NCBI GenBank assembly: GCA_026391215.1
Contig: JAPLDX010000106.1
Coordinates: forward strand, 1 to 64,000
Length of the DNA: 64,000 bases
Direction: 5' to 3'
From: Bacteroidia bacterium
Lineage (GTDB): Bacteria; Bacteroidota; Bacteroidia; Bacteroidales; VadinHA17
Positions within the stretch are counted from its first letter, which is position 1, and each line of letters begins with the position of its first letter. The notes beneath the pieces are model-generated. The model did not search any database. It was not told the origin of the DNA and was given only the letters and a program-made list of their open reading frames with translations. A program made the translations under genes and the position numbers. Positions 1-64,000 of the stretch are shown here, piece after piece.

Positions 1-696
1 ATGTACCCATATAAATGCTGAAGGATCAACCCCCATTTCCTTAAGGATTGCTATTTGTGCAAAGGCAGGCTTTTCCGGACCTGTATGAGAAGCAATTGTA
101 AGACCTGTTTCCAGATGAGTCAGAGCTGCTGCCACAATTATCTTTGTATCAGCCTCTGATAAAGTATCAGCCGGGTTAACGGCTATTTTAATCAGCCCTG
201 GCTTAATTCCTGATCCCTCGATACCATCTACAAATTCACTTATCCATTTGTCAGCCAGTGACCGGGCATCCATGGTATTGAAGCTCTCAGGGAGAAATTT
301 ATTATTGTATCCGTAATAACCCGTGTTAGTGACAAAATTAAGACCTGATTTTTGTGACAGCTCTTTTAAAATAAGCGGATCGCGCCCAAGATATTCAGGT
401 GTGCATTCTATAATCGTTTGTACACCTGCATCTTTGGCTTTAAGCACAACAGGTAATGTTTTAGCGATCACTGAGTCCTTGTTCCATCGAAAATAACCAG
501 TACTGTCAGCCCCTATGAAATCAACAAGTATATGCTCATGTGTAAGTGCCAGACCAATTTCCGAAAGCTTAACCGGGCCGTTTACAGTCATGATATATTC
601 GGGAGACTGTTTTTTGCAGGTAATGATTATTATCCCGAAGACCAGGAATAGTATTAACCACAGGATAATTTTAAAGTTATCATATTTTTCTTCCAT
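1..696 (-). CDS. Phosphotriesterase-family (amidohydrolase) protein, 3' end outside window
   Basis: Not in ORF track. Manual translation of the minus strand gives MEEKYDNFKIILWLILFLVFGIIIITCKKQSPEYIMTVNGPV...LTHEHILVDFIGADS...AAALTHLETGLTIASHTG...FIWVH, with the PTE HxH metal motif. An alternative in-frame ATG lies at 726. Confidence 0.85.
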   Translation of the reverse strand, partial: MEEKYDNFKIILWLILFLVFGIIIITCKKQSPEYIMTVNGPVKLSEIGLALTHEHILVDFIGADSTGYFRWNKDSVIAKTLPVVLKAKDAGVQTIIECTPEYLGRDPLILKELSQKSGLNFVTNTGYYGYNNKFLPESFNTMDARSLADKWISEFVDGIEGSGIKPGLIKIAVNPADTLSEADTKIIVAAALTHLETGLTIASHTGPEKPAFAQIAILKEMGVDPSAFIWVH

Positions 697-808
697 AGAT
701 GGCAGGTTTTTAAATTGTACTGCCATAAATTTAAAACAATTTAATTGAAATCATTTATAAGAATCTACATGTACTGATTTTACAGCCCGGCCGAAAGAAT
801 CGATTATG

Positions 809-849
809 TTTTTCGCTTTAAAGTTCTGATTTTTCGGTTTAAAGCTCTG
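809..849. promoter_or_regulatory. Tandem 20-bp direct repeat with 21-bp period, putative regulator binding site
   Basis: TTTTTCGCTTTAAAGTTCTG (809-828) and TTTTTCGGTTTAAAGCTCTG (830-849), 18/20 identical, in the divergent intergenic region. Confidence 0.5.
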
Positions 850-884
850 TAATTAAAGTTATTGTTAAAAACTATTAAAATTTG

Positions 885-903
885 CAATCTCGAAATGAGA
901 TTG
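885..903. promoter_or_regulatory. Perfect 7-5-7 inverted repeat, putative operator or 5' hairpin
   Basis: CAATCTC-GAAAT-GAGATTG upstream of the 1028 operon. Confidence 0.35.
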
Positions 904-1027
904 AGCATATAATAAACTGACATATGAATGGTTTTTTTATATTGCGGCTCAATATGGCTGGCATGGCTGTTTATTCATTAAAATGAGATAAATTTGGTGC
1001 TTCAATAAAAATTAAAACTTGCATCCG

Positions 1028-2392
1028 ATGAAAAAAATTCTTCTGATAGTTTTAGGTTTAATCGTAATTGGTATAATTGGCTATGTAGTCTTTTATATTA
1101 TAGGTTCCGATCCAGCTGTTTCTAAAAATACAAGTTCCGACTCTGCCTCTTCCAGTGTTCTCCTGGAGCAAAAGGATGAAAGTCAGCAGATAAGTGAATG
1201 GAGGGAAGAGGACAGAACAGGCGTCTCGGCAGAAACAGGATTGCTTAAAGTATGGCCCGAATCCGGACCTGAACTTATTTGGTCCAATTCTGAACTGCCT
1301 AAAGCATATTCATCAGTGTCTTTTGGCAATAATTCAATATATACAACAGGATTTGATGGGCAGAACGATGTGCTCGTTGCTCTGGATGCATCAGGAAAAA
1401 TTAAATGGCAAAGACCATACGGACGACCATGGAATCCGTCAAATCCTGAAAGCCGCTGTACTCCTACAGTAGAGGGTAACAGCGTATACGTCTCCAGCGG
1501 ATTTGGTGATATTGCATGTATTAATGGCACTTCAGGTGAAATAATCTGGAGTCTGAAAGCCAGCGAAATATACAAAGGAACTTACGGAGAATGGGGTATT
1601 GCTGAATCGCTAATAATTGACGGTCAAAAACTTTACTTTTCACCCGGAGGACCTGAAACCAATACAATTGCTCTGAATAAATCAACAGGTGAACTGATCT
1701 GGAAATCAGAAAGCCTTGATTCGAAACCGGGATACGTATCTCCAATATTAATTGAGTATTCAGGTAAAAAAATGATAATAAATGTTTCGCTAAAATATAT
1801 TTATGCGGTGGATGCATCTGACGGATCAATCCTTTGGAGAATAAAACACATTGATGCTGTTTCTCATGCCGGATATATTTCCAGCTGGCCTGAACTGGAT
1901 TTTATTAAATGCGTCACTCCGCTTTATCATGAAGGGAAAATATATGTGACAGGCGGATATGATACAGGAGCAGCTCTCCTGAGCCTTTCCGAAGACGGAA
2001 ATAATGTAACAGTTGACTGGTCAGATACTGTTCTCGATGTACATCACGGGGGTGCAGTGCTGGTGAACGGTTACATATATGGTGCAAACTGGTTGAACAA
2101 CGGTGATGGTAACTGGTGCTGCATTGATTGGAATACGGGCAAAACGATGTGGGAAGAACACTGGAAGAACAAGGGATCAATTATCTCGGCAGACGGACTT
2201 CTCTATATTTACGATGAAAGATCCGGATTTGTTGGATTGCTCAGACCGGATCCTGAAAAATTTGATCTGATCAGCAATTTTAAGATAAAAGCTGGGTCTG
2301 GACCATACTGGGCACACCCGGTCATAAAGAACGGTGTTATGTATATCAGGCATGGCGAAGCTCTCATGGCATTCGATATCAAAGAGAAATAA
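1028..2392 (+). CDS. Membrane-anchored PQQ-binding-like (BamB-like) beta-propeller protein
   Basis: N-terminal TM helix (MKKILLIVLGLIVIGIIGYVVFYII), repeated A-L-D/N-x-x-x-G-x-x-x-W blades, C-terminal WAHPVIxNGxxYIR. ATG 1028 preferred over TTG 1019. Confidence 0.8.
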   Translation: MKKILLIVLGLIVIGIIGYVVFYIIGSDPAVSKNTSSDSASSSVLLEQKDESQQISEWREEDRTGVSAETGLLKVWPESGPELIWSNSELPKAYSSVSFGNNSIYTTGFDGQNDVLVALDASGKIKWQRPYGRPWNPSNPESRCTPTVEGNSVYVSSGFGDIACINGTSGEIIWSLKASEIYKGTYGEWGIAESLIIDGQKLYFSPGGPETNTIALNKSTGELIWKSESLDSKPGYVSPILIEYSGKKMIINVSLKYIYAVDASDGSILWRIKHIDAVSHAGYISSWPELDFIKCVTPLYHEGKIYVTGGYDTGAALLSLSEDGNNVTVDWSDTVLDVHHGGAVLVNGYIYGANWLNNGDGNWCCIDWNTGKTMWEEHWKNKGSIISADGLLYIYDERSGFVGLLRPDPEKFDLISNFKIKAGSGPYWAHPVIKNGVMYIRHGEALMAFDIKEK

Positions 2393-2412
2393 TAGTTCAT
2401 AATAATATTAAG

Positions 2413-3879
2413 GTGTCTCAGGGAAGAATAAAAAATATCATTATCGGAATTTCCGTTTTGCTTTTTGCAGCTGTTCTTTCATGGTGGTTATTCAGTAATC
2501 ACTACCCTGCAGATGTTGTAATGAGGATACCGGGAATGGATAACCGGCCAAAGACAGAGCCAAGACCTGATACAGTCATTATCGGACAGTTCTTCGATAC
2601 CCTTAAACGTTTTGATGAATTTGTTCCGGGCAGCTGGCCAAGATTCAGAGGAGAATATTTTGACAACAAGAACCGTGATAAAACTCCTCTTGCCGAATCG
2701 TGGGATTCAGCCGGACCACCTGTAGTCTGGAAAGTGACTCTTGGAGAAGGTTATGCCGGACCTGCGGTTCATAATGGAAGAGTTTATATTTTAGATTATT
2801 ATGAAAGAAGAAAAGCAGATATGCTCAGGTGTTTTTCGCTGAAATCTGGTATTGAGCTTTGGAGACGCTGGTATTATGTTGATCTTAAACGGAATCACGG
2901 CTATTCCCGTACTATACCTGCCGTAACTGATAAATACCTGGTATCCATTGGTCCACGGTCGCATGTAATGTGTCTTGACCCGATAACAGGTGATCTGAAA
3001 TGGACTCTCGATATGGAGAAAGAATTCGGGATACCTGGCAATGCTAAAGGGAAAATAACACCGGATTTCTATACCGGACAATGCCCACTTATAGATAATG
3101 ATGTTGCAGTACTGGCTCCTGGAGGGAAAGCACTTATGATCGGTATTGATTGTGCCACCGGACGAGAATTATGGAGAACTCCCAATCCCGATAGTTTGAG
3201 AATGTCGCACAGTTCAATAATGCCTATGGTCATTTTTGGAAAGAGAATGTATGTCTATAATGCTGTCGGTGGAGTTTGTGGCGTATCGGCCGAAGGTGAT
3301 GACACCGGCAGATTGCTCTGGAAAACGACTGAATGGAATCCTGCAACAACTGCCGCTTCTCCCCTTCTCCTGGATAATAATGAGATAGCTGTTTTTGGAA
3401 GCTACGGCTCAGGCGGCGGCAGGATAAGGATCAACTATGACGGATCAGATTTTTCCGCTTCAGTTATTGAAACACATAAGGCGATGGAAGGAATATCAAG
3501 CGATCAGCAGACTCCGGTTATAACCAGTAATCTTATGTGGTCGGTGATGCCTGAAAACGCAGGAGCTCTCAAGAAGCAACTTGTATGCTATAATATCTCG
3601 GATCTAAGGACAGCGGTATGGACAAGCGGCAAGGAGAACAGGTATGGCCGCGGTCTTGGACCCTACATAATCAGCGGCGATAGAATGTTCCTGCTTGATG
3701 ACGATGCCAACCTGTATGTATTTAAGCTGGGAGCCTCTGGTGCTACGCTGATATCAAAGTACAGCATAATTGATGGCATTGAAGCCTGGGGACCAATGGC
3801 TATTGCAGGAAATTATCTCTTAATGAGAGATGCCAGAAACCTGATTGCATTAAATATCGGTAAAGAAAGTCAGTTATGA
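2413..3879 (+). CDS. Membrane-anchored PQQ-binding-like beta-propeller protein
   Basis: N-terminal TM, WPRFRG motif, GEGYAGPAV, repeated CLDPxTGxLxW blades. Confidence 0.8.
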   Translation: MSQGRIKNIIIGISVLLFAAVLSWWLFSNHYPADVVMRIPGMDNRPKTEPRPDTVIIGQFFDTLKRFDEFVPGSWPRFRGEYFDNKNRDKTPLAESWDSAGPPVVWKVTLGEGYAGPAVHNGRVYILDYYERRKADMLRCFSLKSGIELWRRWYYVDLKRNHGYSRTIPAVTDKYLVSIGPRSHVMCLDPITGDLKWTLDMEKEFGIPGNAKGKITPDFYTGQCPLIDNDVAVLAPGGKALMIGIDCATGRELWRTPNPDSLRMSHSSIMPMVIFGKRMYVYNAVGGVCGVSAEGDDTGRLLWKTTEWNPATTAASPLLLDNNEIAVFGSYGSGGGRIRINYDGSDFSASVIETHKAMEGISSDQQTPVITSNLMWSVMPENAGALKKQLVCYNISDLRTAVWTSGKENRYGRGLGPYIISGDRMFLLDDDANLYVFKLGASGATLISKYSIIDGIEAWGPMAIAGNYLLMRDARNLIALNIGKESQL

Positions 3880-4793
3880 ATAAGAAACTCCTGGCTATAT
3901 TTTCTCTCCTGATCATCCTGTCATTTATCGGGTATATTATATATGACACTGCCAGGCCTGAGAGGGATTCTGAGGATCAGGCTCAGGATTTGAATGAATC
4001 AGTGTCACCTGATCAATGGTTTGTCTCTCGTGAAGCGGCTGCCAATGAAGGACTTCAGTCAGTAACTATTTCCGCTGATGGTGATATATATCTCGGTGGT
4101 GATGCGTTTGTTACCTGCATAAATAAGGAGTTGACTCAAGTATGGAATCTCGGTATGGCAGGAAAAATTAAAGCACTTACAGTAAATAATGATACTGTAT
4201 TTGCGGCATCTGAAGAAATGATTTTTCTTATAAGCTCTGATGGCAAGATGATTGCTGAATGGGGACCTTATGAAGCCAACAGCATTATAACATCGATATC
4301 TGCAAATGACCTTTATGTGGCATTTGCAGATGCAGGAAACAAGAGAGTCTTCATCCTCAGTAAAAATGGTGAAGTTATTTCGATGATAGGTCAGTCTGGC
4401 GAGAAATTCATTATTCCAAGTCCCTATTTTGATGTTTATCTAACAGCTGATAATACGCTGTTTCTGGCAAACACCGGGAATTTCAGAATTGAAAAGTGGA
4501 CAATTGATGGAAGATTCCTGTCATCTTTTGGAGAACCGGGAACTGCTCCTGATGCTTTCTGCGGATGCTGCAATCCTGCCCATTTTACCGTAGTACCACA
4601 AGGATTTGTCACCGCTGAGAAAGGAATAAACAGGATAAAAATATTGGGACCTGAAGGCGGATTCATTGAATATGTTTCATCAGAGAATAAATTCATTGCT
4701 TCAGTTCCTCTGGATGTGGCATCGATTGACGGGGAAACGATCTATGCGGCGAATCCGGATGATTCAAAGTTATATGTATTTATTAGGAAGTGA
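3876..4793 (+). CDS. Membrane-anchored NHL-repeat-like beta-propeller protein with CGCC motif
   Basis: N-terminal TM; ADAGNKRV and ANTGNFRIEKW NHL-like blades; FCGCCNPAH; ATGA overlap with upstream gene. Confidence 0.7.
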   Translation: MNKKLLAIFSLLIILSFIGYIIYDTARPERDSEDQAQDLNESVSPDQWFVSREAAANEGLQSVTISADGDIYLGGDAFVTCINKELTQVWNLGMAGKIKALTVNNDTVFAASEEMIFLISSDGKMIAEWGPYEANSIITSISANDLYVAFADAGNKRVFILSKNGEVISMIGQSGEKFIIPSPYFDVYLTADNTLFLANTGNFRIEKWTIDGRFLSSFGEPGTAPDAFCGCCNPAHFTVVPQGFVTAEKGINRIKILGPEGGFIEYVSSENKFIASVPLDVASIDGETIYAANPDDSKLYVFIRK

Positions 4794-4819
4794 CCCCCCA
4801 ACCCCCCTAAAGGGGGGCT
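4794..4819. repeat. REP-like GC palindrome
   Basis: CCCCCCAA-CCCCCC-TAAA-GGGGGG-CT immediately after the stop codon, with no U-tract. Confidence 0.5.
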
Positions 4820-4850
4820 AAATTGATTTAATTTATAAAATGTTGGTATA

Positions 4851-5051
4851 ATGAATATTACAAGGACCAATTTCCTGCAGAAGCTGATAAGAATTCTGCT
4901 GTTTTCTATCCTGGGCTTGATTGCCCTGGCTCTGGGAAGCCGTGCTGTTTCAGGTAGTAGCTGCAATAAATGTCCGGGAAATGGAATATGTAAAGGAGAA
5001 ACGGATTGCAACAAGTTTTTACCAATCAGAAATGAAAGAAGAAAAGAATAA
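4851..5051 (+). CDS. Small Cys-rich membrane protein
   Basis: Degenerate Tat-like leader TRTNFL, hydrophobic helix, then CxxC-x5-C-x5-C; sits in operon position. Confidence 0.6.
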   Translation: MNITRTNFLQKLIRILLFSILGLIALALGSRAVSGSSCNKCPGNGICKGETDCNKFLPIRNERRKE

Positions 5052-5595
5052 ATATCAGTCGCGAAGGGATTTTGTAAGTAAAGCCGGGAAAATTCTGGTT
5101 GCAGTTCCTGTTATTGCACTTCCTTTTATACTTGGGAAGAAAACATCAGCTTCAGGATATGTCTGGCAGATAGATCCTTTTAAATGCACCACCTGCGGAC
5201 AATGTAAGACAAACTGTGTACTCACTCCTTCTGCATCAAAGTGTGTTCATTCTTTTGTTCTGTGCGGTTATTGTGACCTTTGCGGAGGTTACCTGCGTCA
5301 GGGAGCTAAAACAATCAGCACCGGCGCAGAAAACCAGATGTGTCCTACTGGCGCAATAACCAGAAAATTTGTAGAAGAACCCTATTTTGAATATACGATA
5401 AACGAAGATCTTTGCGATGGTTGTGCAAAATGTGTGAAGGGTTGTGTCGACTTCGGTAACGGTTCATTGCATATGCAGATCAAACAGGATCTTTGCGCTA
5501 ACTGCAATGATTGTTCAATAGCAAGGAACTGTCCATCTCATGCAATCTCAAGAGTACCTGCAGATTATCAATACATACCAAAAGATAGAGTATGA
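5032..5595 (+). CDS. Tat-signal multi-[4Fe-4S] ferredoxin (NapG/MauM-like architecture)
   Basis: From ATG 5032: SRRDFV twin-arginine motif plus hydrophobic helix; CTTCGQCKTNC, CGYCDLC, CDGCAKCVKGC, CANCNDC...CP. Confidence 0.75.
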   Translation: MKEEKNKYQSRRDFVSKAGKILVAVPVIALPFILGKKTSASGYVWQIDPFKCTTCGQCKTNCVLTPSASKCVHSFVLCGYCDLCGGYLRQGAKTISTGAENQMCPTGAITRKFVEEPYFEYTINEDLCDGCAKCVKGCVDFGNGSLHMQIKQDLCANCNDCSIARNCPSHAISRVPADYQYIPKDRV

Positions 5596-5629
5596 ATTCA
5601 AAATTCAAAATTCAAAATTCAAAATGCAA
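5595..5629. repeat. Heptamer tandem repeat (AATTCAA)x4 + AATGCAA
   Basis: Directly visible between the ferredoxin stop and the next gene. Confidence 0.9.
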
Positions 5630-5640
5630 AACTATAATTG

Positions 5641-6921
5641 ATGAATAAACGGTATATACCATACGTCCTTTTATTTATAATGCTATTATGGCATGCTGTT
5701 TTGTTTGCCCAGGACAGGTTTCCTCGTCCCGAATTTGAATCTGGTTATGTTTACCCGGAGCACCAGCAACCTCTGCAGAGATCACAGACATGGGAGTATA
5801 TAGATGTAGCCGTTTTGATTGCCGCACTCTCTGTAACAACCTGGCTTGCACTTAAAAAGCGATCACGGCAGGGATTGATCTGGATGTCAGTTTTCTCTCT
5901 TGCCTATTTCGGATTTTACCGGGAAGGGTGTATTTGTTCTGTAGGATCAATTCAGAATGTCGCTCTTGCACTCTTTAACGATGGATATACAATTCCCCTC
6001 ACCGCACTGCTGTTCTTCCTTATACCTCTGATATTTGCTATTTTCTTCGGAAGGGTCTTTTGTGCCGGAGTCTGCCCGTTTGGAGCCATACAGGAGCTTA
6101 CAGGATTTAAGACCGTGAAATTGCCAAAGACAGTTGAATCAATAATGGCAGCTATTCCATTTCTATACCTTGCATTTTCTGTGCTCTTTGCTGCAATGCA
6201 GAGCGAATTCATAATTTGCAGGTACGATCCTTTTGTCGGAATATTTCGACTGGATGCATCATATACAATGATAGTATTCGGTGTGTTGCTTCTAATTGCA
6301 GGGATCTTCATAAACCGTCCCTATTGCAGATACCTTTGTCCTTATGGTGTTCTCCAGAACCTTTTTTCCAGGTTTTCATGGAAGCATCTGACGATCACTC
6401 CTGCCGAATGCACAAATTGCAGGTTGTGCGAGGAAGAAGCGTGCACTTACAATGCAATTTTGCCATCAAATACAAACCAGGAAATAGAAGATCCTGTAAG
6501 ATCAAGAAGAAGGTTTATTTCATATTTTCTTCTTATACCGGTTTTTGCTATTGCCGGAGGCTTTCTCCTTTATAATATGGCTCCGGGTCTTGCCAAAGTA
6601 CACAGGGATGTCCGCCTTGCGCAGGAAATAAGAATTGAAAAGGAAACGGGGATTGAGGCTGTATCAAAAGCTGCTGTCGCATATAAAGAAGCCGGACAGA
6701 CTGAAGAAGAGCTGTTCGCAAATGAAATGAAGATAATCTCAAGGTTCAGGAAAGCTTCTCCATGGGCAGGTGTTTTCCTTGGATTATCTCTGGGGATCAG
6801 CTTGCTGTCGCTGACAATAAAAAGAACACGAACAGAATATGTACCGCATCGTGGCAAGTGCTACAGTTGCGGAAGATGTTTTAAGTACTGCCCTGTTGAA
6901 GTAAAAAATCAAGTTAAATGA
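5641..6921 (+). CDS. Polytopic membrane 4Fe-4S protein (NapH/NosR/RdxA-like)
   Basis: Multiple TM helices; CAGVCP and CRYLCP (CxxxCP) motifs; ferredoxin motifs CTNCRLC and CYSCGRCFKYCP. Confidence 0.8.
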   Translation: MNKRYIPYVLLFIMLLWHAVLFAQDRFPRPEFESGYVYPEHQQPLQRSQTWEYIDVAVLIAALSVTTWLALKKRSRQGLIWMSVFSLAYFGFYREGCICSVGSIQNVALALFNDGYTIPLTALLFFLIPLIFAIFFGRVFCAGVCPFGAIQELTGFKTVKLPKTVESIMAAIPFLYLAFSVLFAAMQSEFIICRYDPFVGIFRLDASYTMIVFGVLLLIAGIFINRPYCRYLCPYGVLQNLFSRFSWKHLTITPAECTNCRLCEEEACTYNAILPSNTNQEIEDPVRSRRRFISYFLLIPVFAIAGGFLLYNMAPGLAKVHRDVRLAQEIRIEKETGIEAVSKAAVAYKEAGQTEEELFANEMKIISRFRKASPWAGVFLGLSLGISLLSLTIKRTRTEYVPHRGKCYSCGRCFKYCPVEVKNQVK

Positions 6922-8660
6922 TAAAGCTGACAGACAAAGAAACAGAAATTCTGAAGGGCATCAGCCAGGTGGCAGGAGTCTTTGCCATAATAGTGGCTCT
7001 GACAATGATATTCAGCCTGGTGCAGCTAAAGACTATCAATCCTCTCGATAATCCAGCGCTTGTCACTATTAAGGATCAGTATGATAAAGATCCGGAGAAT
7101 GCCAATAAGGCCGAACAGGTTCGGGCAATGGATCTCATGGCGAGGAAGGCATATTTTGCTTCAAGACGCCAGGTGGAAACAGGATCGTACCTTCTTATTG
7201 CCGGCGCGATTGTCTTTATACTCTGCCAGCGGCTAATAGCAGGAAATGAAAAGGTTATCCCTGCTGTTCCAGGAACGAAACCGGACCAGACAGCCAGTAA
7301 GAACAGGCGCAGGAAGTACCTGCTGATAACAGCATCAATAATAACAATTAGTGCAATAATCTCCTCCTTTATTCTCAGAAGCAACCTTCCTGACCTAATG
7401 GCAGACAGGCAGGTTGGAAGTAAAGAGAAAATAAAGACAGATGAAAGCAAGAAAGCCAGATCCTCAGATAGTAAGAGTGAGAGCATTATTCTGATGAATG
7501 AATTTAAGCCAGATTCCGTTAATTATCCTTTCTTCAGAGGTCAGGATAGCAGAGCCATAGCAGGAGGTTCAGGTTATCCCACTAAGTGGAATGGAGAAGC
7601 AGGAATAAATATTAAATGGAAAGTTCAGGTACCAAAGTATGGTAAAAGCTCACCTGTGATATGGGGCGATAAGCTGTTCGTTACAGGAGCAGAAGGTGCA
7701 CAGGGTGATGTGTATTGTTATGACAAGAATACCGGGAATCTTCTTTGGACAGCTTCTGCTTCTGGCATCCCCGGAGAACCCTCTGTCGTGCCTGAAATGG
7801 ATGCAGAAGCAGGACTATCAGTATCATCTGCTGCTGTCAACGGCAATGCTGTCTGTGCAATATTTGCCAATGGCAACCTTATCTGTCTCGATCATGACGG
7901 AAACAAAAAGTGGGTTCTGAATGTAGGTTCACTGAATAACGTGTACGGATATTCCTGTTCACTTATTATTTATGAGAACACTCTCATAGTTCAGCATGAT
8001 TCCGATCAGAGGCTCTCAATGATGGGCTTTGACATAAGCACAGGGAAAATGATATGGGAGACTCCACGAAGAGGACGTCCTGTATGGTCATCTCCTATTA
8101 TTGGCACATTTGGCGGGAAGCCGCAGGTAGTGATAAACGGAAATCCTGCTGTTACTGCTTTTGATCCTGTCGACGGAAAAGAACTATGGTCAGTTGACTG
8201 CCTGACCGGAGATGTTGCTCCGTCTCTTGCTGCAAACGGATCTATGGTCTTTGCAGTGACGGATTATCAAAAGCTGGCTGCAATAAAACCCGGAAACGGC
8301 GCCTCTATAGTGTGGGAGGACAATACATACACTTCCGATGTATCGAGCCCTGTGGCCAATAATGAGATACTTATCATTGCCACTGGCTATGGTGATGTTG
8401 CATGCTATAATTCACAAAAGGGAGATACACTCTGGACACACTATTTCATGGAGCAGTTTTATGCCTCCCCGGTGATAGCGGACGAAAAGATATATCTTCT
8501 TGACCGTGCCGGAACAATGCATATAGTGAAAGCAGGCAGAACATTTGAACTGCTGGCTGTTTCGCCACTTGGAGAGCCTGCCGATTGTACTCCGGCATTC
8601 TCGGATAAGAGCATTTATATAAGAGGAAAGAATAATCTTTATTGCATTTCACAGAATTGA
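6918..8660 (+). CDS. PQQ-binding-like beta-propeller protein with three N-terminal TM helices
   Basis: Three hydrophobic segments, then YPFFRG, GKSSPVIWGDKLF and repeated propeller blades. Confidence 0.8.
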   Translation: MIKLTDKETEILKGISQVAGVFAIIVALTMIFSLVQLKTINPLDNPALVTIKDQYDKDPENANKAEQVRAMDLMARKAYFASRRQVETGSYLLIAGAIVFILCQRLIAGNEKVIPAVPGTKPDQTASKNRRRKYLLITASIITISAIISSFILRSNLPDLMADRQVGSKEKIKTDESKKARSSDSKSESIILMNEFKPDSVNYPFFRGQDSRAIAGGSGYPTKWNGEAGINIKWKVQVPKYGKSSPVIWGDKLFVTGAEGAQGDVYCYDKNTGNLLWTASASGIPGEPSVVPEMDAEAGLSVSSAAVNGNAVCAIFANGNLICLDHDGNKKWVLNVGSLNNVYGYSCSLIIYENTLIVQHDSDQRLSMMGFDISTGKMIWETPRRGRPVWSSPIIGTFGGKPQVVINGNPAVTAFDPVDGKELWSVDCLTGDVAPSLAANGSMVFAVTDYQKLAAIKPGNGASIVWEDNTYTSDVSSPVANNEILIIATGYGDVACYNSQKGDTLWTHYFMEQFYASPVIADEKIYLLDRAGTMHIVKAGRTFELLAVSPLGEPADCTPAFSDKSIYIRGKNNLYCISQN

Positions 8661-11077
8661 GCAGGAAAGAAAAAAATATTGAAACTGCAGCCTGTAACTG
8701 TCAGCCGGTCAATGTGAATGTGATTACCTCGGTTGTTGATGAAGTAATTGAAAAAACAGGACGGGAGAAGGATAAAGTGATTCTTATCCTGCAGGAAGTT
8801 CAGAAGAGGCTAAATTATCTGCCATCAGAAGCTCTTAAACATATCTGTAAAGTGAGCGATATAACACCTGGTCAATTATCAGGTGTATCTACTTTTTATT
8901 CACAGTTCCGGCATTTGCCGGTTGGTAAACATACTATTAAAATATGTGCCGGCACTGCGTGCCATGTAAAAGGATCACAGCTTATATCAGAAGCATTTCA
9001 AAGGGAACTCAAGATTGACGATACTCATAACATTTCACCGGATAACCTTTTTTCAATTGAAGAGGTTGCCTGCCTTGGATGTTGTACATTAGCCCCTGTG
9101 GTTCAGATAGATGGAAAAACTTATGGACATGTCAGACCTACACAGGCAGGAGAGATAATAAGGAATTTTCTTACCTCACACAGCAGAGATGTCAGCATCA
9201 GGCAAGATGATAAAGATAATGACATTGAAGCCGAAGTAAGGATCGGGCTCGGTTCATGCTGTGTTGCCGGAGGAAGCAGGGAGATCCTTTCGCGGCTAAT
9301 TGAAGTGAAAGAAGAATATGATCTTAATATCAGGATCAAACCTGTGGGTTGTGTGGGTGTCTGCAACCAGACACCTCTTCTTGAGATCGTTACAAAGGAT
9401 AAAGTTCATTCGCGATATACTAAGGTAAAGAAGGATCAGGTAGAGGAAATAGTACTGAAGCATATAACACCCGTATCATTGAATAAAAAGCTGAAGTACA
9501 GGATCAATGATCTTGCGGACACATTTTTGTCAGATGAAAAGCTTGTCAGTCCAGTGAACATGCCAGGCGATCTCAGGGAAAAATACCTGAATAATTTTCT
9601 GAATCTGCAGATTCGTCTGTCTACTATCAACAGTGGCATCATGACGCCTGATTCTTATGAAGAATATATAATACTGGGAGGTTTTGAAGCATTAAGGAAA
9701 TCTATTCACCAGCTTGAACCTTCCAACATAATTGATACAATCACAAACAGCGGATTAAGAGGACGCGGAGGCGCCGGCTTTATTACAGGACGAAAATGGA
9801 AGATCTTTTCGGGTACTTCAGGTGTTCCCAAATATGTTGTATGCAATGGAGATGAAGGTGATCCGGGAGCATTCATGGACAGAATGCTGCTAGAGTCATT
9901 CCCATACAGGATCATTGAAGGGATGCTCATTGCAGGCTTTGCTACAGGAGCTACTGAAGGCATTTTCTATATAAGAGCTGAATATCCGCTTGCAGTCTCA
10001 AGAGTCAGGAATGCGCTTCAGCAATGCTATGAAAAAGGAATCCTTGGAAAAAATATTTTTGGATCAGGTTTTTCATTCGATATTAAGATATTTGAAGGCG
10101 CCGGCGCTTTTGTCTGCGGCGAAGAGACTGCATTGATAGCCTCGCTTGAAGGTAAACGCGGTTCTCCGCATCTGAGGCCTCCCTATCCTGCTGTCAAAGG
10201 ATTCAGGAACAGTCCGACACTGGTGAATAATGTAGAAACTCTTTCACTGGTTCCCTGGATAATCAATAATGGAAGTGAAGCCTTCAGTTCAATCGGAACG
10301 GAAAAAAGCAAAGGCACCAAGGTATTTGCACTGGCTGGGAAAATATCAAAAGGCGGCCTGATAGAAGTACCTATGGGAATCACAATCAGGGAGATTGTTG
10401 AAAATATTGGTGATGGAGTTGGTGAAGGAAGATCATTCAAGGCTGTTCAGATCGGCGGTCCGTCGGGAGGATGCATACCCGCCAGCCTTTCAGATACACC
10501 AATTGATTATGAGCAACTCACAAAGATGGGCGCTATGATGGGCTCAGGCGGCATGGTTGTTCTTGATGATACGGACTGCATGGTTGATATGGCGAAATAT
10601 TTTCTGACATTCACTCATAAGCAATCGTGCGGAAAGTGCACCTTTTGCAGGGTAGGAACAAAACAAATGCTCGATATCCTGACAAGATTGAGTGAAGGAA
10701 AGGCAACAACGGATGAAATTGATGAACTTGAGAAATTATGCCACTTTGTTCAGAATGGAAGTCTCTGCGGACTTGGTAAAACTGCTCCAAACCCTGTACT
10801 GACGGGACTCAAATACTTCCATGAAGAATATGAAGCTCACACCAGGGGTTACTGTCCGGCAAAGAAATGCAGGGGCCTTATCAAATATGTGATAAATGAT
10901 AAATGCACGGGCTGCACAAAATGTTTCCAGGAGTGTCCTGTTTCAGCAATAGGATTCAAACCCTATGAAAAGCATGAGATTGACCAGCAACTATGTACAA
11001 AATGCGATAACTGCAGGGCTGTTTGCCCCGATAATGCCGTTGATTTAGTTAATGTAAATGATCAGGATAAAAATTGA
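8657..11077 (+). CDS. Fused NuoE/HydC + thioredoxin-like FeS + NuoF/HydB NAD(H)-FMN subunit with C-terminal 2x[4Fe-4S]
   Basis: CAGTAC/CLGCC 2Fe-2S; GRGGAGF, GDEGDPGAFMDR, FVCGEETAL, GGPSGG, SCGKCTFCR, CGLG; CTGCTKC...CP and CTKCDNC...CP. TTG 8657 overlaps the upstream stop (ORF track start 8642). Confidence 0.9.
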   Translation: MSRKEKNIETAACNCQPVNVNVITSVVDEVIEKTGREKDKVILILQEVQKRLNYLPSEALKHICKVSDITPGQLSGVSTFYSQFRHLPVGKHTIKICAGTACHVKGSQLISEAFQRELKIDDTHNISPDNLFSIEEVACLGCCTLAPVVQIDGKTYGHVRPTQAGEIIRNFLTSHSRDVSIRQDDKDNDIEAEVRIGLGSCCVAGGSREILSRLIEVKEEYDLNIRIKPVGCVGVCNQTPLLEIVTKDKVHSRYTKVKKDQVEEIVLKHITPVSLNKKLKYRINDLADTFLSDEKLVSPVNMPGDLREKYLNNFLNLQIRLSTINSGIMTPDSYEEYIILGGFEALRKSIHQLEPSNIIDTITNSGLRGRGGAGFITGRKWKIFSGTSGVPKYVVCNGDEGDPGAFMDRMLLESFPYRIIEGMLIAGFATGATEGIFYIRAEYPLAVSRVRNALQQCYEKGILGKNIFGSGFSFDIKIFEGAGAFVCGEETALIASLEGKRGSPHLRPPYPAVKGFRNSPTLVNNVETLSLVPWIINNGSEAFSSIGTEKSKGTKVFALAGKISKGGLIEVPMGITIREIVENIGDGVGEGRSFKAVQIGGPSGGCIPASLSDTPIDYEQLTKMGAMMGSGGMVVLDDTDCMVDMAKYFLTFTHKQSCGKCTFCRVGTKQMLDILTRLSEGKATTDEIDELEKLCHFVQNGSLCGLGKTAPNPVLTGLKYFHEEYEAHTRGYCPAKKCRGLIKYVINDKCTGCTKCFQECPVSAIGFKPYEKHEIDQQLCTKCDNCRAVCPDNAVDLVNVNDQDKN

Positions 11078-12149
11078 TAATATTGACCTGGATGCTGATG
11101 AAGGTCAGACAATCCTGAATGTGGCTTTAAAGGCAGGTATACATATTCCTACACTTTGCCATAAGGTTGGAGTAGAACATTATTCATCATGCATGGTTTG
11201 CCTTGTAAAAAACTTAAAGGCAAACAGCTTTATACCATCATGTTCCGCACTGGTTCAGGACGGGATGGAAATTGATGCATCTGGAGACGAGGTTAAGACA
11301 ATAAGGAAGAAAGCTATCGAACTGCTTTTGTCAGAACACAGGGCAGAATGTGAAGCTCCCTGCAGGATAGTCTGCCCTGCCGGATACAATATCCCGTTGA
11401 TGAACAGACTGCTGATGTCCGGAGACTATGAAAAAGCTCTTGAGTTGTCAGCATCTGAAGTAACAACTCCGGAAATTATGTGTACAGATTGCAAGGGTTT
11501 TTGTGAGAACACTTGCAGGAGAAAAAAGGTTGATCAGCCAATATCAATCCGGAACATACAATTGTTTGTTTCACAAAGTATTAATAAATATGAACAGCCT
11601 GAATCAGTTAAAGATCAAAGCATTAATGGATCCGTGGAACAGAAGGGAATAAAAATTTCTAATCCATTGAGGAAGAGGTTCTCTTCGAAGATCGGCAAGC
11701 TTGAAACTGAAGAATTTAAGGAATGGTTAAAAGAATGTACAGAAACCGGAGAACGTTTCAGGGATATCACAGATATCAATGCTGCCGGGCATGAAGCAGA
11801 AAATTGCATGCATTGTGATTGCCGTGCTTCAGGTAGTTGCCTTCTTAGAAAAACCGCTGAAGAGTTTTCAGTTAAAGATCCTGCAGGTAAGATTATAAAT
11901 GCACCGATAGCAAAAAAGATAAATCATAAAACCGGCCTGATTTTTGAGAATGCAAAGTGTATTAAATGTGGTCTCTGTGTAAGGGTTTGTGAAGACACCA
12001 GGGATGAACCTGCACTCTGCTTTTTAAACAGGGGATTTATTTCCATAATCTCGGAACCTTTAACAGAGGAGTTTGTTAATATTCTAAGAACCAAAACCGA
12101 TATTTGTGTTGACATATGTCCGACAGGCGCTCTGGGAAAGATAAAATAA
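11058..12149 (+). CDS. NuoG/HydA-N-terminus-like FeS subunit (2Fe-2S + 4Fe-4S) without a catalytic domain
   Basis: IPTLC...CMVC...SC 2Fe-2S; CEAPCRIVCP and CENTCRR; CMHCDC; CIKCGLCVRVC; CPTGAL; only 363 aa. Confidence 0.8.
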   Translation: MIRIKIDNIDLDADEGQTILNVALKAGIHIPTLCHKVGVEHYSSCMVCLVKNLKANSFIPSCSALVQDGMEIDASGDEVKTIRKKAIELLLSEHRAECEAPCRIVCPAGYNIPLMNRLLMSGDYEKALELSASEVTTPEIMCTDCKGFCENTCRRKKVDQPISIRNIQLFVSQSINKYEQPESVKDQSINGSVEQKGIKISNPLRKRFSSKIGKLETEEFKEWLKECTETGERFRDITDINAAGHEAENCMHCDCRASGSCLLRKTAEEFSVKDPAGKIINAPIAKKINHKTGLIFENAKCIKCGLCVRVCEDTRDEPALCFLNRGFISIISEPLTEEFVNILRTKTDICVDICPTGALGKIK

Positions 12150-12150
12150 G

Positions 12151-13275
12151 ATGCAGTTAAGGAGATACATATATATAATCATGGTCGTTCTGTTGAGCAC
12201 GCGGCTATCTGATGCCCAGGTCACAGATAATAACTGGTCTGTATTCCGAGGGAAAAGCGATCTTTCAGGAAGCACCCGTTACGAATTAGTGGATAAACCC
12301 GTACTATTATGGAGCGTTCCTACAGGAGGAAGAACCAAATCATCACCTGTGCTTAGTGACGGAACTATCTACTTTGGAAATGATAAAGGAACTCTTTATG
12401 CAATAAGCTATGATGGGAGGATCAAATGGAGTTTTGAAACAGGGAGCCCTGTAGAAGCTCCTCCCCTTGTCTTCGGTGATAAGGTATATGCTGGTTCATC
12501 TGACGGGGTATTCCGTGCTGTTAATAAATTAACAGGAAAGCTGGTATGGTCATATTCTACCGAAAACCAGATAGTAGGTTCAGGAAACATATGGATATCA
12601 GGCAAGCAGGCGGGAATTATCTTCGGGAGTTATGACTATTATGTGCATTGTGTTGATCCTGCATCAGGCAAGCTGCTATGGAAGCTTGAAACATTAAATT
12701 ATGTAAATGGCACTCCTGCAGTCTCTAATAATAAAATAATCTTTGGCGGATGTGACGGAATAATCAGGGTTGCAGATCCAAGGACCGGAGCAGAAAGGGA
12801 TACGTTTGATATCGGCGTCTATATTGCCGCCTCTCCTGCCGTGGTTAACGAAAAAGCATATTTCGGAGATTATGACGGGACTTTTTACTGTCTTGATATG
12901 GCTGAACGGAAAATTGCCTGGTATATAGAACCTGGTGAAACATCAGGAACAATACTTGGGATACCTGCAGTCACAGGTAATTCCGTGGTTATAGGGAATG
13001 AGGACAAGTACGTGTATTGTTATAATGCAACAGATGGCAGGTTGGTCTGGAAATACAGAACAAACGGCAGTATAACGGGTTCAGCCGTTGTTTCGACGAC
13101 TAAGGTTCTGTTTGGAAGCACGGACGGATATGTATATATAGTTGGAATAGCAAACGGTAAGAAGATATGGAGCTTCAATGCAGGAGCCCCGGTAAGCAGC
13201 TCTCCTGCCGTTACGCAGGACAGGTTCTATTTCCTTACAGAGGACGGAAGATTGCTGGCATTCGGTAATAAATAA
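12151..13275 (+). CDS. Secreted PQQ-binding-like (BamB-like) beta-propeller protein
   Basis: Signal peptide, WSVFRG, regular SSP-V...YxGxxDGxxYA...GxxxW blades. Confidence 0.85.
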   Translation: MQLRRYIYIIMVVLLSTRLSDAQVTDNNWSVFRGKSDLSGSTRYELVDKPVLLWSVPTGGRTKSSPVLSDGTIYFGNDKGTLYAISYDGRIKWSFETGSPVEAPPLVFGDKVYAGSSDGVFRAVNKLTGKLVWSYSTENQIVGSGNIWISGKQAGIIFGSYDYYVHCVDPASGKLLWKLETLNYVNGTPAVSNNKIIFGGCDGIIRVADPRTGAERDTFDIGVYIAASPAVVNEKAYFGDYDGTFYCLDMAERKIAWYIEPGETSGTILGIPAVTGNSVVIGNEDKYVYCYNATDGRLVWKYRTNGSITGSAVVSTTKVLFGSTDGYVYIVGIANGKKIWSFNAGAPVSSSPAVTQDRFYFLTEDGRLLAFGNK

Positions 13276-13282
13276 ACTATAT

Positions 13283-14587
13283 ATGAAGATCGTATATCTC
13301 ATAACCGGATCCGGAGGATCATTTTATTGTGCCAACTGTTACCGCGATATGCTCTACTTCAGAGCTATACGGAAAGTGCCAGGCACGACCGTTCAGGCTG
13401 TTCCTTTATATCTGCCGCCTGACAGGGAAATATCCGATGAAAACGAATTTGATAAGGAAGTTTTTTTTGGAGCAATCTCATTATACCTGAGGGAAAAAGT
13501 GAAAATATTCAGGAACATGCCTGCTTTTCTTGAGAAATTCTTTGACTCCAGACCATTCTTAAAACTGGCATCTGGCATGGCAGGGACCACAAGAACGGAA
13601 GGACTTGAGGACCTGACACTTAATATGATTGAAGGCGACAATGCATTCCGTAAGAATGAAATGGACAGGCTTGTCAGCTACCTGATCAAAGATGGGAAAC
13701 CTGATGTGATACACCTTTCAAATGCCCTGATACTGGGATTGGCACGGCAACTGAAAAAGAGGATGGATGTAAAAATCGTTTGCTCACTGCTGAATGAAGA
13801 TGACTGGATTGATGATATGACTGAACCTTACCGAAGCAAAGCCTGGAGCATGATCGCTGCTGAATCGATTTATGTTGACAGTTTTGTCACTCCAAGCAGA
13901 TACTTCAAAGAAATTGTCATTAAGAAGACTGGATTGATGGGTAACAATATCCATATAGTTCCGCTGGGTTTTGATCCTCCTCCGTCTCATGAGAAATTAA
14001 AGGACCAGTCAAAACCGCCGGCACTAGGGTATTTCTGCAGGGTCAGCCAGCATAACGGATTTGACAAGCTTGTTGATGCGTTCATTGAACTGAAGACAAA
14101 GAACCTTCAACCTGGCCTTACGCTGAATGTATGCGGAGGCTATACAGGTGACGATAAACCTTTTATTTCCACCCAGATAAAGAAAATAAGAGAACATGGA
14201 TACCAGAAAAGTATCAGGATCTACCCTGAATTCAGCGGAGACAAGAAAACCGAATTCTTTAATAATGTGGATGTCATCAGTGTACCAGTCCGTAAATATG
14301 ACGGATATGGTCTGTATATTCTTGAAGCTAACAGCGCGGGCATTCCGGTCGTACAGCCTGCAACGGGTGCGTTTCCGGAAATATTGGAAATGACAGGTGG
14401 AGGGATAACTTATTCACCGGATACTGTTGAAGAACTTGTTGCGGCCCTGCTCAGGATGTTCACAGATAATGATCTGCGTAATAAGCTGGGAAATACCGGA
14501 AGCACAAAGGTAAGGTCCATGCTTTCGCTTAATAAAATGTCTGCAGGTTTGTCTGTGGTTTATAATGAGTTGTTAACCCTGAAATAA
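13283..14587 (+). CDS. Glycosyltransferase family 4 (GT-B) protein
   Basis: DGYGLYILEANSAGIPVV...GAFPE GT4 signature; N-terminal YCANC. Confidence 0.85.
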   Translation: MKIVYLITGSGGSFYCANCYRDMLYFRAIRKVPGTTVQAVPLYLPPDREISDENEFDKEVFFGAISLYLREKVKIFRNMPAFLEKFFDSRPFLKLASGMAGTTRTEGLEDLTLNMIEGDNAFRKNEMDRLVSYLIKDGKPDVIHLSNALILGLARQLKKRMDVKIVCSLLNEDDWIDDMTEPYRSKAWSMIAAESIYVDSFVTPSRYFKEIVIKKTGLMGNNIHIVPLGFDPPPSHEKLKDQSKPPALGYFCRVSQHNGFDKLVDAFIELKTKNLQPGLTLNVCGGYTGDDKPFISTQIKKIREHGYQKSIRIYPEFSGDKKTEFFNNVDVISVPVRKYDGYGLYILEANSAGIPVVQPATGAFPEILEMTGGGITYSPDTVEELVAALLRMFTDNDLRNKLGNTGSTKVRSMLSLNKMSAGLSVVYNELLTLK

Positions 14588-14593
14588 AATAAT

Positions 14594-15259
14594 ATGTTAG
14601 TAATTGAGGGTATCACCAAATCATTCATTCAGAGAGGCATTGTCCTTGATAAGCTGGAGCTTTCTGTAAAAGAAGGCGATTCGATAGCAGTGACCGGATC
14701 TTCAGGATCAGGCAAAACAACCCTGATGAATATTATAGGTCTGCTTGACAAGCCAGATTCAGGTGACCTGTTTTTCAGGGGAAAGTCAATACTTACCTTT
14801 ACTCCCGATGAGTCAGCTTTGTACAGGAACAGGAATATAGGTTTTATTTTTCAGGATAATCTGCTCCTTCCCCATCTTACAGTTGAGGAAAATATTATGC
14901 TGCCACTGTTTGCAGCAAGGATTTCTGAAGACGAATATAAAGAGAAAAGAAAATATGCGGATCTTCTGATGGAAAAAACCGGCATTAAAGGATTATACGG
15001 AAAATATCCATTCCAGATTTCCGGTGGTGAAGCCCAGCGTGTTACACTGGTGAGAGCTCTGATCAATAAGCCTTCCCTCCTGCTCGCTGATGAGCCTACA
15101 GGATCGCTTGATGCAAAAAATGCTATGCTCCTTGGTGAACTCCTTACCAGTTTGAATAATGAAACAGGTACTGCGATGATAGTCGCGACGCATTCCTCTG
15201 ACCTGGCTGCAAAAATGAAAGTGCATCTGCGGCTGGAAAATGGCAGGCTTATTCCATAA
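14594..15259 (+). CDS. ABC transporter ATP-binding protein (LolD/MacB type)
   Basis: GSSGSGKT, ISGGEAQRV, LLADEPTGSLD, ATH. Confidence 0.92.
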   Translation: MLVIEGITKSFIQRGIVLDKLELSVKEGDSIAVTGSSGSGKTTLMNIIGLLDKPDSGDLFFRGKSILTFTPDESALYRNRNIGFIFQDNLLLPHLTVEENIMLPLFAARISEDEYKEKRKYADLLMEKTGIKGLYGKYPFQISGGEAQRVTLVRALINKPSLLLADEPTGSLDAKNAMLLGELLTSLNNETGTAMIVATHSSDLAAKMKVHLRLENGRLIP

Positions 15260-15278
15260 GTATATAATCATTATTTTA

Positions 15279-18200
15279 ATGAGGTCCCTGGGAGAAACAA
15301 TTAGACGTTCCATCCTGTTCTACAGAAAGGATGCTTTAAACCAGGTCATAATTGTGACCTTGTTATCAGCAATAATAACAGGTTCGCTGTTGACAGGACA
15401 TTCTGTAAGGTCCAGCCTGCTGAAGAATGCTTCTGAAAGACTTGGTAATACTGCGATTGTCATCAGCTCAGGACTTCGCTACTTTGATGCCTCATTATCT
15501 GACAGAATTACGAAACAAACCAGGGAAATAACTACCTCTTTTCTTGAGACAGACGGATATTGCCAGAATTTCTCAACAGGAGCAACAGTTTTAAACACAA
15601 AAATATACGCAATCACCGAAAATTTCTGGTTATTCCATAGACTTGACACCATCAAAATTGTTCCTGGAACAGTAGCGATAAACTCCGTCCTGGCAGATCG
15701 TCTTGGAGTTAGTACAGGAGATGAGCTGATTATAAAATTACAGGATATCGATCCCATTCCTTCAAATGCCCCATTCTCTATGTCCCGCGGAAATGATGTT
15801 TCAAAAGTTGTAAGAGTCGGAATGGTGCTCAATCCTGATCAAATGGGAAATTTTTCTCTTGGAATAAGCCAGCTAGCTCCGCTAAATGTATTTATAAGCC
15901 TGTCAGATATTGAAGAAAGCCAGCGGACTCATTCAAGAGTTAACAGAATGCTTTTTCAGAATAGCAGAAATCTTCCCGTTTCTTTCTACCGTGAAGCTTT
16001 ATCAAAACTTCTTATGCCTTCCGATATAGGACTGACAATCAGGAGATCTCAGAAAACAGGTGAAACGGAGCTTATCTCTGACAGGATTTTTATTGACAGC
16101 GCAATTGTTTCAGATATCATGGCCGGAATACCTTCAGCCTCACCTGTAATAACATACCTGGGAAACAATATACGGGTAGGTAGCAGGTCTACACCTTATT
16201 CATTTATAACTTCATCCTCCTATAATGCTATTGGAGAAAACGAAATTGTTATAAGCAGGTGGCTTGCTGATGATCTTGATGCAAAAACGGGAGACACACT
16301 TATACTAACCTGGTATGATCCGGGTTACAGAAACAAGCTTGAAGAAAAAAACAGGAGCTTCATAATAAGTAATGTACTGGCAAATGATCATCCTTATTCT
16401 GATCCCTCGCTGATGCCTGATTTTCAGGGCATATCAGGCAGTACTACCTGTTCGTCATGGGATGCCGGTGTTCCGATACTTATGGATAAGATAAGGTTGA
16501 AGGATGAAGAATACTGGAATAAATATAAGGGAACACCCAAGGCATTCATAAGCTACAGGACAGGTATGAAGCTATGGGGAAACAATTTCGGTCCTGCTAC
16601 TGCGGTAAGATTCCCTGGTACATCAGAACCAGAAGAAATAACTGCCGGTATTACGAAATTACTTGATCCTCTGAAAGCCGGATTCACAATAACTGATATC
16701 AGGGGAAAAAGCGGCAATGCTGCCACCAGTGGGGTTGATTTCAGCACCCTTTTTCTTGGTCTGGCATTTTTTATTATTGTTTCATGCCTGATCCTGTTAT
16801 CACTGGCAGTCTCAATGTTCTTTGATTCCAGAAAAGGCCAGATAAGAACTTATTTTGCTCTTGGATTCAAGAATAAGCAGATACGGAACCTTCTCCTTTC
16901 GGAGACGATGACAATTTCTGCAGCCGGTGCAATTACTGGAGTTTTCCTTGGATACTTTATTAATATTATAATCATTAAAGCGCTGAATTCAGTCTGGATT
17001 GGAGCAGTACAGACAAATACCCTCTCGCCTGATTTCGATTTCATATCGCTCCTCACCGGCTTCCTTGCGACAATGATCATAGCCTACATCATGCTTCTTG
17101 TTAAATCAGGGAAATTTCTGAAAAGTCTATCTGAAAAGGAAACAGGTGAGCTGAAAGATCAGTCTCAGAGGCTGAACCTTTTATTTTTTATATTGAGCTT
17201 ATTCAGCTGGATAATTTTGTTTATTCTCTCATTAGTGATTGATGCCTTTTCCACTGCACTTTCCTTTACAGCCGGAGCACTTGCTTTCTGTACTTTAGTT
17301 TTTGCACTAAGGCAGTATTATATCAGAAACGTACCAGATAGGAACAATATAAAATCCCTGCGACGCAATCTTGAGAAGCAGTATTTTCATTTCCAACCTT
17401 CACATGCTATCACTCCGGTCATCTTCATCGCAGCAGGTATATTTGCAGTTATAATCACAGGCGCCAACCGGCAGACAATAAATAAAGAAATGCTATTACC
17501 TTCAGGAGGAACCGGAGGCTATTTATTATGGGCGGAATCAGCTGTCCCGGTCAGAGAAAACCTGAATAGCATTGAAGGCAGAAAAGATTTCGGACTTGAT
17601 GAGACAGAACTGAAAGATCTTATTTTTGTTCAGGCAAAGAAATTGTTTGGAGATGATGCAAGTTGCCTGAATTTAAACCATGTAACCGCTCCGTCAGTTC
17701 TTGGAATTGACCCTGAGGAATTTATTGCCAAAGGATCATTTTCCTTTGCATCCCGGATAAAAGGTTTAGAGAATAAAAATCCCTGGGATCTTCTGAATGA
17801 AACACCGGACGACAATACTATTTATGGTATAGCGGATCAGACAGTTCTTGAGTGGGGGCTTAAGATAAAGGTTGGTGATACTCTGGTTTATAGAGCGGAG
17901 AATGGCCAGATTCTTAATATAGTGATTGGTGCAGGCCTTAAATCTTCTGTGTTCCAGGGATATCTTTTGGTTGGTTCTGAGAATTTTTCAGAATATTTCC
18001 CTTCAGTATCAGGGAATTCAATATTTCTTGCAGATGGGGACCCGGGATTATCAGACTATTATGCGGGGATATTAAGCGAGAGATTATCAGGATACGGAAT
18101 ATCAGCAGAACCTGCTTCCCGTAAGCTTGCATCATTTTTTGTTGTAGTCAATACATACCTCAGTGTATTTATGGTTCTTGGAATCCTGGGTATGGTGCTT

Positions 18201-18530
18201 GGAGTTGCCGGGCTGGGATTCATTCTCATCCGGAATTTCAATCAGAGAAAAAAGGAATTTGCACTTATGATGGCAACAGGTTATACAACAAAGCAGATCA
18301 GAAAACTTTTACTGAAGGATCAGAGTCTGATCCTTTTCCTGGGAGTATTTACAGGAACGGTTTCCGGACTTATAGCTACGCTTCCATCTTTGAACAGCGG
18401 ATCAGAGATGCCCTGGAAAATAATAACAGCAATGATCCTGATGATCATTGCTGTAGGATTAAGTACTATTTTATTATCAATCAGAACCGTACGAAGTTCT
18501 TCATTAATCATTCAGCTCAGGAGGGAATAA
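15279..18530 (+). CDS. Large duplicated FtsX/MacB-type ABC permease
   Basis: Two repeats of TM + large extracytoplasmic domain + TM bundle (RKGQIRTYFALGF; RKKEFALMMATGY). ATG 15279 preferred (ORF track 15240). Confidence 0.85.
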   Translation: MRSLGETIRRSILFYRKDALNQVIIVTLLSAIITGSLLTGHSVRSSLLKNASERLGNTAIVISSGLRYFDASLSDRITKQTREITTSFLETDGYCQNFSTGATVLNTKIYAITENFWLFHRLDTIKIVPGTVAINSVLADRLGVSTGDELIIKLQDIDPIPSNAPFSMSRGNDVSKVVRVGMVLNPDQMGNFSLGISQLAPLNVFISLSDIEESQRTHSRVNRMLFQNSRNLPVSFYREALSKLLMPSDIGLTIRRSQKTGETELISDRIFIDSAIVSDIMAGIPSASPVITYLGNNIRVGSRSTPYSFITSSSYNAIGENEIVISRWLADDLDAKTGDTLILTWYDPGYRNKLEEKNRSFIISNVLANDHPYSDPSLMPDFQGISGSTTCSSWDAGVPILMDKIRLKDEEYWNKYKGTPKAFISYRTGMKLWGNNFGPATAVRFPGTSEPEEITAGITKLLDPLKAGFTITDIRGKSGNAATSGVDFSTLFLGLAFFIIVSCLILLSLAVSMFFDSRKGQIRTYFALGFKNKQIRNLLLSETMTISAAGAITGVFLGYFINIIIIKALNSVWIGAVQTNTLSPDFDFISLLTGFLATMIIAYIMLLVKSGKFLKSLSEKETGELKDQSQRLNLLFFILSLFSWIILFILSLVIDAFSTALSFTAGALAFCTLVFALRQYYIRNVPDRNNIKSLRRNLEKQYFHFQPSHAITPVIFIAAGIFAVIITGANRQTINKEMLLPSGGTGGYLLWAESAVPVRENLNSIEGRKDFGLDETELKDLIFVQAKKLFGDDASCLNLNHVTAPSVLGIDPEEFIAKGSFSFASRIKGLENKNPWDLLNETPDDNTIYGIADQTVLEWGLKIKVGDTLVYRAENGQILNIVIGAGLKSSVFQGYLLVGSENFSEYFPSVSGNSIFLADGDPGLSDYYAGILSERLSGYGISAEPASRKLASFFVVVNTYLSVFMVLGILGMVLGVAGLGFILIRNFNQRKKEFALMMATGYTTKQIRKLLLKDQSLILFLGVFTGTVSGLIATLPSLNSGSEMPWKIITAMILMIIAVGLSTILLSIRTVRSSSLIIQLRRE

Positions 18531-18532
18531 AT

Positions 18533-19888
18533 CTATTTCTTTCCGACCGCATACAAATAATTTTGAGTTCTGAAAAATATCATATTGTCAGTGATGGAAG
18601 GAGCCGTCATACAAATATCGTTCATGGGGATCTCTGCAATAAGGTTGAATGTATCTCCGTCCCCGATTATAAAAACAGTCCCCTCTTCATCGACTATATA
18701 GATTCTGCCGTCCGATGCAACAGGAGATGCTATGAAGCTTTTAGCCTTGCCAAGCTTTGCATTGTATATCTTCTTACCGGTTAAAGGATCAAGGCAGTTG
18801 ATTATTCCGTTCCAGTTCATATTATAAAGTCTGTTGCGGTATAGCAGCAATGTATGCATATAAGAACCCATCCTCGGAATGCTCCAGAGTACGCCGTTAT
18901 TTGAAGTATCTCCTTCCTTCAGTGTTATATCTCCAGTGGCACTGGTTTTTACTGCCAGTATTGGAAAACTGCGTCCATGGGCGCTATTGAAATATATAAT
19001 TCCATCACCTGTTATTGGAGTTGGTATCTGGATATCCCCGCCTCCTGACATACGCCATACTTCTTCCCCTGTTTTAAAATCATAACCGCCGCGGTGCTTA
19101 TAGCCATTAACAGCGACAAAAGTTTTACCATTATAAGTATAGATATTGGGTGTGCACCATCCGGAAGATTCGTCCCTCTCCTTTTTCCATAGCTCTCTGC
19201 CTGTTCTTACATCAAAGGCAGCTATGAATGAATCTTCAAGAACATCGCACTGGATAATTACAGTATTATCATGAATTATCGGGGAGCTTGCAAATTCCCA
19301 CTCAGCATTTTTCATTACGGCCCAAATCGATTTCAGAACGCCAAAATTTTTCTGCCATACCAGATTTCCCTGATGATCGTAACAATAGAGTCCTTCTGAT
19401 CCGAAAAAAGCAACAGCATATTCACCATTGACCGCCATTGTGGTATTTGCATGTGTCGACTTGGGATGACGCTTTATCTTTGGAACACCCTTGCAGCTCG
19501 TCCTTTCCCATATCTTTTCCCCTGTAATTTTATCAAAGCAAAAGACCTTCCATTCATGAACAGATGAATCATTTACAGGAGTAACATCTCCGTAAAGTCC
19601 TGGCTTAAATCCGGCCTTATCACCTTCACTTACAGCAGTTGTAATGAATAGCTTATTGCCCCAAATGGCAGGACTTGATATACCCATACCTGGTATTTCT
19701 ATCTTCCATTTTATGTTGGCATTTTTTTTAAAGCTGAATGTAAGGGGAATGTTAGCATTATCGAGCACTCCCGAGGCAAAATAGCCACGGTAGCCGGGCC
19801 ATTGCCTTTCAATAGCTATCTGTCCGAAAGCAGTATTGAATCCAAGAATTGTGCATGCAATATAAAGTATGCTGATTTTGATCTTCAT
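18533..19888 (-). CDS. Secreted PQQ-binding-like beta-propeller protein
   Basis: Signal peptide, WPGYRG, GISSPAIWGNKLF, ASSPII; convergent with the operon. Confidence 0.8.
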   Translation of the reverse strand: MKIKISILYIACTILGFNTAFGQIAIERQWPGYRGYFASGVLDNANIPLTFSFKKNANIKWKIEIPGMGISSPAIWGNKLFITTAVSEGDKAGFKPGLYGDVTPVNDSSVHEWKVFCFDKITGEKIWERTSCKGVPKIKRHPKSTHANTTMAVNGEYAVAFFGSEGLYCYDHQGNLVWQKNFGVLKSIWAVMKNAEWEFASSPIIHDNTVIIQCDVLEDSFIAAFDVRTGRELWKKERDESSGWCTPNIYTYNGKTFVAVNGYKHRGGYDFKTGEEVWRMSGGGDIQIPTPITGDGIIYFNSAHGRSFPILAVKTSATGDITLKEGDTSNNGVLWSIPRMGSYMHTLLLYRNRLYNMNWNGIINCLDPLTGKKIYNAKLGKAKSFIASPVASDGRIYIVDEEGTVFIIGDGDTFNLIAEIPMNDICMTAPSITDNMIFFRTQNYLYAVGKK

Positions 19889-19923
19889 GGCAAAAAGTTT
19901 AACTGTCAAAAATAGTATATTGT

Positions 19924-20592
19924 TTAAAACTTGAAGATGTAACCGAACGATAAAATATTTTCGTCGGCCAGATCCGGAAAATAATCACGCTGAAAAATAT
20001 ATTCGCCGTCAAATGAATGATGTGCCGTTATAATAAGTTCAATTCCTGCTCCTACTCTTTTCTTATCAATTACCCGGTCTGAATCTTTAAATAAAGGACA
20101 GAACATTTCACCATATATATACGGATTTAACGGGAAAGAAGGAATATCGTAAAGTGCTTTCAGGCGGAATCTTCCATGGGATGACGGCAACTTATCATTT
20201 TCATCCTCTATATATGTTTTATACCGTTGCTGAAACAAAGCGCGTCCAGTTAATTTAAGATCGCCGAGGGGGAGAGTTCCCCTAATACCGGCAAACCACT
20301 TATGCCGCAAATGATATGAATCATCCTTCTCAATGTTCTCTGTGATCCTGTAAGAAACTGATGCTGAGAGGTAATCATTAAATACATATGATAATCCTCC
20401 TTCGAGGAAACCCTCCTCAACCTTTCCGGCATTCTCAAACGTACGGAAGCAGGTTGAAAGGTCAGCTTCAAGTTTGTTAATAATATCAAACTCTGCTGAA
20501 GCATTATACCAGATCCCGAAATCTTTTTCCTGAGGGAAGGCACTTATTGACAGAAGAGTAAAACAAAGGAATAAGGATCCTTTCTTAATCAT
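19924..20592 (-). CDS. DUF2490-like outer-membrane beta-barrel protein
   Basis: Signal peptide from MIKKGSLF (ATG 20592 overlaps the upstream stop), DFGIW, alternating beta strands, C-terminal YxFxF. Confidence 0.65.
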   Translation of the reverse strand: MIKKGSLFLCFTLLSISAFPQEKDFGIWYNASAEFDIINKLEADLSTCFRTFENAGKVEEGFLEGGLSYVFNDYLSASVSYRITENIEKDDSYHLRHKWFAGIRGTLPLGDLKLTGRALFQQRYKTYIEDENDKLPSSHGRFRLKALYDIPSFPLNPYIYGEMFCPLFKDSDRVIDKKRVGAGIELIITAHHSFDGEYIFQRDYFPDLADENILSFGYIFKF

Positions 20593-21286
20593 CGTCATCA
20601 TCATCGTTTTTGTCACTCCCGTTAATCTCTTCTGATTCACTTTCAGGAGTCGTTACACAATAATATATTGTCAGTTCACAGGTATCTTTCAGAAAATCGA
20701 TTCTACCTGTTTCAACTTTTCTTATATCCTTTATTCCAGTCCTTTCGATAAGATCAGCAAGAAGCTCGGCATGCTTTTCGGGTTTTATAAGGTTGATCTT
20801 TTCGTAAATTATTACCTTGGAAGATACATGTTTAAGAAGCCATAGTTTCTCCAGGCCGAAAGTAATGAAGACAATTACAAAGTTTGTAAAAAGAAGATCA
20901 ACGAGACTTGAATCTGTGCTTGTAAGAGCATTGATGACTGAAACTCCAATAACAAGGAAGAGATATGTCATCTCTTTTATAGGTATCGGATTTGTGCGGT
21001 AACGGATAATGCCGAATATTGCGAATAATCCTAATGCAAACCCTATCTGAAGCTTAACGCTCTCAAGGAGAAAGCAAAGAAGGAATGTTACTGTTGCTAT
21101 TAGTATATAAGTAAAGAGGTAGTCTTTTCGCTTTGTTGTCGAATAGTACAACCATCTGACAAGAACCATTATTACTGCTGTATTCAGGATAAAACGGAGG
21201 AGCAGTTCCAGAAAACTTGACACATCTAAAATATGCAATCCAGCAATGTCTATATTCTCAGGCATAAATAAGTCTGTTATATTCAT
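20585..21286 (-). CDS. DUF4956 family membrane protein
   Basis: GFALGLFAIFGIIRYRT...IKEMTYLF signature. Confidence 0.85.
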   Translation of the reverse strand: MNITDLFMPENIDIAGLHILDVSSFLELLLRFILNTAVIMVLVRWLYYSTTKRKDYLFTYILIATVTFLLCFLLESVKLQIGFALGLFAIFGIIRYRTNPIPIKEMTYLFLVIGVSVINALTSTDSSLVDLLFTNFVIVFITFGLEKLWLLKHVSSKVIIYEKINLIKPEKHAELLADLIERTGIKDIRKVETGRIDFLKDTCELTIYYCVTTPESESEEINGSDKNDDDDDD

Positions 21287-22046
21287 CTTCGATCTTATTA
21301 ATCATTAATAGTTTTGGTTTCAATATATTCTTCCGTAACAGGTCATTAAGAAACGCATTACCGATACAATATTTGCTGAAACCTGTTGGATAGACTGAAG
21401 ATTCCTTCAGTACGTCAGTTATATGAGATCTGTTAGAAAATCGGTCCTTTTTTACCTCAATAACTGCAAGAGAGGGTAATCCTGCCTTCCGGCCGTCAGA
21501 ATCGGAAAATGAAATGTCATAATCCAATGTAATACGTTCATTTACTTCCGGACCAACTATGGTAATCCTCTTAAAAGTATTGATCAGCACAGGTTTAAGA
21601 ACAAGAGGTCTCTCCGGTACATGTTTATAGATGAATTCACTTGCCACTGCATCGTATGTACCATCAGGAGCAAGGTCATTCTCAATGCGTTTTTTTATCG
21701 TCCTGTTTTTATTAGTCTTCTTTTTTACTTCAAGATATGTATTGCCGGTGGTTTCATATTTTCTGTAACGGACTTTGTTCCGCGATAGTTTACCTGTAAC
21801 ATGCTGGTTAAAGAACAGATAATCACTTGTATCAAGGTAAGTTGTAAAATAAGAGAACACTCTGACATTATTAATTTCAAGAACCTTAAAATCTCCGTTC
21901 ATTCTGGTCAGAATGTCCGGCACCCTGCTGACAGACATTACATATTTCGTATCGGTTCTGTTCATAAGCCTGACATTATCCATTTCTTCCAGACTGATCT
22001 GCGAAAATGAAGAGAGAACTTTCAATATTGATGCAGACTGACTCAT
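21258..22046 (-). CDS. VTC-domain (polyphosphate polymerase-like, CYTH/TTM fold) protein
   Basis: LMNRTDTKY, KVRYRKY, YLEVKKK, ERITLD, IEVK, FSKYC. Confidence 0.85.
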   Translation of the reverse strand: MSQSASILKVLSSFSQISLEEMDNVRLMNRTDTKYVMSVSRVPDILTRMNGDFKVLEINNVRVFSYFTTYLDTSDYLFFNQHVTGKLSRNKVRYRKYETTGNTYLEVKKKTNKNRTIKKRIENDLAPDGTYDAVASEFIYKHVPERPLVLKPVLINTFKRITIVGPEVNERITLDYDISFSDSDGRKAGLPSLAVIEVKKDRFSNRSHITDVLKESSVYPTGFSKYCIGNAFLNDLLRKNILKPKLLMINKIEDEYNRLIYA

Positions 22047-22457
22047 TTAATATGTAGTGTACTGATATTCTTTACGGGATTTTGGCTTCTTATTGGGTTC
22101 ATAAACGATTTTCTCCACCCTGAGACCGTTTTCAATCTTATATTCAGAGTATTCCATCAGTTTTCCTGAAGGATCATATGCCTCTTCCCTTATTTTGTTA
22201 TCATCAGAGTCATACTGATACTTGAAGTGTTTGTCCACTTTGCCTTGCTTATAGATTATTTCTTCAATTATATTTCCGTTTGAATCGTAATAAGTTTCAG
22301 ATTCCTTGTACTGCTTTCTGACAAGCTGATCATACTTTTCTTCCAGTACAATAATGCTTTTGAGCTTCGGCTTTGAGTCAGATTTATTCTGTGCTGCTCC
22401 TGAAAGACAAAAACTGATGAACATAAGGATCAAAAAGATCTGTTTACATTTTTTCAT
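22047..22457 (-). CDS. Secreted hypothetical protein with YD-like repeats
   Basis: Signal peptide; YYDSNGN, YDSDDNK, YDPSGKL; directly abuts the VTC gene. Confidence 0.6.
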   Translation of the reverse strand: MKKCKQIFLILMFISFCLSGAAQNKSDSKPKLKSIIVLEEKYDQLVRKQYKESETYYDSNGNIIEEIIYKQGKVDKHFKYQYDSDDNKIREEAYDPSGKLMEYSEYKIENGLRVEKIVYEPNKKPKSRKEYQYTTY

Positions 22458-22554
22458 GATTACAATTATTTAATTCATATTTCCTGATGTCCTGATACAA
22501 TATACAGATTAAAGACCGTTTACCCTATCAATTTACCTATATAACCAACTGGTC

Positions 22555-23916
22555 CTAGCATTGATTTAGCCCAAGATCGGGAACAGGCAGATGTGAAGGA
22601 TCCAGAGATTTAAGTATGACAAGAGCTGCTCCCAGTGCAGTAGCATTGGAAATTTCAGAGGTAAATACGTTTTTCATTGAATAGGCTTCAGATATCATTT
22701 TGGTGAATAACTGGTTTCCGGAAAAGCCTCCTGTTATATAAATATTTTCAATGTCATCTTCTTCAGGAATTACCAGGTCTATAGCTTCTATAGCAAGCTC
22801 CGACAGCTCTATCATCAACTGATGATATCCTTCTGCAAAAGAATTAAAGGCAAAGAAATCCAGCTTATCCTTAAGGGATCTTGAATATGGCTGATTCTCA
22901 AAGAAAAACCTGTTATCACCGCACTTCTTTTTACATATCTCAATGAGCTTGTTGTCAGGCTTTATACTTTTATAATAGTCTGGAGATGTTGTGAAATGAG
23001 CGCTTAACCTGTTTACAGCAACTTCATGAAGGTGTCCGAGAAAAAGCCTTGATGATTTTACAGGCTGTCTCGTTATACTCATATAACAAAGACAATCACG
23101 GTCAAGCTGTTCTGAAGTCAGAATCTCGGCATTGAACGGATTCATATTTATGCACCAGGTGCCTGTGGATATAAGCAGAAACTTCCCTTTGCTTACTGCA
23201 AAATACGGTGCAAGGGATGAAGAGCTGTCATGAATGCCTATGCCGACCTTGATATTTTTACCTTCTACCTCGATATCATTAGTAGTACCGACATCAACAG
23301 GATCAGGAAGTTTTAGCCCTTCATCTCCTGTCCAATGATGGTAGGTCATTCTGTCAAAATCCCATAAGGCTGTATGGCATCCGATTGATGTATGCTCGGA
23401 ATATATCTTACCTGTCAGCAGATATGAAAGATATTGCGGAAAATGTAGTACATGCTGTACCCTGGAAAATATTTCCGGTTTTGTACATTTAAGCCAGAGA
23501 GCCTGCATTCCTGAATTAAGCATTCCCAACGCAGGTGAAGCTGTTCTTCTGCAGAATTCATCCTGACCGCCTGCTTTTTTATAAACACTTTCAGGGATCC
23601 TATCATCAATTGGCTTCAGATAATTATAGATTGGTGTAAGTCTTTTACCTCCGGCATCTAGATATGCAAGAGTGGCTCCATATGTAGCAAAGTTTATTGC
23701 AGTAAGTTCATACTTATCTGACCTGACAAGCTTTGTGACCGACTCACGTATCCAGTTTTCAATCAGTTCAATGTCGTCACATTCAAAACCGGCATCATCC
23801 TTAATTTCGACAAATTTTTCCTCTGATTCTGAAACCAGCTTTAAATTATAATTAAAGAGCAGTATCTTCTTATTGGTTTTACCCACATCAAATACTGCAA
23901 CAACTTTTTCTTTCAT
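22555..23916 (-). CDS. rhaB: FGGY-family sugar kinase, probable rhamnulokinase
   Basis: FDVGKTNKK, GIHDS, STGTW, ITGGF; ATGA overlap with rhaA. Confidence 0.7.
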   Translation of the reverse strand: MKEKVVAVFDVGKTNKKILLFNYNLKLVSESEEKFVEIKDDAGFECDDIELIENWIRESVTKLVRSDKYELTAINFATYGATLAYLDAGGKRLTPIYNYLKPIDDRIPESVYKKAGGQDEFCRRTASPALGMLNSGMQALWLKCTKPEIFSRVQHVLHFPQYLSYLLTGKIYSEHTSIGCHTALWDFDRMTYHHWTGDEGLKLPDPVDVGTTNDIEVEGKNIKVGIGIHDSSSSLAPYFAVSKGKFLLISTGTWCINMNPFNAEILTSEQLDRDCLCYMSITRQPVKSSRLFLGHLHEVAVNRLSAHFTTSPDYYKSIKPDNKLIEICKKKCGDNRFFFENQPYSRSLKDKLDFFAFNSFAEGYHQLMIELSELAIEAIDLVIPEEDDIENIYITGGFSGNQLFTKMISEAYSMKNVFTSEISNATALGAALVILKSLDPSHLPVPDLGLNQC

Positions 23917-25178
23917 CTTTTCATTAAAACTTCTTTTTCGTATTTAATTATCTCTTCAATATAGTCCTGTCCAATAGGAACATTATTCTTCAGACAATAA
24001 TAATCCCACACGGCTCCGAATGGCTTTGATTTCATCAGCTCAGAAAGGGAGAGCCTTTCGAAGTTCTTTCCCTGTTCTTCGAATTTAAGAAGTGTTTCCT
24101 GAGGTTCAAGAAGGGCATATAAGAATGCCATCTGTGCTGAACGTGTACCAATAACATATGCGCCTATCCTGTTCAGGCTTGCATCAAAGAAATCGAGACC
24201 TATGTTCACTCTGCCAAGCGCCTTTGCACGGATAATTTCCTGGGCAATAAGAAGGAGCTCATCATTAAAGGTAACAACATGGTCGCTATCCCAGCGTACA
24301 CCCCTGGTAAGATGAAGAAGCAACTCGTCAACATAAAGGAGGATTGAAGATATCTTGTCTCCTACCTGTTCTGTAGGATGGAAATGACCATTATCGAGAG
24401 TGATCATCGTATTGTTCTTAACTGCATATCCGAGGTAGAAATCATGTGACCCCACCACCATTGATTCTGACCCTATTCCGAACAACTTGCTTTCAATGGA
24501 ATCCTTGAGGTACTTTTTTGGATATTTAACTGAGAATATCTCATCAAGCGATTTTTTAAGCAGTTTCCTGAGAGTGTACCTGTCAACAGGAGTATCTTTT
24601 GATCCGTCCGGGATCCAGATATTATGAACAGCAGGTGTGCCAAGCTGTTTCCCCATTTCAGCTGCTATCTTACGGCAACGTTTATTGTGTTCAACCCAGA
24701 ATTTTCTTATTCTTGGATTCTTGCTTGAAAGTGTAAATCCATCATCGGCGAGAGGATGAGAGAAACAGGTACAGTTAAAATCGAGACCTATCTTTCTCTT
24801 CTTTGCCCAGTTGATCCAGCCCTGATAATGTTTGACTTCTATCTGATCGCGATCTACCAGCTTTCCTCCGAACTCTCCATATATAGCATGAAGATTAAGC
24901 CTTTGCTTTCCGGGCAAAAGGGACATGACCTTGTCAAGGTCGGCTCTCATCTGAATAATTGTCTTTGCTTTACCCGGGAAATTTCCTGTGGCTTGTATCC
25001 CGCCGCCTCCAAGCTCAGCTCCCTCTTTTTCAAATCCGCTGACATCATCTGTCTGCCAGCAGTGCAGACTAATGACAACATTATCCATTTCCTTAATTAC
25101 TTTGCCGGTATCAACCCCTAATTCAGCATATTGCTGCTTTGCAAGCTGATAAGCTTTTTCCAGTGCATCTTTTTTCAT
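23913..25178 (-). CDS. rhaA: L-rhamnose isomerase
   Basis: SLHCWQTDDV, NIWIPDGSKD, ESKLFGIGSES, GHFHPTE, VRWDSDHV. Confidence 0.95.
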   Translation of the reverse strand: MKKDALEKAYQLAKQQYAELGVDTGKVIKEMDNVVISLHCWQTDDVSGFEKEGAELGGGGIQATGNFPGKAKTIIQMRADLDKVMSLLPGKQRLNLHAIYGEFGGKLVDRDQIEVKHYQGWINWAKKRKIGLDFNCTCFSHPLADDGFTLSSKNPRIRKFWVEHNKRCRKIAAEMGKQLGTPAVHNIWIPDGSKDTPVDRYTLRKLLKKSLDEIFSVKYPKKYLKDSIESKLFGIGSESMVVGSHDFYLGYAVKNNTMITLDNGHFHPTEQVGDKISSILLYVDELLLHLTRGVRWDSDHVVTFNDELLLIAQEIIRAKALGRVNIGLDFFDASLNRIGAYVIGTRSAQMAFLYALLEPQETLLKFEEQGKNFERLSLSELMKSKPFGAVWDYYCLKNNVPIGQDYIEEIIKYEKEVLMKR

Positions 25179-25200
25179 TTCAATATTTATTTTCAATTAA

Positions 25201-25527
25201 TTATTCCAAGTAAAATACTTGTTCCAGCGGAATGGAAATAGGTGAATTATCTGGATTGGTCTCCATTATATCAGCCATATACTTCCACCATTTCTTCACT
25301 ATTTCTGTTGATCCAAGATCCTGTGAGGAGCTTTCTCCTGTTTGTTCCTGGTAAGCAAAGAGTGTATTTGTCTCTTCATCAAGAAAGATGGAATAATTGC
25401 CAATGCCTTCATTCTTTAACAGTTTGACCAGTTCAGGCCAGATCTCGCTATGCCTTTTCCGGTATTCTTCCTTAAATCCCGGATACATTTTCATTTTAAA
25501 ACCAAATCTCTTTACCTTACTTTCCAT
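25201..25527 (-). CDS. rhaM: L-rhamnose mutarotase
   Basis: EYRKRHSEIWPE, NYSIFLD, WWKYMADIMETNPDNSP. Confidence 0.95.
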   Translation of the reverse strand: MESKVKRFGFKMKMYPGFKEEYRKRHSEIWPELVKLLKNEGIGNYSIFLDEETNTLFAYQEQTGESSSQDLGSTEIVKKWWKYMADIMETNPDNSPISIPLEQVFYLE

Positions 25528-25528
25528 T

Positions 25529-26557
25529 TTAGCTAAGTTTGACAATGAACGTGGAAAGAATAAGAACTATTATTCCGATTACCAGTATAATTATGGTTTT
25601 TGTCTTTACGCCCTTCCACTCCTTTAATATAATGCCCCAGATATTGCTAATGGCAATGTTGAGCGCCATAAGGATGCTCCATCCGAACACAGCCATACCG
25701 GAAGGAAGCTTGCTGGAGCCCATTCCGAAGAAATGGAACTGAAGGAACCATAATAATCCGGCGATGAAAGTAAATAACAGGTTGTTCAATAAGATGTTCC
25801 CGGATACCGTATAGTAATCCTTATAAGTATTATTCTTTATATTTAAGAATCCGCAATAAACAAGGTTAGTAATGAATCCTCCCAGGAGAATGAATATCAG
25901 GGACGGGTTTTTCTGGAACAGAGGATTCGTTCCATGGGCCAGTGCAATATCTTCAATTGGTTTGCCTGCTTCAAAGCCGAAGTTGAAGCATGCACTCATT
26001 ATCCCTGCAAAGATCGCTATCAGGATGCCTTTCTTTAGCGCAAATTCCCTGACAGCTGCTTTCTTTTCTTCCTCAGTCATCTCCTTGCTTTTAAGAGAGC
26101 CTGCATAACCAATTATAATGATTCCGGCCACAGTAATTGCCACACCAGCGACAGTAAGAATTCCTCCCCTGGTTGAAAACAAATTCTGACCTGCAATTAT
26201 CGGTGGTAACAGTGTTCCAAATGCCGCACAAAGACCCAGTGCAATACTCTGACCTAGAGCCACTCCGAGGTAGCGTAAGCTTAATCCGAATGTCAGTCCT
26301 CCAAATCCCCATAAAACTCCAAAGAATGTTGCCATAAGCTTGGCTGATGAAGGTGCTTCATTAATGATCGGCATCAGCTCGCCCTTAGGTATAAAAATTA
26401 GTGCGAAGAGCCAGGGAATGATGAGCCATGCAAAAACACCCTGGCTCAGCCAGTATGATTCCCATGCCCATGACTTGACTTTCTTAAATGGGACATAAAA
26501 GCTTGCAGCACCTATGCTGCCTAATGCAATTAATAGTATACCTGCAATCGGATCCAT
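25529..26557 (-). CDS. rhaT: L-rhamnose/H+ symporter
   Basis: ASFYVPFKKVKSWAWESYW, WGFGGLTFGLSLRYLG, LKEWKG. Confidence 0.92.
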   Translation of the reverse strand: MDPIAGILLIALGSIGAASFYVPFKKVKSWAWESYWLSQGVFAWLIIPWLFALIFIPKGELMPIINEAPSSAKLMATFFGVLWGFGGLTFGLSLRYLGVALGQSIALGLCAAFGTLLPPIIAGQNLFSTRGGILTVAGVAITVAGIIIIGYAGSLKSKEMTEEEKKAAVREFALKKGILIAIFAGIMSACFNFGFEAGKPIEDIALAHGTNPLFQKNPSLIFILLGGFITNLVYCGFLNIKNNTYKDYYTVSGNILLNNLLFTFIAGLLWFLQFHFFGMGSSKLPSGMAVFGWSILMALNIAISNIWGIILKEWKGVKTKTIIILVIGIIVLILSTFIVKLS

Positions 26558-26566
26558 ATAATTTTA

Positions 26567-26589
26567 TTTAAATTGAATCGCAATTTAAA
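26567..26589. promoter_or_regulatory. Perfect 9-5-9 inverted repeat in the rhaT / rhamnosidase divergent region
   Basis: TTTAAATTG-AATCG-CAATTTAAA, 10 bp upstream of rhaT. Confidence 0.4.
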
Positions 26590-26677
26590 AACTTTAGCGG
26601 AGGAAATCAGCGGTTGATCTGTTTTTTTATTTGCACATTTGTAATAATCTTTAATAGTACAATTAATAACAGATATT

Positions 26678-29407
26678 ATGAAAACATTTCTTGCATCGCT
26701 TATACTGCTTTTCATTTCTTCCGGCATATTTGCACAGGATTTTACAGTTAAAGAACTGACAGTTGAACATAAGAAAAATCCTGTTGGCATTGATATTAAG
26801 CAACCCGGATTTTCATGGAAAATTTTCGGTACCGGAACAAGCATTTTACAAACCGCTTATTCAATTAGAATAGCAACAGATCAGAAATTCTCTTCCGGGA
26901 AAATTATATGGCAATCAGGGAAGGTTATGACGGATGCCTCTGTACTCCAGATTTACAATGGCCCTGCTCTGAAATCAGGACTGAGGTATTTCTGGCAGGT
27001 GAAAGTCTGGGACAATAAAGGAAGGGAATCGAAATGGAGCGAACCGGCATTCTGGGAAATGGGCTTGCTCTCTCCTTCCGACTGGAAGGCAAAATGGATT
27101 GAAATGGATGGAGATACAAACCGCTACGCTCCATCTCCTCATTTCAGAAAGGAATTCTCAATCGATAAAACTATCTCAAAAGCAGTTATATATGTAACTG
27201 CTCATGGATTATATGAGCTCCATCTTAACGGTAAAAAAGTCGGAGACGAGGTGCTTACTCCAGGATGGACTTCATATGGAAAAAGAATCCAGTACCAGGT
27301 ATTTGATGTAACAGACCAGCTTGTAAAAGGGAAAAATGCTGTTGGTGCAGTACTTGGTGACGGCTGGTACAGGGGAACGTTAGCCTGGGGTGATAACTGG
27401 GCTATCTACGGAAAGAGGCTTGGATTGCTGATGCAGATGAAGATAACCTATTCTGACGGAAGTGAATCTTTAATAGTGACAGATGAAACCTGGAAATGCA
27501 ATAATGATGGTGCAATTCGAATGAACGATCTGTACAACGGGGAAATATATGATGCAAATAAAAAACTTACAGGATGGAATATGACCGGCTATAATGAAAG
27601 TAGCTGGAACAAGGTAAGTATCGGAAATTATAATATACCACTTATTGCTTCTGAAAGCGTTCCCGTCAGGAAGGTTGAGGAAATTAAACCTGTAAAGATC
27701 TTTAAAACTCCGAACGGAAGCCTTATTGCAGATATGGGACAGAATATGGTAGGCTGGATAAGACTTAAGGTATCAGGAACAAAGGGGACCGAAGTCACCG
27801 TTCGTCATGCAGAGGTACTTGACAAATACGGAGAGTTTTATACTGAGAATCTTCGGTCAGCTAAAGCTCAGTTTAAATACATACTTGCAGGTAGCGGTGA
27901 AGAAATATACGAACCGCGGTTCACCTTCTTCGGCTTCAGGTACATTGAAGTCTCAGGATTTCCAGGAACATTGACTGCCGATAATATTACTGGTGTTGTC
28001 GTTCATTCCAACATGGAACCGACAGGTACCTATAGTTGTTCCAATCCCCTTTTAAATCAGCTTCAGCATAATATTATATGGGGTCAGAAAGGAAATTTTG
28101 TGGATGTCCCTACAGATTGTCCCCAGAGGGATGAACGTCTTGGCTGGACAGGTGATGCACAGGCTTTCAGCCGTACAGCTGCTTTCAATTTCAATGTGGC
28201 TCCCTTCTTTACAAAATGGCTGAAGGATGTCGCTATTGATCAGAAACCCGGCGGAGAAGTACCTGACGTTATTCCCGATGTACTGAACATGCAGAATGCA
28301 AAGACAGCTCAACCGTCAGCAGGATGGGGAGATGTTGCAGTGATTGTTCCCTGGACCATGTATACAGTGTATGGAGATAAACGACTTCTGGAAACCCAAT
28401 ACCCCAGCATGAAAGCCTGGGTAGAGTATATCAGGAACATAGCAGGCGACAGCTATATATGGAAAGGAGGAAGCACATATGGTGACTGGCTCTTCTATCA
28501 TCCGCCTGTGAACAGCCATTCAACTCCTGACGGTCATACCGATCATGATTTTATTGCTACTGCTTTCTACGCCTATTCAACGAGTTTACTTGCGAAGGCA
28601 GCCAGAGAACTTGGAAAAACAGAGGATGAGCAATTCTATTCAGAACTTTTCGAAAAGATAAAAACAGTATTTATAAATGAATATGTTACACCTGCGGGAA
28701 GGGTAGGTACCAATTCACAGACATCTTATGTTCTTGCCCTGATGTTTAATCTCCTCCCTGAAAACCTCAGAGAAAAATCAGCGCAGTTTCTTGTTGATGA
28801 TATAAAGAGCAGGGATAACCATCTTTCAACAGGATTTCTGGGAACCGTTTTCCTTTGTCATGTGCTTACACAGGAAGGCTATTCAGACGTTGCATACGAC
28901 CTGCTGCTCCAGGAAACTTATCCGTCATGGCTTTATCCGGTGAAGATGGGTGCAACCACTATCTGGGAGCGTTGGGACGGACAAAGACCCGACAGCACTT
29001 TCCAGGATGCCGGGATGAATTCATTCAACCACTATGCGTATGGAGCAATAGGTGACTGGATGTACAGGGTATCTGCCGGAATTGAGGCCCTTGAACCGGG
29101 TTACAAGCAAATCATGATCCAGCCCCATTTTACAAAAAGACTTGACTATTCTAAAGCTTCCTATGAGAGTTCTTATGGCAAAATTGCTTCAGGCTGGGAA
29201 AGAAAATCAGGGAAGATCATACTTAAAGTAAACATACCTGAAAATACCAGTGCAATAATCCTGATTCCAACTGATGATCCGGGAAAAATAACCGAAAGCG
29301 GAATAACTATTACCGGAAATACAAAATTCAAATCAATCGGTAAGGAAAAGAACATGACAGCCATAAACACAGGTTCGGGTGAATATGTTTTTGAGATCGC
29401 TGAATAG
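26678..29407 (+). CDS. Alpha-L-rhamnosidase, GH78, secreted
   Basis: Signal peptide; PTDCPQRDERLGWTGD, GATTIWERWD, MNSFNHYAYG. Confidence 0.93.
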   Translation: MKTFLASLILLFISSGIFAQDFTVKELTVEHKKNPVGIDIKQPGFSWKIFGTGTSILQTAYSIRIATDQKFSSGKIIWQSGKVMTDASVLQIYNGPALKSGLRYFWQVKVWDNKGRESKWSEPAFWEMGLLSPSDWKAKWIEMDGDTNRYAPSPHFRKEFSIDKTISKAVIYVTAHGLYELHLNGKKVGDEVLTPGWTSYGKRIQYQVFDVTDQLVKGKNAVGAVLGDGWYRGTLAWGDNWAIYGKRLGLLMQMKITYSDGSESLIVTDETWKCNNDGAIRMNDLYNGEIYDANKKLTGWNMTGYNESSWNKVSIGNYNIPLIASESVPVRKVEEIKPVKIFKTPNGSLIADMGQNMVGWIRLKVSGTKGTEVTVRHAEVLDKYGEFYTENLRSAKAQFKYILAGSGEEIYEPRFTFFGFRYIEVSGFPGTLTADNITGVVVHSNMEPTGTYSCSNPLLNQLQHNIIWGQKGNFVDVPTDCPQRDERLGWTGDAQAFSRTAAFNFNVAPFFTKWLKDVAIDQKPGGEVPDVIPDVLNMQNAKTAQPSAGWGDVAVIVPWTMYTVYGDKRLLETQYPSMKAWVEYIRNIAGDSYIWKGGSTYGDWLFYHPPVNSHSTPDGHTDHDFIATAFYAYSTSLLAKAARELGKTEDEQFYSELFEKIKTVFINEYVTPAGRVGTNSQTSYVLALMFNLLPENLREKSAQFLVDDIKSRDNHLSTGFLGTVFLCHVLTQEGYSDVAYDLLLQETYPSWLYPVKMGATTIWERWDGQRPDSTFQDAGMNSFNHYAYGAIGDWMYRVSAGIEALEPGYKQIMIQPHFTKRLDYSKASYESSYGKIASGWERKSGKIILKVNIPENTSAIILIPTDDPGKITESGITITGNTKFKSIGKEKNMTAINTGSGEYVFEIAE

Positions 29408-29410
29408 AAA

Positions 29411-30313
29411 ATGGATTTTATTGCTGGTCATTATGGTGAGTTTGCAGCGCTTCTTGTCGCTTTTTTCTGGACAGTATCTGCCCTGGCATTTGAATCAGCA
29501 AGCCGCAAGGTAGGATCTTTAGCCGTCAATATTCTAAGGCTTGTTGCTGGTTTTATTTTTCTGAGCATTTTCACTTTTATACGCAGAAGGCTTATTTTAC
29601 CTACAGATGCCAGTGCAGAAAACTGGTTATGGCTGGCGCTCTCCGGACTGGTCGGATTTGTTTTTGGTGATCTGTTTTTATTCAAGGCATTTACAGTTAT
29701 CGGATCGAGGTTCTCAATGCTTTTAATGACTTTGGTCCCTCCCATTACTGCTTTTTTCGGATGGATTATACTTGGGGAACACCTTACGTTGATTCATTTT
29801 TTAGGAATGGCACTTACTTTTACAGGAATAGCAATGGCTATCTTTAACCGTAAATCAGAAGGTGAAAAACTTACCCTGAAGATTTCGCCATCGGGGATAC
29901 TCTATGCACTAGGTGGAGCAGTCGGCCAGGCACTTGGCCTGATATTAAGCAAATTAGGTGTCAGGGAATATGATCCTTTTTCTGCAACTCAGATCAGGAT
30001 CATTGCCGGTATTGCAGGATTCTCAGTATTGATTACAGTCATGGGAAGATGGGGAAGTGTCAGAAATGCTGTAAAAAATGCGAGTGCTATGAAATCTCTC
30101 ACCCTCGGTGCATTTTTCGGTCCCTTCCTTGGAGTCTCTTTCTCCCTGATAGCAGTCATGTTCACTGAAGCCGGAATTGCTTCGACAATTATGGCCCTGG
30201 TACCGATATTCATTATTATACCTTCTGCGATTATATATAAGGATAAAATAAAGTCTGCAGAAGTTATTGGAGCAATTATTAGTGTTGGAGGTGTTGCATT
30301 GTTTTTCATATAG
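29411..30313 (+). CDS. DMT/EamA family transporter
   Basis: About ten TM helices in two EamA-like repeats. Confidence 0.85.
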   Translation: MDFIAGHYGEFAALLVAFFWTVSALAFESASRKVGSLAVNILRLVAGFIFLSIFTFIRRRLILPTDASAENWLWLALSGLVGFVFGDLFLFKAFTVIGSRFSMLLMTLVPPITAFFGWIILGEHLTLIHFLGMALTFTGIAMAIFNRKSEGEKLTLKISPSGILYALGGAVGQALGLILSKLGVREYDPFSATQIRIIAGIAGFSVLITVMGRWGSVRNAVKNASAMKSLTLGAFFGPFLGVSFSLIAVMFTEAGIASTIMALVPIFIIIPSAIIYKDKIKSAEVIGAIISVGGVALFFI

Positions 30314-30319
30314 CATAAA

Positions 30320-30745
30320 ATGGTTGCTGAAGAATTAAGAAGTCGCATTTCTCCCAGAGAATTAATCTTTTCCACTTCCCGCAGCAGCGGACCCGGCGGA
30401 CAAAACGTCAATAAGGTAAATACAAAAGTGGAGCTGAGGTTTTATGTACAAGGATCATCAAATCTTTCTGCTCAGGAAAAAGAAAAGATACTTGAGAAAC
30501 TTAATAAGAAGATCAACGCTGACGGCGAGCTGATTGTAGTTTCACAATCAGAAAGAACCCAGCTCATGAACAGGAAGAAATCTGAAGAGAAATTTTTCAA
30601 ACTGCTTGCTGCTGCACTTACGGAAAAACGAAAACGCAGATCAACAAAACCAACTGATGCATCAAGAAAAAAACGGCTTGAGAAAAAGAAAAAAAGAGGT
30701 TCAGTTAAAAAGCTAAGGAAGATATTTGAGATAAATGAAGAATAG
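30320..30745 (+). CDS. arfB: Alternative ribosome-rescue peptidyl-tRNA hydrolase
   Basis: RSSGPGGQNVNKV, basic C-terminal tail. Confidence 0.95.
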   Translation: MVAEELRSRISPRELIFSTSRSSGPGGQNVNKVNTKVELRFYVQGSSNLSAQEKEKILEKLNKKINADGELIVVSQSERTQLMNRKKSEEKFFKLLAAALTEKRKRRSTKPTDASRKKRLEKKKKRGSVKKLRKIFEINEE

Positions 30746-32167
30746 TTAAACTTCCTTTAACTTCCATTTTCCCTTACGGAAGACCAGGAAAGCGGTCAGT
30801 GTCATTATTGTTTCAGCAATGACTATTGCCACATAAACACCATTCTCGTTCATTCCCGATGTTATGGCAAATATATATGCCAGCGGTATTTCAATGAGCC
30901 AGTAAGCAAATATATTTATCTTAAGCGGTGTCGTCGTATCACCGGCTCCGTTGAAGGAGTTGGCCAGCACCATTCCGAACCCGTATCCTATAAATCCGAT
31001 GCTAATAATTCTGAGGCATTCTATGCCTGGTTTAACAACAGTCGGATCGTCTATAAAAAGCCTGATGAACGGTTCCGGAAATGCAACAAGAATGATTCCA
31101 ACGATGCCGAGCAGGATCATATTAACCCAGCCTGTTATCATCACTGACCGCTCAGCCCGTTCAGGTTTTCCTGCTCCAAGATTTTGTCCTACAAGAGTGG
31201 AGGCGGCATTGCTTATTCCCCATGATGGCAGAAGGACGAAATTGATTATCCTGATGGCAATTGTATATCCTGCAACCACATCACTTCCAAATATTGATAT
31301 AATCCTTACAAGGGCTATCCAGCTTGACGTGCCAATTAGGTTTTGTCCAATACTGCCAAGTGAGATCTTTATAAGCTTTGCTATTATCCTGAAGTTTATC
31401 CCAAAGTGTTTTAATGAAAGCTGTATACGTTTTTTACCAAAGAAAAGAAGATACAACTGATATAATACCGCTATACCACGTCCAATAGTTGTTGCAATAG
31501 CAGCGCCCTTTATACCAAGCTCAGGGAATGGACCTAAACCGAATATCAGACATGGATCAAGTATTATGTTTATAATATTGCCTACCCAGAGAACCCTCAT
31601 TGCAACAGCTGCATCACCTGCGCTGCGGAAAATTGCATTAATAATGAACAACATCATTATGACAATATTTCCTCCAAGCATGATCCTTGCATATCCCGAC
31701 ATTTCATTAACGATCACAGGTGAAGCGCCCATGATATTAAGAAGATCTTTTGCAAACAGGACACCAGGTATGGCAATGATCACTGATACTATTGCACCGG
31801 TAAGAATGGCCTGAAATGCAGTCCCTGATGCCTTATCGGGATTCTTCTCTCCTATTCTTCTGGAGACCATCGATGTTGTGGCAGTTGCAAGTCCCAAAGA
31901 AATTGCATAAACAATTGTTATCAGAGATTCAGTCAGCCCGACTGTAGCTACAGCATCCGCACCGAGCTTTGACACAAAGAAAATATCGACAATGACAAAG
32001 ACTGACTCCATTATCATTTCAAGCACGGCAGGAATCGAAAGCAATAGTATTGCACGACTAAGTCTCACCTCGGTGAAATCCTGCTCGGTTCCTGCAACAG
32101 CTTCTCTGACATCACTGAAGAACAGTCGTATTTTCTGTCCTGTAATATTGCTTAAATGTCGAATCAT
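30746..32167 (-). CDS. MATE family efflux transporter
   Basis: About twelve TMs; NIILDPCLIFG, GAAIAT, LVGQNLGA. Confidence 0.92.
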   Translation of the reverse strand: MIRHLSNITGQKIRLFFSDVREAVAGTEQDFTEVRLSRAILLLSIPAVLEMIMESVFVIVDIFFVSKLGADAVATVGLTESLITIVYAISLGLATATTSMVSRRIGEKNPDKASGTAFQAILTGAIVSVIIAIPGVLFAKDLLNIMGASPVIVNEMSGYARIMLGGNIVIMMLFIINAIFRSAGDAAVAMRVLWVGNIINIILDPCLIFGLGPFPELGIKGAAIATTIGRGIAVLYQLYLLFFGKKRIQLSLKHFGINFRIIAKLIKISLGSIGQNLIGTSSWIALVRIISIFGSDVVAGYTIAIRIINFVLLPSWGISNAASTLVGQNLGAGKPERAERSVMITGWVNMILLGIVGIILVAFPEPFIRLFIDDPTVVKPGIECLRIISIGFIGYGFGMVLANSFNGAGDTTTPLKINIFAYWLIEIPLAYIFAITSGMNENGVYVAIVIAETIMTLTAFLVFRKGKWKLKEV

Positions 32168-32620
32168 TCCCCTTTATGCGATTCTGAATTTTCAGAAAGA
32201 CAAAAGTATTTTATTTTTATTTATGACAATAATTCATATAGAATAGTTCTGGCATCATTATTGAATAAATGACTTTTCAAAAAATAAAAATTGACGCTGG
32301 AAGAAGTTCTGGTGGTGAAAAAATGAATATAAAAATGCTACAGAAAAAAATGAGTCGAAATAATACCAATAGTCTTTGCAAATGCATTGATGATGAATAT
32401 ATGCATAATATGCTTATAGACAGGTGTTTAACTGATGATAATTCTGATCGGGAAATTATTGATGTTAATAAAATGCTATTAGTGTTAATATTTCTGATGG
32501 TCAAGTGATACAATGTATTAATAGAATATATATTTTCGCACCAATTAATTTTTTAATAATAGTATAAATTTAAAAACCACACACTCTTAAAAGAAACGAT
32601 GAATTATTTCATCATCTGCT

Positions 32621-33862
32621 ATGAACGCTAACAAAAATGAGGCTACGGCTGTCCGTGGTGACAGTCGCCTCGTGGGTAGTTCTTCCGAAGAAGAACCTGG
32701 CGCGAAAACCATGATTTTTTCGCAAAACGAGATCCCAATTCAGTTAGTTAGCAACCGAAGTTCGGAGTTCATGCACCGCTACTTCCCCCTAACAACTATC
32801 GATTCCTGGAATGATTGGAAATGGCAAATGCGAAATGCTATCACAAGCATTGACGAGCTAAAGAAAATCATGAAATTATCCGAAAAGGAGATTATGGCTA
32901 TTAATAATCTTAAGGGCCGCCTCCCAATGAGGATAACTCCGTATTTTGCTTCGCTTATTTTTGACACCGGGTATTCACATCCTCTCAGGAGAAACGTAAT
33001 ACCTGTTGTTGAAGAGCTGCTACAAAGCAGCAGTGAGCAATCCGATCCGTTACATGAGAAATCATCTTCTCCTGTTAAAGGTATAGTTCACAGATACCCC
33101 GACAGGATACTTTTCACTGTAACCCAGGTATGTTCTAATTATTGCAGATATTGTACACGTTCGCATTCTGTAGGCAAACTGGACAAGCTCGGCAAACAGG
33201 ATTTTGAGAAAGCCTTTAATTATATTGCTACTCATAAGGAGGTAAGAGACGTTCTCATCAGCGGTGGAGATCCACTTACCCTCAGCGATGCTCTCCTTGA
33301 ATACATTGTTTCAAATATTAGAAGCATTGCACATGTTGAAATAATACGTATAGGCACAAGAACACCTGTTGTATTACCCCAGAGGATTACTGACAACCTG
33401 GTCAACATGCTGAAAAAATATCAGCCTCTTTATTTCAGCCTTCATTTTTCGCATCCTGCTGAAGTAACTGACGAATGTGCAAAAGCTTGCAACAAGCTGG
33501 CCGATGCCGGATTTCCTCTTGGAAGTCAGACTGTCCTTCTTAAGGGCATTAATGATAATGTCCCCGTTATGAAGGAGCTCATGCACAAGCTGCTTATGAT
33601 AAGAGTACGGCCTTATTATTTATATCAATGTGATCTCATTCCCGGTTCAGGTCATTTCAGGACCACTGTGAAGAAAGGTCTCGAAATAATGAAAGGATTA
33701 CGAGGTTTCACAAGCGGTTATGCTGTGCCTACTTTTGTTGTTGATGCTCCTGGAGGAGGTGGTAAGATCCCGTTGATTCCGAATTATGTTGTTGAGCATA
33801 ACAGTGAAAAAATAGTGCTGCGTAACTATAAGGGTGTTCTATGTGAATACCCTGAAAAATAA
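32621..33862 (+). CDS. kamA: KamA-family radical SAM/PLP lysine 2,3-aminomutase
   Basis: HRYPDR, CSNYCRYC, SGGDPL, YLYQCD, VDAPGGGGK; alternative ATG at 32711. Confidence 0.88.
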   Translation: MNANKNEATAVRGDSRLVGSSSEEEPGAKTMIFSQNEIPIQLVSNRSSEFMHRYFPLTTIDSWNDWKWQMRNAITSIDELKKIMKLSEKEIMAINNLKGRLPMRITPYFASLIFDTGYSHPLRRNVIPVVEELLQSSSEQSDPLHEKSSSPVKGIVHRYPDRILFTVTQVCSNYCRYCTRSHSVGKLDKLGKQDFEKAFNYIATHKEVRDVLISGGDPLTLSDALLEYIVSNIRSIAHVEIIRIGTRTPVVLPQRITDNLVNMLKKYQPLYFSLHFSHPAEVTDECAKACNKLADAGFPLGSQTVLLKGINDNVPVMKELMHKLLMIRVRPYYLYQCDLIPGSGHFRTTVKKGLEIMKGLRGFTSGYAVPTFVVDAPGGGGKIPLIPNYVVEHNSEKIVLRNYKGVLCEYPEK

Positions 33863-33870
33863 TACTTTTG

Positions 33871-34845
33871 ATGAAAGTTGGTTTGACTTATGACCTGCGG
33901 TCATGGTATCTTGACCAGGGTTATTCTATGGAGGATACTGCAGAATTTGATAAGCAGGAGACTGTTGATGCTATTGATTCAGCCATCCGTAAAATGGGAT
34001 TTGAAACTGAACCTGTCGGCAATTGCTTCCAGTTAATTGAAGCATTGGCCGCAGGCAAGAAATGGGACCTGGTATTTAATATTGCAGAAGGACTCTATGG
34101 CGACGGACGCGAATCAGTGGTCCCTGCAATACTGGATCAATATAAAATTCCATACGTCTTTAGCGGACCTGTCATCCTTGGAGTTTCACTGAATAAATAT
34201 CTTACAAGACTGATTGTTTCAGCAGCAGGAGTTCCGGTGAGTCCTGGTATGCTTATATCAACCAGAGAAGATATCAGAAAATGCAAACTGGAGTATCCTC
34301 TGTTTATAAAACCAGTTTCTGAAGGCACCGGAAAAGGCATTACTGAAAAGAACCTGCTGAAATCACCGGCTGAATTAAAGGAAATGGCAGAATATATCCT
34401 GGACAGGTTCAACCAGCCTGCTCTTGTTGAAGAATATCTTCCGGGAAGGGAGTTTACTGTTGGTGTGATCGGATCGGGTGATGAAACTGTTGCGATAGGT
34501 GGCATGGAAATAGAATGCAAGAATAACTACCCCTACTCCGTCGAGTACAAGGAAAACTATCAGGAATTCTGTAAATATATCCCGATGACTAAGGAGTTCA
34601 GTGAAGAATGCAAAACTGTCGCTCTGAATGTATGGAAAGCACTCGGCGGTGTCGATGCAGGTAGAGTTGATGTTAAAGCCGACAGGAATGGTAGGATTTG
34701 CTTCATGGAGGTGAACCCACTCGCCGGACTTCACCCTATCCATTCCGACCTGCCTATATTATCCAGACTGATTAATATTGATTATCAGACACTGATGGAG
34801 ATGATAATTAAATCAACCTTAAAAAGGCACGGATTGAAGCTATGA
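33871..34845 (+). CDS. D-Ala-D-Ala-ligase-like ATP-grasp ligase 1
   Basis: VFNIAEG, KPVSEGTGKGI, EEYLPGREFT, EVNPLAGL. Confidence 0.85.
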   Translation: MKVGLTYDLRSWYLDQGYSMEDTAEFDKQETVDAIDSAIRKMGFETEPVGNCFQLIEALAAGKKWDLVFNIAEGLYGDGRESVVPAILDQYKIPYVFSGPVILGVSLNKYLTRLIVSAAGVPVSPGMLISTREDIRKCKLEYPLFIKPVSEGTGKGITEKNLLKSPAELKEMAEYILDRFNQPALVEEYLPGREFTVGVIGSGDETVAIGGMEIECKNNYPYSVEYKENYQEFCKYIPMTKEFSEECKTVALNVWKALGGVDAGRVDVKADRNGRICFMEVNPLAGLHPIHSDLPILSRLINIDYQTLMEMIIKSTLKRHGLKL

Positions 34846-35813
34846 CCAGACAAAGATGCTGCATATTATTTAATCAACCACGTGAAAATGCCACATCAGA
34901 CGAACTGGATGTTCTTGACCAGGTGGAATATATTGAAAACAATTTAAGGGAACTTGGCATTGAGACTTACCGGAAAGGCATAACTCTTGATTTTATAAAC
35001 GAGATAGCATCTCTCTCCGCAGATAAACCGGATTTTGTATTTAACCTGGTTGAATCAATAAACAATAAGGGTGAGCTGTGTTATTTCATACCAGCTCTTT
35101 TGAATATGCATTCGATACCATATTCAGGAAATCCCCTGGAGGCAATGTTTATCACAACAAGCAAGGCGCTTACCAGCAAGACATTAAAAAAAGCAGGGAT
35201 AAATAATCCTCAGGGATATTATCCTTCACAGTACACTCTTCTTGTTCCGGGAAATAAGTATATCATTAAGCCAATATGGGAAGATGGCTCACTGGGCATA
35301 ACAGGCGACTCCGTTTTTACCTATGAACCTGGTTATGTGGCCAAGCTGAAGAACTTCAGCGATTCACACTGGTTCATTGAAGACTATATTGACGGAAGGG
35401 AATTTAATATAAGTGTCATTTACAGTGAAAACGGGCCGGAAGTATTGCCTGCCGCAGAAATGACATTCAATAACTATTCTGACGAAATGCCACGGATAGT
35501 AGATTTTAAGGCAAAATGGGAAGAAGGCAGCTTTGAATATGAAAATACAATCAGGAAATTCCCCGGCATGAATCTCAATCCCCGTCTTAAGGAAAGAATT
35601 GAATCTGCCGCCCTGAAGTGCTGGTCTGAATTCGGACTTAAAGGTTATGCAAGAGTAGATATGCGGGTCGACCAAAATGATAATCCTTACGTGATTGAAG
35701 TTAATGCAAATCCGTGTCTGTCTCCTGATAGCGGTGTTGTTGCAGCCACAATCGCAGCTAACCTGCCGTTTACTACTGTTCTTACACGGATAATCAGCGA
35801 TTTAAATAAATAA
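34842..35813 (+). CDS. D-Ala-D-Ala-ligase-like ATP-grasp ligase 2
   Basis: VFNLVES, KPIWEDGSLGI, YIDGREFN, GYARVDMR, EVNANPCL. Confidence 0.85.
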   Translation: MTRQRCCILFNQPRENATSDELDVLDQVEYIENNLRELGIETYRKGITLDFINEIASLSADKPDFVFNLVESINNKGELCYFIPALLNMHSIPYSGNPLEAMFITTSKALTSKTLKKAGINNPQGYYPSQYTLLVPGNKYIIKPIWEDGSLGITGDSVFTYEPGYVAKLKNFSDSHWFIEDYIDGREFNISVIYSENGPEVLPAAEMTFNNYSDEMPRIVDFKAKWEEGSFEYENTIRKFPGMNLNPRLKERIESAALKCWSEFGLKGYARVDMRVDQNDNPYVIEVNANPCLSPDSGVVAATIAANLPFTTVLTRIISDLNK

Positions 35814-35814
35814 A

Positions 35815-36303
35815 ATGATGACAGTTATTTCTGAAGGTATCAAGCCTGAAGACAGGAAAAAGATTGAAGAGATACTCAGATCGACAAATTTCTTTTACGA
35901 ATTTGAGATCAACACTGCACTGGATATTGCTGATGAGACGTTGTCGGAAGGGATGGAAAAAAGCGGATATTTCTGGCTCAAAGCAACTGATGAGGATGGC
36001 GTAGTGGCATTTGCCAACTACGGGAAGAATGAATTTTCGACGCACTCTTGGGAGCTATACTGGATTGCAGTTCATGACTCATCAAGAAATAAGAAACTGG
36101 GTTCAGCAATGTTAAAAGCTGTCGAGGATAATGTAATCAAATCAGGGGGTAAGATCCTTTGGATCGAAACATCGGGACGTCCTTTGTATGCTTCAACTGA
36201 AGCCTTCTATAAGCATAAGGGATATGAACTGGCAGCTAGTTTGAAAGACTTCTACGGACCAGGTGATCCTAAACAAGTTTATGTCAAGGTCCTGAAAACT
36301 TAA
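35815..36303 (+). CDS. GNAT family N-acetyltransferase
   Basis: LYWIAVHDSSRNKKLGS, IETSG, FYKHKGY. Confidence 0.88.
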   Translation: MMTVISEGIKPEDRKKIEEILRSTNFFYEFEINTALDIADETLSEGMEKSGYFWLKATDEDGVVAFANYGKNEFSTHSWELYWIAVHDSSRNKKLGSAMLKAVEDNVIKSGGKILWIETSGRPLYASTEAFYKHKGYELAASLKDFYGPGDPKQVYVKVLKT

Positions 36304-36310
36304 AAGCTGA

Positions 36311-36760
36311 TTATTTTATCAGATTTGCATTGTAATACTCCGATTTTCCTGTCACCTCATCTCCCAACCAGTCAGGTTTCTCAAATTTTTCGGATTCAGA
36401 GCCCAGTTCTATTTCGGCAATTACCAGTCCTTCATTCTTATCGTGAAATACATCAACTTCAAAAATATGTTTCCCTTGTGGTACCATGTGCCTCGTTTTC
36501 TCGATCTTGCCGGGAAGACAGATCTTCATTATTTCCACCGCATCTGCCATTGGAATCTGGATTTCCCATTCACCGCGGGCAATTGATATGCCATGTGGCT
36601 TGCTCTTTATTGTAAGAAAGGCTTTTCTTCCTGCAGTTCTGACTCTTATTGTTTTATCAGGATCTATCGAAAGGTAAGTCTGTTTGATATTTACTTTCTT
36701 AATTGCCAGATGCCTGAACTCTCCTTTTACAAGGAATTTACGTTCAATTTCGGTGCCCAT
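36311..36760 (-). CDS. CYTH domain protein
   Basis: EIERKFLV, FEVDVF, AEIEL. Confidence 0.9.
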   Translation of the reverse strand: MGTEIERKFLVKGEFRHLAIKKVNIKQTYLSIDPDKTIRVRTAGRKAFLTIKSKPHGISIARGEWEIQIPMADAVEIMKICLPGKIEKTRHMVPQGKHIFEVDVFHDKNEGLVIAEIELGSESEKFEKPDWLGDEVTGKSEYYNANLIK

Positions 36761-36924
36761 CTTTTTTCTGTAAAGTTAGAGCGTTTGTCAAAAAATGAGT
36801 AACGTTAGTGGAATTAATCTTAAGCAATAATGGATATAATTTTTGAGATTTCCAATTTATCTACAGGCCTTCATCTTAAGAAAAACATGGTTCATAACTG
36901 ATTATGCCATGTTCGTGTAAAAAA

Positions 36925-36956
36925 TTTGGATTGTATTTAAAGATTTGATAAATTTG
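36925..36956 (+). promoter_or_regulatory. Bacteroidetes housekeeping-type promoter
   Basis: TTTG (36925-36928), 20-nt spacer, TAAATTTG (36949-36956). Confidence 0.55.
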
Positions 36957-37055
36957 AAAGATTAGACTCTTATTTTTAAAATCTTAATGAGATTGAGTCC
37001 TTTGTTATATTATCAGCAGAAGTAGTTTTAGTTTAGGTTGGTAGGGTGATTAGGT

Positions 37056-37089
37056 AAAGGGGCTGTCAGATTCTGAGACAGTCCTTTTA
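37056..37089 (+). terminator. Intrinsic terminator-like hairpin upstream of ung
   Basis: AAAGGGGCTGTC-N9-GACAGTCCTTTT followed by ATTT. Confidence 0.6.
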
Positions 37090-37116
37090 TTTAGGTACAG
37101 CGAATTACTATATTAA

Positions 37117-37782
37117 ATGGACGTACTGATAGAATCAAGCTGGAAGTCGAGGCTCAGCCCGGAATTTGAGAAGGAATACTTCATCAGGCTTTCTGAGTTT
37201 GTAAAGGATGAATACAGGACAAAAACCATTTTCCCTCCAGGCTCTCTTATCTTCAATGCTTTCAATTTATGTCCCTTCGATAAAATAAAGGCAGTGATAA
37301 TCGGTCAGGATCCATATCATGGTCCGGGACAGGCTCACGGATTATGCTTTTCAGTAAGGGAAAGCGTGGAATTTCCTCCAAGCCTGGTTAATATATTCAA
37401 AGAGATAGAATCAGACCTTGGCTACAAGCCAATGCTTACAGGAAATCTTGAAAGATGGGCAGCACAGGGAGTCCTTCTTCTTAATGCAACTCTTACTGTC
37501 AGGGCCCATCAGGCTGGTTCGCACCAAAAAAAGGGATGGGAGGAATTTACAGATACCGTTATAAGAATAATCAATACTGAAAGGACGAATATAGTATTCT
37601 TCCTCTGGGGCGCTTATGCACAGAAAAAGGGTGAATCAATAGACAGATCAAGGCACCTTGTGCTTGAATCGGTACACCCCTCCCCTCTCTCTGCAGCCAG
37701 AGGTTTTTTTGGCAATAAACACTTCAGCAAGTGTAATGAATACATGTCTGAAAAAGGCATTGAACCTATAAACTGGAGATAG
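37117..37782 (+). CDS. ung: Uracil-DNA glycosylase family 1
   Basis: GQDPYH, GVLLLN, HPSPLS. Confidence 0.97.
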   Translation: MDVLIESSWKSRLSPEFEKEYFIRLSEFVKDEYRTKTIFPPGSLIFNAFNLCPFDKIKAVIIGQDPYHGPGQAHGLCFSVRESVEFPPSLVNIFKEIESDLGYKPMLTGNLERWAAQGVLLLNATLTVRAHQAGSHQKKGWEEFTDTVIRIINTERTNIVFFLWGAYAQKKGESIDRSRHLVLESVHPSPLSAARGFFGNKHFSKCNEYMSEKGIEPINWR

Positions 37783-38947
37783 CTTCCAGCGCTGAAGAAA
37801 TAATTCCGGTGAGCTCCCCTGTATCTTCAAAACCTGCTGATAACCTTATCATCCCGGGTTCAGGGTATTTTGCCCCCCATACTGATTCAACCGGCAGCAT
37901 CATTGTACGCGGATCGCCAAGACTTGGTATTATCCTTATCCTCTCTGAGACTGCTTTTATGAATCCATCCCTGATAAGTTTTTTTTCAGAACCTGAATTA
38001 CCTTTAAAATCAACTGTTACCATTCCCCCAAAACCATTACCTGCGAAAAGCTTTACAGCCTCCTCGTAGCTCGGATGCTCCGGTAACCCCGGATACCAGA
38101 CTTTTCTTACCCTCTTTGACGCACCTAATAATCCGGCAATCACTGAAGCATTCACGCATTGCCGTCTGAACCTTAAACTGAAAGTCTGTATCTGATCATG
38201 AAGCCTGTATGCATCATCAGCCGAAAGCATATGACCTGTAAGTTTCCTGTATTCAACAGCAGCTTTCATGAGTTCATTATCATTTCCGCACACAACTCCT
38301 GCAGTGATATTACCATGTCCCGATAAATACTTTGTAGCGCTGTGAATTACGACATCTGCTCCGCTGACAAGAGGCTTCCACAGTTCAGGAGTAGCGAAAG
38401 TATTGTCAACAATGACTTTTGCTTTGTATTTTCTTGCTATTTCAATCACACCAGCAGCATCAGGAACTATAAGCATCGGATTGGAAATTGATTCAATATA
38501 GACCAGCTCCGGTCTTAGTGTCTCCATGACTGATTCAAATTCATGAAGATCATATTGTTCATTCTGCGGTGAAAAGTAATGAATATCAAGCCCTCTTCTT
38601 TTTTTCAGGACTGACTCAGCAAATGATAATGTACCGCCGTAAATCTCATTGAAGAACAGCCATGGCTTAATAGAATTTCCATCCTGGAAAACAGAAAGTG
38701 TTATATCTATAGCTGACATTCCGGACTCTGTCAGGAGAGTCCATTCTGATCCCTCCAGCTTCATAATCTCCTCTTCAGCCGCCACAACTGTTGGATTCCG
38801 GTAACGGGAATAGATATACAGATCCGGTACACGCTGATTTTCAGTCTCTTTCCTGAAAGCTTCTGATGCGGTATCCGCATCAAATAGCTCAAATCCGGCA
38901 TCCCTGTACACAGGAATACGCTGACTGTTAATTTCTTTATTCTTCAT
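37766..38947 (-). CDS. PLP-dependent trans-sulfuration enzyme (cystathionine gamma-synthase/lyase family)
   Basis: YSRYRNPT, SGMSAI, DNTFATP, HSATKYLSGH; start uncertain (38947-39022). Confidence 0.85.
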   Translation of the reverse strand: MKNKEINSQRIPVYRDAGFELFDADTASEAFRKETENQRVPDLYIYSRYRNPTVVAAEEEIMKLEGSEWTLLTESGMSAIDITLSVFQDGNSIKPWLFFNEIYGGTLSFAESVLKKRRGLDIHYFSPQNEQYDLHEFESVMETLRPELVYIESISNPMLIVPDAAGVIEIARKYKAKVIVDNTFATPELWKPLVSGADVVIHSATKYLSGHGNITAGVVCGNDNELMKAAVEYRKLTGHMLSADDAYRLHDQIQTFSLRFRRQCVNASVIAGLLGASKRVRKVWYPGLPEHPSYEEAVKLFAGNGFGGMVTVDFKGNSGSEKKLIRDGFIKAVSERIRIIPSLGDPRTMMLPVESVWGAKYPEPGMIRLSAGFEDTGELTGIISSALEAISSL

Positions 38948-39026
38948 TAACTCAATTTTATGTGTCAGGAGACTTTTCATTCCCGGCAGGAATGAAACCA
39001 AAATCAGGACAGAATCTGTCAAAAAC

Positions 39027-39425
39027 CTATTTCAGAACAAGAGCTTCATCGAGAATTGTTTCGTCAATTTCAAGTATTTTACTATCCCAGTTCTTAATAT
39101 AAACCACATAAGTGATTTTCATCAGTCCCATATAATGAGAGTAGGTATTATCGACTGGTCCGGTGGAAAAGAGTATCCCGTTAATTCTCGCGGATATTTC
39201 TGCATAAGGATATGCAGTTTCAAAACGGTGATATTCAGAGGCATTTCCTGCGGTTATATTACCCAGTGTGTCGACCTCATCGTCTATTTTGACTATTAAT
39301 TCATTGAATGTCTGGTCGGAAATGTTTCTGACTCGTACGTCAGTTGGCCCCTTGGGCTCAAATTCTGTTTTTTTGCAGGAGACGACAGCAACCGCTATTA
39401 AAACAAGATAAAATAACTTCTTCAT
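39027..39425 (-). CDS. Hypothetical lipoprotein
   Basis: MKKLFYLVLIAVAVVSC lipobox. Confidence 0.65.
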   Translation of the reverse strand: MKKLFYLVLIAVAVVSCKKTEFEPKGPTDVRVRNISDQTFNELIVKIDDEVDTLGNITAGNASEYHRFETAYPYAEISARINGILFSTGPVDNTYSHYMGLMKITYVVYIKNWDSKILEIDETILDEALVLK

Positions 39426-39489
39426 AGCCGGGGAAGATTATTTGTTTCAGATATTTGACGCTAAATATAGCAAAAAAGTTGCAAAAGGA

Positions 39490-40251
39490 TCAAATTATTT
39501 CAAGACTGCTTACAGGGATCCATCCCTTATTGCCGTCTGAAAGCCTTATCTCGTACCATTCGCCTACTTCATCCTCAACTGTCACTTTAGTTCCTTCATG
39601 AAGCACAAACAAGTCTGTTCCGCTGCTGTCAGGCGAGCTTTTCCCATTGACAGCGGGGCTGTAGATTATTGCTTTCTTACTGTCGTAAACCATATTTTTG
39701 TTTCTCAGCGATAAAGCCAGGGAGGTTATGGACACAATAAAAAACAGGACGGCAAGCCAGAATCCAAGTACCTTAAGCTTATATTTTGAGGTATAAAAAT
39801 AAAGTGAGAGGAATAAAAGACAAAGGATAAAAGAAGCAATGCTGATCTTCGCCCATGTATTTGTCGAAAGAGAAAGTGCAAGGAGATTATACCACCTCAC
39901 GAAAAAGAGCTCAGGGATCTCCTCAAAACGGTCAACGACAAGAGTACGAGCGATCTGGAGGTTATAATTTATATTTTCATCTCCTGGTTTCAGCAGATAA
40001 GCTCTCTCAAAGAATAGAATAGCACCGGGTATATTATTTAACTTGAAATAAGCGTTCCCGATGTTATATTCAAGTTCAGCTGAACGATAGCCGGTTCTGT
40101 AAATATCTACCCATGACTCAAGCGCTTTTTCGTAATTGCCCGAAGAAAAGCTCTCTGCTCCAGCCTTGAATTTCTCTTCCGTAGTTTCCTGTGAAAGGAG
40201 ATTTACAGACAAGACCATGAGTAATATTAATAATGTTCTCAGTTTCATCAT
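39490..40251 (-). CDS. batE: BatE (TPR + SH3-like)
   Basis: YNIGNAYFK TPR; LHEGTKV...GWIP; last gene of the bat operon. Confidence 0.9.
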   Translation of the reverse strand: MMKLRTLLILLMVLSVNLLSQETTEEKFKAGAESFSSGNYEKALESWVDIYRTGYRSAELEYNIGNAYFKLNNIPGAILFFERAYLLKPGDENINYNLQIARTLVVDRFEEIPELFFVRWYNLLALSLSTNTWAKISIASFILCLLFLSLYFYTSKYKLKVLGFWLAVLFFIVSITSLALSLRNKNMVYDSKKAIIYSPAVNGKSSPDSSGTDLFVLHEGTKVTVEDEVGEWYEIRLSDGNKGWIPVSSLEII

Positions 40252-42059
40252 CTGATAATTGAATTTTCCACTGACCTTATAAAACGAGCTGTGCCGTCAT
40301 AAATGTTTGCAGCTTCAGTTCCTGATGAGGCCGGAGCATATCTTTCATATTCACAGCTGTCGAGAATGCCTGTCAGGCTTGTTATATCATCATCGCTAAT
40401 GCCTTTTTCCTTCAGGGCTGTAACGGCATTGTTCCTGGTAAGATCTGACACAGGGATATTCAGCTTATCGCTAAGATAGCCCCAGATGGCTTTAAGTATC
40501 TCTTCATGGAACCTGTCCATTTCTCCCCGCTTCATACAACCTGAGGCAGCTTTGAGTCTTTTCCCGGCTATTTTTCCTGCTTTGCGATTGCGAACTGCCG
40601 TCAGGTCAGCATTGCGTCTGATATGCTCCCTCCTTACAAAAAGGACTATGAGGAAAATCAGAAGCGCTATTGCGAAGATGCTGTAAAATGAAGTATTTGA
40701 AATTATGTTATTTACTGATCTGGTAAGTTTACCGGGATCCGGCTTTATAAAGCGGATATCTTTTCCGACATATTTGACATCTTCCTTTGATACTCCTCCA
40801 TATACCGTTATGCCAGAGGCTGATTCGGTCCCTTTGCGGGCGTAAAACCTGAATTCCTTTGTCTTCAGAGTTTCATATTTTCCAGAGGAAGTGTTGAAAT
40901 AGGAATATGTTACCGGTGGTACTGTAAAATCGCCATAATGACGTGGAATAAGAAGATATTCAAAGGTCCTTTGTCCTGATGTACCGCTAAGGCTGTTCTT
41001 TATATTATCAGTAAACTTGGGATCATAGATCTCAATATCAGGAGATAACGTCAATTTTGGAGCTTCAGCAAGCTTCAGGTTTCCATTTCCCGAGATAGTA
41101 ATCTTCAGATTGACAGCGTCATTAACATCAACAGAATCTTTATTGATGGTCGCCTTAAGATCCAGCTTGCCTACAACACCTGAGAAGTCTTCAGGTTTTA
41201 TGCCGGGCAGAGGCTTGACATTTACTTTAACAACAGGGCTTACGACAGCCAGCTGAACTGTCTGAAAATTCGAGAAGAAATCACCGAAAAATGGATCGGT
41301 TTGACTCGACTTCTGACGAACAAGCACGGTTAACTGGACAGGATCGATCGTTATCTCTCCAGTCACCTGGGGAAATAGCAGGAAGTTCTGGATAACGCCT
41401 GTTCCATATACTGTCCCGTTAATATTTTCCTGCCGCAACTGGGTAAGTGGCGGCGTTTCAATATCTGATTTAAGAAATCCGGTAAATGACGGGTATTTGA
41501 TCTCAGTTATCCCTGAAAGATCAACTTTTGTATAGATCTTCACAGTTGCTGCGATATGTTCACCTATATATACCTCTTTACGGTTAAGGGAAAGATCAAC
41601 AGAAACATCACCCCCTGCTGGCTGAGCCTTTGAAGCTGTTCCTGCATTTGTTCCTGGCTGCACACTCTGCTGGCTGGCACCCGTTCCTAAGACTTCAATT
41701 CGAATCGAGTCGGAATAGTATGTCTTATTCTTCAGAGTATAGGAAGCAGGAGGAATGACATAAGTACCCTCGTTAAGAGCCTGCAGATAATATAAATAAC
41801 TGTAAGTGGTCTCATGCGACATTTTGCCGTTTATTATCTGGGTGCTTGAGCTGTATGATGTCTGCGGACCCATAAGCTTGTAAAATCCTTCAAATGAAGG
41901 TGCAGCGAATTCTCCGCCACCTGAATTGACTGTCCATGCTACTGAAAACTGTCGTCCTGCTTCCACTGCTGAAGGGTACTCAGCCTCAATTGTTATATCC
42001 TGAGCGTGAAGCGCTAAGGCTGCCAGAAGGAACAGATTATATAATATTACTCTTTTCAA
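40248..42059 (-). CDS. batD: BatD
   Basis: SSSTQIINGK, GNGNLK, YLLIPR; operon position. Confidence 0.9.
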   Translation of the reverse strand: MKRVILYNLFLLAALALHAQDITIEAEYPSAVEAGRQFSVAWTVNSGGGEFAAPSFEGFYKLMGPQTSYSSSTQIINGKMSHETTYSYLYYLQALNEGTYVIPPASYTLKNKTYYSDSIRIEVLGTGASQQSVQPGTNAGTASKAQPAGGDVSVDLSLNRKEVYIGEHIAATVKIYTKVDLSGITEIKYPSFTGFLKSDIETPPLTQLRQENINGTVYGTGVIQNFLLFPQVTGEITIDPVQLTVLVRQKSSQTDPFFGDFFSNFQTVQLAVVSPVVKVNVKPLPGIKPEDFSGVVGKLDLKATINKDSVDVNDAVNLKITISGNGNLKLAEAPKLTLSPDIEIYDPKFTDNIKNSLSGTSGQRTFEYLLIPRHYGDFTVPPVTYSYFNTSSGKYETLKTKEFRFYARKGTESASGITVYGGVSKEDVKYVGKDIRFIKPDPGKLTRSVNNIISNTSFYSIFAIALLIFLIVLFVRREHIRRNADLTAVRNRKAGKIAGKRLKAASGCMKRGEMDRFHEEILKAIWGYLSDKLNIPVSDLTRNNAVTALKEKGISDDDITSLTGILDSCEYERYAPASSGTEAANIYDGTARFIRSVENSIIR

Positions 42060-42071
42060 TATTTATAAATG

Positions 42072-42818
42072 TTACCAGTTTTTGACTGTCATGGTTTTAG
42101 CTTTCAATGCTTTTGCAAGTTTAACCTTTTCCTGGACATTTTTTTCATCATTTGCCAGGGCGTTCAGCAGCCTTTCAGCATCCTCCTTTGAAATACCCTG
42201 CTGCTGTTGTTGTTCGGGTTTCTGGTCCTGCTGCTGTTGCTGCTGATTTTGGTTATTCTTGTTATCCCCGCTATCCTTTTTATCCTGCTTGTCCTGCTGA
42301 TCTTTATTCTGATCCTGTTTTGGATTGTCCTGCTGCTGTTGCTGCTGTTCTTCCTGTTTCCTGAGCAGATCCTGGGCATAGGCAAGATTATACTTTGCTT
42401 CCATATTTTCAGGATTCAGCTTCAGTGATCCTTTATATGCATCAATGCTCTCTTTCACTTTGTCCGACATAAGAAGGGAATTGCCAAGGTTATAAAGACT
42501 GGCAGATTTCTTTTTTTTATCATCATTCATGTCGTGATTCTCAGCAAACTGCTTGCCTGCATCTTCAAATTTCTTCTGCTTATAGAGAGCATCTCCGGAA
42601 TTGAATACAGCATCAGCTGATTCCTTATTCTTATCAATAGCTTTTCTATAAGAGATCTCCGACTCTGCAAACTTTTCCTTTTCATATTCCCTGTTACCCT
42701 GCCTGATCATTTTTTTGTCTACCTGAGAATAAGCAGGTAATGCAGCAATAAGCATAAAGCCTGCGAGAACCATCCATGTATAGCGGGCCTTCTTATTTAT
42801 ATATTTAATCAAGAGCAT
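42072..42818 (-). CDS. batC: BatC (TPR protein with Q-rich linker)
   Basis: YNLGN and KYNLAYA TPRs, poly-Q region, AERLLNAL...EK. Confidence 0.88.
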   Translation of the reverse strand: MLLIKYINKKARYTWMVLAGFMLIAALPAYSQVDKKMIRQGNREYEKEKFAESEISYRKAIDKNKESADAVFNSGDALYKQKKFEDAGKQFAENHDMNDDKKKKSASLYNLGNSLLMSDKVKESIDAYKGSLKLNPENMEAKYNLAYAQDLLRKQEEQQQQQQDNPKQDQNKDQQDKQDKKDSGDNKNNQNQQQQQQDQKPEQQQQQGISKEDAERLLNALANDEKNVQEKVKLAKALKAKTMTVKNW

Positions 42819-42831
42819 AAATGAATGTATA

Positions 42832-43872
42832 TTATATCCTGAATTTGAACAGCCTTATATTTGCTAGCTTCCTGTTCTTTCTTTCCATAATGATAAAATC
42901 GATGAAAAGAAGGAATAATGCAATTACTGCAAATATCTGAAATTGATCATTATATTCAGTATACATGGTGCTTTCCATCTCCTGGGTTTTCATCTTCTTT
43001 ATTTCACCATATATCTCATCGAGTCCAATATTTGAGCTGCTTGCCCTCACATAATTACCTTCAGCTGATATAGCAATTCTTTTCAGAATATCTTCATCCA
43101 GTTTTGTAATTACTGTATTACCGTCAACGTCTTTAAGATAATCAATTTTACCTCCACGCATCACAGGCACCGGTACACCATCCGGGGATCCGATCCCGAT
43201 CGTATGAATAACTATTCCGGCAGCAGCTGCCTCAGAAGCCTTAGCTACGGGATCATCCTCATGATTCTCTCCGTCGGTAATAATAATCATAGTCTTGCTT
43301 TTCCCCTCTCCCGGGCTGAATGACCTCATTCCCAGGTCAATTGCGGCTCCTATCGCTGTACCCTGTTTTGGCACCATCTCAGGATTGATAGCAGACAGGA
43401 ACATCTTTGCAGAGACATAATCAGTGGTAATTGGTATTTGTGTATAGGCATCACCTGCAAAGACGATCAGACCTATTTTATCGTTATCCAGATTATCTAT
43501 CAGTCTCGTTAAAGCCTGTTTAGCCCTGGTGAGCCTGTCAGGCTGAATATCCTGTGCCAGCATTGAATTGCTGACATCAAGGGCAATGATTACTTCCACA
43601 CCCTGTTTCTTCACTTCTTCAAGCTTTGATCCGAACTGCGGACGTGCAATTATTATAATAACTGCTGCAATTACAAGAAACTGAAGAAAGAATTTAAATG
43701 CGGATCTTATTCCTGAAAGTTCAGGCAGCAGCCTGTCGACCAACTCTGTTTCACCAAGTCTTTTCAGGGCTTGCTTCTTACGTATATCATTTAATATCCA
43801 TAATATAACCATCACCGGCAGCAGAAGCAGCAGGTACAGGAAGTCTGGATTTGCAAATCTGAATAACTGCAT
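42832..43872 (-). CDS. batB: BatB vWA protein
   Basis: DVSNSM MIDAS, PITTD, TDGENH. Confidence 0.9.
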   Translation of the reverse strand: MQLFRFANPDFLYLLLLLPVMVILWILNDIRKKQALKRLGETELVDRLLPELSGIRSAFKFFLQFLVIAAVIIIIARPQFGSKLEEVKKQGVEVIIALDVSNSMLAQDIQPDRLTRAKQALTRLIDNLDNDKIGLIVFAGDAYTQIPITTDYVSAKMFLSAINPEMVPKQGTAIGAAIDLGMRSFSPGEGKSKTMIIITDGENHEDDPVAKASEAAAAGIVIHTIGIGSPDGVPVPVMRGGKIDYLKDVDGNTVITKLDEDILKRIAISAEGNYVRASSSNIGLDEIYGEIKKMKTQEMESTMYTEYNDQFQIFAVIALFLLFIDFIIMERKNRKLANIRLFKFRI

Positions 43873-43883
43873 TATCGTCCTGT

Positions 43884-44876
43884 TTAAGTGAGGTTTTTAT
43901 AAATCGTATGGCGTAAAATAGCTTCCAGTGCAAGAATCAGGAAAGCTATGATAGCCGGTAACATAAATTTTTCCTCTTTACGTGTGAATTGCCTGACATC
44001 AATCTTTGACTTTTCCAGCTTGTCTATTTCCGCATAAACCTGGACAAGCTTATCATTGTCAGTAGCTCTGAAATAATTGCCGCCTGTTTTTGATGCAATT
44101 TCCTTCAATATAGCTTCATCAATCTCTACCTGCATGTTCTGGTACTGAACTCCAAAAGGTGTCTGGACAGGATAAGGAGCAGTGCCACGGGTGCCTACTC
44201 CTATTGTATAAACCCTTATTCTATATGTCTTTGCGATATCTGCAGCAGTAGATGGAGCAATATCGCCTCTGTTATTGACTCCGTCGGTCAATAGAATTAT
44301 GACTTTGCTGATAGCCTCTGAATCCTTGATCCTGTTTATTGCAGTTGCAAGGCCGTTTCCGATTGCTGTTCCATCTTCAATCATCCCGCTCTGTATCTCC
44401 CTCATCAGGTTTATCAGAACGGCATGGTCTGTAGTAAGAGGACACTGTGTAAAGCTTTCCCCACTGAATACAACCAGTCCGAGCCGGTCATAAGGACGGC
44501 CTGAAATGAACTCAGTTGCAACATTCTTTGATGCCTCAAGCCTGTCGGGTTTAAAATCACGGGCAAGCATGCTTCCTGAAATATCAAGGGCAAGCATGAT
44601 ATCTATCCCTTCAGTAATCTCATTCTGAAATTGATCTGTCTTCTGTGGACGGGCAAGAACGATTATCAACAATGTTATTGCAATAATTCGTAATGCAAAT
44701 AGAATATGTCTTAGATAGTGCCTGAATGTCTTCCCGACCCTGTCAAATTGTTCAAGTCCTGGCATGTGCAATGAGGCAGATGTTTTTTGCTGTCTCAGGA
44801 TATAAAAGGCAATCATTCCCGGAATTAAAACCAGAAGCCAGAGGAACAGAGGTTCGGCGTATGTTATTCCGTTCAT
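43884..44876 (-). CDS. batA: BatA vWA protein
   Basis: DISGSM, CPLTTD, GTAIG, LLTDGVNN. Confidence 0.92.
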   Translation of the reverse strand: MNGITYAEPLFLWLLVLIPGMIAFYILRQQKTSASLHMPGLEQFDRVGKTFRHYLRHILFALRIIAITLLIIVLARPQKTDQFQNEITEGIDIMLALDISGSMLARDFKPDRLEASKNVATEFISGRPYDRLGLVVFSGESFTQCPLTTDHAVLINLMREIQSGMIEDGTAIGNGLATAINRIKDSEAISKVIILLTDGVNNRGDIAPSTAADIAKTYRIRVYTIGVGTRGTAPYPVQTPFGVQYQNMQVEIDEAILKEIASKTGGNYFRATDNDKLVQVYAEIDKLEKSKIDVRQFTRKEEKFMLPAIIAFLILALEAILRHTIYKNLT

Positions 44877-45829
44877 GATTTCATTTCGTTTTGTTCTTCC
44901 GTAACCATTGTGGCTTCAACAAATGCCCAGGAACTCTGAAAATGAGTATCATTTTCAGCAGGCTCAGGTTTGTATTTTGCAAATTTCACAAGGTCGGAAC
45001 CATTAAGGATTGTCTTTAGATTCGTATATAAATTGTCCTTTTTAAATCCGGTCTTCACAAGAGCTTCGAGGGTTTCAGAAGTCGTTAGTTCAAGGGAATA
45101 AACTCCATATCTGTTTTCAAGGTACTGGCGCAATATTTCAGTAAGCCTTGAATAGTAAAGTTTTACCTCTCCCTTTTGCCATACCTGTTCATCCCTTAGT
45201 TTTTCGAGATCCCTGAAGGCAATTACATGAGCAGGATCGGGATTTATGATAGTTTCAGGTTCCTTTTTCTGTCTTTTTAATCTGCGCAGTAGCCTTACAA
45301 CGACCCATATCGCTGCGGCTGAAAGAGCTGTAATAAGAACCCACGGGAGTATCTCTCCAATGGTAACAGGTGCCCTGTAGGGCTTTATTATGTCAAAGAT
45401 ATTTGCTGAAGTATCAGCAGGAGCAATTTTCACCCTCATCACTTCAAGAGGAGAATATCCTGAGTAAAATCTTTTTATTCCTGATTCTTTTCTTATTTCA
45501 GCAAAGGTCGGGGGTGCCTGATATAATCCTGAATCAAAAGATGTTATAAGATACCTGCTGAATATTTTAAGCCGCTCCTTTCCGATTGTGGTACTGTCAA
45601 AAACTGGTCCTGAGAGTATCTCAATATTTTTACATAGAGTGTCTTTCAGCAGAGGAAACTCAAGTACGAGATCTGCAGGCTGATCGACTGTGATCGTATA
45701 ATTGATCTGATCGCCTACATAGATCCTTGAGCTGTCAAAAGCAGCAGTTACGTAAACATCCTGTCCCTTCGAAGCTGAAAACGCTCCTGTAAGCAGCCAC
45801 ATAAGTACTAATGACCGTCTCATTTTCAT
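44873..45829 (-). CDS. Bat-operon associated membrane protein
   Basis: Signal peptide plus TM; YYSRLTEILRQYLE, DLVKFAK; typical position between DUF58 and batA. Confidence 0.75.
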   Translation of the reverse strand: MKMRRSLVLMWLLTGAFSASKGQDVYVTAAFDSSRIYVGDQINYTITVDQPADLVLEFPLLKDTLCKNIEILSGPVFDSTTIGKERLKIFSRYLITSFDSGLYQAPPTFAEIRKESGIKRFYSGYSPLEVMRVKIAPADTSANIFDIIKPYRAPVTIGEILPWVLITALSAAAIWVVVRLLRRLKRQKKEPETIINPDPAHVIAFRDLEKLRDEQVWQKGEVKLYYSRLTEILRQYLENRYGVYSLELTTSETLEALVKTGFKKDNLYTNLKTILNGSDLVKFAKYKPEPAENDTHFQSSWAFVEATMVTEEQNEMKS

Positions 45830-46689
45830 CTGCTCTCAAATAACCTGATCAGCGGCTTAACATAATCTTCACCTGTACTCATAAAAGCCGAGTCAACACC
45901 GCATTTTGTAAACACATTCTTAATCTTTACAACATGATCTTCCCACCATTTTCTGTATGTTTCCCTGGCTTTTCCTGATGATGTATCTATCCATTTTTCA
46001 GCCCCTGTTTCAGAATCTGTTATTTTAGTCAATCCTATGTCAGGTAATGATGTCTCAACCTTGTCATATACTTTTATAGCCGCAATATCATGCTTATTTG
46101 AAGCAATACGCAGAGCTTCCTCAAAATCCGGCGCTATAAAATCAGAAATAATGAAAGCTGTGCACCTTTTCTTTATTGCATTGGTCAGAAAACGCAAAGG
46201 TTCATCAAGATCTGTCCTGTTGCTTTCCGACCGGAAGCCAAGAAGCTCCCTTATTATTCTGAGAATATGTTTTCGGCCCTTCTGAGGAGGTATGAATTTC
46301 TCAACCTTATCGGTAAAGAAGATCACTCCTATTTTATCGTTGTTGAATATAGCAGAGAATGAGAGTACTGCTGCCACCTCAGTCATCACATCGCGCTTGA
46401 AGCTTACAGTAGTGCCGAAATTTCCTGAACCGCTTACGTCAATCAGAAGCATGACAGTCAGTTCCCGTTCTTCTTCAAATATTTTCACATATGGATGGTT
46501 AAATCTCGCAGTAACATTCCAGTCAATGCTTCTTATATCATCACCATACTGATATTCTCTCACTTCGCTGAAGGCAATGCCTCTCCCCTTAAAGGCGCTA
46601 TGGTACTCCCCGGCAAAAATATGCCTGGTCAGTCCCCTGGCCTTTATTTCAATCCTCCGTACTTTTTTTAATAAGTCTGTCTCTTCCAT
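45826..46689 (-). CDS. DUF58 protein
   Basis: FSEVREYQYGDDIRSIDWNVTAR, EEEREL. Confidence 0.92.
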   Translation of the reverse strand: MEETDLLKKVRRIEIKARGLTRHIFAGEYHSAFKGRGIAFSEVREYQYGDDIRSIDWNVTARFNHPYVKIFEEERELTVMLLIDVSGSGNFGTTVSFKRDVMTEVAAVLSFSAIFNNDKIGVIFFTDKVEKFIPPQKGRKHILRIIRELLGFRSESNRTDLDEPLRFLTNAIKKRCTAFIISDFIAPDFEEALRIASNKHDIAAIKVYDKVETSLPDIGLTKITDSETGAEKWIDTSSGKARETYRKWWEDHVVKIKNVFTKCGVDSAFMSTGEDYVKPLIRLFESR

Positions 46690-46692
46690 ATT

Positions 46693-47688
46693 CTAAGGAA
46701 CCTCCACAACATTAAGAATCTCTGCAATTATCTTATCCTGATTAACATTTTCAGCTTCAGCTTCATAGGTCAGCCCTATCCTGTGACGCATGACATCCGG
46801 ACAGATTGCCCTGACATCTTCAGGAATAACATAGCCTCTGCGACGGATGAATGCAAAAGCTTTGGATGCAAGTGAAAGGTATATTGAGGCACGGGGTGAT
46901 GCTCCATAGGATATCATGTTTTTAAATGCAGGCAAACCAAATTTTTCAGGATTCCGGCTGGCAAAAACGATATTCAGTATGTAGTTTTCAATTTTTTCAT
47001 CCATATATACTTCCCTGACAGTATCCCTGGCTCGTATGATGTCAGAAGTTTTAAGAACGGAATTGGTTCTTGGAAAATCTTTTGCCAGGTTTTCCCTTAT
47101 TATAAGCTTTTCCTCATCCATTGTAGGATAATCAATAACTACTTTCATCATGAACCTATCGACCTGGGCTTCAGGAAGAGGGTAAGTTCCCTCCTGCTCT
47201 ATCGGGTTTTGAGTGGCAAGCACAAGGAATGGCTCATCAAGCTTGAATGTGGATTCACCGATTGTGATCTGCCTCTCCTGCATGGCTTCAAGCAAGGCGC
47301 TCTGTACTTTTGCAGGTGACCGGTTTATTTCATCTGCAAGAATGAAATTCGCAAAAACTGGTCCTTTCTTGACAATGAATTCTTCCTTCTTCTGACTATA
47401 GATCATTGTTCCGATAAGGTCTGCGGGAAGAAGATCAGGAGTAAACTGTATTCTGCTGAATTTTGCATCAATGATTGCGCCAAGTGATTTTATGGCAAGC
47501 GTTTTGGCTAGTCCAGGGACTCCTTCAAGAAGAATATGACCATTGGCCAGAAGCCCTATCATCAGGCTGTCTGTAAGGTGTTTCTGCCCTATTATCACTT
47601 TATTCATCTCCATACGGATAATATCGACAAAAGCACTCTCTTTTTCGATTTTTTCATTAAGGATCCTTATGTCAGTTGTCTGCTCCAT
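46693..47688 (-). CDS. moxR: MoxR-family AAA+ ATPase
   Basis: GVPGLAKT, RIQFTPDLLPAD, DEINR, ATQNPIEQEGTYPLPEAQ. Confidence 0.95.
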   Translation of the reverse strand: MEQTTDIRILNEKIEKESAFVDIIRMEMNKVIIGQKHLTDSLMIGLLANGHILLEGVPGLAKTLAIKSLGAIIDAKFSRIQFTPDLLPADLIGTMIYSQKKEEFIVKKGPVFANFILADEINRSPAKVQSALLEAMQERQITIGESTFKLDEPFLVLATQNPIEQEGTYPLPEAQVDRFMMKVVIDYPTMDEEKLIIRENLAKDFPRTNSVLKTSDIIRARDTVREVYMDEKIENYILNIVFASRNPEKFGLPAFKNMISYGASPRASIYLSLASKAFAFIRRRGYVIPEDVRAICPDVMRHRIGLTYEAEAENVNQDKIIAEILNVVEVP

Positions 47689-47765
47689 GGTTTATGTATT
47701 TTAATCTATCGAATCATTTTGCTGCAAAAGAAGCTGCCTATTTACTAAAGAGGTGTTAAGGAGTG

Positions 47766-48953
47766 TTAAATTTCTGTTAATTGTGCGGATAGCGGGTTCC
47801 AACTGAAGCCTGACCTCATGGAACATCTTACCGCGAGCATCAGCATAAGCGGTATGAAAGCGGTGTTAAAAGCGCTGGGAAATACTATCTGTATGGCGAA
47901 TATCAGAAGCGAAAGGAATAATACAATTTTGAACCATGTATACCACTCCTTATTCAGGATCAGGCTGACTAGGCACAATATAATAAACGGACTTAGCCAT
48001 ATAATATTCAGGTTCCATTTCATCTGCTGATGATCGGTAAAGAAATTAAAGAAGATCATCATAAGCGCCAGAAGTGAAAAGAATGAAAAGATAACCAGAT
48101 CAATAGCTTTGTTGGCAGTTCTTCCTCTTACAGTCGCAGATAATACTATAATTATTATCAGGAGCAGTGAAAAGATAAACATGGGTGAAGTAAAAAATCC
48201 GGGTTTTGTTTCCGGTGGATCAAATTCAAGAAGATATGACGGATTCTGGAGAAGAGGTACCATTTTACCATTCCTGTTAACCACCGTATGGGATAATCCT
48301 TCCTTAAGATCAATAGGAAGGAACATTCTGTCTCTTAAACTGGCTTTTTTGTCCCCGGGTGTGCCCATCAGGAAGTCTATACCCATCTGAAGCCAGGGGT
48401 ATGGCTGCTGATATTCATTAACCTTTTCCCTGAATGTCGGGATATCTTTTGAAATTTCAGGAGGGTATTTAAGCTTTTCTCCGACTGATTTCTCAAGCAG
48501 ATCCCTTATACGCGTTGAACAATCATCATAGAAAAAGTCGTACCTGTATTTTCTGTTCTCCGGTTTAAGGTTTTCGGTTATCAGAGCAAAAAGAATCTCA
48601 ATCTCACCAGGTTCCAGGTTAATTTTTTGCTGGATAACTGATCTCTTCTCAAGAAAATAGTCCTGGAGAAACCTGTCAAATGAATAGACTCCAAGCATAT
48701 ATTCGAGACGGCCTTTGGCAAATTTCCAGGCAAAGTTAGGTGTGGCAAAATCAAATACGCCCCAGTTATAGGCCATATCGAGGTTTTCCGAAGGAATTAC
48801 GATTCGCAGGGCACTGTGCCCGTAAATTGAATACGTTTCGGTACCCGGGGAACAGGTGACAAGATAGACTTCTGCTCCAGGGGATTGTTGCGAAAAGAGA
48901 TTATAATTTACTGATATTAAAAGTATTAACAGAATAAAGCTTATCTTTTTCAT
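47766..48953 (-). CDS. DUF4105 membrane protein (Lnb-like lipoprotein N-acyltransferase family)
   Basis: YSIYGHSALR, YNWGVFDF, YRYDFFYDDCSTR, C-terminal TM bundle. Confidence 0.75.
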   Translation of the reverse strand: MKKISFILLILLISVNYNLFSQQSPGAEVYLVTCSPGTETYSIYGHSALRIVIPSENLDMAYNWGVFDFATPNFAWKFAKGRLEYMLGVYSFDRFLQDYFLEKRSVIQQKINLEPGEIEILFALITENLKPENRKYRYDFFYDDCSTRIRDLLEKSVGEKLKYPPEISKDIPTFREKVNEYQQPYPWLQMGIDFLMGTPGDKKASLRDRMFLPIDLKEGLSHTVVNRNGKMVPLLQNPSYLLEFDPPETKPGFFTSPMFIFSLLLIIIIVLSATVRGRTANKAIDLVIFSFFSLLALMMIFFNFFTDHQQMKWNLNIIWLSPFIILCLVSLILNKEWYTWFKIVLFLSLLIFAIQIVFPSAFNTAFIPLMLMLAVRCSMRSGFSWNPLSAQLTEI

Positions 48954-49084
48954 AAAAAGATTCTTTGAATGAATCATAATAATATACGAATGTGCGAATA
49001 AGTATGCTATTTGCAGTTAAAACTGTGTATTTTTTTTCAAAGTGAGGATTAGTTATATTTTTGAGCTGGTTTTAATTTTACGAC

Positions 49085-49900
49085 ATGATTTTTGAAGGTT
49101 GGACAGATAGAAGTCCGGTTTTCCTGGCTTTGATAGCAACACTGTTTACGTATGGCTTTACTGCTCTGGGAGCAGGAATGGTGTTCTTTTTCAAGAATAT
49201 CAATAAAAAGATCCTCAATTCAATGCTGGGATTTGCTGCCGGAGTGATGATTGCAGCCAGTTTCTGGTCACTTTTAAAACCTGCAATAGAAATGTCTGAA
49301 GCAGCAGGGAATAATTCATGGATGCCAGCTGTGATCGGCTTCCTCGCAGGCGGATTATTCTTATACTTGATGGACAAGCTTTTACCTCACCTGCATCATA
49401 ATTTATCTATTGATAAAGCCGAAGGGATAAAAACATCGTGGCAGAGGAGTGTGCTGCTCGTCCTTGCAATTACATTGCATAATATACCGGAAGGCCTGGC
49501 GGTAGGAGTTGCTTTTGGGGCACTGGCGAGCAATTCAGGCGAAGGGATGATAGCTGGTGCCTTAGTGCTTGCTCTGGGAATCGGCATTCAGAATTTTCCG
49601 GAAGGCGCTGCCGTTTCTATTCCTTTGCGGCGTGAAGGGTTCTCAAGAATGAAATCATTCTGGTACGGCCAGCTGTCAGGCATTGTTGAGCCGATAGCCG
49701 GAGTGGCCGGAGCTCTTGCTGTAGTGGCAATAAAACCAATCCTTCCTTATGCATTATCGTTTGCTGCAGGTGCCATGATATTTGTCGTTGTGGAAGAGCT
49801 GATCCCTGAATCTCAGACCGGAAATGAAACCGACCTTTCAACGATCGGAGCTATACTTGGGTTTGCAGTAATGATGCTGCTGGATGTTGCTTTAGGGTAA
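49085..49900 (+). CDS. ZIP family metal transporter (GufA/ZupT-like)
   Basis: LHNIPEG, QNFPEG, PHLHH. Confidence 0.92.
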   Translation: MIFEGWTDRSPVFLALIATLFTYGFTALGAGMVFFFKNINKKILNSMLGFAAGVMIAASFWSLLKPAIEMSEAAGNNSWMPAVIGFLAGGLFLYLMDKLLPHLHHNLSIDKAEGIKTSWQRSVLLVLAITLHNIPEGLAVGVAFGALASNSGEGMIAGALVLALGIGIQNFPEGAAVSIPLRREGFSRMKSFWYGQLSGIVEPIAGVAGALAVVAIKPILPYALSFAAGAMIFVVVEELIPESQTGNETDLSTIGAILGFAVMMLLDVALG

Positions 49901-49920
49901 TAATTATAATAACTTAAAAT

Positions 49921-50715
49921 ATGAAAACGAGAATCAGCTTTATCATAATATCATTATCCCTGTTTATTATGAGTTGTAAGGAAAAAGAACAACTCCCGAT
50001 CACTGACCTGCATATTCATTTAAAAGGAGATTTCAGCATTGACGATGCTGTCAAAAAATCCCAGGCAGAAAATATCAAATATGGTATCGCATTCAACTGT
50101 GGATTGAAATTCCCTGTTCACCAGGACAGCCAGATTGATTCCGTGATTCTGACAATGAAAGATTATCCCCAATTTCTTTTAGGCATGCAGGCTGAAGGAA
50201 GAGAATGGGTAAATATGTTTTCAAAGGAATCCATGCAGAAGTTTGATTATGTATTTACTGATGCAATGACTTTTACAGACGAAAAAGGCAGAAGGAACAG
50301 AATATGGATGAAGAACGAGACATGGATTGATAATGAGGAGGAATTCATGAATTATCTTGTAAGGACTATTGTGAAGATCATGAATGAAGAGCCTATTAAC
50401 ATTTATGTAAATCCCACATTTCTTCCTGAACAGATGGCCGGCAGATATGACATCTTCTGGACAAATGAGAGGATGTATAAAGTTATACAGGCTGCGAAAA
50501 TGAATAATATTGCAATAGAGATCAACAACAGGTACAGGATCCCTTCATCTGAGTTCATTAAGAGGGCAAGAAATGCCGGTGTTAAATTCACTGTTGGTAC
50601 AAATAACCTGGACAGCAATTTTTCAGGAGCAGAATATGCCCGTGAAATGATTAAAGAATGCAGCCTGACAGAAGAGGATTTTTACAAACCTTTTAATAAA
50701 AGGCAGAATGGATAA
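49921..50715 (+). CDS. Lipoprotein with PHP-like metal-binding barrel
   Basis: FIMSC lipobox; DLHIHLKG, QAEGREW, AIEIN. Confidence 0.6.
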   Translation: MKTRISFIIISLSLFIMSCKEKEQLPITDLHIHLKGDFSIDDAVKKSQAENIKYGIAFNCGLKFPVHQDSQIDSVILTMKDYPQFLLGMQAEGREWVNMFSKESMQKFDYVFTDAMTFTDEKGRRNRIWMKNETWIDNEEEFMNYLVRTIVKIMNEEPINIYVNPTFLPEQMAGRYDIFWTNERMYKVIQAAKMNNIAIEINNRYRIPSSEFIKRARNAGVKFTVGTNNLDSNFSGAEYAREMIKECSLTEEDFYKPFNKRQNG

Positions 50716-51355
50716 TTTTGATCTGTTCAGGACATTAAAGTTCCTTCCGGGTATAATTCTTGGGCTCACCATTCATGAGTTCAGCCATGCTTTCATTGCA
50801 AACAGGTGCGGTGATTCAACATCAAAGGACCAGGGCAGGGTAACACTTAATCCTTTTAAACACATTGATCCACTTGGATTTATAATGCTCCTGGTGGCTG
50901 GTTTCGGCTGGGCAAAACCGGTTGAATTTGATGAAAAGAACCTGAGAAATCCAAAAACTGATGTACTTAAAATAGCGATAGCAGGTCCGGCTTCAAATGC
51001 ATTGCTGGCAATGCTGCTTTCAGTAATCTTTGTTATTTTCAAAAACCTTGAAACGACTGATTTTTACTATGGAAAGTTCCTGATCACCGAACTGTTCGTA
51101 TATGCGATATATATAAACTGGGGACTTTTCATCTTCAATCTTATACCTATTCCCCCGCTTGATGGCTCTCATCTCCTGTTAAGTTATTTAAAGAAATTCC
51201 CTTCTTTATATAATGCTCTTTATAAATATGGAACACTGGTATTATTTGGACTCATTATTATATCAGCAATCTCGAAAGTAAACCTTCTGCCGATATGGCC
51301 GGCGATCGAGTTTCTAGGAGAAGGATTTCTTTCAGTTTTAGGATATAATTTGTAA
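50708..51355 (+). CDS. Site-2 protease (M50) family protein
   Basis: HEFSH, AGPASN, NLIPIPPLDG. Confidence 0.92.
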   Translation: MDNFDLFRTLKFLPGIILGLTIHEFSHAFIANRCGDSTSKDQGRVTLNPFKHIDPLGFIMLLVAGFGWAKPVEFDEKNLRNPKTDVLKIAIAGPASNALLAMLLSVIFVIFKNLETTDFYYGKFLITELFVYAIYINWGLFIFNLIPIPPLDGSHLLLSYLKKFPSLYNALYKYGTLVLFGLIIISAISKVNLLPIWPAIEFLGEGFLSVLGYNL

Positions 51356-51394
51356 TTCAGGTAATTCTTATACTTAGAGCTCCTGCACTGAAAT

Positions 51395-52123
51395 ATGCAG
51401 GATTTTTTATATATTAGAGGAAATAAGCTTGTTGTGAAGAACCTTCTGCTTATACAAATATTAATTATGGCAGGCTGCTTTGTTCCACAGACCGATAAGT
51501 ATGAATCACAAAGGCAAAAAATGGTTGAAACCCAAATCCGGAAAAGAGGTATTACAAATCCGGAGGTTCTCGATGCAATGAGAAAAGTGCCGAGGCATCT
51601 TTTCGTCCCGAAGGATTATGAAAATGACGCCTATAATGATTATCCTCTCCCGATAGGGTATGGACAAACTATTTCACAACCATTTATTGTAGCATATATG
51701 ACAGAGGCTGTAAAACCGGCCAACAGAAAAAATGCTCTTGAGATAGGAACAGGATCAGGCTATCAGGCTGCCATTCTGGCCGAGATAGTCGACAAAGTAT
51801 ATACAATTGAAATAGTGCCTGAACTGGCAAAAGAATCTGCTGAACGTTTAAAAAATATGGGTTATGACAATATTGTCTGCAAATTTGGTGATGGTTACCA
51901 GGGTTGGTCTGAACATGCGCCATTCGATATTATTGTCGTAACTGCAGCACCTGATCAGATTCCCCAGCCTTTAATAGATCAGCTTGCAGAAAACGGAAGG
52001 CTCATCATACCGGTCGGCTCACCCGGCGGAGTCCAGGAGCTGATTCTGGTAATTAAAAGGAACGGCAAAACTGAAACCAGACGCCTGACTTTTGTAAGAT
52101 TTGTGCCGTTTAAGAGACTTTAA
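51395..52123 (+). CDS. pcm: Protein-L-isoaspartate O-methyltransferase
   Basis: VPRHLFV, GQTISQP, LEIGTGSGY, GDGYQGW, VRFVP; start uncertain. Confidence 0.93.
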   Translation: MQDFLYIRGNKLVVKNLLLIQILIMAGCFVPQTDKYESQRQKMVETQIRKRGITNPEVLDAMRKVPRHLFVPKDYENDAYNDYPLPIGYGQTISQPFIVAYMTEAVKPANRKNALEIGTGSGYQAAILAEIVDKVYTIEIVPELAKESAERLKNMGYDNIVCKFGDGYQGWSEHAPFDIIVVTAAPDQIPQPLIDQLAENGRLIIPVGSPGGVQELILVIKRNGKTETRRLTFVRFVPFKRL

Positions 52124-52170
52124 ATTATTACTTTTTACTTTTAACCTGAAAGCCGCTTTTCGCGCCTTTT

Positions 52171-52244
52171 GTGATTCCGGGGCGATTGTTCGCTCGGTTC
52201 GAACGCCCGACTCATCCCGCGTACTCGGGATTGCTCTATCCAAC
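52171..52244 (-). pseudogene. Degenerate, remodelled partial copy of tRNA-Arg
   Basis: Shares GTTGGATAGAGCA and CGGAATCAC with the adjacent tRNA; 5' acceptor strand absent; anticodon arm replaced. Confidence 0.65.
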
Positions 52245-52252
52245 ATAATAAT

Positions 52253-52278
52253 AAAAAAAGACACTCTTATTGAGTGTC
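52253..52278 (-). terminator. Intrinsic terminator of tRNA-Arg
   Basis: GACACTC-AATAA-GAGTGTC followed by T7 on the minus strand. Confidence 0.8.
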
Positions 52279-52283
52279 CCAGG

Positions 52284-52357
<74 letters not shown>

Positions 52358-52411
52358 AAATACCGGCGCAAAAATACATTTTTTTTCAATTCGCGCAATT
52401 CTGATCTCGGG

Positions 52412-54187
52412 TCAGATTGATTTCATATAATTGACAAGTCCCTTTTTATCAATTATTTGCTTTAACTTATCAGGAAGAGGTTCAAAACTGAATTTATGTT
52501 CTCCAATTATTATTTCGCCCTTCTCAAAGCTCAGATCAACATTATCACCCTGATTGTAAGATTCAACAGCCTCTTTATGCACTATTAGCGCCAGACCCTG
52601 GTTTATTGATGAACGATAGAAGATCCTGTTCACGGATTTTACTATCACAGCCTTTATACCTGCATGTGCTAAACCCACTGACGGGTGCTCTCTTGAGCTT
52701 CCGCAACCAAAGTTGTCTCCGGCAATGAGAATATCACCTTTTGTTACACTCCGGCTGAATGAAGGGTCAAAATCTGCGAAAAGGAGTGGCAGGATTGCAT
52801 CAGGATCTGTGCTTAAAACATTATAAGTATGTTTCCCGGCAAACATCTGATCGGTGTTAAGATTATCAACATCCGAGTAATTCCAGACATTTCCAGATTT
52901 TCTTGTTTCTCCTGCCCTGATCTCAGAAGTCTTGCTCTGTGCCTGACTGTATGGAAACTTTTCATTTCCGGCTTTTTCCCGCGGATCAGTAATAACTCCA
53001 TTAAGTGCTGACATTGCGACAGTTGCCGGAGAGGCCAGATAGATCGATGCTTCTTTATTGCCCATCCTGCCAGGGAAATTGCGATTAGCGGTAGAGATTA
53101 CCGTATGTCCGTTTGCCGGGATACCCTGTCCTGTTCCCAGGCATGGGCCGCATGAGGGAGTAAGAACATTTGCTCCGGATTGCAGCAGAGTGGAAATAAT
53201 TCCCTCTTCAATTGCCTGCAGGAATATTTCCCTCGAAGCAGGAATAATACTAAGCTGAAAGCCTTCGCGTATTGTTTTGCCTTTAAGGATATGAGCAGCA
53301 ACGCGCAGATCTTCAATCCGGCCGTTTGTGCAGGTGCCAATAAGCCCCTCGTTGACAACTGTACCTGATACTTCATGAACAGACTTGATATTATCCACGT
53401 TATGAGGCGCTGCTACTACAGGGAATATCTCATTTAAACTGAGGCTTATCTCTTTAAAATATTTTGCGCCAGGATCTGCCCACACTCCCTTAATATCTTT
53501 CCTGAAGAATTCAGAAAGGACCTGGTCAGCAGGGAAAACTGCATTCTTGGCTCCCATTTCAGAAGCCAGGTTTGCAATGGTCATTCTATCGGATATATTC
53601 AGGCTTTTCACTCCATCGCCATGATATTCAATTGACATGTAGTTAGCGCCGTCCGATCCTATCATCCCTATTATCCAGAGTGCCAGATCCTTGGCAGATA
53701 CTCCTTCCTGCAATTGCCCTGTTATGGCAATCTTAATAGATTCGGGTACCCTGAACCAGGTCTCCCCTCTTTTCCATATCCCGGCAGATTCTGTACGGTC
53801 AATTCCTGCAGCAAAAGCATTGAAAGCGCCGGCAGTTGATGTATGGCTGTCGCTTCCAACTATCAGCATGCCCGGCTCAGCGTGATACGACATTATCTGG
53901 TGGCATATTCCTTTTCCGGAATCATAGAACTTATTGATACCCTGCTGTTTTACGATGTTTCTTATATCCTGGTACTGCGTTGCCAGCTTTGCATCAGCTG
54001 GGGGAGCATTATGATCAAGTACAACAAGCATCTGGCCAGGATCAGACACTTTCTGTCCGCCCATATTACAGAAAGTCTTAAAAATACTTGAGGTATTATC
54101 GTGGGAAAGGATAATATCAGGTTTTGCAAAAACTATTGTTCCTGCAGAAGCATTGAAAATCTTTTCAGCAAAGGTGAATTGTTTCAT
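52412..54187 (-). CDS. Aconitase-family hydro-lyase, fused large+small subunit (homoaconitase-like)
   Basis: DHN, GSDSHT, GTCTNGR, CGPCLG, TANRNF, then swivel domain NLNTDQMFAGKHTY, FGCGSSRE. Confidence 0.85.
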   Translation of the reverse strand: MKQFTFAEKIFNASAGTIVFAKPDIILSHDNTSSIFKTFCNMGGQKVSDPGQMLVVLDHNAPPADAKLATQYQDIRNIVKQQGINKFYDSGKGICHQIMSYHAEPGMLIVGSDSHTSTAGAFNAFAAGIDRTESAGIWKRGETWFRVPESIKIAITGQLQEGVSAKDLALWIIGMIGSDGANYMSIEYHGDGVKSLNISDRMTIANLASEMGAKNAVFPADQVLSEFFRKDIKGVWADPGAKYFKEISLSLNEIFPVVAAPHNVDNIKSVHEVSGTVVNEGLIGTCTNGRIEDLRVAAHILKGKTIREGFQLSIIPASREIFLQAIEEGIISTLLQSGANVLTPSCGPCLGTGQGIPANGHTVISTANRNFPGRMGNKEASIYLASPATVAMSALNGVITDPREKAGNEKFPYSQAQSKTSEIRAGETRKSGNVWNYSDVDNLNTDQMFAGKHTYNVLSTDPDAILPLLFADFDPSFSRSVTKGDILIAGDNFGCGSSREHPSVGLAHAGIKAVIVKSVNRIFYRSSINQGLALIVHKEAVESYNQGDNVDLSFEKGEIIIGEHKFSFEPLPDKLKQIIDKKGLVNYMKSI

Positions 54188-54219
54188 AGAAATCTATAAG
54201 CATTTGAATTAACTAAATA

Positions 54220-56034
54220 TCAACCAAAGAGACTTCCGTTCTGCCATATTTCATACTGCACATCAGAAAATGGCACGGCAGATGTTGTTTTATTGTTACG
54301 TGAATTTGTGACTATTCCTGTCCTGAGATGAATTTTGATATTATCTCCATCATGCAAATCCAGTTCATCAAGCGATTTGCAGGAAATAATCGGCAGGGCG
54401 GCGTTTATTGCGTTTCTCTCGTATATTGCCCCGAACGATTCAGCAAGGATGCCCTGTATGCCAAGTGAGATAAAGCAATCGACAGCCTGTTGTCTTGAGC
54501 TGCCGCTTCCAAAATTCTTACCTGTAACTACAATATCTCCAGATCTTGCTTTTTTCGAAAATTGCTCATATCCTTTCAGGTTATCGAATGTATATTGACC
54601 CATCTCCTTCATATCTGTAATTGCCAGGTACCTGTTATGAAAGATCATGTCTGTATCAATATTGTCTTTTTTAATCAGCCATATTATTCCTTCTATATAA
54701 TCAGGTTTGGCTTTTTTGTCTTTGTGCCTGTCTTTCTTGTAATTATTTGAAACTGATTTAGACGGCTGACTGAAAACGGAAGGTTTAGCCGGAATTTTAT
54801 CGGGTGTCGTTATATATCCAGCCACGGCAGAAGCTGCAACCACAGCAGGTGAAGCCAGGTATACGCTTCCCTTCCCCTGCTTTCCGGGAAAATTCCTGTT
54901 TCCTGTGCTTATAGTCACCTCCTCCGGACCATTCTGCCCGACCTGCCCTGCTGCACAACCGGCACAGCCTGCATTTGAAACCAGTGCTCCGGCCTTCTTA
55001 AAAATATCAATCAATCCATCCATAAGACAGTTCTTCCATATTTCGTCAGTTGCAGGTACAATTTTCAGAATAACGCCTGGGGCGACTTTTCTGTCCTTAA
55101 GTATCTCGGCAGCCTTTTGCATATCTTCCATTCTTCCGTTTGTACAGCTACCGATAAATGCAGAATCTATTTTCTGTCCTTCTACCGATGCTGCATCGAC
55201 AGTGTCATGAGGTTCTCCCGGGCGGGATATCACCGGAAGAAATTTTGTGACATCCAGGTCGAATTTCTTTTCGTATGACGCATCATTATCGGCAAAAACG
55301 GGAGTAAACTTATTTTTTGAATTGCGGCTGCAAAATTCAATAATCTCCTTGGATGGCGGGAATAATATTATTATGGCACCCATCTCGGTTGCCATTGATG
55401 AGACAGTTATCCTGGCATCAAGGCTCATTTTATCAACCGAATCACCATATAGCTCCACTGAATATCCAAGAAGAGAGTTTGCCCCGAAGATCTTCAGTAG
55501 GTTCAGTATAATATCTTTTGAAGTTATGTTTTCCGGAAATTCTCCATTTAACTGGATCCTGACAGAAGGAGGCACCTTAAACCATATCCTTCCGTTATGC
55601 CATGATGCAGCTATATCCATATCTCCCATTCCCTGACCAAAAGCGCCGACAGCTCCAAGGATGTTGGCATGTGAATCGGTTGAGACGGCTGTTGCACCCG
55701 GATATACATATCCTTTGTCAATCAGTATATGCGTACCTATACCAGCATCAATATCGAAAATCTTAATACCATTTTCACGGGCAAAAAGTCGGCAAATATG
55801 TTGATTTACTGCATATTTCTGATCAGATCCTGTCGGATTGCAATCGAAGGTAAACAGGGTTTTTTCAGGATTTTCTATCTGCAATCCGTGATCCCTGATA
55901 TTTTTGACAACATTTGCACCTCCAAAATCACGCGCGACCCTGACATCTATGCCAACATCAATTATTTCATCCGGATGTACAGTTTCATTTTTTGAATGTG
56001 CTGCAAGTATTTTTTCAACCAATGTCATTGTCAT
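54220..56034 (-). CDS. Aconitase-family hydro-lyase, fused LeuC-LeuD type
   Basis: TDSH, GSCTNGR, CAGCAAG, TGNRNF, then DNIDTDMIFHNRYL, FGSGSSRQ. Confidence 0.85.
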   Translation of the reverse strand: MTMTLVEKILAAHSKNETVHPDEIIDVGIDVRVARDFGGANVVKNIRDHGLQIENPEKTLFTFDCNPTGSDQKYAVNQHICRLFARENGIKIFDIDAGIGTHILIDKGYVYPGATAVSTDSHANILGAVGAFGQGMGDMDIAASWHNGRIWFKVPPSVRIQLNGEFPENITSKDIILNLLKIFGANSLLGYSVELYGDSVDKMSLDARITVSSMATEMGAIIILFPPSKEIIEFCSRNSKNKFTPVFADNDASYEKKFDLDVTKFLPVISRPGEPHDTVDAASVEGQKIDSAFIGSCTNGRMEDMQKAAEILKDRKVAPGVILKIVPATDEIWKNCLMDGLIDIFKKAGALVSNAGCAGCAAGQVGQNGPEEVTISTGNRNFPGKQGKGSVYLASPAVVAASAVAGYITTPDKIPAKPSVFSQPSKSVSNNYKKDRHKDKKAKPDYIEGIIWLIKKDNIDTDMIFHNRYLAITDMKEMGQYTFDNLKGYEQFSKKARSGDIVVTGKNFGSGSSRQQAVDCFISLGIQGILAESFGAIYERNAINAALPIISCKSLDELDLHDGDNIKIHLRTGIVTNSRNNKTTSAVPFSDVQYEIWQNGSLFG

Positions 56035-56085
56035 AGCTTATTTTTTAGTAAGATCAGGTAATAATCAAACCCGGAAAGATTTAAT

Positions 56086-56934
56086 TTATCTGTACTGAGC
56101 CCTGTAATCACGTGGTGAAATGCCTTCAGTCTTCCTGAACTGCTTATTGAAATTAGATATGCTCTCAAAACCGCATTCAACCGCAATATCATGAATCTGG
56201 TATTCTGTTTCACGGAGAAGATAGCATGCCTTGTTTGTCCGCACCCTGTTAACATACTCGACAAATCCTGCCCCGCTGTTCTTTTTAAAGAAACGGCTAA
56301 AAGCGTATGGGTTCATTTGTGCTATTTTAGAAACTTTTTCCAGTGATATCGGTTTAAAATAGTTTTCTCTGACATAGGTATACGCATCAGCCATTTTTTT
56401 GTTCCCACGTTCATCATAAACCTGCTTATAATTTTCGGAGCAAAGAAGGATCTTTTTCTCAGACTGGCACATGATTCTGACAACATTAAAGAAATCGATC
56501 ATTTTTTCAATTCCGGCATTGCCGGTCATCTCAACAAGATGTTTTTCGACCTTTTTTGCATCCTCAACTGAAAAGCCAATTCCTCTATCAGCCTGGGCCA
56601 GCAGCTCTCTCACGCAATGCATTTCATGCTGTCCGAGAAGTGCATCGCCCAATGACGACTGCCTGAAATGAACCACGATACCATGCTTTTCAGGCAGATC
56701 TTTTTCGGGTTTGTAATAATTCCATGAATGAGGAATATTTCCGGCGACAAGAACCATATCGTACTGATCAAATAATTCGACGCTATCACCTACGATACGG
56801 GTTCCATTGCTTTTAATATTCAGCACGAGTTCATATTCCGGATGGAAATGCCACATTCCTCCGGTATCGGTTATATATTCAGCAATAAAACCGCCTCCGT
56901 CATCATAACTTATCTTCTCAAGTTCCGCTATCAT
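56086..56934 (-). CDS. AraC family transcriptional regulator (cupin + HTH)
   Basis: WHFHPEYEL; IAVECGFESISNFNKQFRK...SPRDYR. ATG 56934 preferred. Confidence 0.92.
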   Translation of the reverse strand: MIAELEKISYDDGGGFIAEYITDTGGMWHFHPEYELVLNIKSNGTRIVGDSVELFDQYDMVLVAGNIPHSWNYYKPEKDLPEKHGIVVHFRQSSLGDALLGQHEMHCVRELLAQADRGIGFSVEDAKKVEKHLVEMTGNAGIEKMIDFFNVVRIMCQSEKKILLCSENYKQVYDERGNKKMADAYTYVRENYFKPISLEKVSKIAQMNPYAFSRFFKKNSGAGFVEYVNRVRTNKACYLLRETEYQIHDIAVECGFESISNFNKQFRKTEGISPRDYRAQYR

Positions 56935-57028
56935 CAGGAAATATAATTTAACCGGTATCCTTTCAAATTTAAACAATATTACGTCAATTTCCGCTGAGAA
57001 AGATTTCAAAATAATTTTTCTTTAATAA

Positions 57029-57059
57029 TTTGAAATTACAAATTTTATATGTAAATTTG
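57029..57059 (+). promoter_or_regulatory. Bacteroidetes housekeeping-type promoter
   Basis: TTTG (57029-57032), 19-nt spacer, TAAATTTG (57052-57059). Confidence 0.6.
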
Positions 57060-57064
57060 TTACC

Positions 57065-57281
57065 AAGCTCATGCTATTGGTATAAGAGGAGATGAGCAAG
57101 GGTTGGGAGTGAGAATCAACAGGATTGTATTGCAGACATTGACTTTCACATCTGGGACCTGAGGAACAGCGCCAGCTTTCCGTGGTTCCATCCTTTTATC
57201 AGACAGTAGACACGGGAATTATCTTTTTAATAAAACCCGCTCCCTGATTCTCACAACCACCCTTCCTCCTCTTATTTTTTT
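57065..57281 (+). ncRNA. Putative rod-shaped structured RNA (6S-like candidate)
   Basis: Long-range pairing 57082-57118 with 57245-57275, own promoter, T7 end, no long ORF. Confidence 0.55.
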
Positions 57282-57399
57282 ATACCCTCTGATATGCCTG
57301 CACGGCTGGTTATATATATCATTTCACGAGTAAAATAATTCATTATCTTTGTTTTTGGGTGAATTGGGTAATCTGATTTTTTAATATTAACGCGAGGCC

Positions 57400-58131
57400 A
57401 TGAGAACTTATATCAGGCGCAGGGAGAAGAATGATCAGCTTGTCGTCTTTTACGGAGGATGGGGTATGGATGAGAATGTCTTTACTCCGTTATGCAATGA
57501 TGAGTTTGATTTTATTCTTTTTTATAACTATTCCGCTAATGAAGCCCTGGTACTTCCGGAGATGAAGGTATATAAGAAAATCACTCTTATCGGATATTCT
57601 CTTGGAGTTTGGGCCGCGGAATATCTTTCATCAAAAACCGGAATAAAGCCTGATGTAACTATAGCTGTTAACGGAACTCCTATACCTGCCGATGACAATT
57701 ACGGCATACCACTTAAGATATTTGAGGGGACACTTAATAATATTACTGAAGCGCACATGGACAAATTCTATTTGAGGATGTTCGGCGACAGGAAGACCTT
57801 CAGAATGAATGCAGACAGAATACCACACAGAACAATCAAGTCGCTTCACGACGAACTTAGATGGCTCTATAACAGAATAATGGAACAAACTGAGCCGGGT
57901 TTCAGATGGGATTATGCTGTATCAAGCGAAAATGACCGTGTTTTTCCGGCAGGTAATGTCAAAAGTTACTGGCAAAAGGAAAAGCTCACACGGCATATTA
58001 TTCTTCCCCTTCCCCATTATTTATTTAATCAATGGAATTCCTTCACTGATTTCATAAGCTATGTGGAGCAGTTCAGAAAGAAAAGGGTTCCAAAAAGGAA
58101 AATACAGGAAGCTGTTCTTAAAGATCTTTGA
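57400..58131 (+). CDS. DUF452 / BioG-like alpha-beta hydrolase (pimeloyl-ACP methyl ester esterase family)
   Basis: FYGGWGMD, GYSLGVW (GxSxG), AVNGT, YGIP, PHY; TATCTTTG -7 element at 57344-57351. Confidence 0.8.
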   Translation: MRTYIRRREKNDQLVVFYGGWGMDENVFTPLCNDEFDFILFYNYSANEALVLPEMKVYKKITLIGYSLGVWAAEYLSSKTGIKPDVTIAVNGTPIPADDNYGIPLKIFEGTLNNITEAHMDKFYLRMFGDRKTFRMNADRIPHRTIKSLHDELRWLYNRIMEQTEPGFRWDYAVSSENDRVFPAGNVKSYWQKEKLTRHIILPLPHYLFNQWNSFTDFISYVEQFRKKRVPKRKIQEAVLKDL

Positions 58132-59461
58132 TCAGGATATTGGAATCGGATTTTGCCATCTGTTTTTCAAATTTCTCAAGCATTGAGACTACCTTTTCGT
58201 AGTCTTTGTTTTTTAAAACTGTCTGTTGTTCAATGCCTTTTTTATCCAGCCGTGACAGTACATAACTTACAGTAAGCTTATTAATATCCAGAGCCGGCTG
58301 GTAGAGCCTTTCAATCGCATCCTTTTCGTGAATTACCGAAACAAGATTAGAACTGCTGAGATCCTTAAGAATGTCACGTGCAAGCCGGACAGGGATTTTC
58401 AGCGTTTTCCCAATATCTTCTGTACTTACAGCTTTTTCTCCTATTGCAAAGTTCCTGATGATCATATTCATGATTAATATAATCAAGGCGCGCTTATGAA
58501 AGTGGCTCACATTCAGCGCTTCAGATTCAGACTCATAACGTGAGATATTCTGATTGGCAAAGGAAAGCTCGGCTCCAAGGAGGACTATAATCCAGCTGGT
58601 CTGTAAGAAAATAATAAACAGGGGTACAGCTGCCAATCCTCCATAGATAGCACTTAGTTTTGTGATCCCAAACTGAAGATCCAGATATACCCATTGTAAA
58701 ATCTTCAGAATTGTACCTGCAATAATGCCTGATATCAGTGCTGGCATAAACTTAACCTTGGCATTTGGCATCACTATAAATAACAGTGTTAGAATGAGCC
58801 AGGTCAGTAAATATGGTGCAAACTTGATTAGAAAGCTTATCACAGGCTTGAAAAAACCTAGTATTGGCGCTTTAGTCATAAACTCGGTCAGATAAGCACT
58901 GATAAATACTGTAATACTGCTTGATATTACGAGAAGTACCGGGGCAATCAGCATAATTGTCAGGTAATCAGTGAATTTCCTGTACCATGCCCTTGGTGAT
59001 GATATCTGCCAGATATGGTTGAATGAGTTTTCGATCTGGCTTAGTAAGGATACAACAGACCAGAAGAGGATTATCACTCCCACCCCGGCAATATAACCGC
59101 CACTTGTATTTTGAACTGTCTGACTTGCTTTCTCAAGCAGCGGTGTCAGGATTTCACTATATGACTGAAAATCCTTTGAGTTTGTTATTATTGACTGCAG
59201 ATTCTGATCAAGCCCAAAACCTTTGGCTATAGCAAATGCTATTGCAATTACAGGAATAATGGACATAAGTGTATAAAATGTCAGAGCGGATGCACGCAAG
59301 TCGACTTTATCCTTCAATGAACTCTTGCCAGCAATGAATAGGATCCTTCCCTGTTTGATCAAAAATGTCTTTCTTTTCGATAATTCGGAAAGCGGAGTGT
59401 GCCAAATTGCATCGTTTACCCTCTTAACCTGCTCCAGAGCCCATGATACAGGATTTGCCAT
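58118..59461 (-). CDS. YihY/BrkB family membrane protein
   Basis: ASALTFYT, IENSFNHIW, YGGLAAVPLF, LLGAELSFA; TATATTTG -7 element at 59483-59476 supports ATG 59461. Confidence 0.88.
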   Translation of the reverse strand: MANPVSWALEQVKRVNDAIWHTPLSELSKRKTFLIKQGRILFIAGKSSLKDKVDLRASALTFYTLMSIIPVIAIAFAIAKGFGLDQNLQSIITNSKDFQSYSEILTPLLEKASQTVQNTSGGYIAGVGVIILFWSVVSLLSQIENSFNHIWQISSPRAWYRKFTDYLTIMLIAPVLLVISSSITVFISAYLTEFMTKAPILGFFKPVISFLIKFAPYLLTWLILTLLFIVMPNAKVKFMPALISGIIAGTILKILQWVYLDLQFGITKLSAIYGGLAAVPLFIIFLQTSWIIVLLGAELSFANQNISRYESESEALNVSHFHKRALIILIMNMIIRNFAIGEKAVSTEDIGKTLKIPVRLARDILKDLSSSNLVSVIHEKDAIERLYQPALDINKLTVSYVLSRLDKKGIEQQTVLKNKDYEKVVSMLEKFEKQMAKSDSNILIKDL

Positions 59462-59544
59462 GGTGTTTGTTTTTTCAAATATACAAAATACACAAGGTGT
59501 ATAAATAAAAATAATTATTATTTTCACTTTGAAGAATAACACTT

Positions 59545-60237
59545 ATGAAGATTGAAATCCTGGAATTTGTAGAGGGGGCAAAAAAAGCTACAGGACTGAC
59601 TGTCATTATTGATGTTTTCAGGGCATTTTCAGTAGCCTGCTATACGTTTGATTCAGGTGCTGTTCGTCTGATAGTTACTTCTGAGGTACAGAAGGCCTTT
59701 GATTTAAAAGCGACATATAAGAATTCTATCCTTACAGGAGAAAGAGGAGAAAGAAAAATTGAGGGATTTGACTTCGGGAACAGTCCGACAGAGATAATTA
59801 AAGCCGATCTTCAAGGGAAAACAGTGATTCAAACGACAACTGCAGGAACAAATGGTTTGATAAAAGCTGAAAATGCCGATATTCTGTTAACTGGGAGCAT
59901 GGTTAATGCAGACGCAATTGTGAAATATATCAAAACTCTGAATCCGTCAAATGTATCCCTGGTAGCAATGGGTTACAGGGCATCTTCTTCTGCTGAAGAG
60001 GATCTAATATGTGCAGAAATGATAAGATCAGAACTTATGGGAACAGATATAAGCTTTGAAAAGAGAATCGCCGAACTACGGTATGGGAGCGGAAGCAGGT
60101 TCTTTGATCCTACAAACCTAAGCTACTCTCCTCCTACTGATTTTTTTCTTTGCACAATGGTTAATAAGTTCAATTTTGTACTGAAAGGAGAAAAAAGGCC
60201 GGACGGGAATATGGATCTGATGAAGATTGATGTATGA
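59545..60237 (+). CDS. comB: 2-phosphosulfolactate phosphatase family protein
   Basis: IDVFRA, GER, FDFGNSP, TTTAGT, EED. Confidence 0.85.
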   Translation: MKIEILEFVEGAKKATGLTVIIDVFRAFSVACYTFDSGAVRLIVTSEVQKAFDLKATYKNSILTGERGERKIEGFDFGNSPTEIIKADLQGKTVIQTTTAGTNGLIKAENADILLTGSMVNADAIVKYIKTLNPSNVSLVAMGYRASSSAEEDLICAEMIRSELMGTDISFEKRIAELRYGSGSRFFDPTNLSYSPPTDFFLCTMVNKFNFVLKGEKRPDGNMDLMKIDV

Positions 60238-60255
60238 CCAGGTATAGATATGTTC

Positions 60256-61212
60256 TTATAGATCTATAGTCCCAGGTAAAAATAAAGGAATAAACTTTCT
60301 TCTGCTGTGAATTTCACGGAAAGCACAGAACATGCAGACTTTATAAAAATTGAACAGCCAGAGAGGCGGATCAGATGAATCAATACGGAGTTCCATTCTT
60401 TCCCTGTAACGTATAAATATAGCGACAAGGATCAGCCTGACCCGGAAAATACGAATCTTGTTATAAATACGAAGCATCCTTACGGTTGAGGAGAAAGTCC
60501 TCTTGTCAGTGACACTGTCATAGAGCCTGCTAAGGTTTTCCAGTCTCAGCTTTGTCTTGTCAAGAAACTCACGGTTTGACTCCAGGCCTTCATGCAAAAG
60601 CCCGTTATCTATATGGAATATGTCAATGTCAGCTTTCTTAAGCTGGTAACTTAACAGGGTGTCCTCATGACCATATTGCTTAAGTTCCTCATTGAAACGC
60701 AGTTTTGAGAAAATAGTCCTGTCTATAAGTACATTAAATGTAGTAAATGCAGCATGTGGATGCTTGTTTCTCTCAAAAGCTTTTCTCTGTTCCCTTTTAA
60801 TTCCGTATTTCCACCTCAGTATCTTTTCAGGATCTCCAGGAGGACTTTCATGATACAGAATACCTCCGGATATAACCCTTGCAGAAGCCATAACCGCTAT
60901 CCAGTTATTCAAATAGGTCTCTGCAGTGGCCGGTATCATGGCATCAGAGTCAATATACAGCAGGAAGTCCCCTTTTGCTTCGAGGGCAAGTTTGTTTCTT
61001 ATAGCAGCTCTCCCGATATTTTTTTCTGAGACAATAACCCTTACTCCATCACCTCTAAGGGACTTATATTTCAAACGATTCTCAGCTGAAGAGCCATCAT
61101 CCCCTATAATTATCTCAAGTAATTCCGGAATTTTGCCGATACAACTCCTCATGCTGCAGACCAATGCCACAATGTCATAATCACAAACCGGAATGAGCAA
61201 GGAAATTGTCAT
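60256..61212 (-). CDS. Glycosyltransferase family 2
   Basis: GDDGS, GRAAIRN, YIDSD, YGHED. Confidence 0.88.
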   Translation of the reverse strand: MTISLLIPVCDYDIVALVCSMRSCIGKIPELLEIIIGDDGSSAENRLKYKSLRGDGVRVIVSEKNIGRAAIRNKLALEAKGDFLLYIDSDAMIPATAETYLNNWIAVMASARVISGGILYHESPPGDPEKILRWKYGIKREQRKAFERNKHPHAAFTTFNVLIDRTIFSKLRFNEELKQYGHEDTLLSYQLKKADIDIFHIDNGLLHEGLESNREFLDKTKLRLENLSRLYDSVTDKRTFSSTVRMLRIYNKIRIFRVRLILVAIFIRYRERMELRIDSSDPPLWLFNFYKVCMFCAFREIHSRRKFIPLFLPGTIDL

Positions 61213-61276
61213 TAGCTACCCATAGAATTAACAGACCAAAAATACAATATATTTCTTTATAATAGAAAGTAATGAA

Positions 61277-61307
61277 TTTGGCAAAGAAATTGTAATGACT
61301 AATTTTG
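61277..61307 (+). promoter_or_regulatory. Bacteroidetes housekeeping-type promoter
   Basis: TTTG (61277-61280), 19-nt spacer, TAATTTTG (61300-61307). Confidence 0.5.
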
Positions 61308-61335
61308 TCTTCAACATTTACTATTAGACAATTAG

Positions 61336-62600
61336 ATGAAAAAGAATATTCCCTTGTTTATCCTGCTTCTTCAGCTGTCGTTACCGGGAGCGGGCCAGCT
61401 TAAAAACAATCACGAGATCTCAATGACAATTTCAGGTCTCAGGGATTCATCAATTTATCTCGCATATCATTTCGGTGATAAACAATATATTAAAGACACT
61501 ATCAAACTGGACAGCCGGGGTCATGGCATATTTTCAGGACCAGAGAGCCTCCCTCATGGTATTTATATGATAGTTCTGCCAGGAAGGCAATATTTTGAGT
61601 TTCTTGCCTCTGATGACCAGCTTTTCTCTCTTACCTGCAGCTATGAGGATTATTACAATACTCTCAAATTCACAGGTTCAGACGAGAATTCAGCTTTCAT
61701 TGAATATCAGAAAAAATGGTCAGCATTGCAACAGCAGGCAATAGGTATTTCGAAGAGACTGCAAACAAACAAACAGAACAGCGATTCCGTGAAGCTTCTT
61801 ATCGAAAAGCAGAAAAAGCAGGAAGAATACATGAAATCCTATCTCAGGAATATCATAGATGCTAATGGTAATAATCTGCTTTCTGTACTGGTTAAATCAA
61901 TGCTTCCGATCGAGGTGCCCGACTTTAAGTAATACAGTACCCCGATTCCATTAACAGGGAGATTGACAAACTGATAGCGAAATGCCAACCAAATTATAAG
62001 GTGTTCCAGTTTGTTTCAGTTTTTCTCTTCAATCATTTCCGCGAGAGCGAGATTATGGGTCATGATGCAGTTATGGTGAAGCTGGCTGATGATATTTACC
62101 TTTCAGGTAAGGCAGACTGGACGACAAAAGAATTCCGGGACGATCTTTCAAGGCAGGTTGAGCTCCTTAGAAATAACCTTATAGGTTTGAAAGCAAAGGA
62201 CCTTGTCATGAATTCTTATAAAGGCACATTTGTTTCTCTTTATGATATAGAAAAGGATTTCACCATACTTTACTTCTGGGAGCCTAACTGCGGGCATTGC
62301 AAGGAAGCCACACCAAAACTGAAAGCTTATTATGAAAAAGCCAGAAATGAGGGTGTTGAAATTTTTGCTGTCTGTACAGTTGATGATAAACCGGCCTGGA
62401 CAAAGTATATTGAAGAGAACGGACTGACATGGATCAATGGCTGGGATCCGGAACGAAAGACGTATTTTGATTTCTATTATAACGTTCAATCCACACCGAT
62501 GATCTACATCCTTGACAGAGATAAAAAAATAATTGCCAAGAAGCTTTCTGTTGATGATATTCCTTCATTTATAGATAATTACAGGAAGTACAACATGTAA
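61336..62600 (+). pseudogene. Split exported TlpA/redoxin protein (N-terminal domain + DUF5106-like + thioredoxin), disrupted near 61926-61932
   Basis: ORF1 61336-61932 has a signal peptide and ends PIEVPDFK*. A second frame is open from 61929 (VIQYPDSINREIDKLI...) through WEPNCGHC to 62600. Confidence 0.7.
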
Positions 62601-62601
62601 T

Positions 62602-63603
62602 TTATTTCTGCAGTACTCTAATCAGTTCATATATTGAATTGAAACTTTCTGTTTTGTCATCACTGGTGAGCAGCCATTTCTGATCAGTATCGTCAGTAAT
62701 ATGAATATAAGGATTGGTAATTGACGAAGACAACTGGTACCCCTCTCTTATTAAAGCTCTTTCGGTCCATTTTCTTATTAAACCTTCACCCCTGACAAAT
62801 ATACTTCCCCTTGATTCTCTGAGAAATGAAAAATTGCCATCGCCGGAACTGAATTGCACAATTGATGATTCGAACAAATGCTCAAAAGCGCCGCTGAGCA
62901 TAAGATCTTCGGGAGCTCCTTCAATAAGGTTATTTTCCAGAATCAGCCATATTTTGTCAGCCTGGTTTACGGCTATATTGAAATCGTGAGTCGAGAATAT
63001 TATTGTCTTGCCATCCCTTGTCAGCTCCCGCATCAGGCTGATGATCTCATATTTACTGGCAATATCAAGAAACGCTGTAGGCTCATCCATTATCATCAGC
63101 TCAGCATCCTGGGCGAGAACCCTTGCTATCATCGCTTTCTGTCGTTCTCCGTCAGAAAGCTCAGAAATGTTCCTCGCTCTCAGGCTAGTCAATCCGGCTC
63201 TGGCAATAGCGTTTTCAATTGCCAGCCTTCCTGAATTATCTATAGTACCAAGCCAGTTTGTATGAGGAAAGCGCCCTAGAGCGACCAAATCGGAAACTCT
63301 CATGTTATTTACTTTAATAACTTCAGTGGATATATATCCGATTTTCCTTGCCAGCACTATTCTTGAATATTCAGAGATATTTTTACCGTTCAGGATCACT
63401 TCTCCTCCAAGTGATGGCTGTAATCCTGCAATAGTCCTCAGCAGCGTGCTTTTCCCGATTCCGTTCCTGCCAATTACCGCAATGAGCTCACTACCGTTTG
63501 ATGATGTGGATAATGGCGGTAATAATTCAGCTGAGTGCTTCCCTTTTGCATAACCAATACTCAGATTGTCAAGAATTAATATTTTGGTCTCGTTTTTCTC
63601 CAT
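62602..63603 (-). CDS. Iron-chelate/cobalamin ABC transporter ATP-binding protein
   Basis: GRNGIGKS, LGRFPH, LSDGERQK, DEPTAFLD. Confidence 0.9.
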   Translation of the reverse strand: MEKNETKILILDNLSIGYAKGKHSAELLPPLSTSSNGSELIAVIGRNGIGKSTLLRTIAGLQPSLGGEVILNGKNISEYSRIVLARKIGYISTEVIKVNNMRVSDLVALGRFPHTNWLGTIDNSGRLAIENAIARAGLTSLRARNISELSDGERQKAMIARVLAQDAELMIMDEPTAFLDIASKYEIISLMRELTRDGKTIIFSTHDFNIAVNQADKIWLILENNLIEGAPEDLMLSGAFEHLFESSIVQFSSGDGNFSFLRESRGSIFVRGEGLIRKWTERALIREGYQLSSSITNPYIHITDDTDQKWLLTSDDKTESFNSIYELIRVLQK

Positions 63604-64000
63604 TAGAATGAACCAGTATCTCTTTTATTTCTGAGTATAATCCATAGAACCACCGGAATTCCTATTAGCGATGTTACCGAATTTACTGGAAGGATATTTA
63701 CAGATCCTGGCAGTTGCGATATAATATCACTGATGAGCATAACAACCCCTCCTGCAATGATAGTTCCCGGTACGAGGATCCTGTGATCCGATGTCCTGAA
63801 CAGATTCCTGGTGATATGAGGAACCGCAATTCCTATGAATCCGATTGGGCCGCAAAAGGCTGTTACGCTTCCGGCAAGTATGCTTGTACAGGTAAAGATC
63901 ACTATTCTTGAAAGACGCAAATTCAGACCTATACTGACTGCATAATTTTCACCCAGCAACAAGGCGTTCAGCATTTTAACTGAAGCCAGGCTTAATATCA
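63603..64000 (-). CDS. FecCD/BtuC family ABC permease, 5' end outside window
   Basis: LNALLLGENYA, GPIGFIGIAVPH, LPVNSVTSLIG. Confidence 0.9.
   Translation of the reverse strand, partial: ILSLASVKMLNALLLGENYAVSIGLNLRLSRIVIFTCTSILAGSVTAFCGPIGFIGIAVPHITRNLFRTSDHRILVPGTIIAGGVVMLISDIISQLPGSVNILPVNSVTSLIGIPVVLWIILRNKRDTGSF

Follow-up and report, generated by a model that had tools for sequence, protein, structure and literature searches.

To our knowledge, no membrane-spanning cofactor has been described for NapH-type proteins. FtsX-type permeases with LolD-like ATPases do their work in the periplasm. Among the carriers of Nfn-associated BfuB flavoproteins, Bacteroidetes are named in PMC9304861. 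The gene set described here contains relatives of all these proteins, and as a whole it matches no studied enzyme complex. Full-text literature searches found no paper describing such a 13-gene complex, in agreement with the initial annotation of this DNA, which knew of none with this composition.

A 13-gene cluster of iron-sulfur, propeller and ABC proteins

The window analyzed is a stretch of 64,000 nucleotides from a Bacteroidia genome, and its positions 1028-18530 hold 13 genes on the + strand (first start at 1019 or 1028 in the ORF listing), separated by gaps of -20 to +57 bp. They are the following:

g01 (PQQa), 1028..2392 (ORF from 1019), + strand, membrane anchor at the N-terminus followed by a PQQ_2-type propeller (Pfam PQQ_2, 7.4e-26)
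g02 (PQQb), 2413..3879, + strand, anchored eight-bladed propeller (PQQ_2, 2.6e-21)
g03, 3876..4793, + strand, anchored six-bladed NHL propeller (PDB NHL match, 4.7e-15)
g04, 4851..5051, + strand, mini-protein of 66 aa that combines a Tat-like signal/anchor with four conserved Cys
g05, 5032..5595, + strand, Tat-signal polyferredoxin of NapG-like architecture (SRRDFV motif, Fer4 families)
g06, 5638..6921, + strand, polytopic FeS membrane protein, NapH/NosR-like (Fer4_5 twice, 7.1e-16, plus Fer4)
g07 (PQQc), 6918..8660, + strand, three TM helices, then a PQQ_2 propeller (Pfam; hydrophobic segments)
g08, 8642..11077, + strand, HydC/NuoE-like part fused to a HydB/NuoF-like part, a BfuC-BfuB core
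g09, 11058..12149, + strand, truncated NfnA/BfuA-like FeS wire (Fer2_4, Fer4_20 and Fer4_Nqo3)
g10 (PQQd), 12151..13275, + strand, propeller (Beta-prop_ACSF4, 1e-61; PQQ_2, 1.2e-40)
g11, 13283..14587, + strand, GT4 glycosyltransferase (Glycos_transf_1, 1.9e-19)
g12, 14594..15259, + strand, ABC ATPase of LolD/MacB/FtsE type (ABC_tran, 1.6e-30)
g13, 15240..18530, + strand, duplicated FtsX-type permease of 1096 aa whose two large domains lie in the periplasm (FtsX twice, 1.4e-22)

The ORF listing, Pfam, NCBIfam and, for the NHL propeller, the PDB confirm the co-oriented genes and domains that had been named from the letters alone. A Pfam scan of 58 window ORFs (of any length within the cluster and of at least 120 aa outside it) also agrees with that annotation in finding within the window no hydrogenase, formate dehydrogenase, Nap or Nos gene, catalytic subunits included, and neither pqq nor rnf genes. 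No CxxCH haem motif was found among the 13 cluster products. Elsewhere the genome, which is 98.9% complete, encodes RnfD, five Fe_hyd_lg_C matches, TatC, MqnC (over cut-off) and cytochrome bd.

Conservation of the set in Bacteroidales and Planctomycetota

The arrangement is not due to chance, since this gene set recurs across hundreds of loci. Full-length g07, which has 1334 homologs at E<=1e-30 among the library proteins, was found in 70 of the 401 genomes sampled from the window's order (51 of 236 genera), and g02 was likewise found in 70. These two unrelated members of the set agree closely in presence: 67 genomes carry both, 3 only g07, 3 only g02 and 328 neither. The loci behind the top 80 of the 436 genome matches share the set and its gene order. 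Some carriers show a split into two operons, and the sets still co-occur there.

We also found the set on contigs of Planctomycetota (Phycisphaerae), an assignment that follows from the match of their g02 homologs to proteins of Planctomycetota MAGs. There the order is different, g10-g11-g12-g13-g02-g03-g05-g06-g07-g08-g09-g01. Among the 33 Planctomycetota-type loci that span 15 kb or more, 32 have g03, 30 have g02, 27 g08, 26 g12, 24 g09, 23 g01, 22 g11, 21 g13 and 20 g10. The neighbourhood search that the initial annotation had proposed as a check thus finds the set conserved as a unit in both phyla. By record titles and source names the carriers are MAGs of anaerobic Bacteroidales and Phycisphaerae, two distantly related lineages that both retain the gene set as a cluster.

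Propellers, iron-sulfur proteins and separable blocks

Among the propellers, g01 has a single hydrophobic segment (residues 7-25) and occurs in one to three copies per locus, with fused copies in some Planctomycetota-type loci. The most conserved one is g02, with 41-48% identity to homologs from other families and with C140 and C224 present in every one of 113 homologs. The neighbours of its AF2 model (pLDDT 89) are YxaL, BamB, tetrathionate hydrolase and Rv3035 (VIA Z 30-32), tetrathionate hydrolase being first in Foldseek (E 1.3e-16; VIA Z 31.7). Pfam gives no match for g03 (3876-4793), the AF2 model of which (pLDDT 90) resembles the TRIM2 NHL domain with TM 0.71-0.80. It carries a vicinal Cys231-Cys232-x-Pro234 motif in 92 of 92 homologs, while the adjoining His236 is Asn in 10 of 19 metagenome homologs. 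In g10 a short signal-like N-terminal sequence is present and no hydrophobic segment exceeds the anchor threshold. Judging from the models, the propellers look most like cofactor-less scaffolds such as BamB, YxaL and tetrathionate hydrolase, and not like quinoproteins. Outside the FeS proteins, the only conserved candidate redox sites are the Cys-Cys-x-Pro of g03 and the four Cys of g04, and the pair in g03 could be purely structural.

The small g04, which overlaps g05 by 20 bp and matches no Pfam family, is a real ORF: 69 homologous ORFs were found in 90 loci (L013-L102), and its four Cys are kept in at least 90% of 70 sequences. Homologs from other Bacteroidales families and from Planctomycetota-type loci likewise combine twin-arginine motifs (MNRREFI, MERRTFIK, SRRQLM) with four Cys. 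The 17 conserved Cys of g05 are sufficient for four [4Fe-4S] clusters, and the protein does not match the NapG family model of NCBIfam. With 15 conserved Cys, g06 combines two CxxxCP motifs with two ferredoxin-type Cys motifs, the latter separated by an insert that adds two hydrophobic segments; it reaches TIGR02163 (NapH/MauN) at 4.5e-17, under cut-off. Natural g06-g07 fusion proteins (P0215, P0238) show that both can be one polypeptide, which ties them physically.

The Pfam domains of g08 (2Fe-2S_thioredx, Complex1_51K, NADH_4Fe-4S and Fer4) predict two 2Fe-2S sites, an FMN/NADH site, an N3-type 4Fe-4S cluster and a C-terminal 2x[4Fe-4S] part; its start is either the TTG at 8642 or a few codons downstream. 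The nearest solved relatives are NfnB 9n5u_B (the best, 2e-212), 8oh5_B and 9bov_B, which bears out the bifurcating (Bfu) type proposed for the NAD(H) module. Its partner g09 has a 2Fe-2S domain at the N-terminus, followed by a Fer4_20 region and an additional Cys/His motif, and a ferredoxin-like domain at the C-terminus. It lacks a flavin or NADPH domain, and the PDB chains 9bov_A, 8oh5_C and 9n5u_A cover only its residues 1-172 and 229-359. It had been called a HydA/NuoG-like FeS subunit; the FeS subunit stands, and the label gives way to a truncated NfnA/Stn-type one. Most other families have longer forms of g09 (498-588 aa) with a Pyr_redox_2 (Rossmann-type) part, and the window's genus, like L108 and L112, has lost this nucleotide domain. 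By domain content, g08-g09 are a cut-down NfnABC/Stn-type (Bfu) module. It directly follows g07 in both gene orders. A subclade lacks it: 3 of 10 loci, and 11 of 77 informative ones, have the cluster without this module. No g08-g09 orthologs were found elsewhere in three genomes with a module-less cluster. The three other HydB paralogs of the window's genome each adjoin an [FeFe]-hydrogenase gene, which suggests a fermenter; g08 alone does not.

The g10-g13 genes (propeller, GT4, ABC ATPase and FtsX-type permease) travel together as a block, which was not found near the core in L109, L116, L122, L124 and L160. In g11 an N-terminal CxxC (C16 and C19) is present in 95 of 95 homologs, and the match to its nearest solved relatives, GT4 enzymes such as MshA and BshA, is limited to the C-terminal half. 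The ATPase g12 scores 1.8e-60 against the LolD model TIGR02211, under cut-off. Nine hydrophobic segments and loops of ~450 and ~235 aa were found in g13, without a sequence match in the PDB. This block may have a separate function and merely co-occur often. The roles suggested for it in the initial annotation, glycosylation of the propellers by the GT4 and export by the ABC system, are conjecture.

A putative inner-membrane redox machine and its alternatives

Our preferred reading, offered tentatively, takes the 13 products as parts of a single modular redox machine in the inner membrane, which would connect NADH/ferredoxin and/or menaquinone with a platform of propellers in the periplasm. On the cytoplasmic side g08, a BfuBC-type flavoprotein, would swap electrons with NADH and ferredoxin and pass them through g09, an FeS-only NfnA remnant, to the cytoplasmic ferredoxin-like clusters of g06, which would also exchange with the menaquinone pool as NapH does. 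At the outer face, Tat-exported g05 with its four clusters and the mini-subunit g04 would bring electrons to a membrane-anchored platform made of g07, tethered to g06, plus g01, g02, g03 and g10, where the propellers would be scaffolds or substrate binders and not cofactor enzymes. Which way the electrons run is a guess, and so is the end reaction, for which we favor a reductive one: the vicinal Cys pair of g03 would switch from dithiol to disulfide and back, and its substrate would be a sulfur or disulfide compound, either periplasmic or bound to the membrane, that becomes reduced. The platform would need a glycosylated membrane component, produced or handled by the g10-g13 block. The initial interpretation is partly supported. 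Its term trans-envelope was overstated, as the parts are cytoplasmic, inner-membrane or anchored there and the conserved set has no outer-membrane part.

Other explanations have to be weighed. It is rather unlikely, though worth attention, that the set is a machine for envelope building or maintenance, in which BamB-like propellers work with a type VII ABC mechanotransducer and with the GT4 to build or restructure a glycolipid, lipoprotein or polymer on the periplasmic side of the inner membrane, while the FeS proteins serve redox sensing, gating or an occasional supply of reducing equivalents and no metabolic route. The protein-binding scaffolds closest to g02 (BamB, YxaL, Rv3035; Z 30-32), the periplasmic work of FtsX-type permeases with LolD-like ATPases, the invariant CxxC of the GT4, which could be a redox switch, and the survival of the core without the NADH module all fit it. 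However, a polyferredoxin of about four clusters, a mini-subunit and a 15-Cys NapH-like protein are a heavy investment for a sensor, as is the full Bfu flavoprotein that most lineages add, and the part sometimes missing near the core is g10-g13, not the FeS part. That g08-g09 are a soluble Nfn-like NAD(P)H/ferredoxin enzyme in its own right, merely co-located with a menaquinol-linked NapGH-type module that has other periplasmic partners, seems improbable: the two genes are absent from a subclade where all else stays, g09 retains the nucleotide-binding-type domain in most families and Bacteroidetes appear in PMC9304861 as carriers of Nfn-associated BfuB, but the pair holds its place behind g07 in both phylum-specific orders, and the g09 forms lacking that domain cannot be Nfn alone.

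Slightly less probable still is a periplasmic sulfur or polysulfide reductase, an electron sink of fermenters fed by NADH, ferredoxin and/or menaquinol, with propellers binding sulfur species like tetrathionate hydrolase. The rank of that enzyme among the matches of g02, the conserved Cys sites of g03 and g04, the anaerobic carriers and the hydrogenase-linked HydB paralogs are consistent with it; yet tetrathionate hydrolase ties with BamB and YxaL, which points to a shared fold only, and Pfam and NCBIfam give no rhodanese, Psr or Sud-type gene in the set. A quinoprotein dehydrogenase system, oxidizing periplasmic alcohols or sugars on PQQ propellers and delivering electrons through the FeS chain to menaquinone or NAD+/ferredoxin, is very unlikely. 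Despite weak PF01011 and TIGR03075 matches and a quinoprotein sorbose dehydrogenase in the structural list of g02 (Z 27.6), three propellers (g01, g02 and g07) score under the PF01011 cut-off, all four PQQ-like propellers lie far under that of TIGR03075, the closest structures are cofactor-less and no pqqE exceeds the cut-off in the 98.9% complete genome. The same two last points speak against the cofactor that the propellers had been supposed to carry. Accidental adjacency of unrelated operons is hardly credible: the set is made of separable blocks, but the concordant presence of g07 and g02 and the recurrence of the content, in permuted order, in a second phylum contradict it.

Returning to the putative redox machine, if NapH-type proteins have no membrane-spanning cofactor, transfer from the cytoplasm to the outside may go only via the quinone pool, and the available potential would then be limited. 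The NAD(H) module, being absent in a subclade, is an optional feeder, and the core can do without the NADH link; in such loci, menaquinol or ferredoxin would feed g06 directly.

The gene set and its surroundings

The genes under study form a tightly packed array, in which overlaps do not exceed 20 bp and gaps do not exceed 57 bp. The features of the window are:

1-726 (-): phosphotriesterase-family (PTE) gene, divergent from g01
1019/1028-18530 (+): the cluster of 13 genes, g01 to g13
18533-22046 (-): convergent operon of a VTC-domain protein, DUF4956, DUF2490 (outer-membrane beta-barrel type) and a fifth PQQ_2 propeller (g14)
22555-29407: rhamnose utilisation genes (FGGY kinase, RhaA, RhaT, GH78 alpha-L-rhamnosidase)
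32621-36303 (+): lysine-2,3-aminomutase-like radical SAM, then two ATP-grasp (D-Ala-D-Ala ligase-like) genes and a GNAT acetyltransferase
39490-47688 (-): Bat (aerotolerance)-type operon with MoxR AAA ATPase, DUF58, an unassigned ORF, two BatA/VWA, TPR, BatD and TPR/SH3
52412-56034 (-): tandem aconitase-family genes (591 and 604 aa) beside an AraC-type regulator

For 1028-18530, the initial annotation had listed PQQ-like and NHL-like propellers (g01, g02, g07 and g10; g03), a small Cys-rich protein (g04), a polyferredoxin (g05), a polytopic 4Fe-4S membrane protein (g06), a HydC-HydB-like fusion (g08), an FeS subunit (g09), a GT4 glycosyltransferase (g11) and an ABC transporter (g12, g13), and this parts list was borne out by Pfam and NCBIfam. 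It had also stated that a catalytic subunit of hydrogenase, formate dehydrogenase, Nap or Nos type is absent here and that the window lacks pqq and rnf genes, and none of these genes appeared in a Pfam search of 58 window ORFs; elsewhere in the genome, RnfD and five [FeFe]-hydrogenase domain matches occur. No CxxCH motif is present in any of the 13 products.

Topology was predicted from simple hydropathy and motifs. A single N-terminal hydrophobic segment is assigned to each of g01, g02, g03 and g04, a Tat signal to g05 and only a short signal-like N-terminus to g10. About seven hydrophobic segments are found in g06, three ahead of the g07 propeller and nine in g13 (with loops of ~450 and 235 residues), while no convincing membrane segment is seen in g08, g09, g11 or g12. 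Based on these assignments, the exported parts would either be attached to the inner membrane or lie free within the periplasm, and no outer-membrane part belongs to the 13-gene set. A promoter scan gave 61 promoter-like sites against 48 expected, using a sigma-70 consensus that is probably unsuited to the phylum, and a terminator scan gave 23 sites against 15 expected; none of these sites defines an operon boundary.

Regarding the neighbours, the adjacency of the PTE gene is kept in about 12 loci of the same lineage. The operon at 18533-22046 adjoins the cluster in several loci of the same genus and in some metagenome loci (L013, L016, L083, L085, L090, L099, L134), and this adjacency is absent in other families. 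Its propeller g14 shares 28-30% identity with g07 over the part that aligns, which amounts to 65% of g07 and takes in the propeller. The genes at 32621-36303 may belong to a beta-amino-acid or peptide pathway.

Conservation of the set in two phyla

Each of the 24 genomes sampled from the genus has a near full-length relative of g06 at 61-75% identity, and relatives at 46-48% identity were found in 2 of 16 genomes of other families; gene order is identical in the 10 loci fetched around g06. A scan with g07, taking one genome per species, retrieved 436 relatives. The best 80 of these 436 come all from uncultured Bacteroidales/Bacteroidota MAGs, nearly all with the same gene order, and they overlap the 10-locus g06 set, at least three being probably the same records. 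At E<=1e-30, g07 was found in none of 400 other genomes of an even phylum sample, only seven of which belong to the same order. In the order-wide sample, g07 is present in 70 of 401 genomes (51 of 236 genera), and the g02 profile at E<=1e-80 likewise retrieves 70. Both genes occur in 67 genomes, g07 alone in 3, g02 alone in 3 and neither in 328, figures that serve as a description and not as a test statistic, the genomes being related and some of them drafts. The order g01-g02-g03-(g04)-g05-...-g13 appears again in 12 loci of other families, a few of them partial or split. In one genome (G486), g01-g03 lie ~75 kb away from the remaining set, and in two others (G617, G726) g01-g06 lie on one contig and g07 onward on another; the genes nonetheless co-occur in the same genome. 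According to record titles, carriers live in sediments, peat and fen, permafrost, sludge and digesters. Some have one-contig complete genomes (e.g. G672, G694, G783), which could make the system experimentally tractable if any of these come from cultured strains.

A wider search with g07 against 1.84 billion representatives returned 1334 proteins at E<=1e-30, one full-length relative being a protein from a source-named Verrucomicrobiota MAG. In P0215 and P0238, a full-length g06 (43% and 38% identity, respectively) is naturally fused to a full-length g07. Using both fusions as query, a metagenome scan yielded 514 relatives on contigs with a G+C of 0.39-0.66. On contigs with G+C >=0.44 the order is g10-g11-g12-g13-g02-g03-g05-g06-g07-g08-g09-g01(-g01). 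Counts were made in 33 metagenome loci spanning 15 kb or more, many truncated by the end of the contig, where g05, g06 and g07 reach 33 by construction; g03 is present in 32, g02 in 30, g08 in 27, g12 in 26, g09 in 24, g01 in 23, g11 in 22, g13 in 21 and g10 in 20. For g02 homologs from two permuted-order contigs there are close relatives named by NCBI as Phycisphaerae, Sedimentisphaerales, Phycisphaerales or Planctomycetota MAG proteins, and this naming applies to all organism-named hits (7/7 and 6/6, respectively). The initial annotation had looked to co-occurrence across phyla, as opposed to genes scattered in other genomes, and we found the former: the same content, in permuted order, in a second phylum. 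This is the strongest argument that the genes constitute one functional unit.

The Planctomycetota-type loci also have their own features. In L148:19853-22178 and L175:17817-20296 (also L161 and L189), PQQa genes are followed by a 4Fe-4S dicluster protein of 270-300 aa and by a radical SAM enzyme of 506-523 aa, of B12-binding/MiaB-like type. Radical SAM peptide or cofactor maturation was considered as a core part and rejected, since a search of the window's genome with this query gave no homolog. L155:9-1160 (also L153 and L168) holds an additional, shorter NapH-like gene (383 aa, two Fer4_5 and a Fer4 dicluster), upstream of the GT4 gene, at the position of g10 in other Planctomycetota-type loci. 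Some relatives of g07 are tandem double or triple propellers (P0122, P0123, P0124, P0127, P0150, P0222, P0168), one of them with HEAT repeats between propellers.

Redox modules, propellers and the transport block

By Pfam and NCBIfam, g08 is a NuoE/HydC-NuoF/HydB fusion with a C-terminal 2x[4Fe-4S] domain, and it contains the domains of Bfu, the HydABC-type electron-bifurcating family (PF01257 at 33-175, a 2Fe-2S ferredoxin-like domain at 206-284, PF01512, PF10589 and Fer4 at 749-801). Among solved structures it is closest to NfnB (9n5u_B, 2e-212, query 199-805); 8oh5_B and 9bov_B come next, ahead of HydB subunits. The partner g09 is FeS-only in Pfam (Fer2_4, Fer4_20 and a ferredoxin-like end). 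Against the large subunits 9bov_A, 8oh5_C and NfnA 9n5u_A, only its residues 1-172 and 229-359 align, matching 3-174 and 539-671 of a 1178-residue chain; g09 therefore lacks the flavin/NADPH domain and the C-terminal domain. It has the N-terminal and middle FeS regions of a BfuA/NfnA subunit without a catalytic or nucleotide domain. Judging by these alignments and by the missing g09 domains, g08-g09 is a cut-down Bfu-family member of NfnABC type (cf. PMC11829005 and PMC12018979), and its third-substrate partner would be g06. Homologs of g09 in other families and in Planctomycetota-type loci have 498-588 aa with a partial Pyr_redox_2/NAD_binding_8 region, and those of L108 and L112 have 323-327 aa, like that of the window.

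The likeness to NfnABC/Stn (9n5u, 9bov, 8oh5) lies in the NfnB-like core of g08, with its HydC/NuoE-like N-terminus, and in the NfnA-like FeS regions of g09. In contrast to these enzymes, BfuC and BfuB are fused and the genes are embedded in a membrane/periplasm cluster; the flavin/NADPH domain is missing from g09 here, other families retaining one Rossmann-type domain only, and the g09 family always lacks the C-terminal molybdopterin-like domain. Parts of PMC9304861 note an Nfn-associated BfuB in Bacteroidetes and describe membrane-bound Bfu enzymes (Nuo-Bfu, Mbh-Bfu), predicted to use quinone as third substrate (Schut et al. 2022). As in those, a BfuBC core is encoded here amid membrane-subunit genes, but the membrane partner is NapGH-like and not Nuo- or Mbh-like. 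A NapH-type partner of Bfu is not mentioned in those parts of the PMC9304861 text, although its supplements may list this clade.

The window's genome encodes three further HydB paralogs (contigs C98, C117 and C65), each beside an [FeFe]-hydrogenase large-subunit gene, with three Fe_hyd_lg_C matches on C65; among its HydB-like genes only g08 has no catalytic neighbour. The g08-g09 pair is optional in the cluster. In 3 of the 10 loci around g06, g07 abuts g10 without it; among the best-80 g07 loci the pair is missing in 11 of 77 informative ones, g08 is present in 66, and 3 end at g07; five low-G+C metagenome loci also lack the pair. Three genomes without the pair in the cluster have a best g08 match at 41-48% identity, which at this distance is a paralog and not g08 itself.

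The second module comprises g04, g05 and g06. A twin-arginine motif (SRRDFV) is present in g05, in which 17 Cys are conserved in at least 90% of 76 sequences and would be enough for four [4Fe-4S] clusters. In g06, which has two Fer4_5 domains (7.1e-16), 15 conserved Cys are arranged in two CxxxCP, one GCxC, one single Cys and two ferredoxin-type motifs (conserved sites C142/C146, C230/C234, C258-C269 and C408-C418), the latter two being parted by an insert with two hydrophobic segments. Both proteins resemble NapG and NapH in architecture and fail the curated thresholds: g06 scores 62.4 bits against 213 for TIGR02163 (NapH/MauN) and 48.3 against 234 for NF007013, and the NapG/MauM model is absent among the NCBIfam matches of g05 at E<=0.01. 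No PDB sequence matches g06, and a complex prediction of g06 with g09 from separate alignments gave a median score of 0.25 against a mark of 0.32, which argues neither for nor against the pairing. All four Cys of the 66-aa ORF g04 are kept throughout. A twin-arginine-like start and the pattern C-x5-6-C-x2-C-x6-8-C before an LP(E/Q)A end are seen in the g04 of other Bacteroidales families and of 6 among the 12 Planctomycetota-type loci scanned; in the remaining 6, a crude scan gave no ORF of this kind.

The genome encodes TatC. It also has MqnC over cut-off and cytochrome bd, which make a menaquinone pool likely in the host; the MenA model had no match. A possible analogy is with mau clusters (MauM/MauN), in which genes for a NapG/NapH-like pair lie together with those for a propeller subunit and a small exported subunit rich in Cys. 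Unlike them, the set has no mauE/D/G-type genes (Pfam, NCBIfam) and its carriers are anaerobes. Methylamine dehydrogenase itself was rejected as a model because g04 has no Trp for a TTQ cofactor. With NapGH, NosGH and PceA-linked systems, the cluster shares a Tat-signal polyferredoxin and a polytopic Fer4_5 protein with CxxxCP and ferredoxin-type motifs. It differs from NapGH/NosGH by the mini-subunit g04, the adjacent cytoplasmic Bfu module and the insert of g06. NapGH-like modules link the menaquinol/menaquinone pool to periplasmic terminal reductases, according to PMC4585668; no NapA, NosZ or PceA-type terminal enzyme was found among the 58 window ORFs, nor in labelled related loci.

Regarding the propellers, the g02 model (pLDDT 89.0) matches YxaL (Z 32.4), BamB (31.9), tetrathionate hydrolase (31.7) and Rv3035 (30.3) in a tie, with an rmsd of 3.1-3.4 over 320-350 residues and 12-16% identity, and quinoprotein dehydrogenase at Z 27.6. 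None of the four tied proteins is known to hold a cofactor. They share with g02 the eight-bladed PQQ_2-type fold, but the cluster propellers are predicted to be anchored in the inner membrane by N-terminal helices and are encoded with FeS proteins. Tetrathionate hydrolase was discarded as a specific relative, being tied with BamB and YxaL among generic eight-bladed matches. No PDB sequence matches g02, and for g02 and g04 the ESM Atlas returned only unnamed or BamB-named clusters, Bacteroidota being the commonest, with one Acidobacteriota cluster (g02). PF01011, whose cut-off is 26.7 bits, scores 26.1 in g01, 18.5 in g02, 22.9 in g07 and 33.1 in g10, no single stretch of g10 passing; TIGR03075 stays at 20-63 bits, all below its cut-off of 480. 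No pqqE passes cut-off in the window's genome (98.9% complete). Because of this absence and the structural ranking of g02, the propellers are more likely to serve as scaffolds or to bind substrates than to be quinoproteins.

The remaining propeller, g03, has no Pfam match and matches a PDB NHL-domain sequence at 4.7e-15. Its model (pLDDT 89.9) is a six-bladed NHL, with a TM of 0.71-0.80 and an rmsd of 2.7 to the TRIM2 NHL domain; the structural search returned eukaryotic NHL domains only. Cys231, Cys232 and Pro234 are invariant in 92/92 homologs of both groups, and His236 is kept in 69/73 Bacteroidales-type but only 9/19 metagenome homologs.

In the last block, g11 passes the GT4 families of GT-B fold, PF00534 (Glycos_transf_1, 70.3 bits) and PF13439 (Glyco_transf_4, 34.5 bits), and reaches no NCBIfam equivalog threshold; its N-terminal CxxC is invariant in 95/95 homologs. 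A role in low-molecular-weight thiol synthesis was rejected, since the MshA/BshA match runs through the generic C-terminal GT4 half only and no deacetylase or ligase is in the set. A LolD-like ATPase (g12, PF00005, 106.9 bits) and an FtsX-type permease (g13, 1096 aa, PF02687 at 80.4 bits in two stretches) recall Type VII ABC systems (MacB, LolCDE, FtsEX, YbbAP), with subfamily cut-offs missed (ADOP 36.9 vs 622, YbbP 17.1 vs 999, LolD 204 vs 308). Unlike in those systems, the permease is duplicated, and there is no MacB_PCD Pfam match, adaptor or TolC gene. No PDB sequence matches g13.

Proposed electron path, alternatives and significance

We consider it rather probable that g01-g13 constitute a single-machine electron-transfer system. 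The full mechanism, electron direction included, is plausible and put forward tentatively. In the cytoplasm, g08 would exchange electrons with NADH and ferredoxin, in either direction, and g09 would wire it to the cytoplasmic clusters of g06, which would also communicate with menaquinone. On the outer face, g05 and g04 would bring electrons to a propeller platform tethered via g07. Our committed guess for the end reaction is a reductive one: the vicinal Cys pair of g03 would act on a sulfur or disulfide compound located in the periplasm or bound to the membrane, and the g10-g13 block would supply or handle a glycosylated membrane component.

The cluster could also be read as an envelope-building machine in which the FeS proteins act as a redox gate; we hold this unlikely. 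The loci devoid of g08-g09 would suit an independent Nfn-like enzyme lying beside a quinol-linked module. Such an arrangement seems quite improbable. A sulfur-reducing electron sink, to which the invariant Cys pair of g03 would lend itself, is a special case of the single-machine reading; taken as such, it is improbable too, and the tetrathionate hydrolase likeness of g02 is generic. The PQQ_2-type folds invite the idea of a quinoprotein dehydrogenase, which is very improbable in a genome with no pqqE over cut-off. Chance adjacency, which the few split sets might recall, is hardly credible for genes that recur in another order in another phylum.

Full-text literature searches gave no published description of the cluster, although the supplements of the Bfu family paper may list the clade. 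Among known systems, those that come nearest are modules of the NapGH/NosGH type, NfnABC enzymes of the Bfu family and the predicted Bfu complexes bound to the membrane. Four features set the cluster apart from them: it has no known terminal enzyme, it pairs with a NapH-type membrane partner, it includes a 4-Cys mini-subunit with a multi-propeller set, and a GT4 and a duplicated FtsX permease are encoded with it. Returning to the single-machine reading, the cluster might represent a new class of membrane complex, in which a flavin-based Bfu core is plugged into a NapH-type subunit and NADH plus reduced ferredoxin drive haem-free, low-potential electron export across the inner membrane. An FeS chain exported by Tat would receive the electrons along with a platform of several propellers, whose catalytic centre would be the protein-derived vicinal-cysteine site. 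This more specific proposal is rather doubtful. The cluster would hold the first Bfu-type NADH/ferredoxin module genetically wired to a NapGH-type module, and it provides a testable path by which electrons could leave the cytoplasm without haem.

The carriers are widespread and mostly uncultured anaerobic heterotrophs, about one sixth of the sampled genomes of the order, plus Phycisphaerae. A conserved redox system of 12-13 genes without a known terminal enzyme implies a gap in what is understood of their energy or envelope metabolism. The system also bears on the old question of the purpose of the cytoplasmic FeS clusters of NapH/NosR-type proteins, for which the new-class proposal, if true, would provide a defined job. 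In that case, abundant sediment and digester fermenters among Bacteroidales and Phycisphaerae would have a hidden periplasmic reductive metabolism or electron sink.
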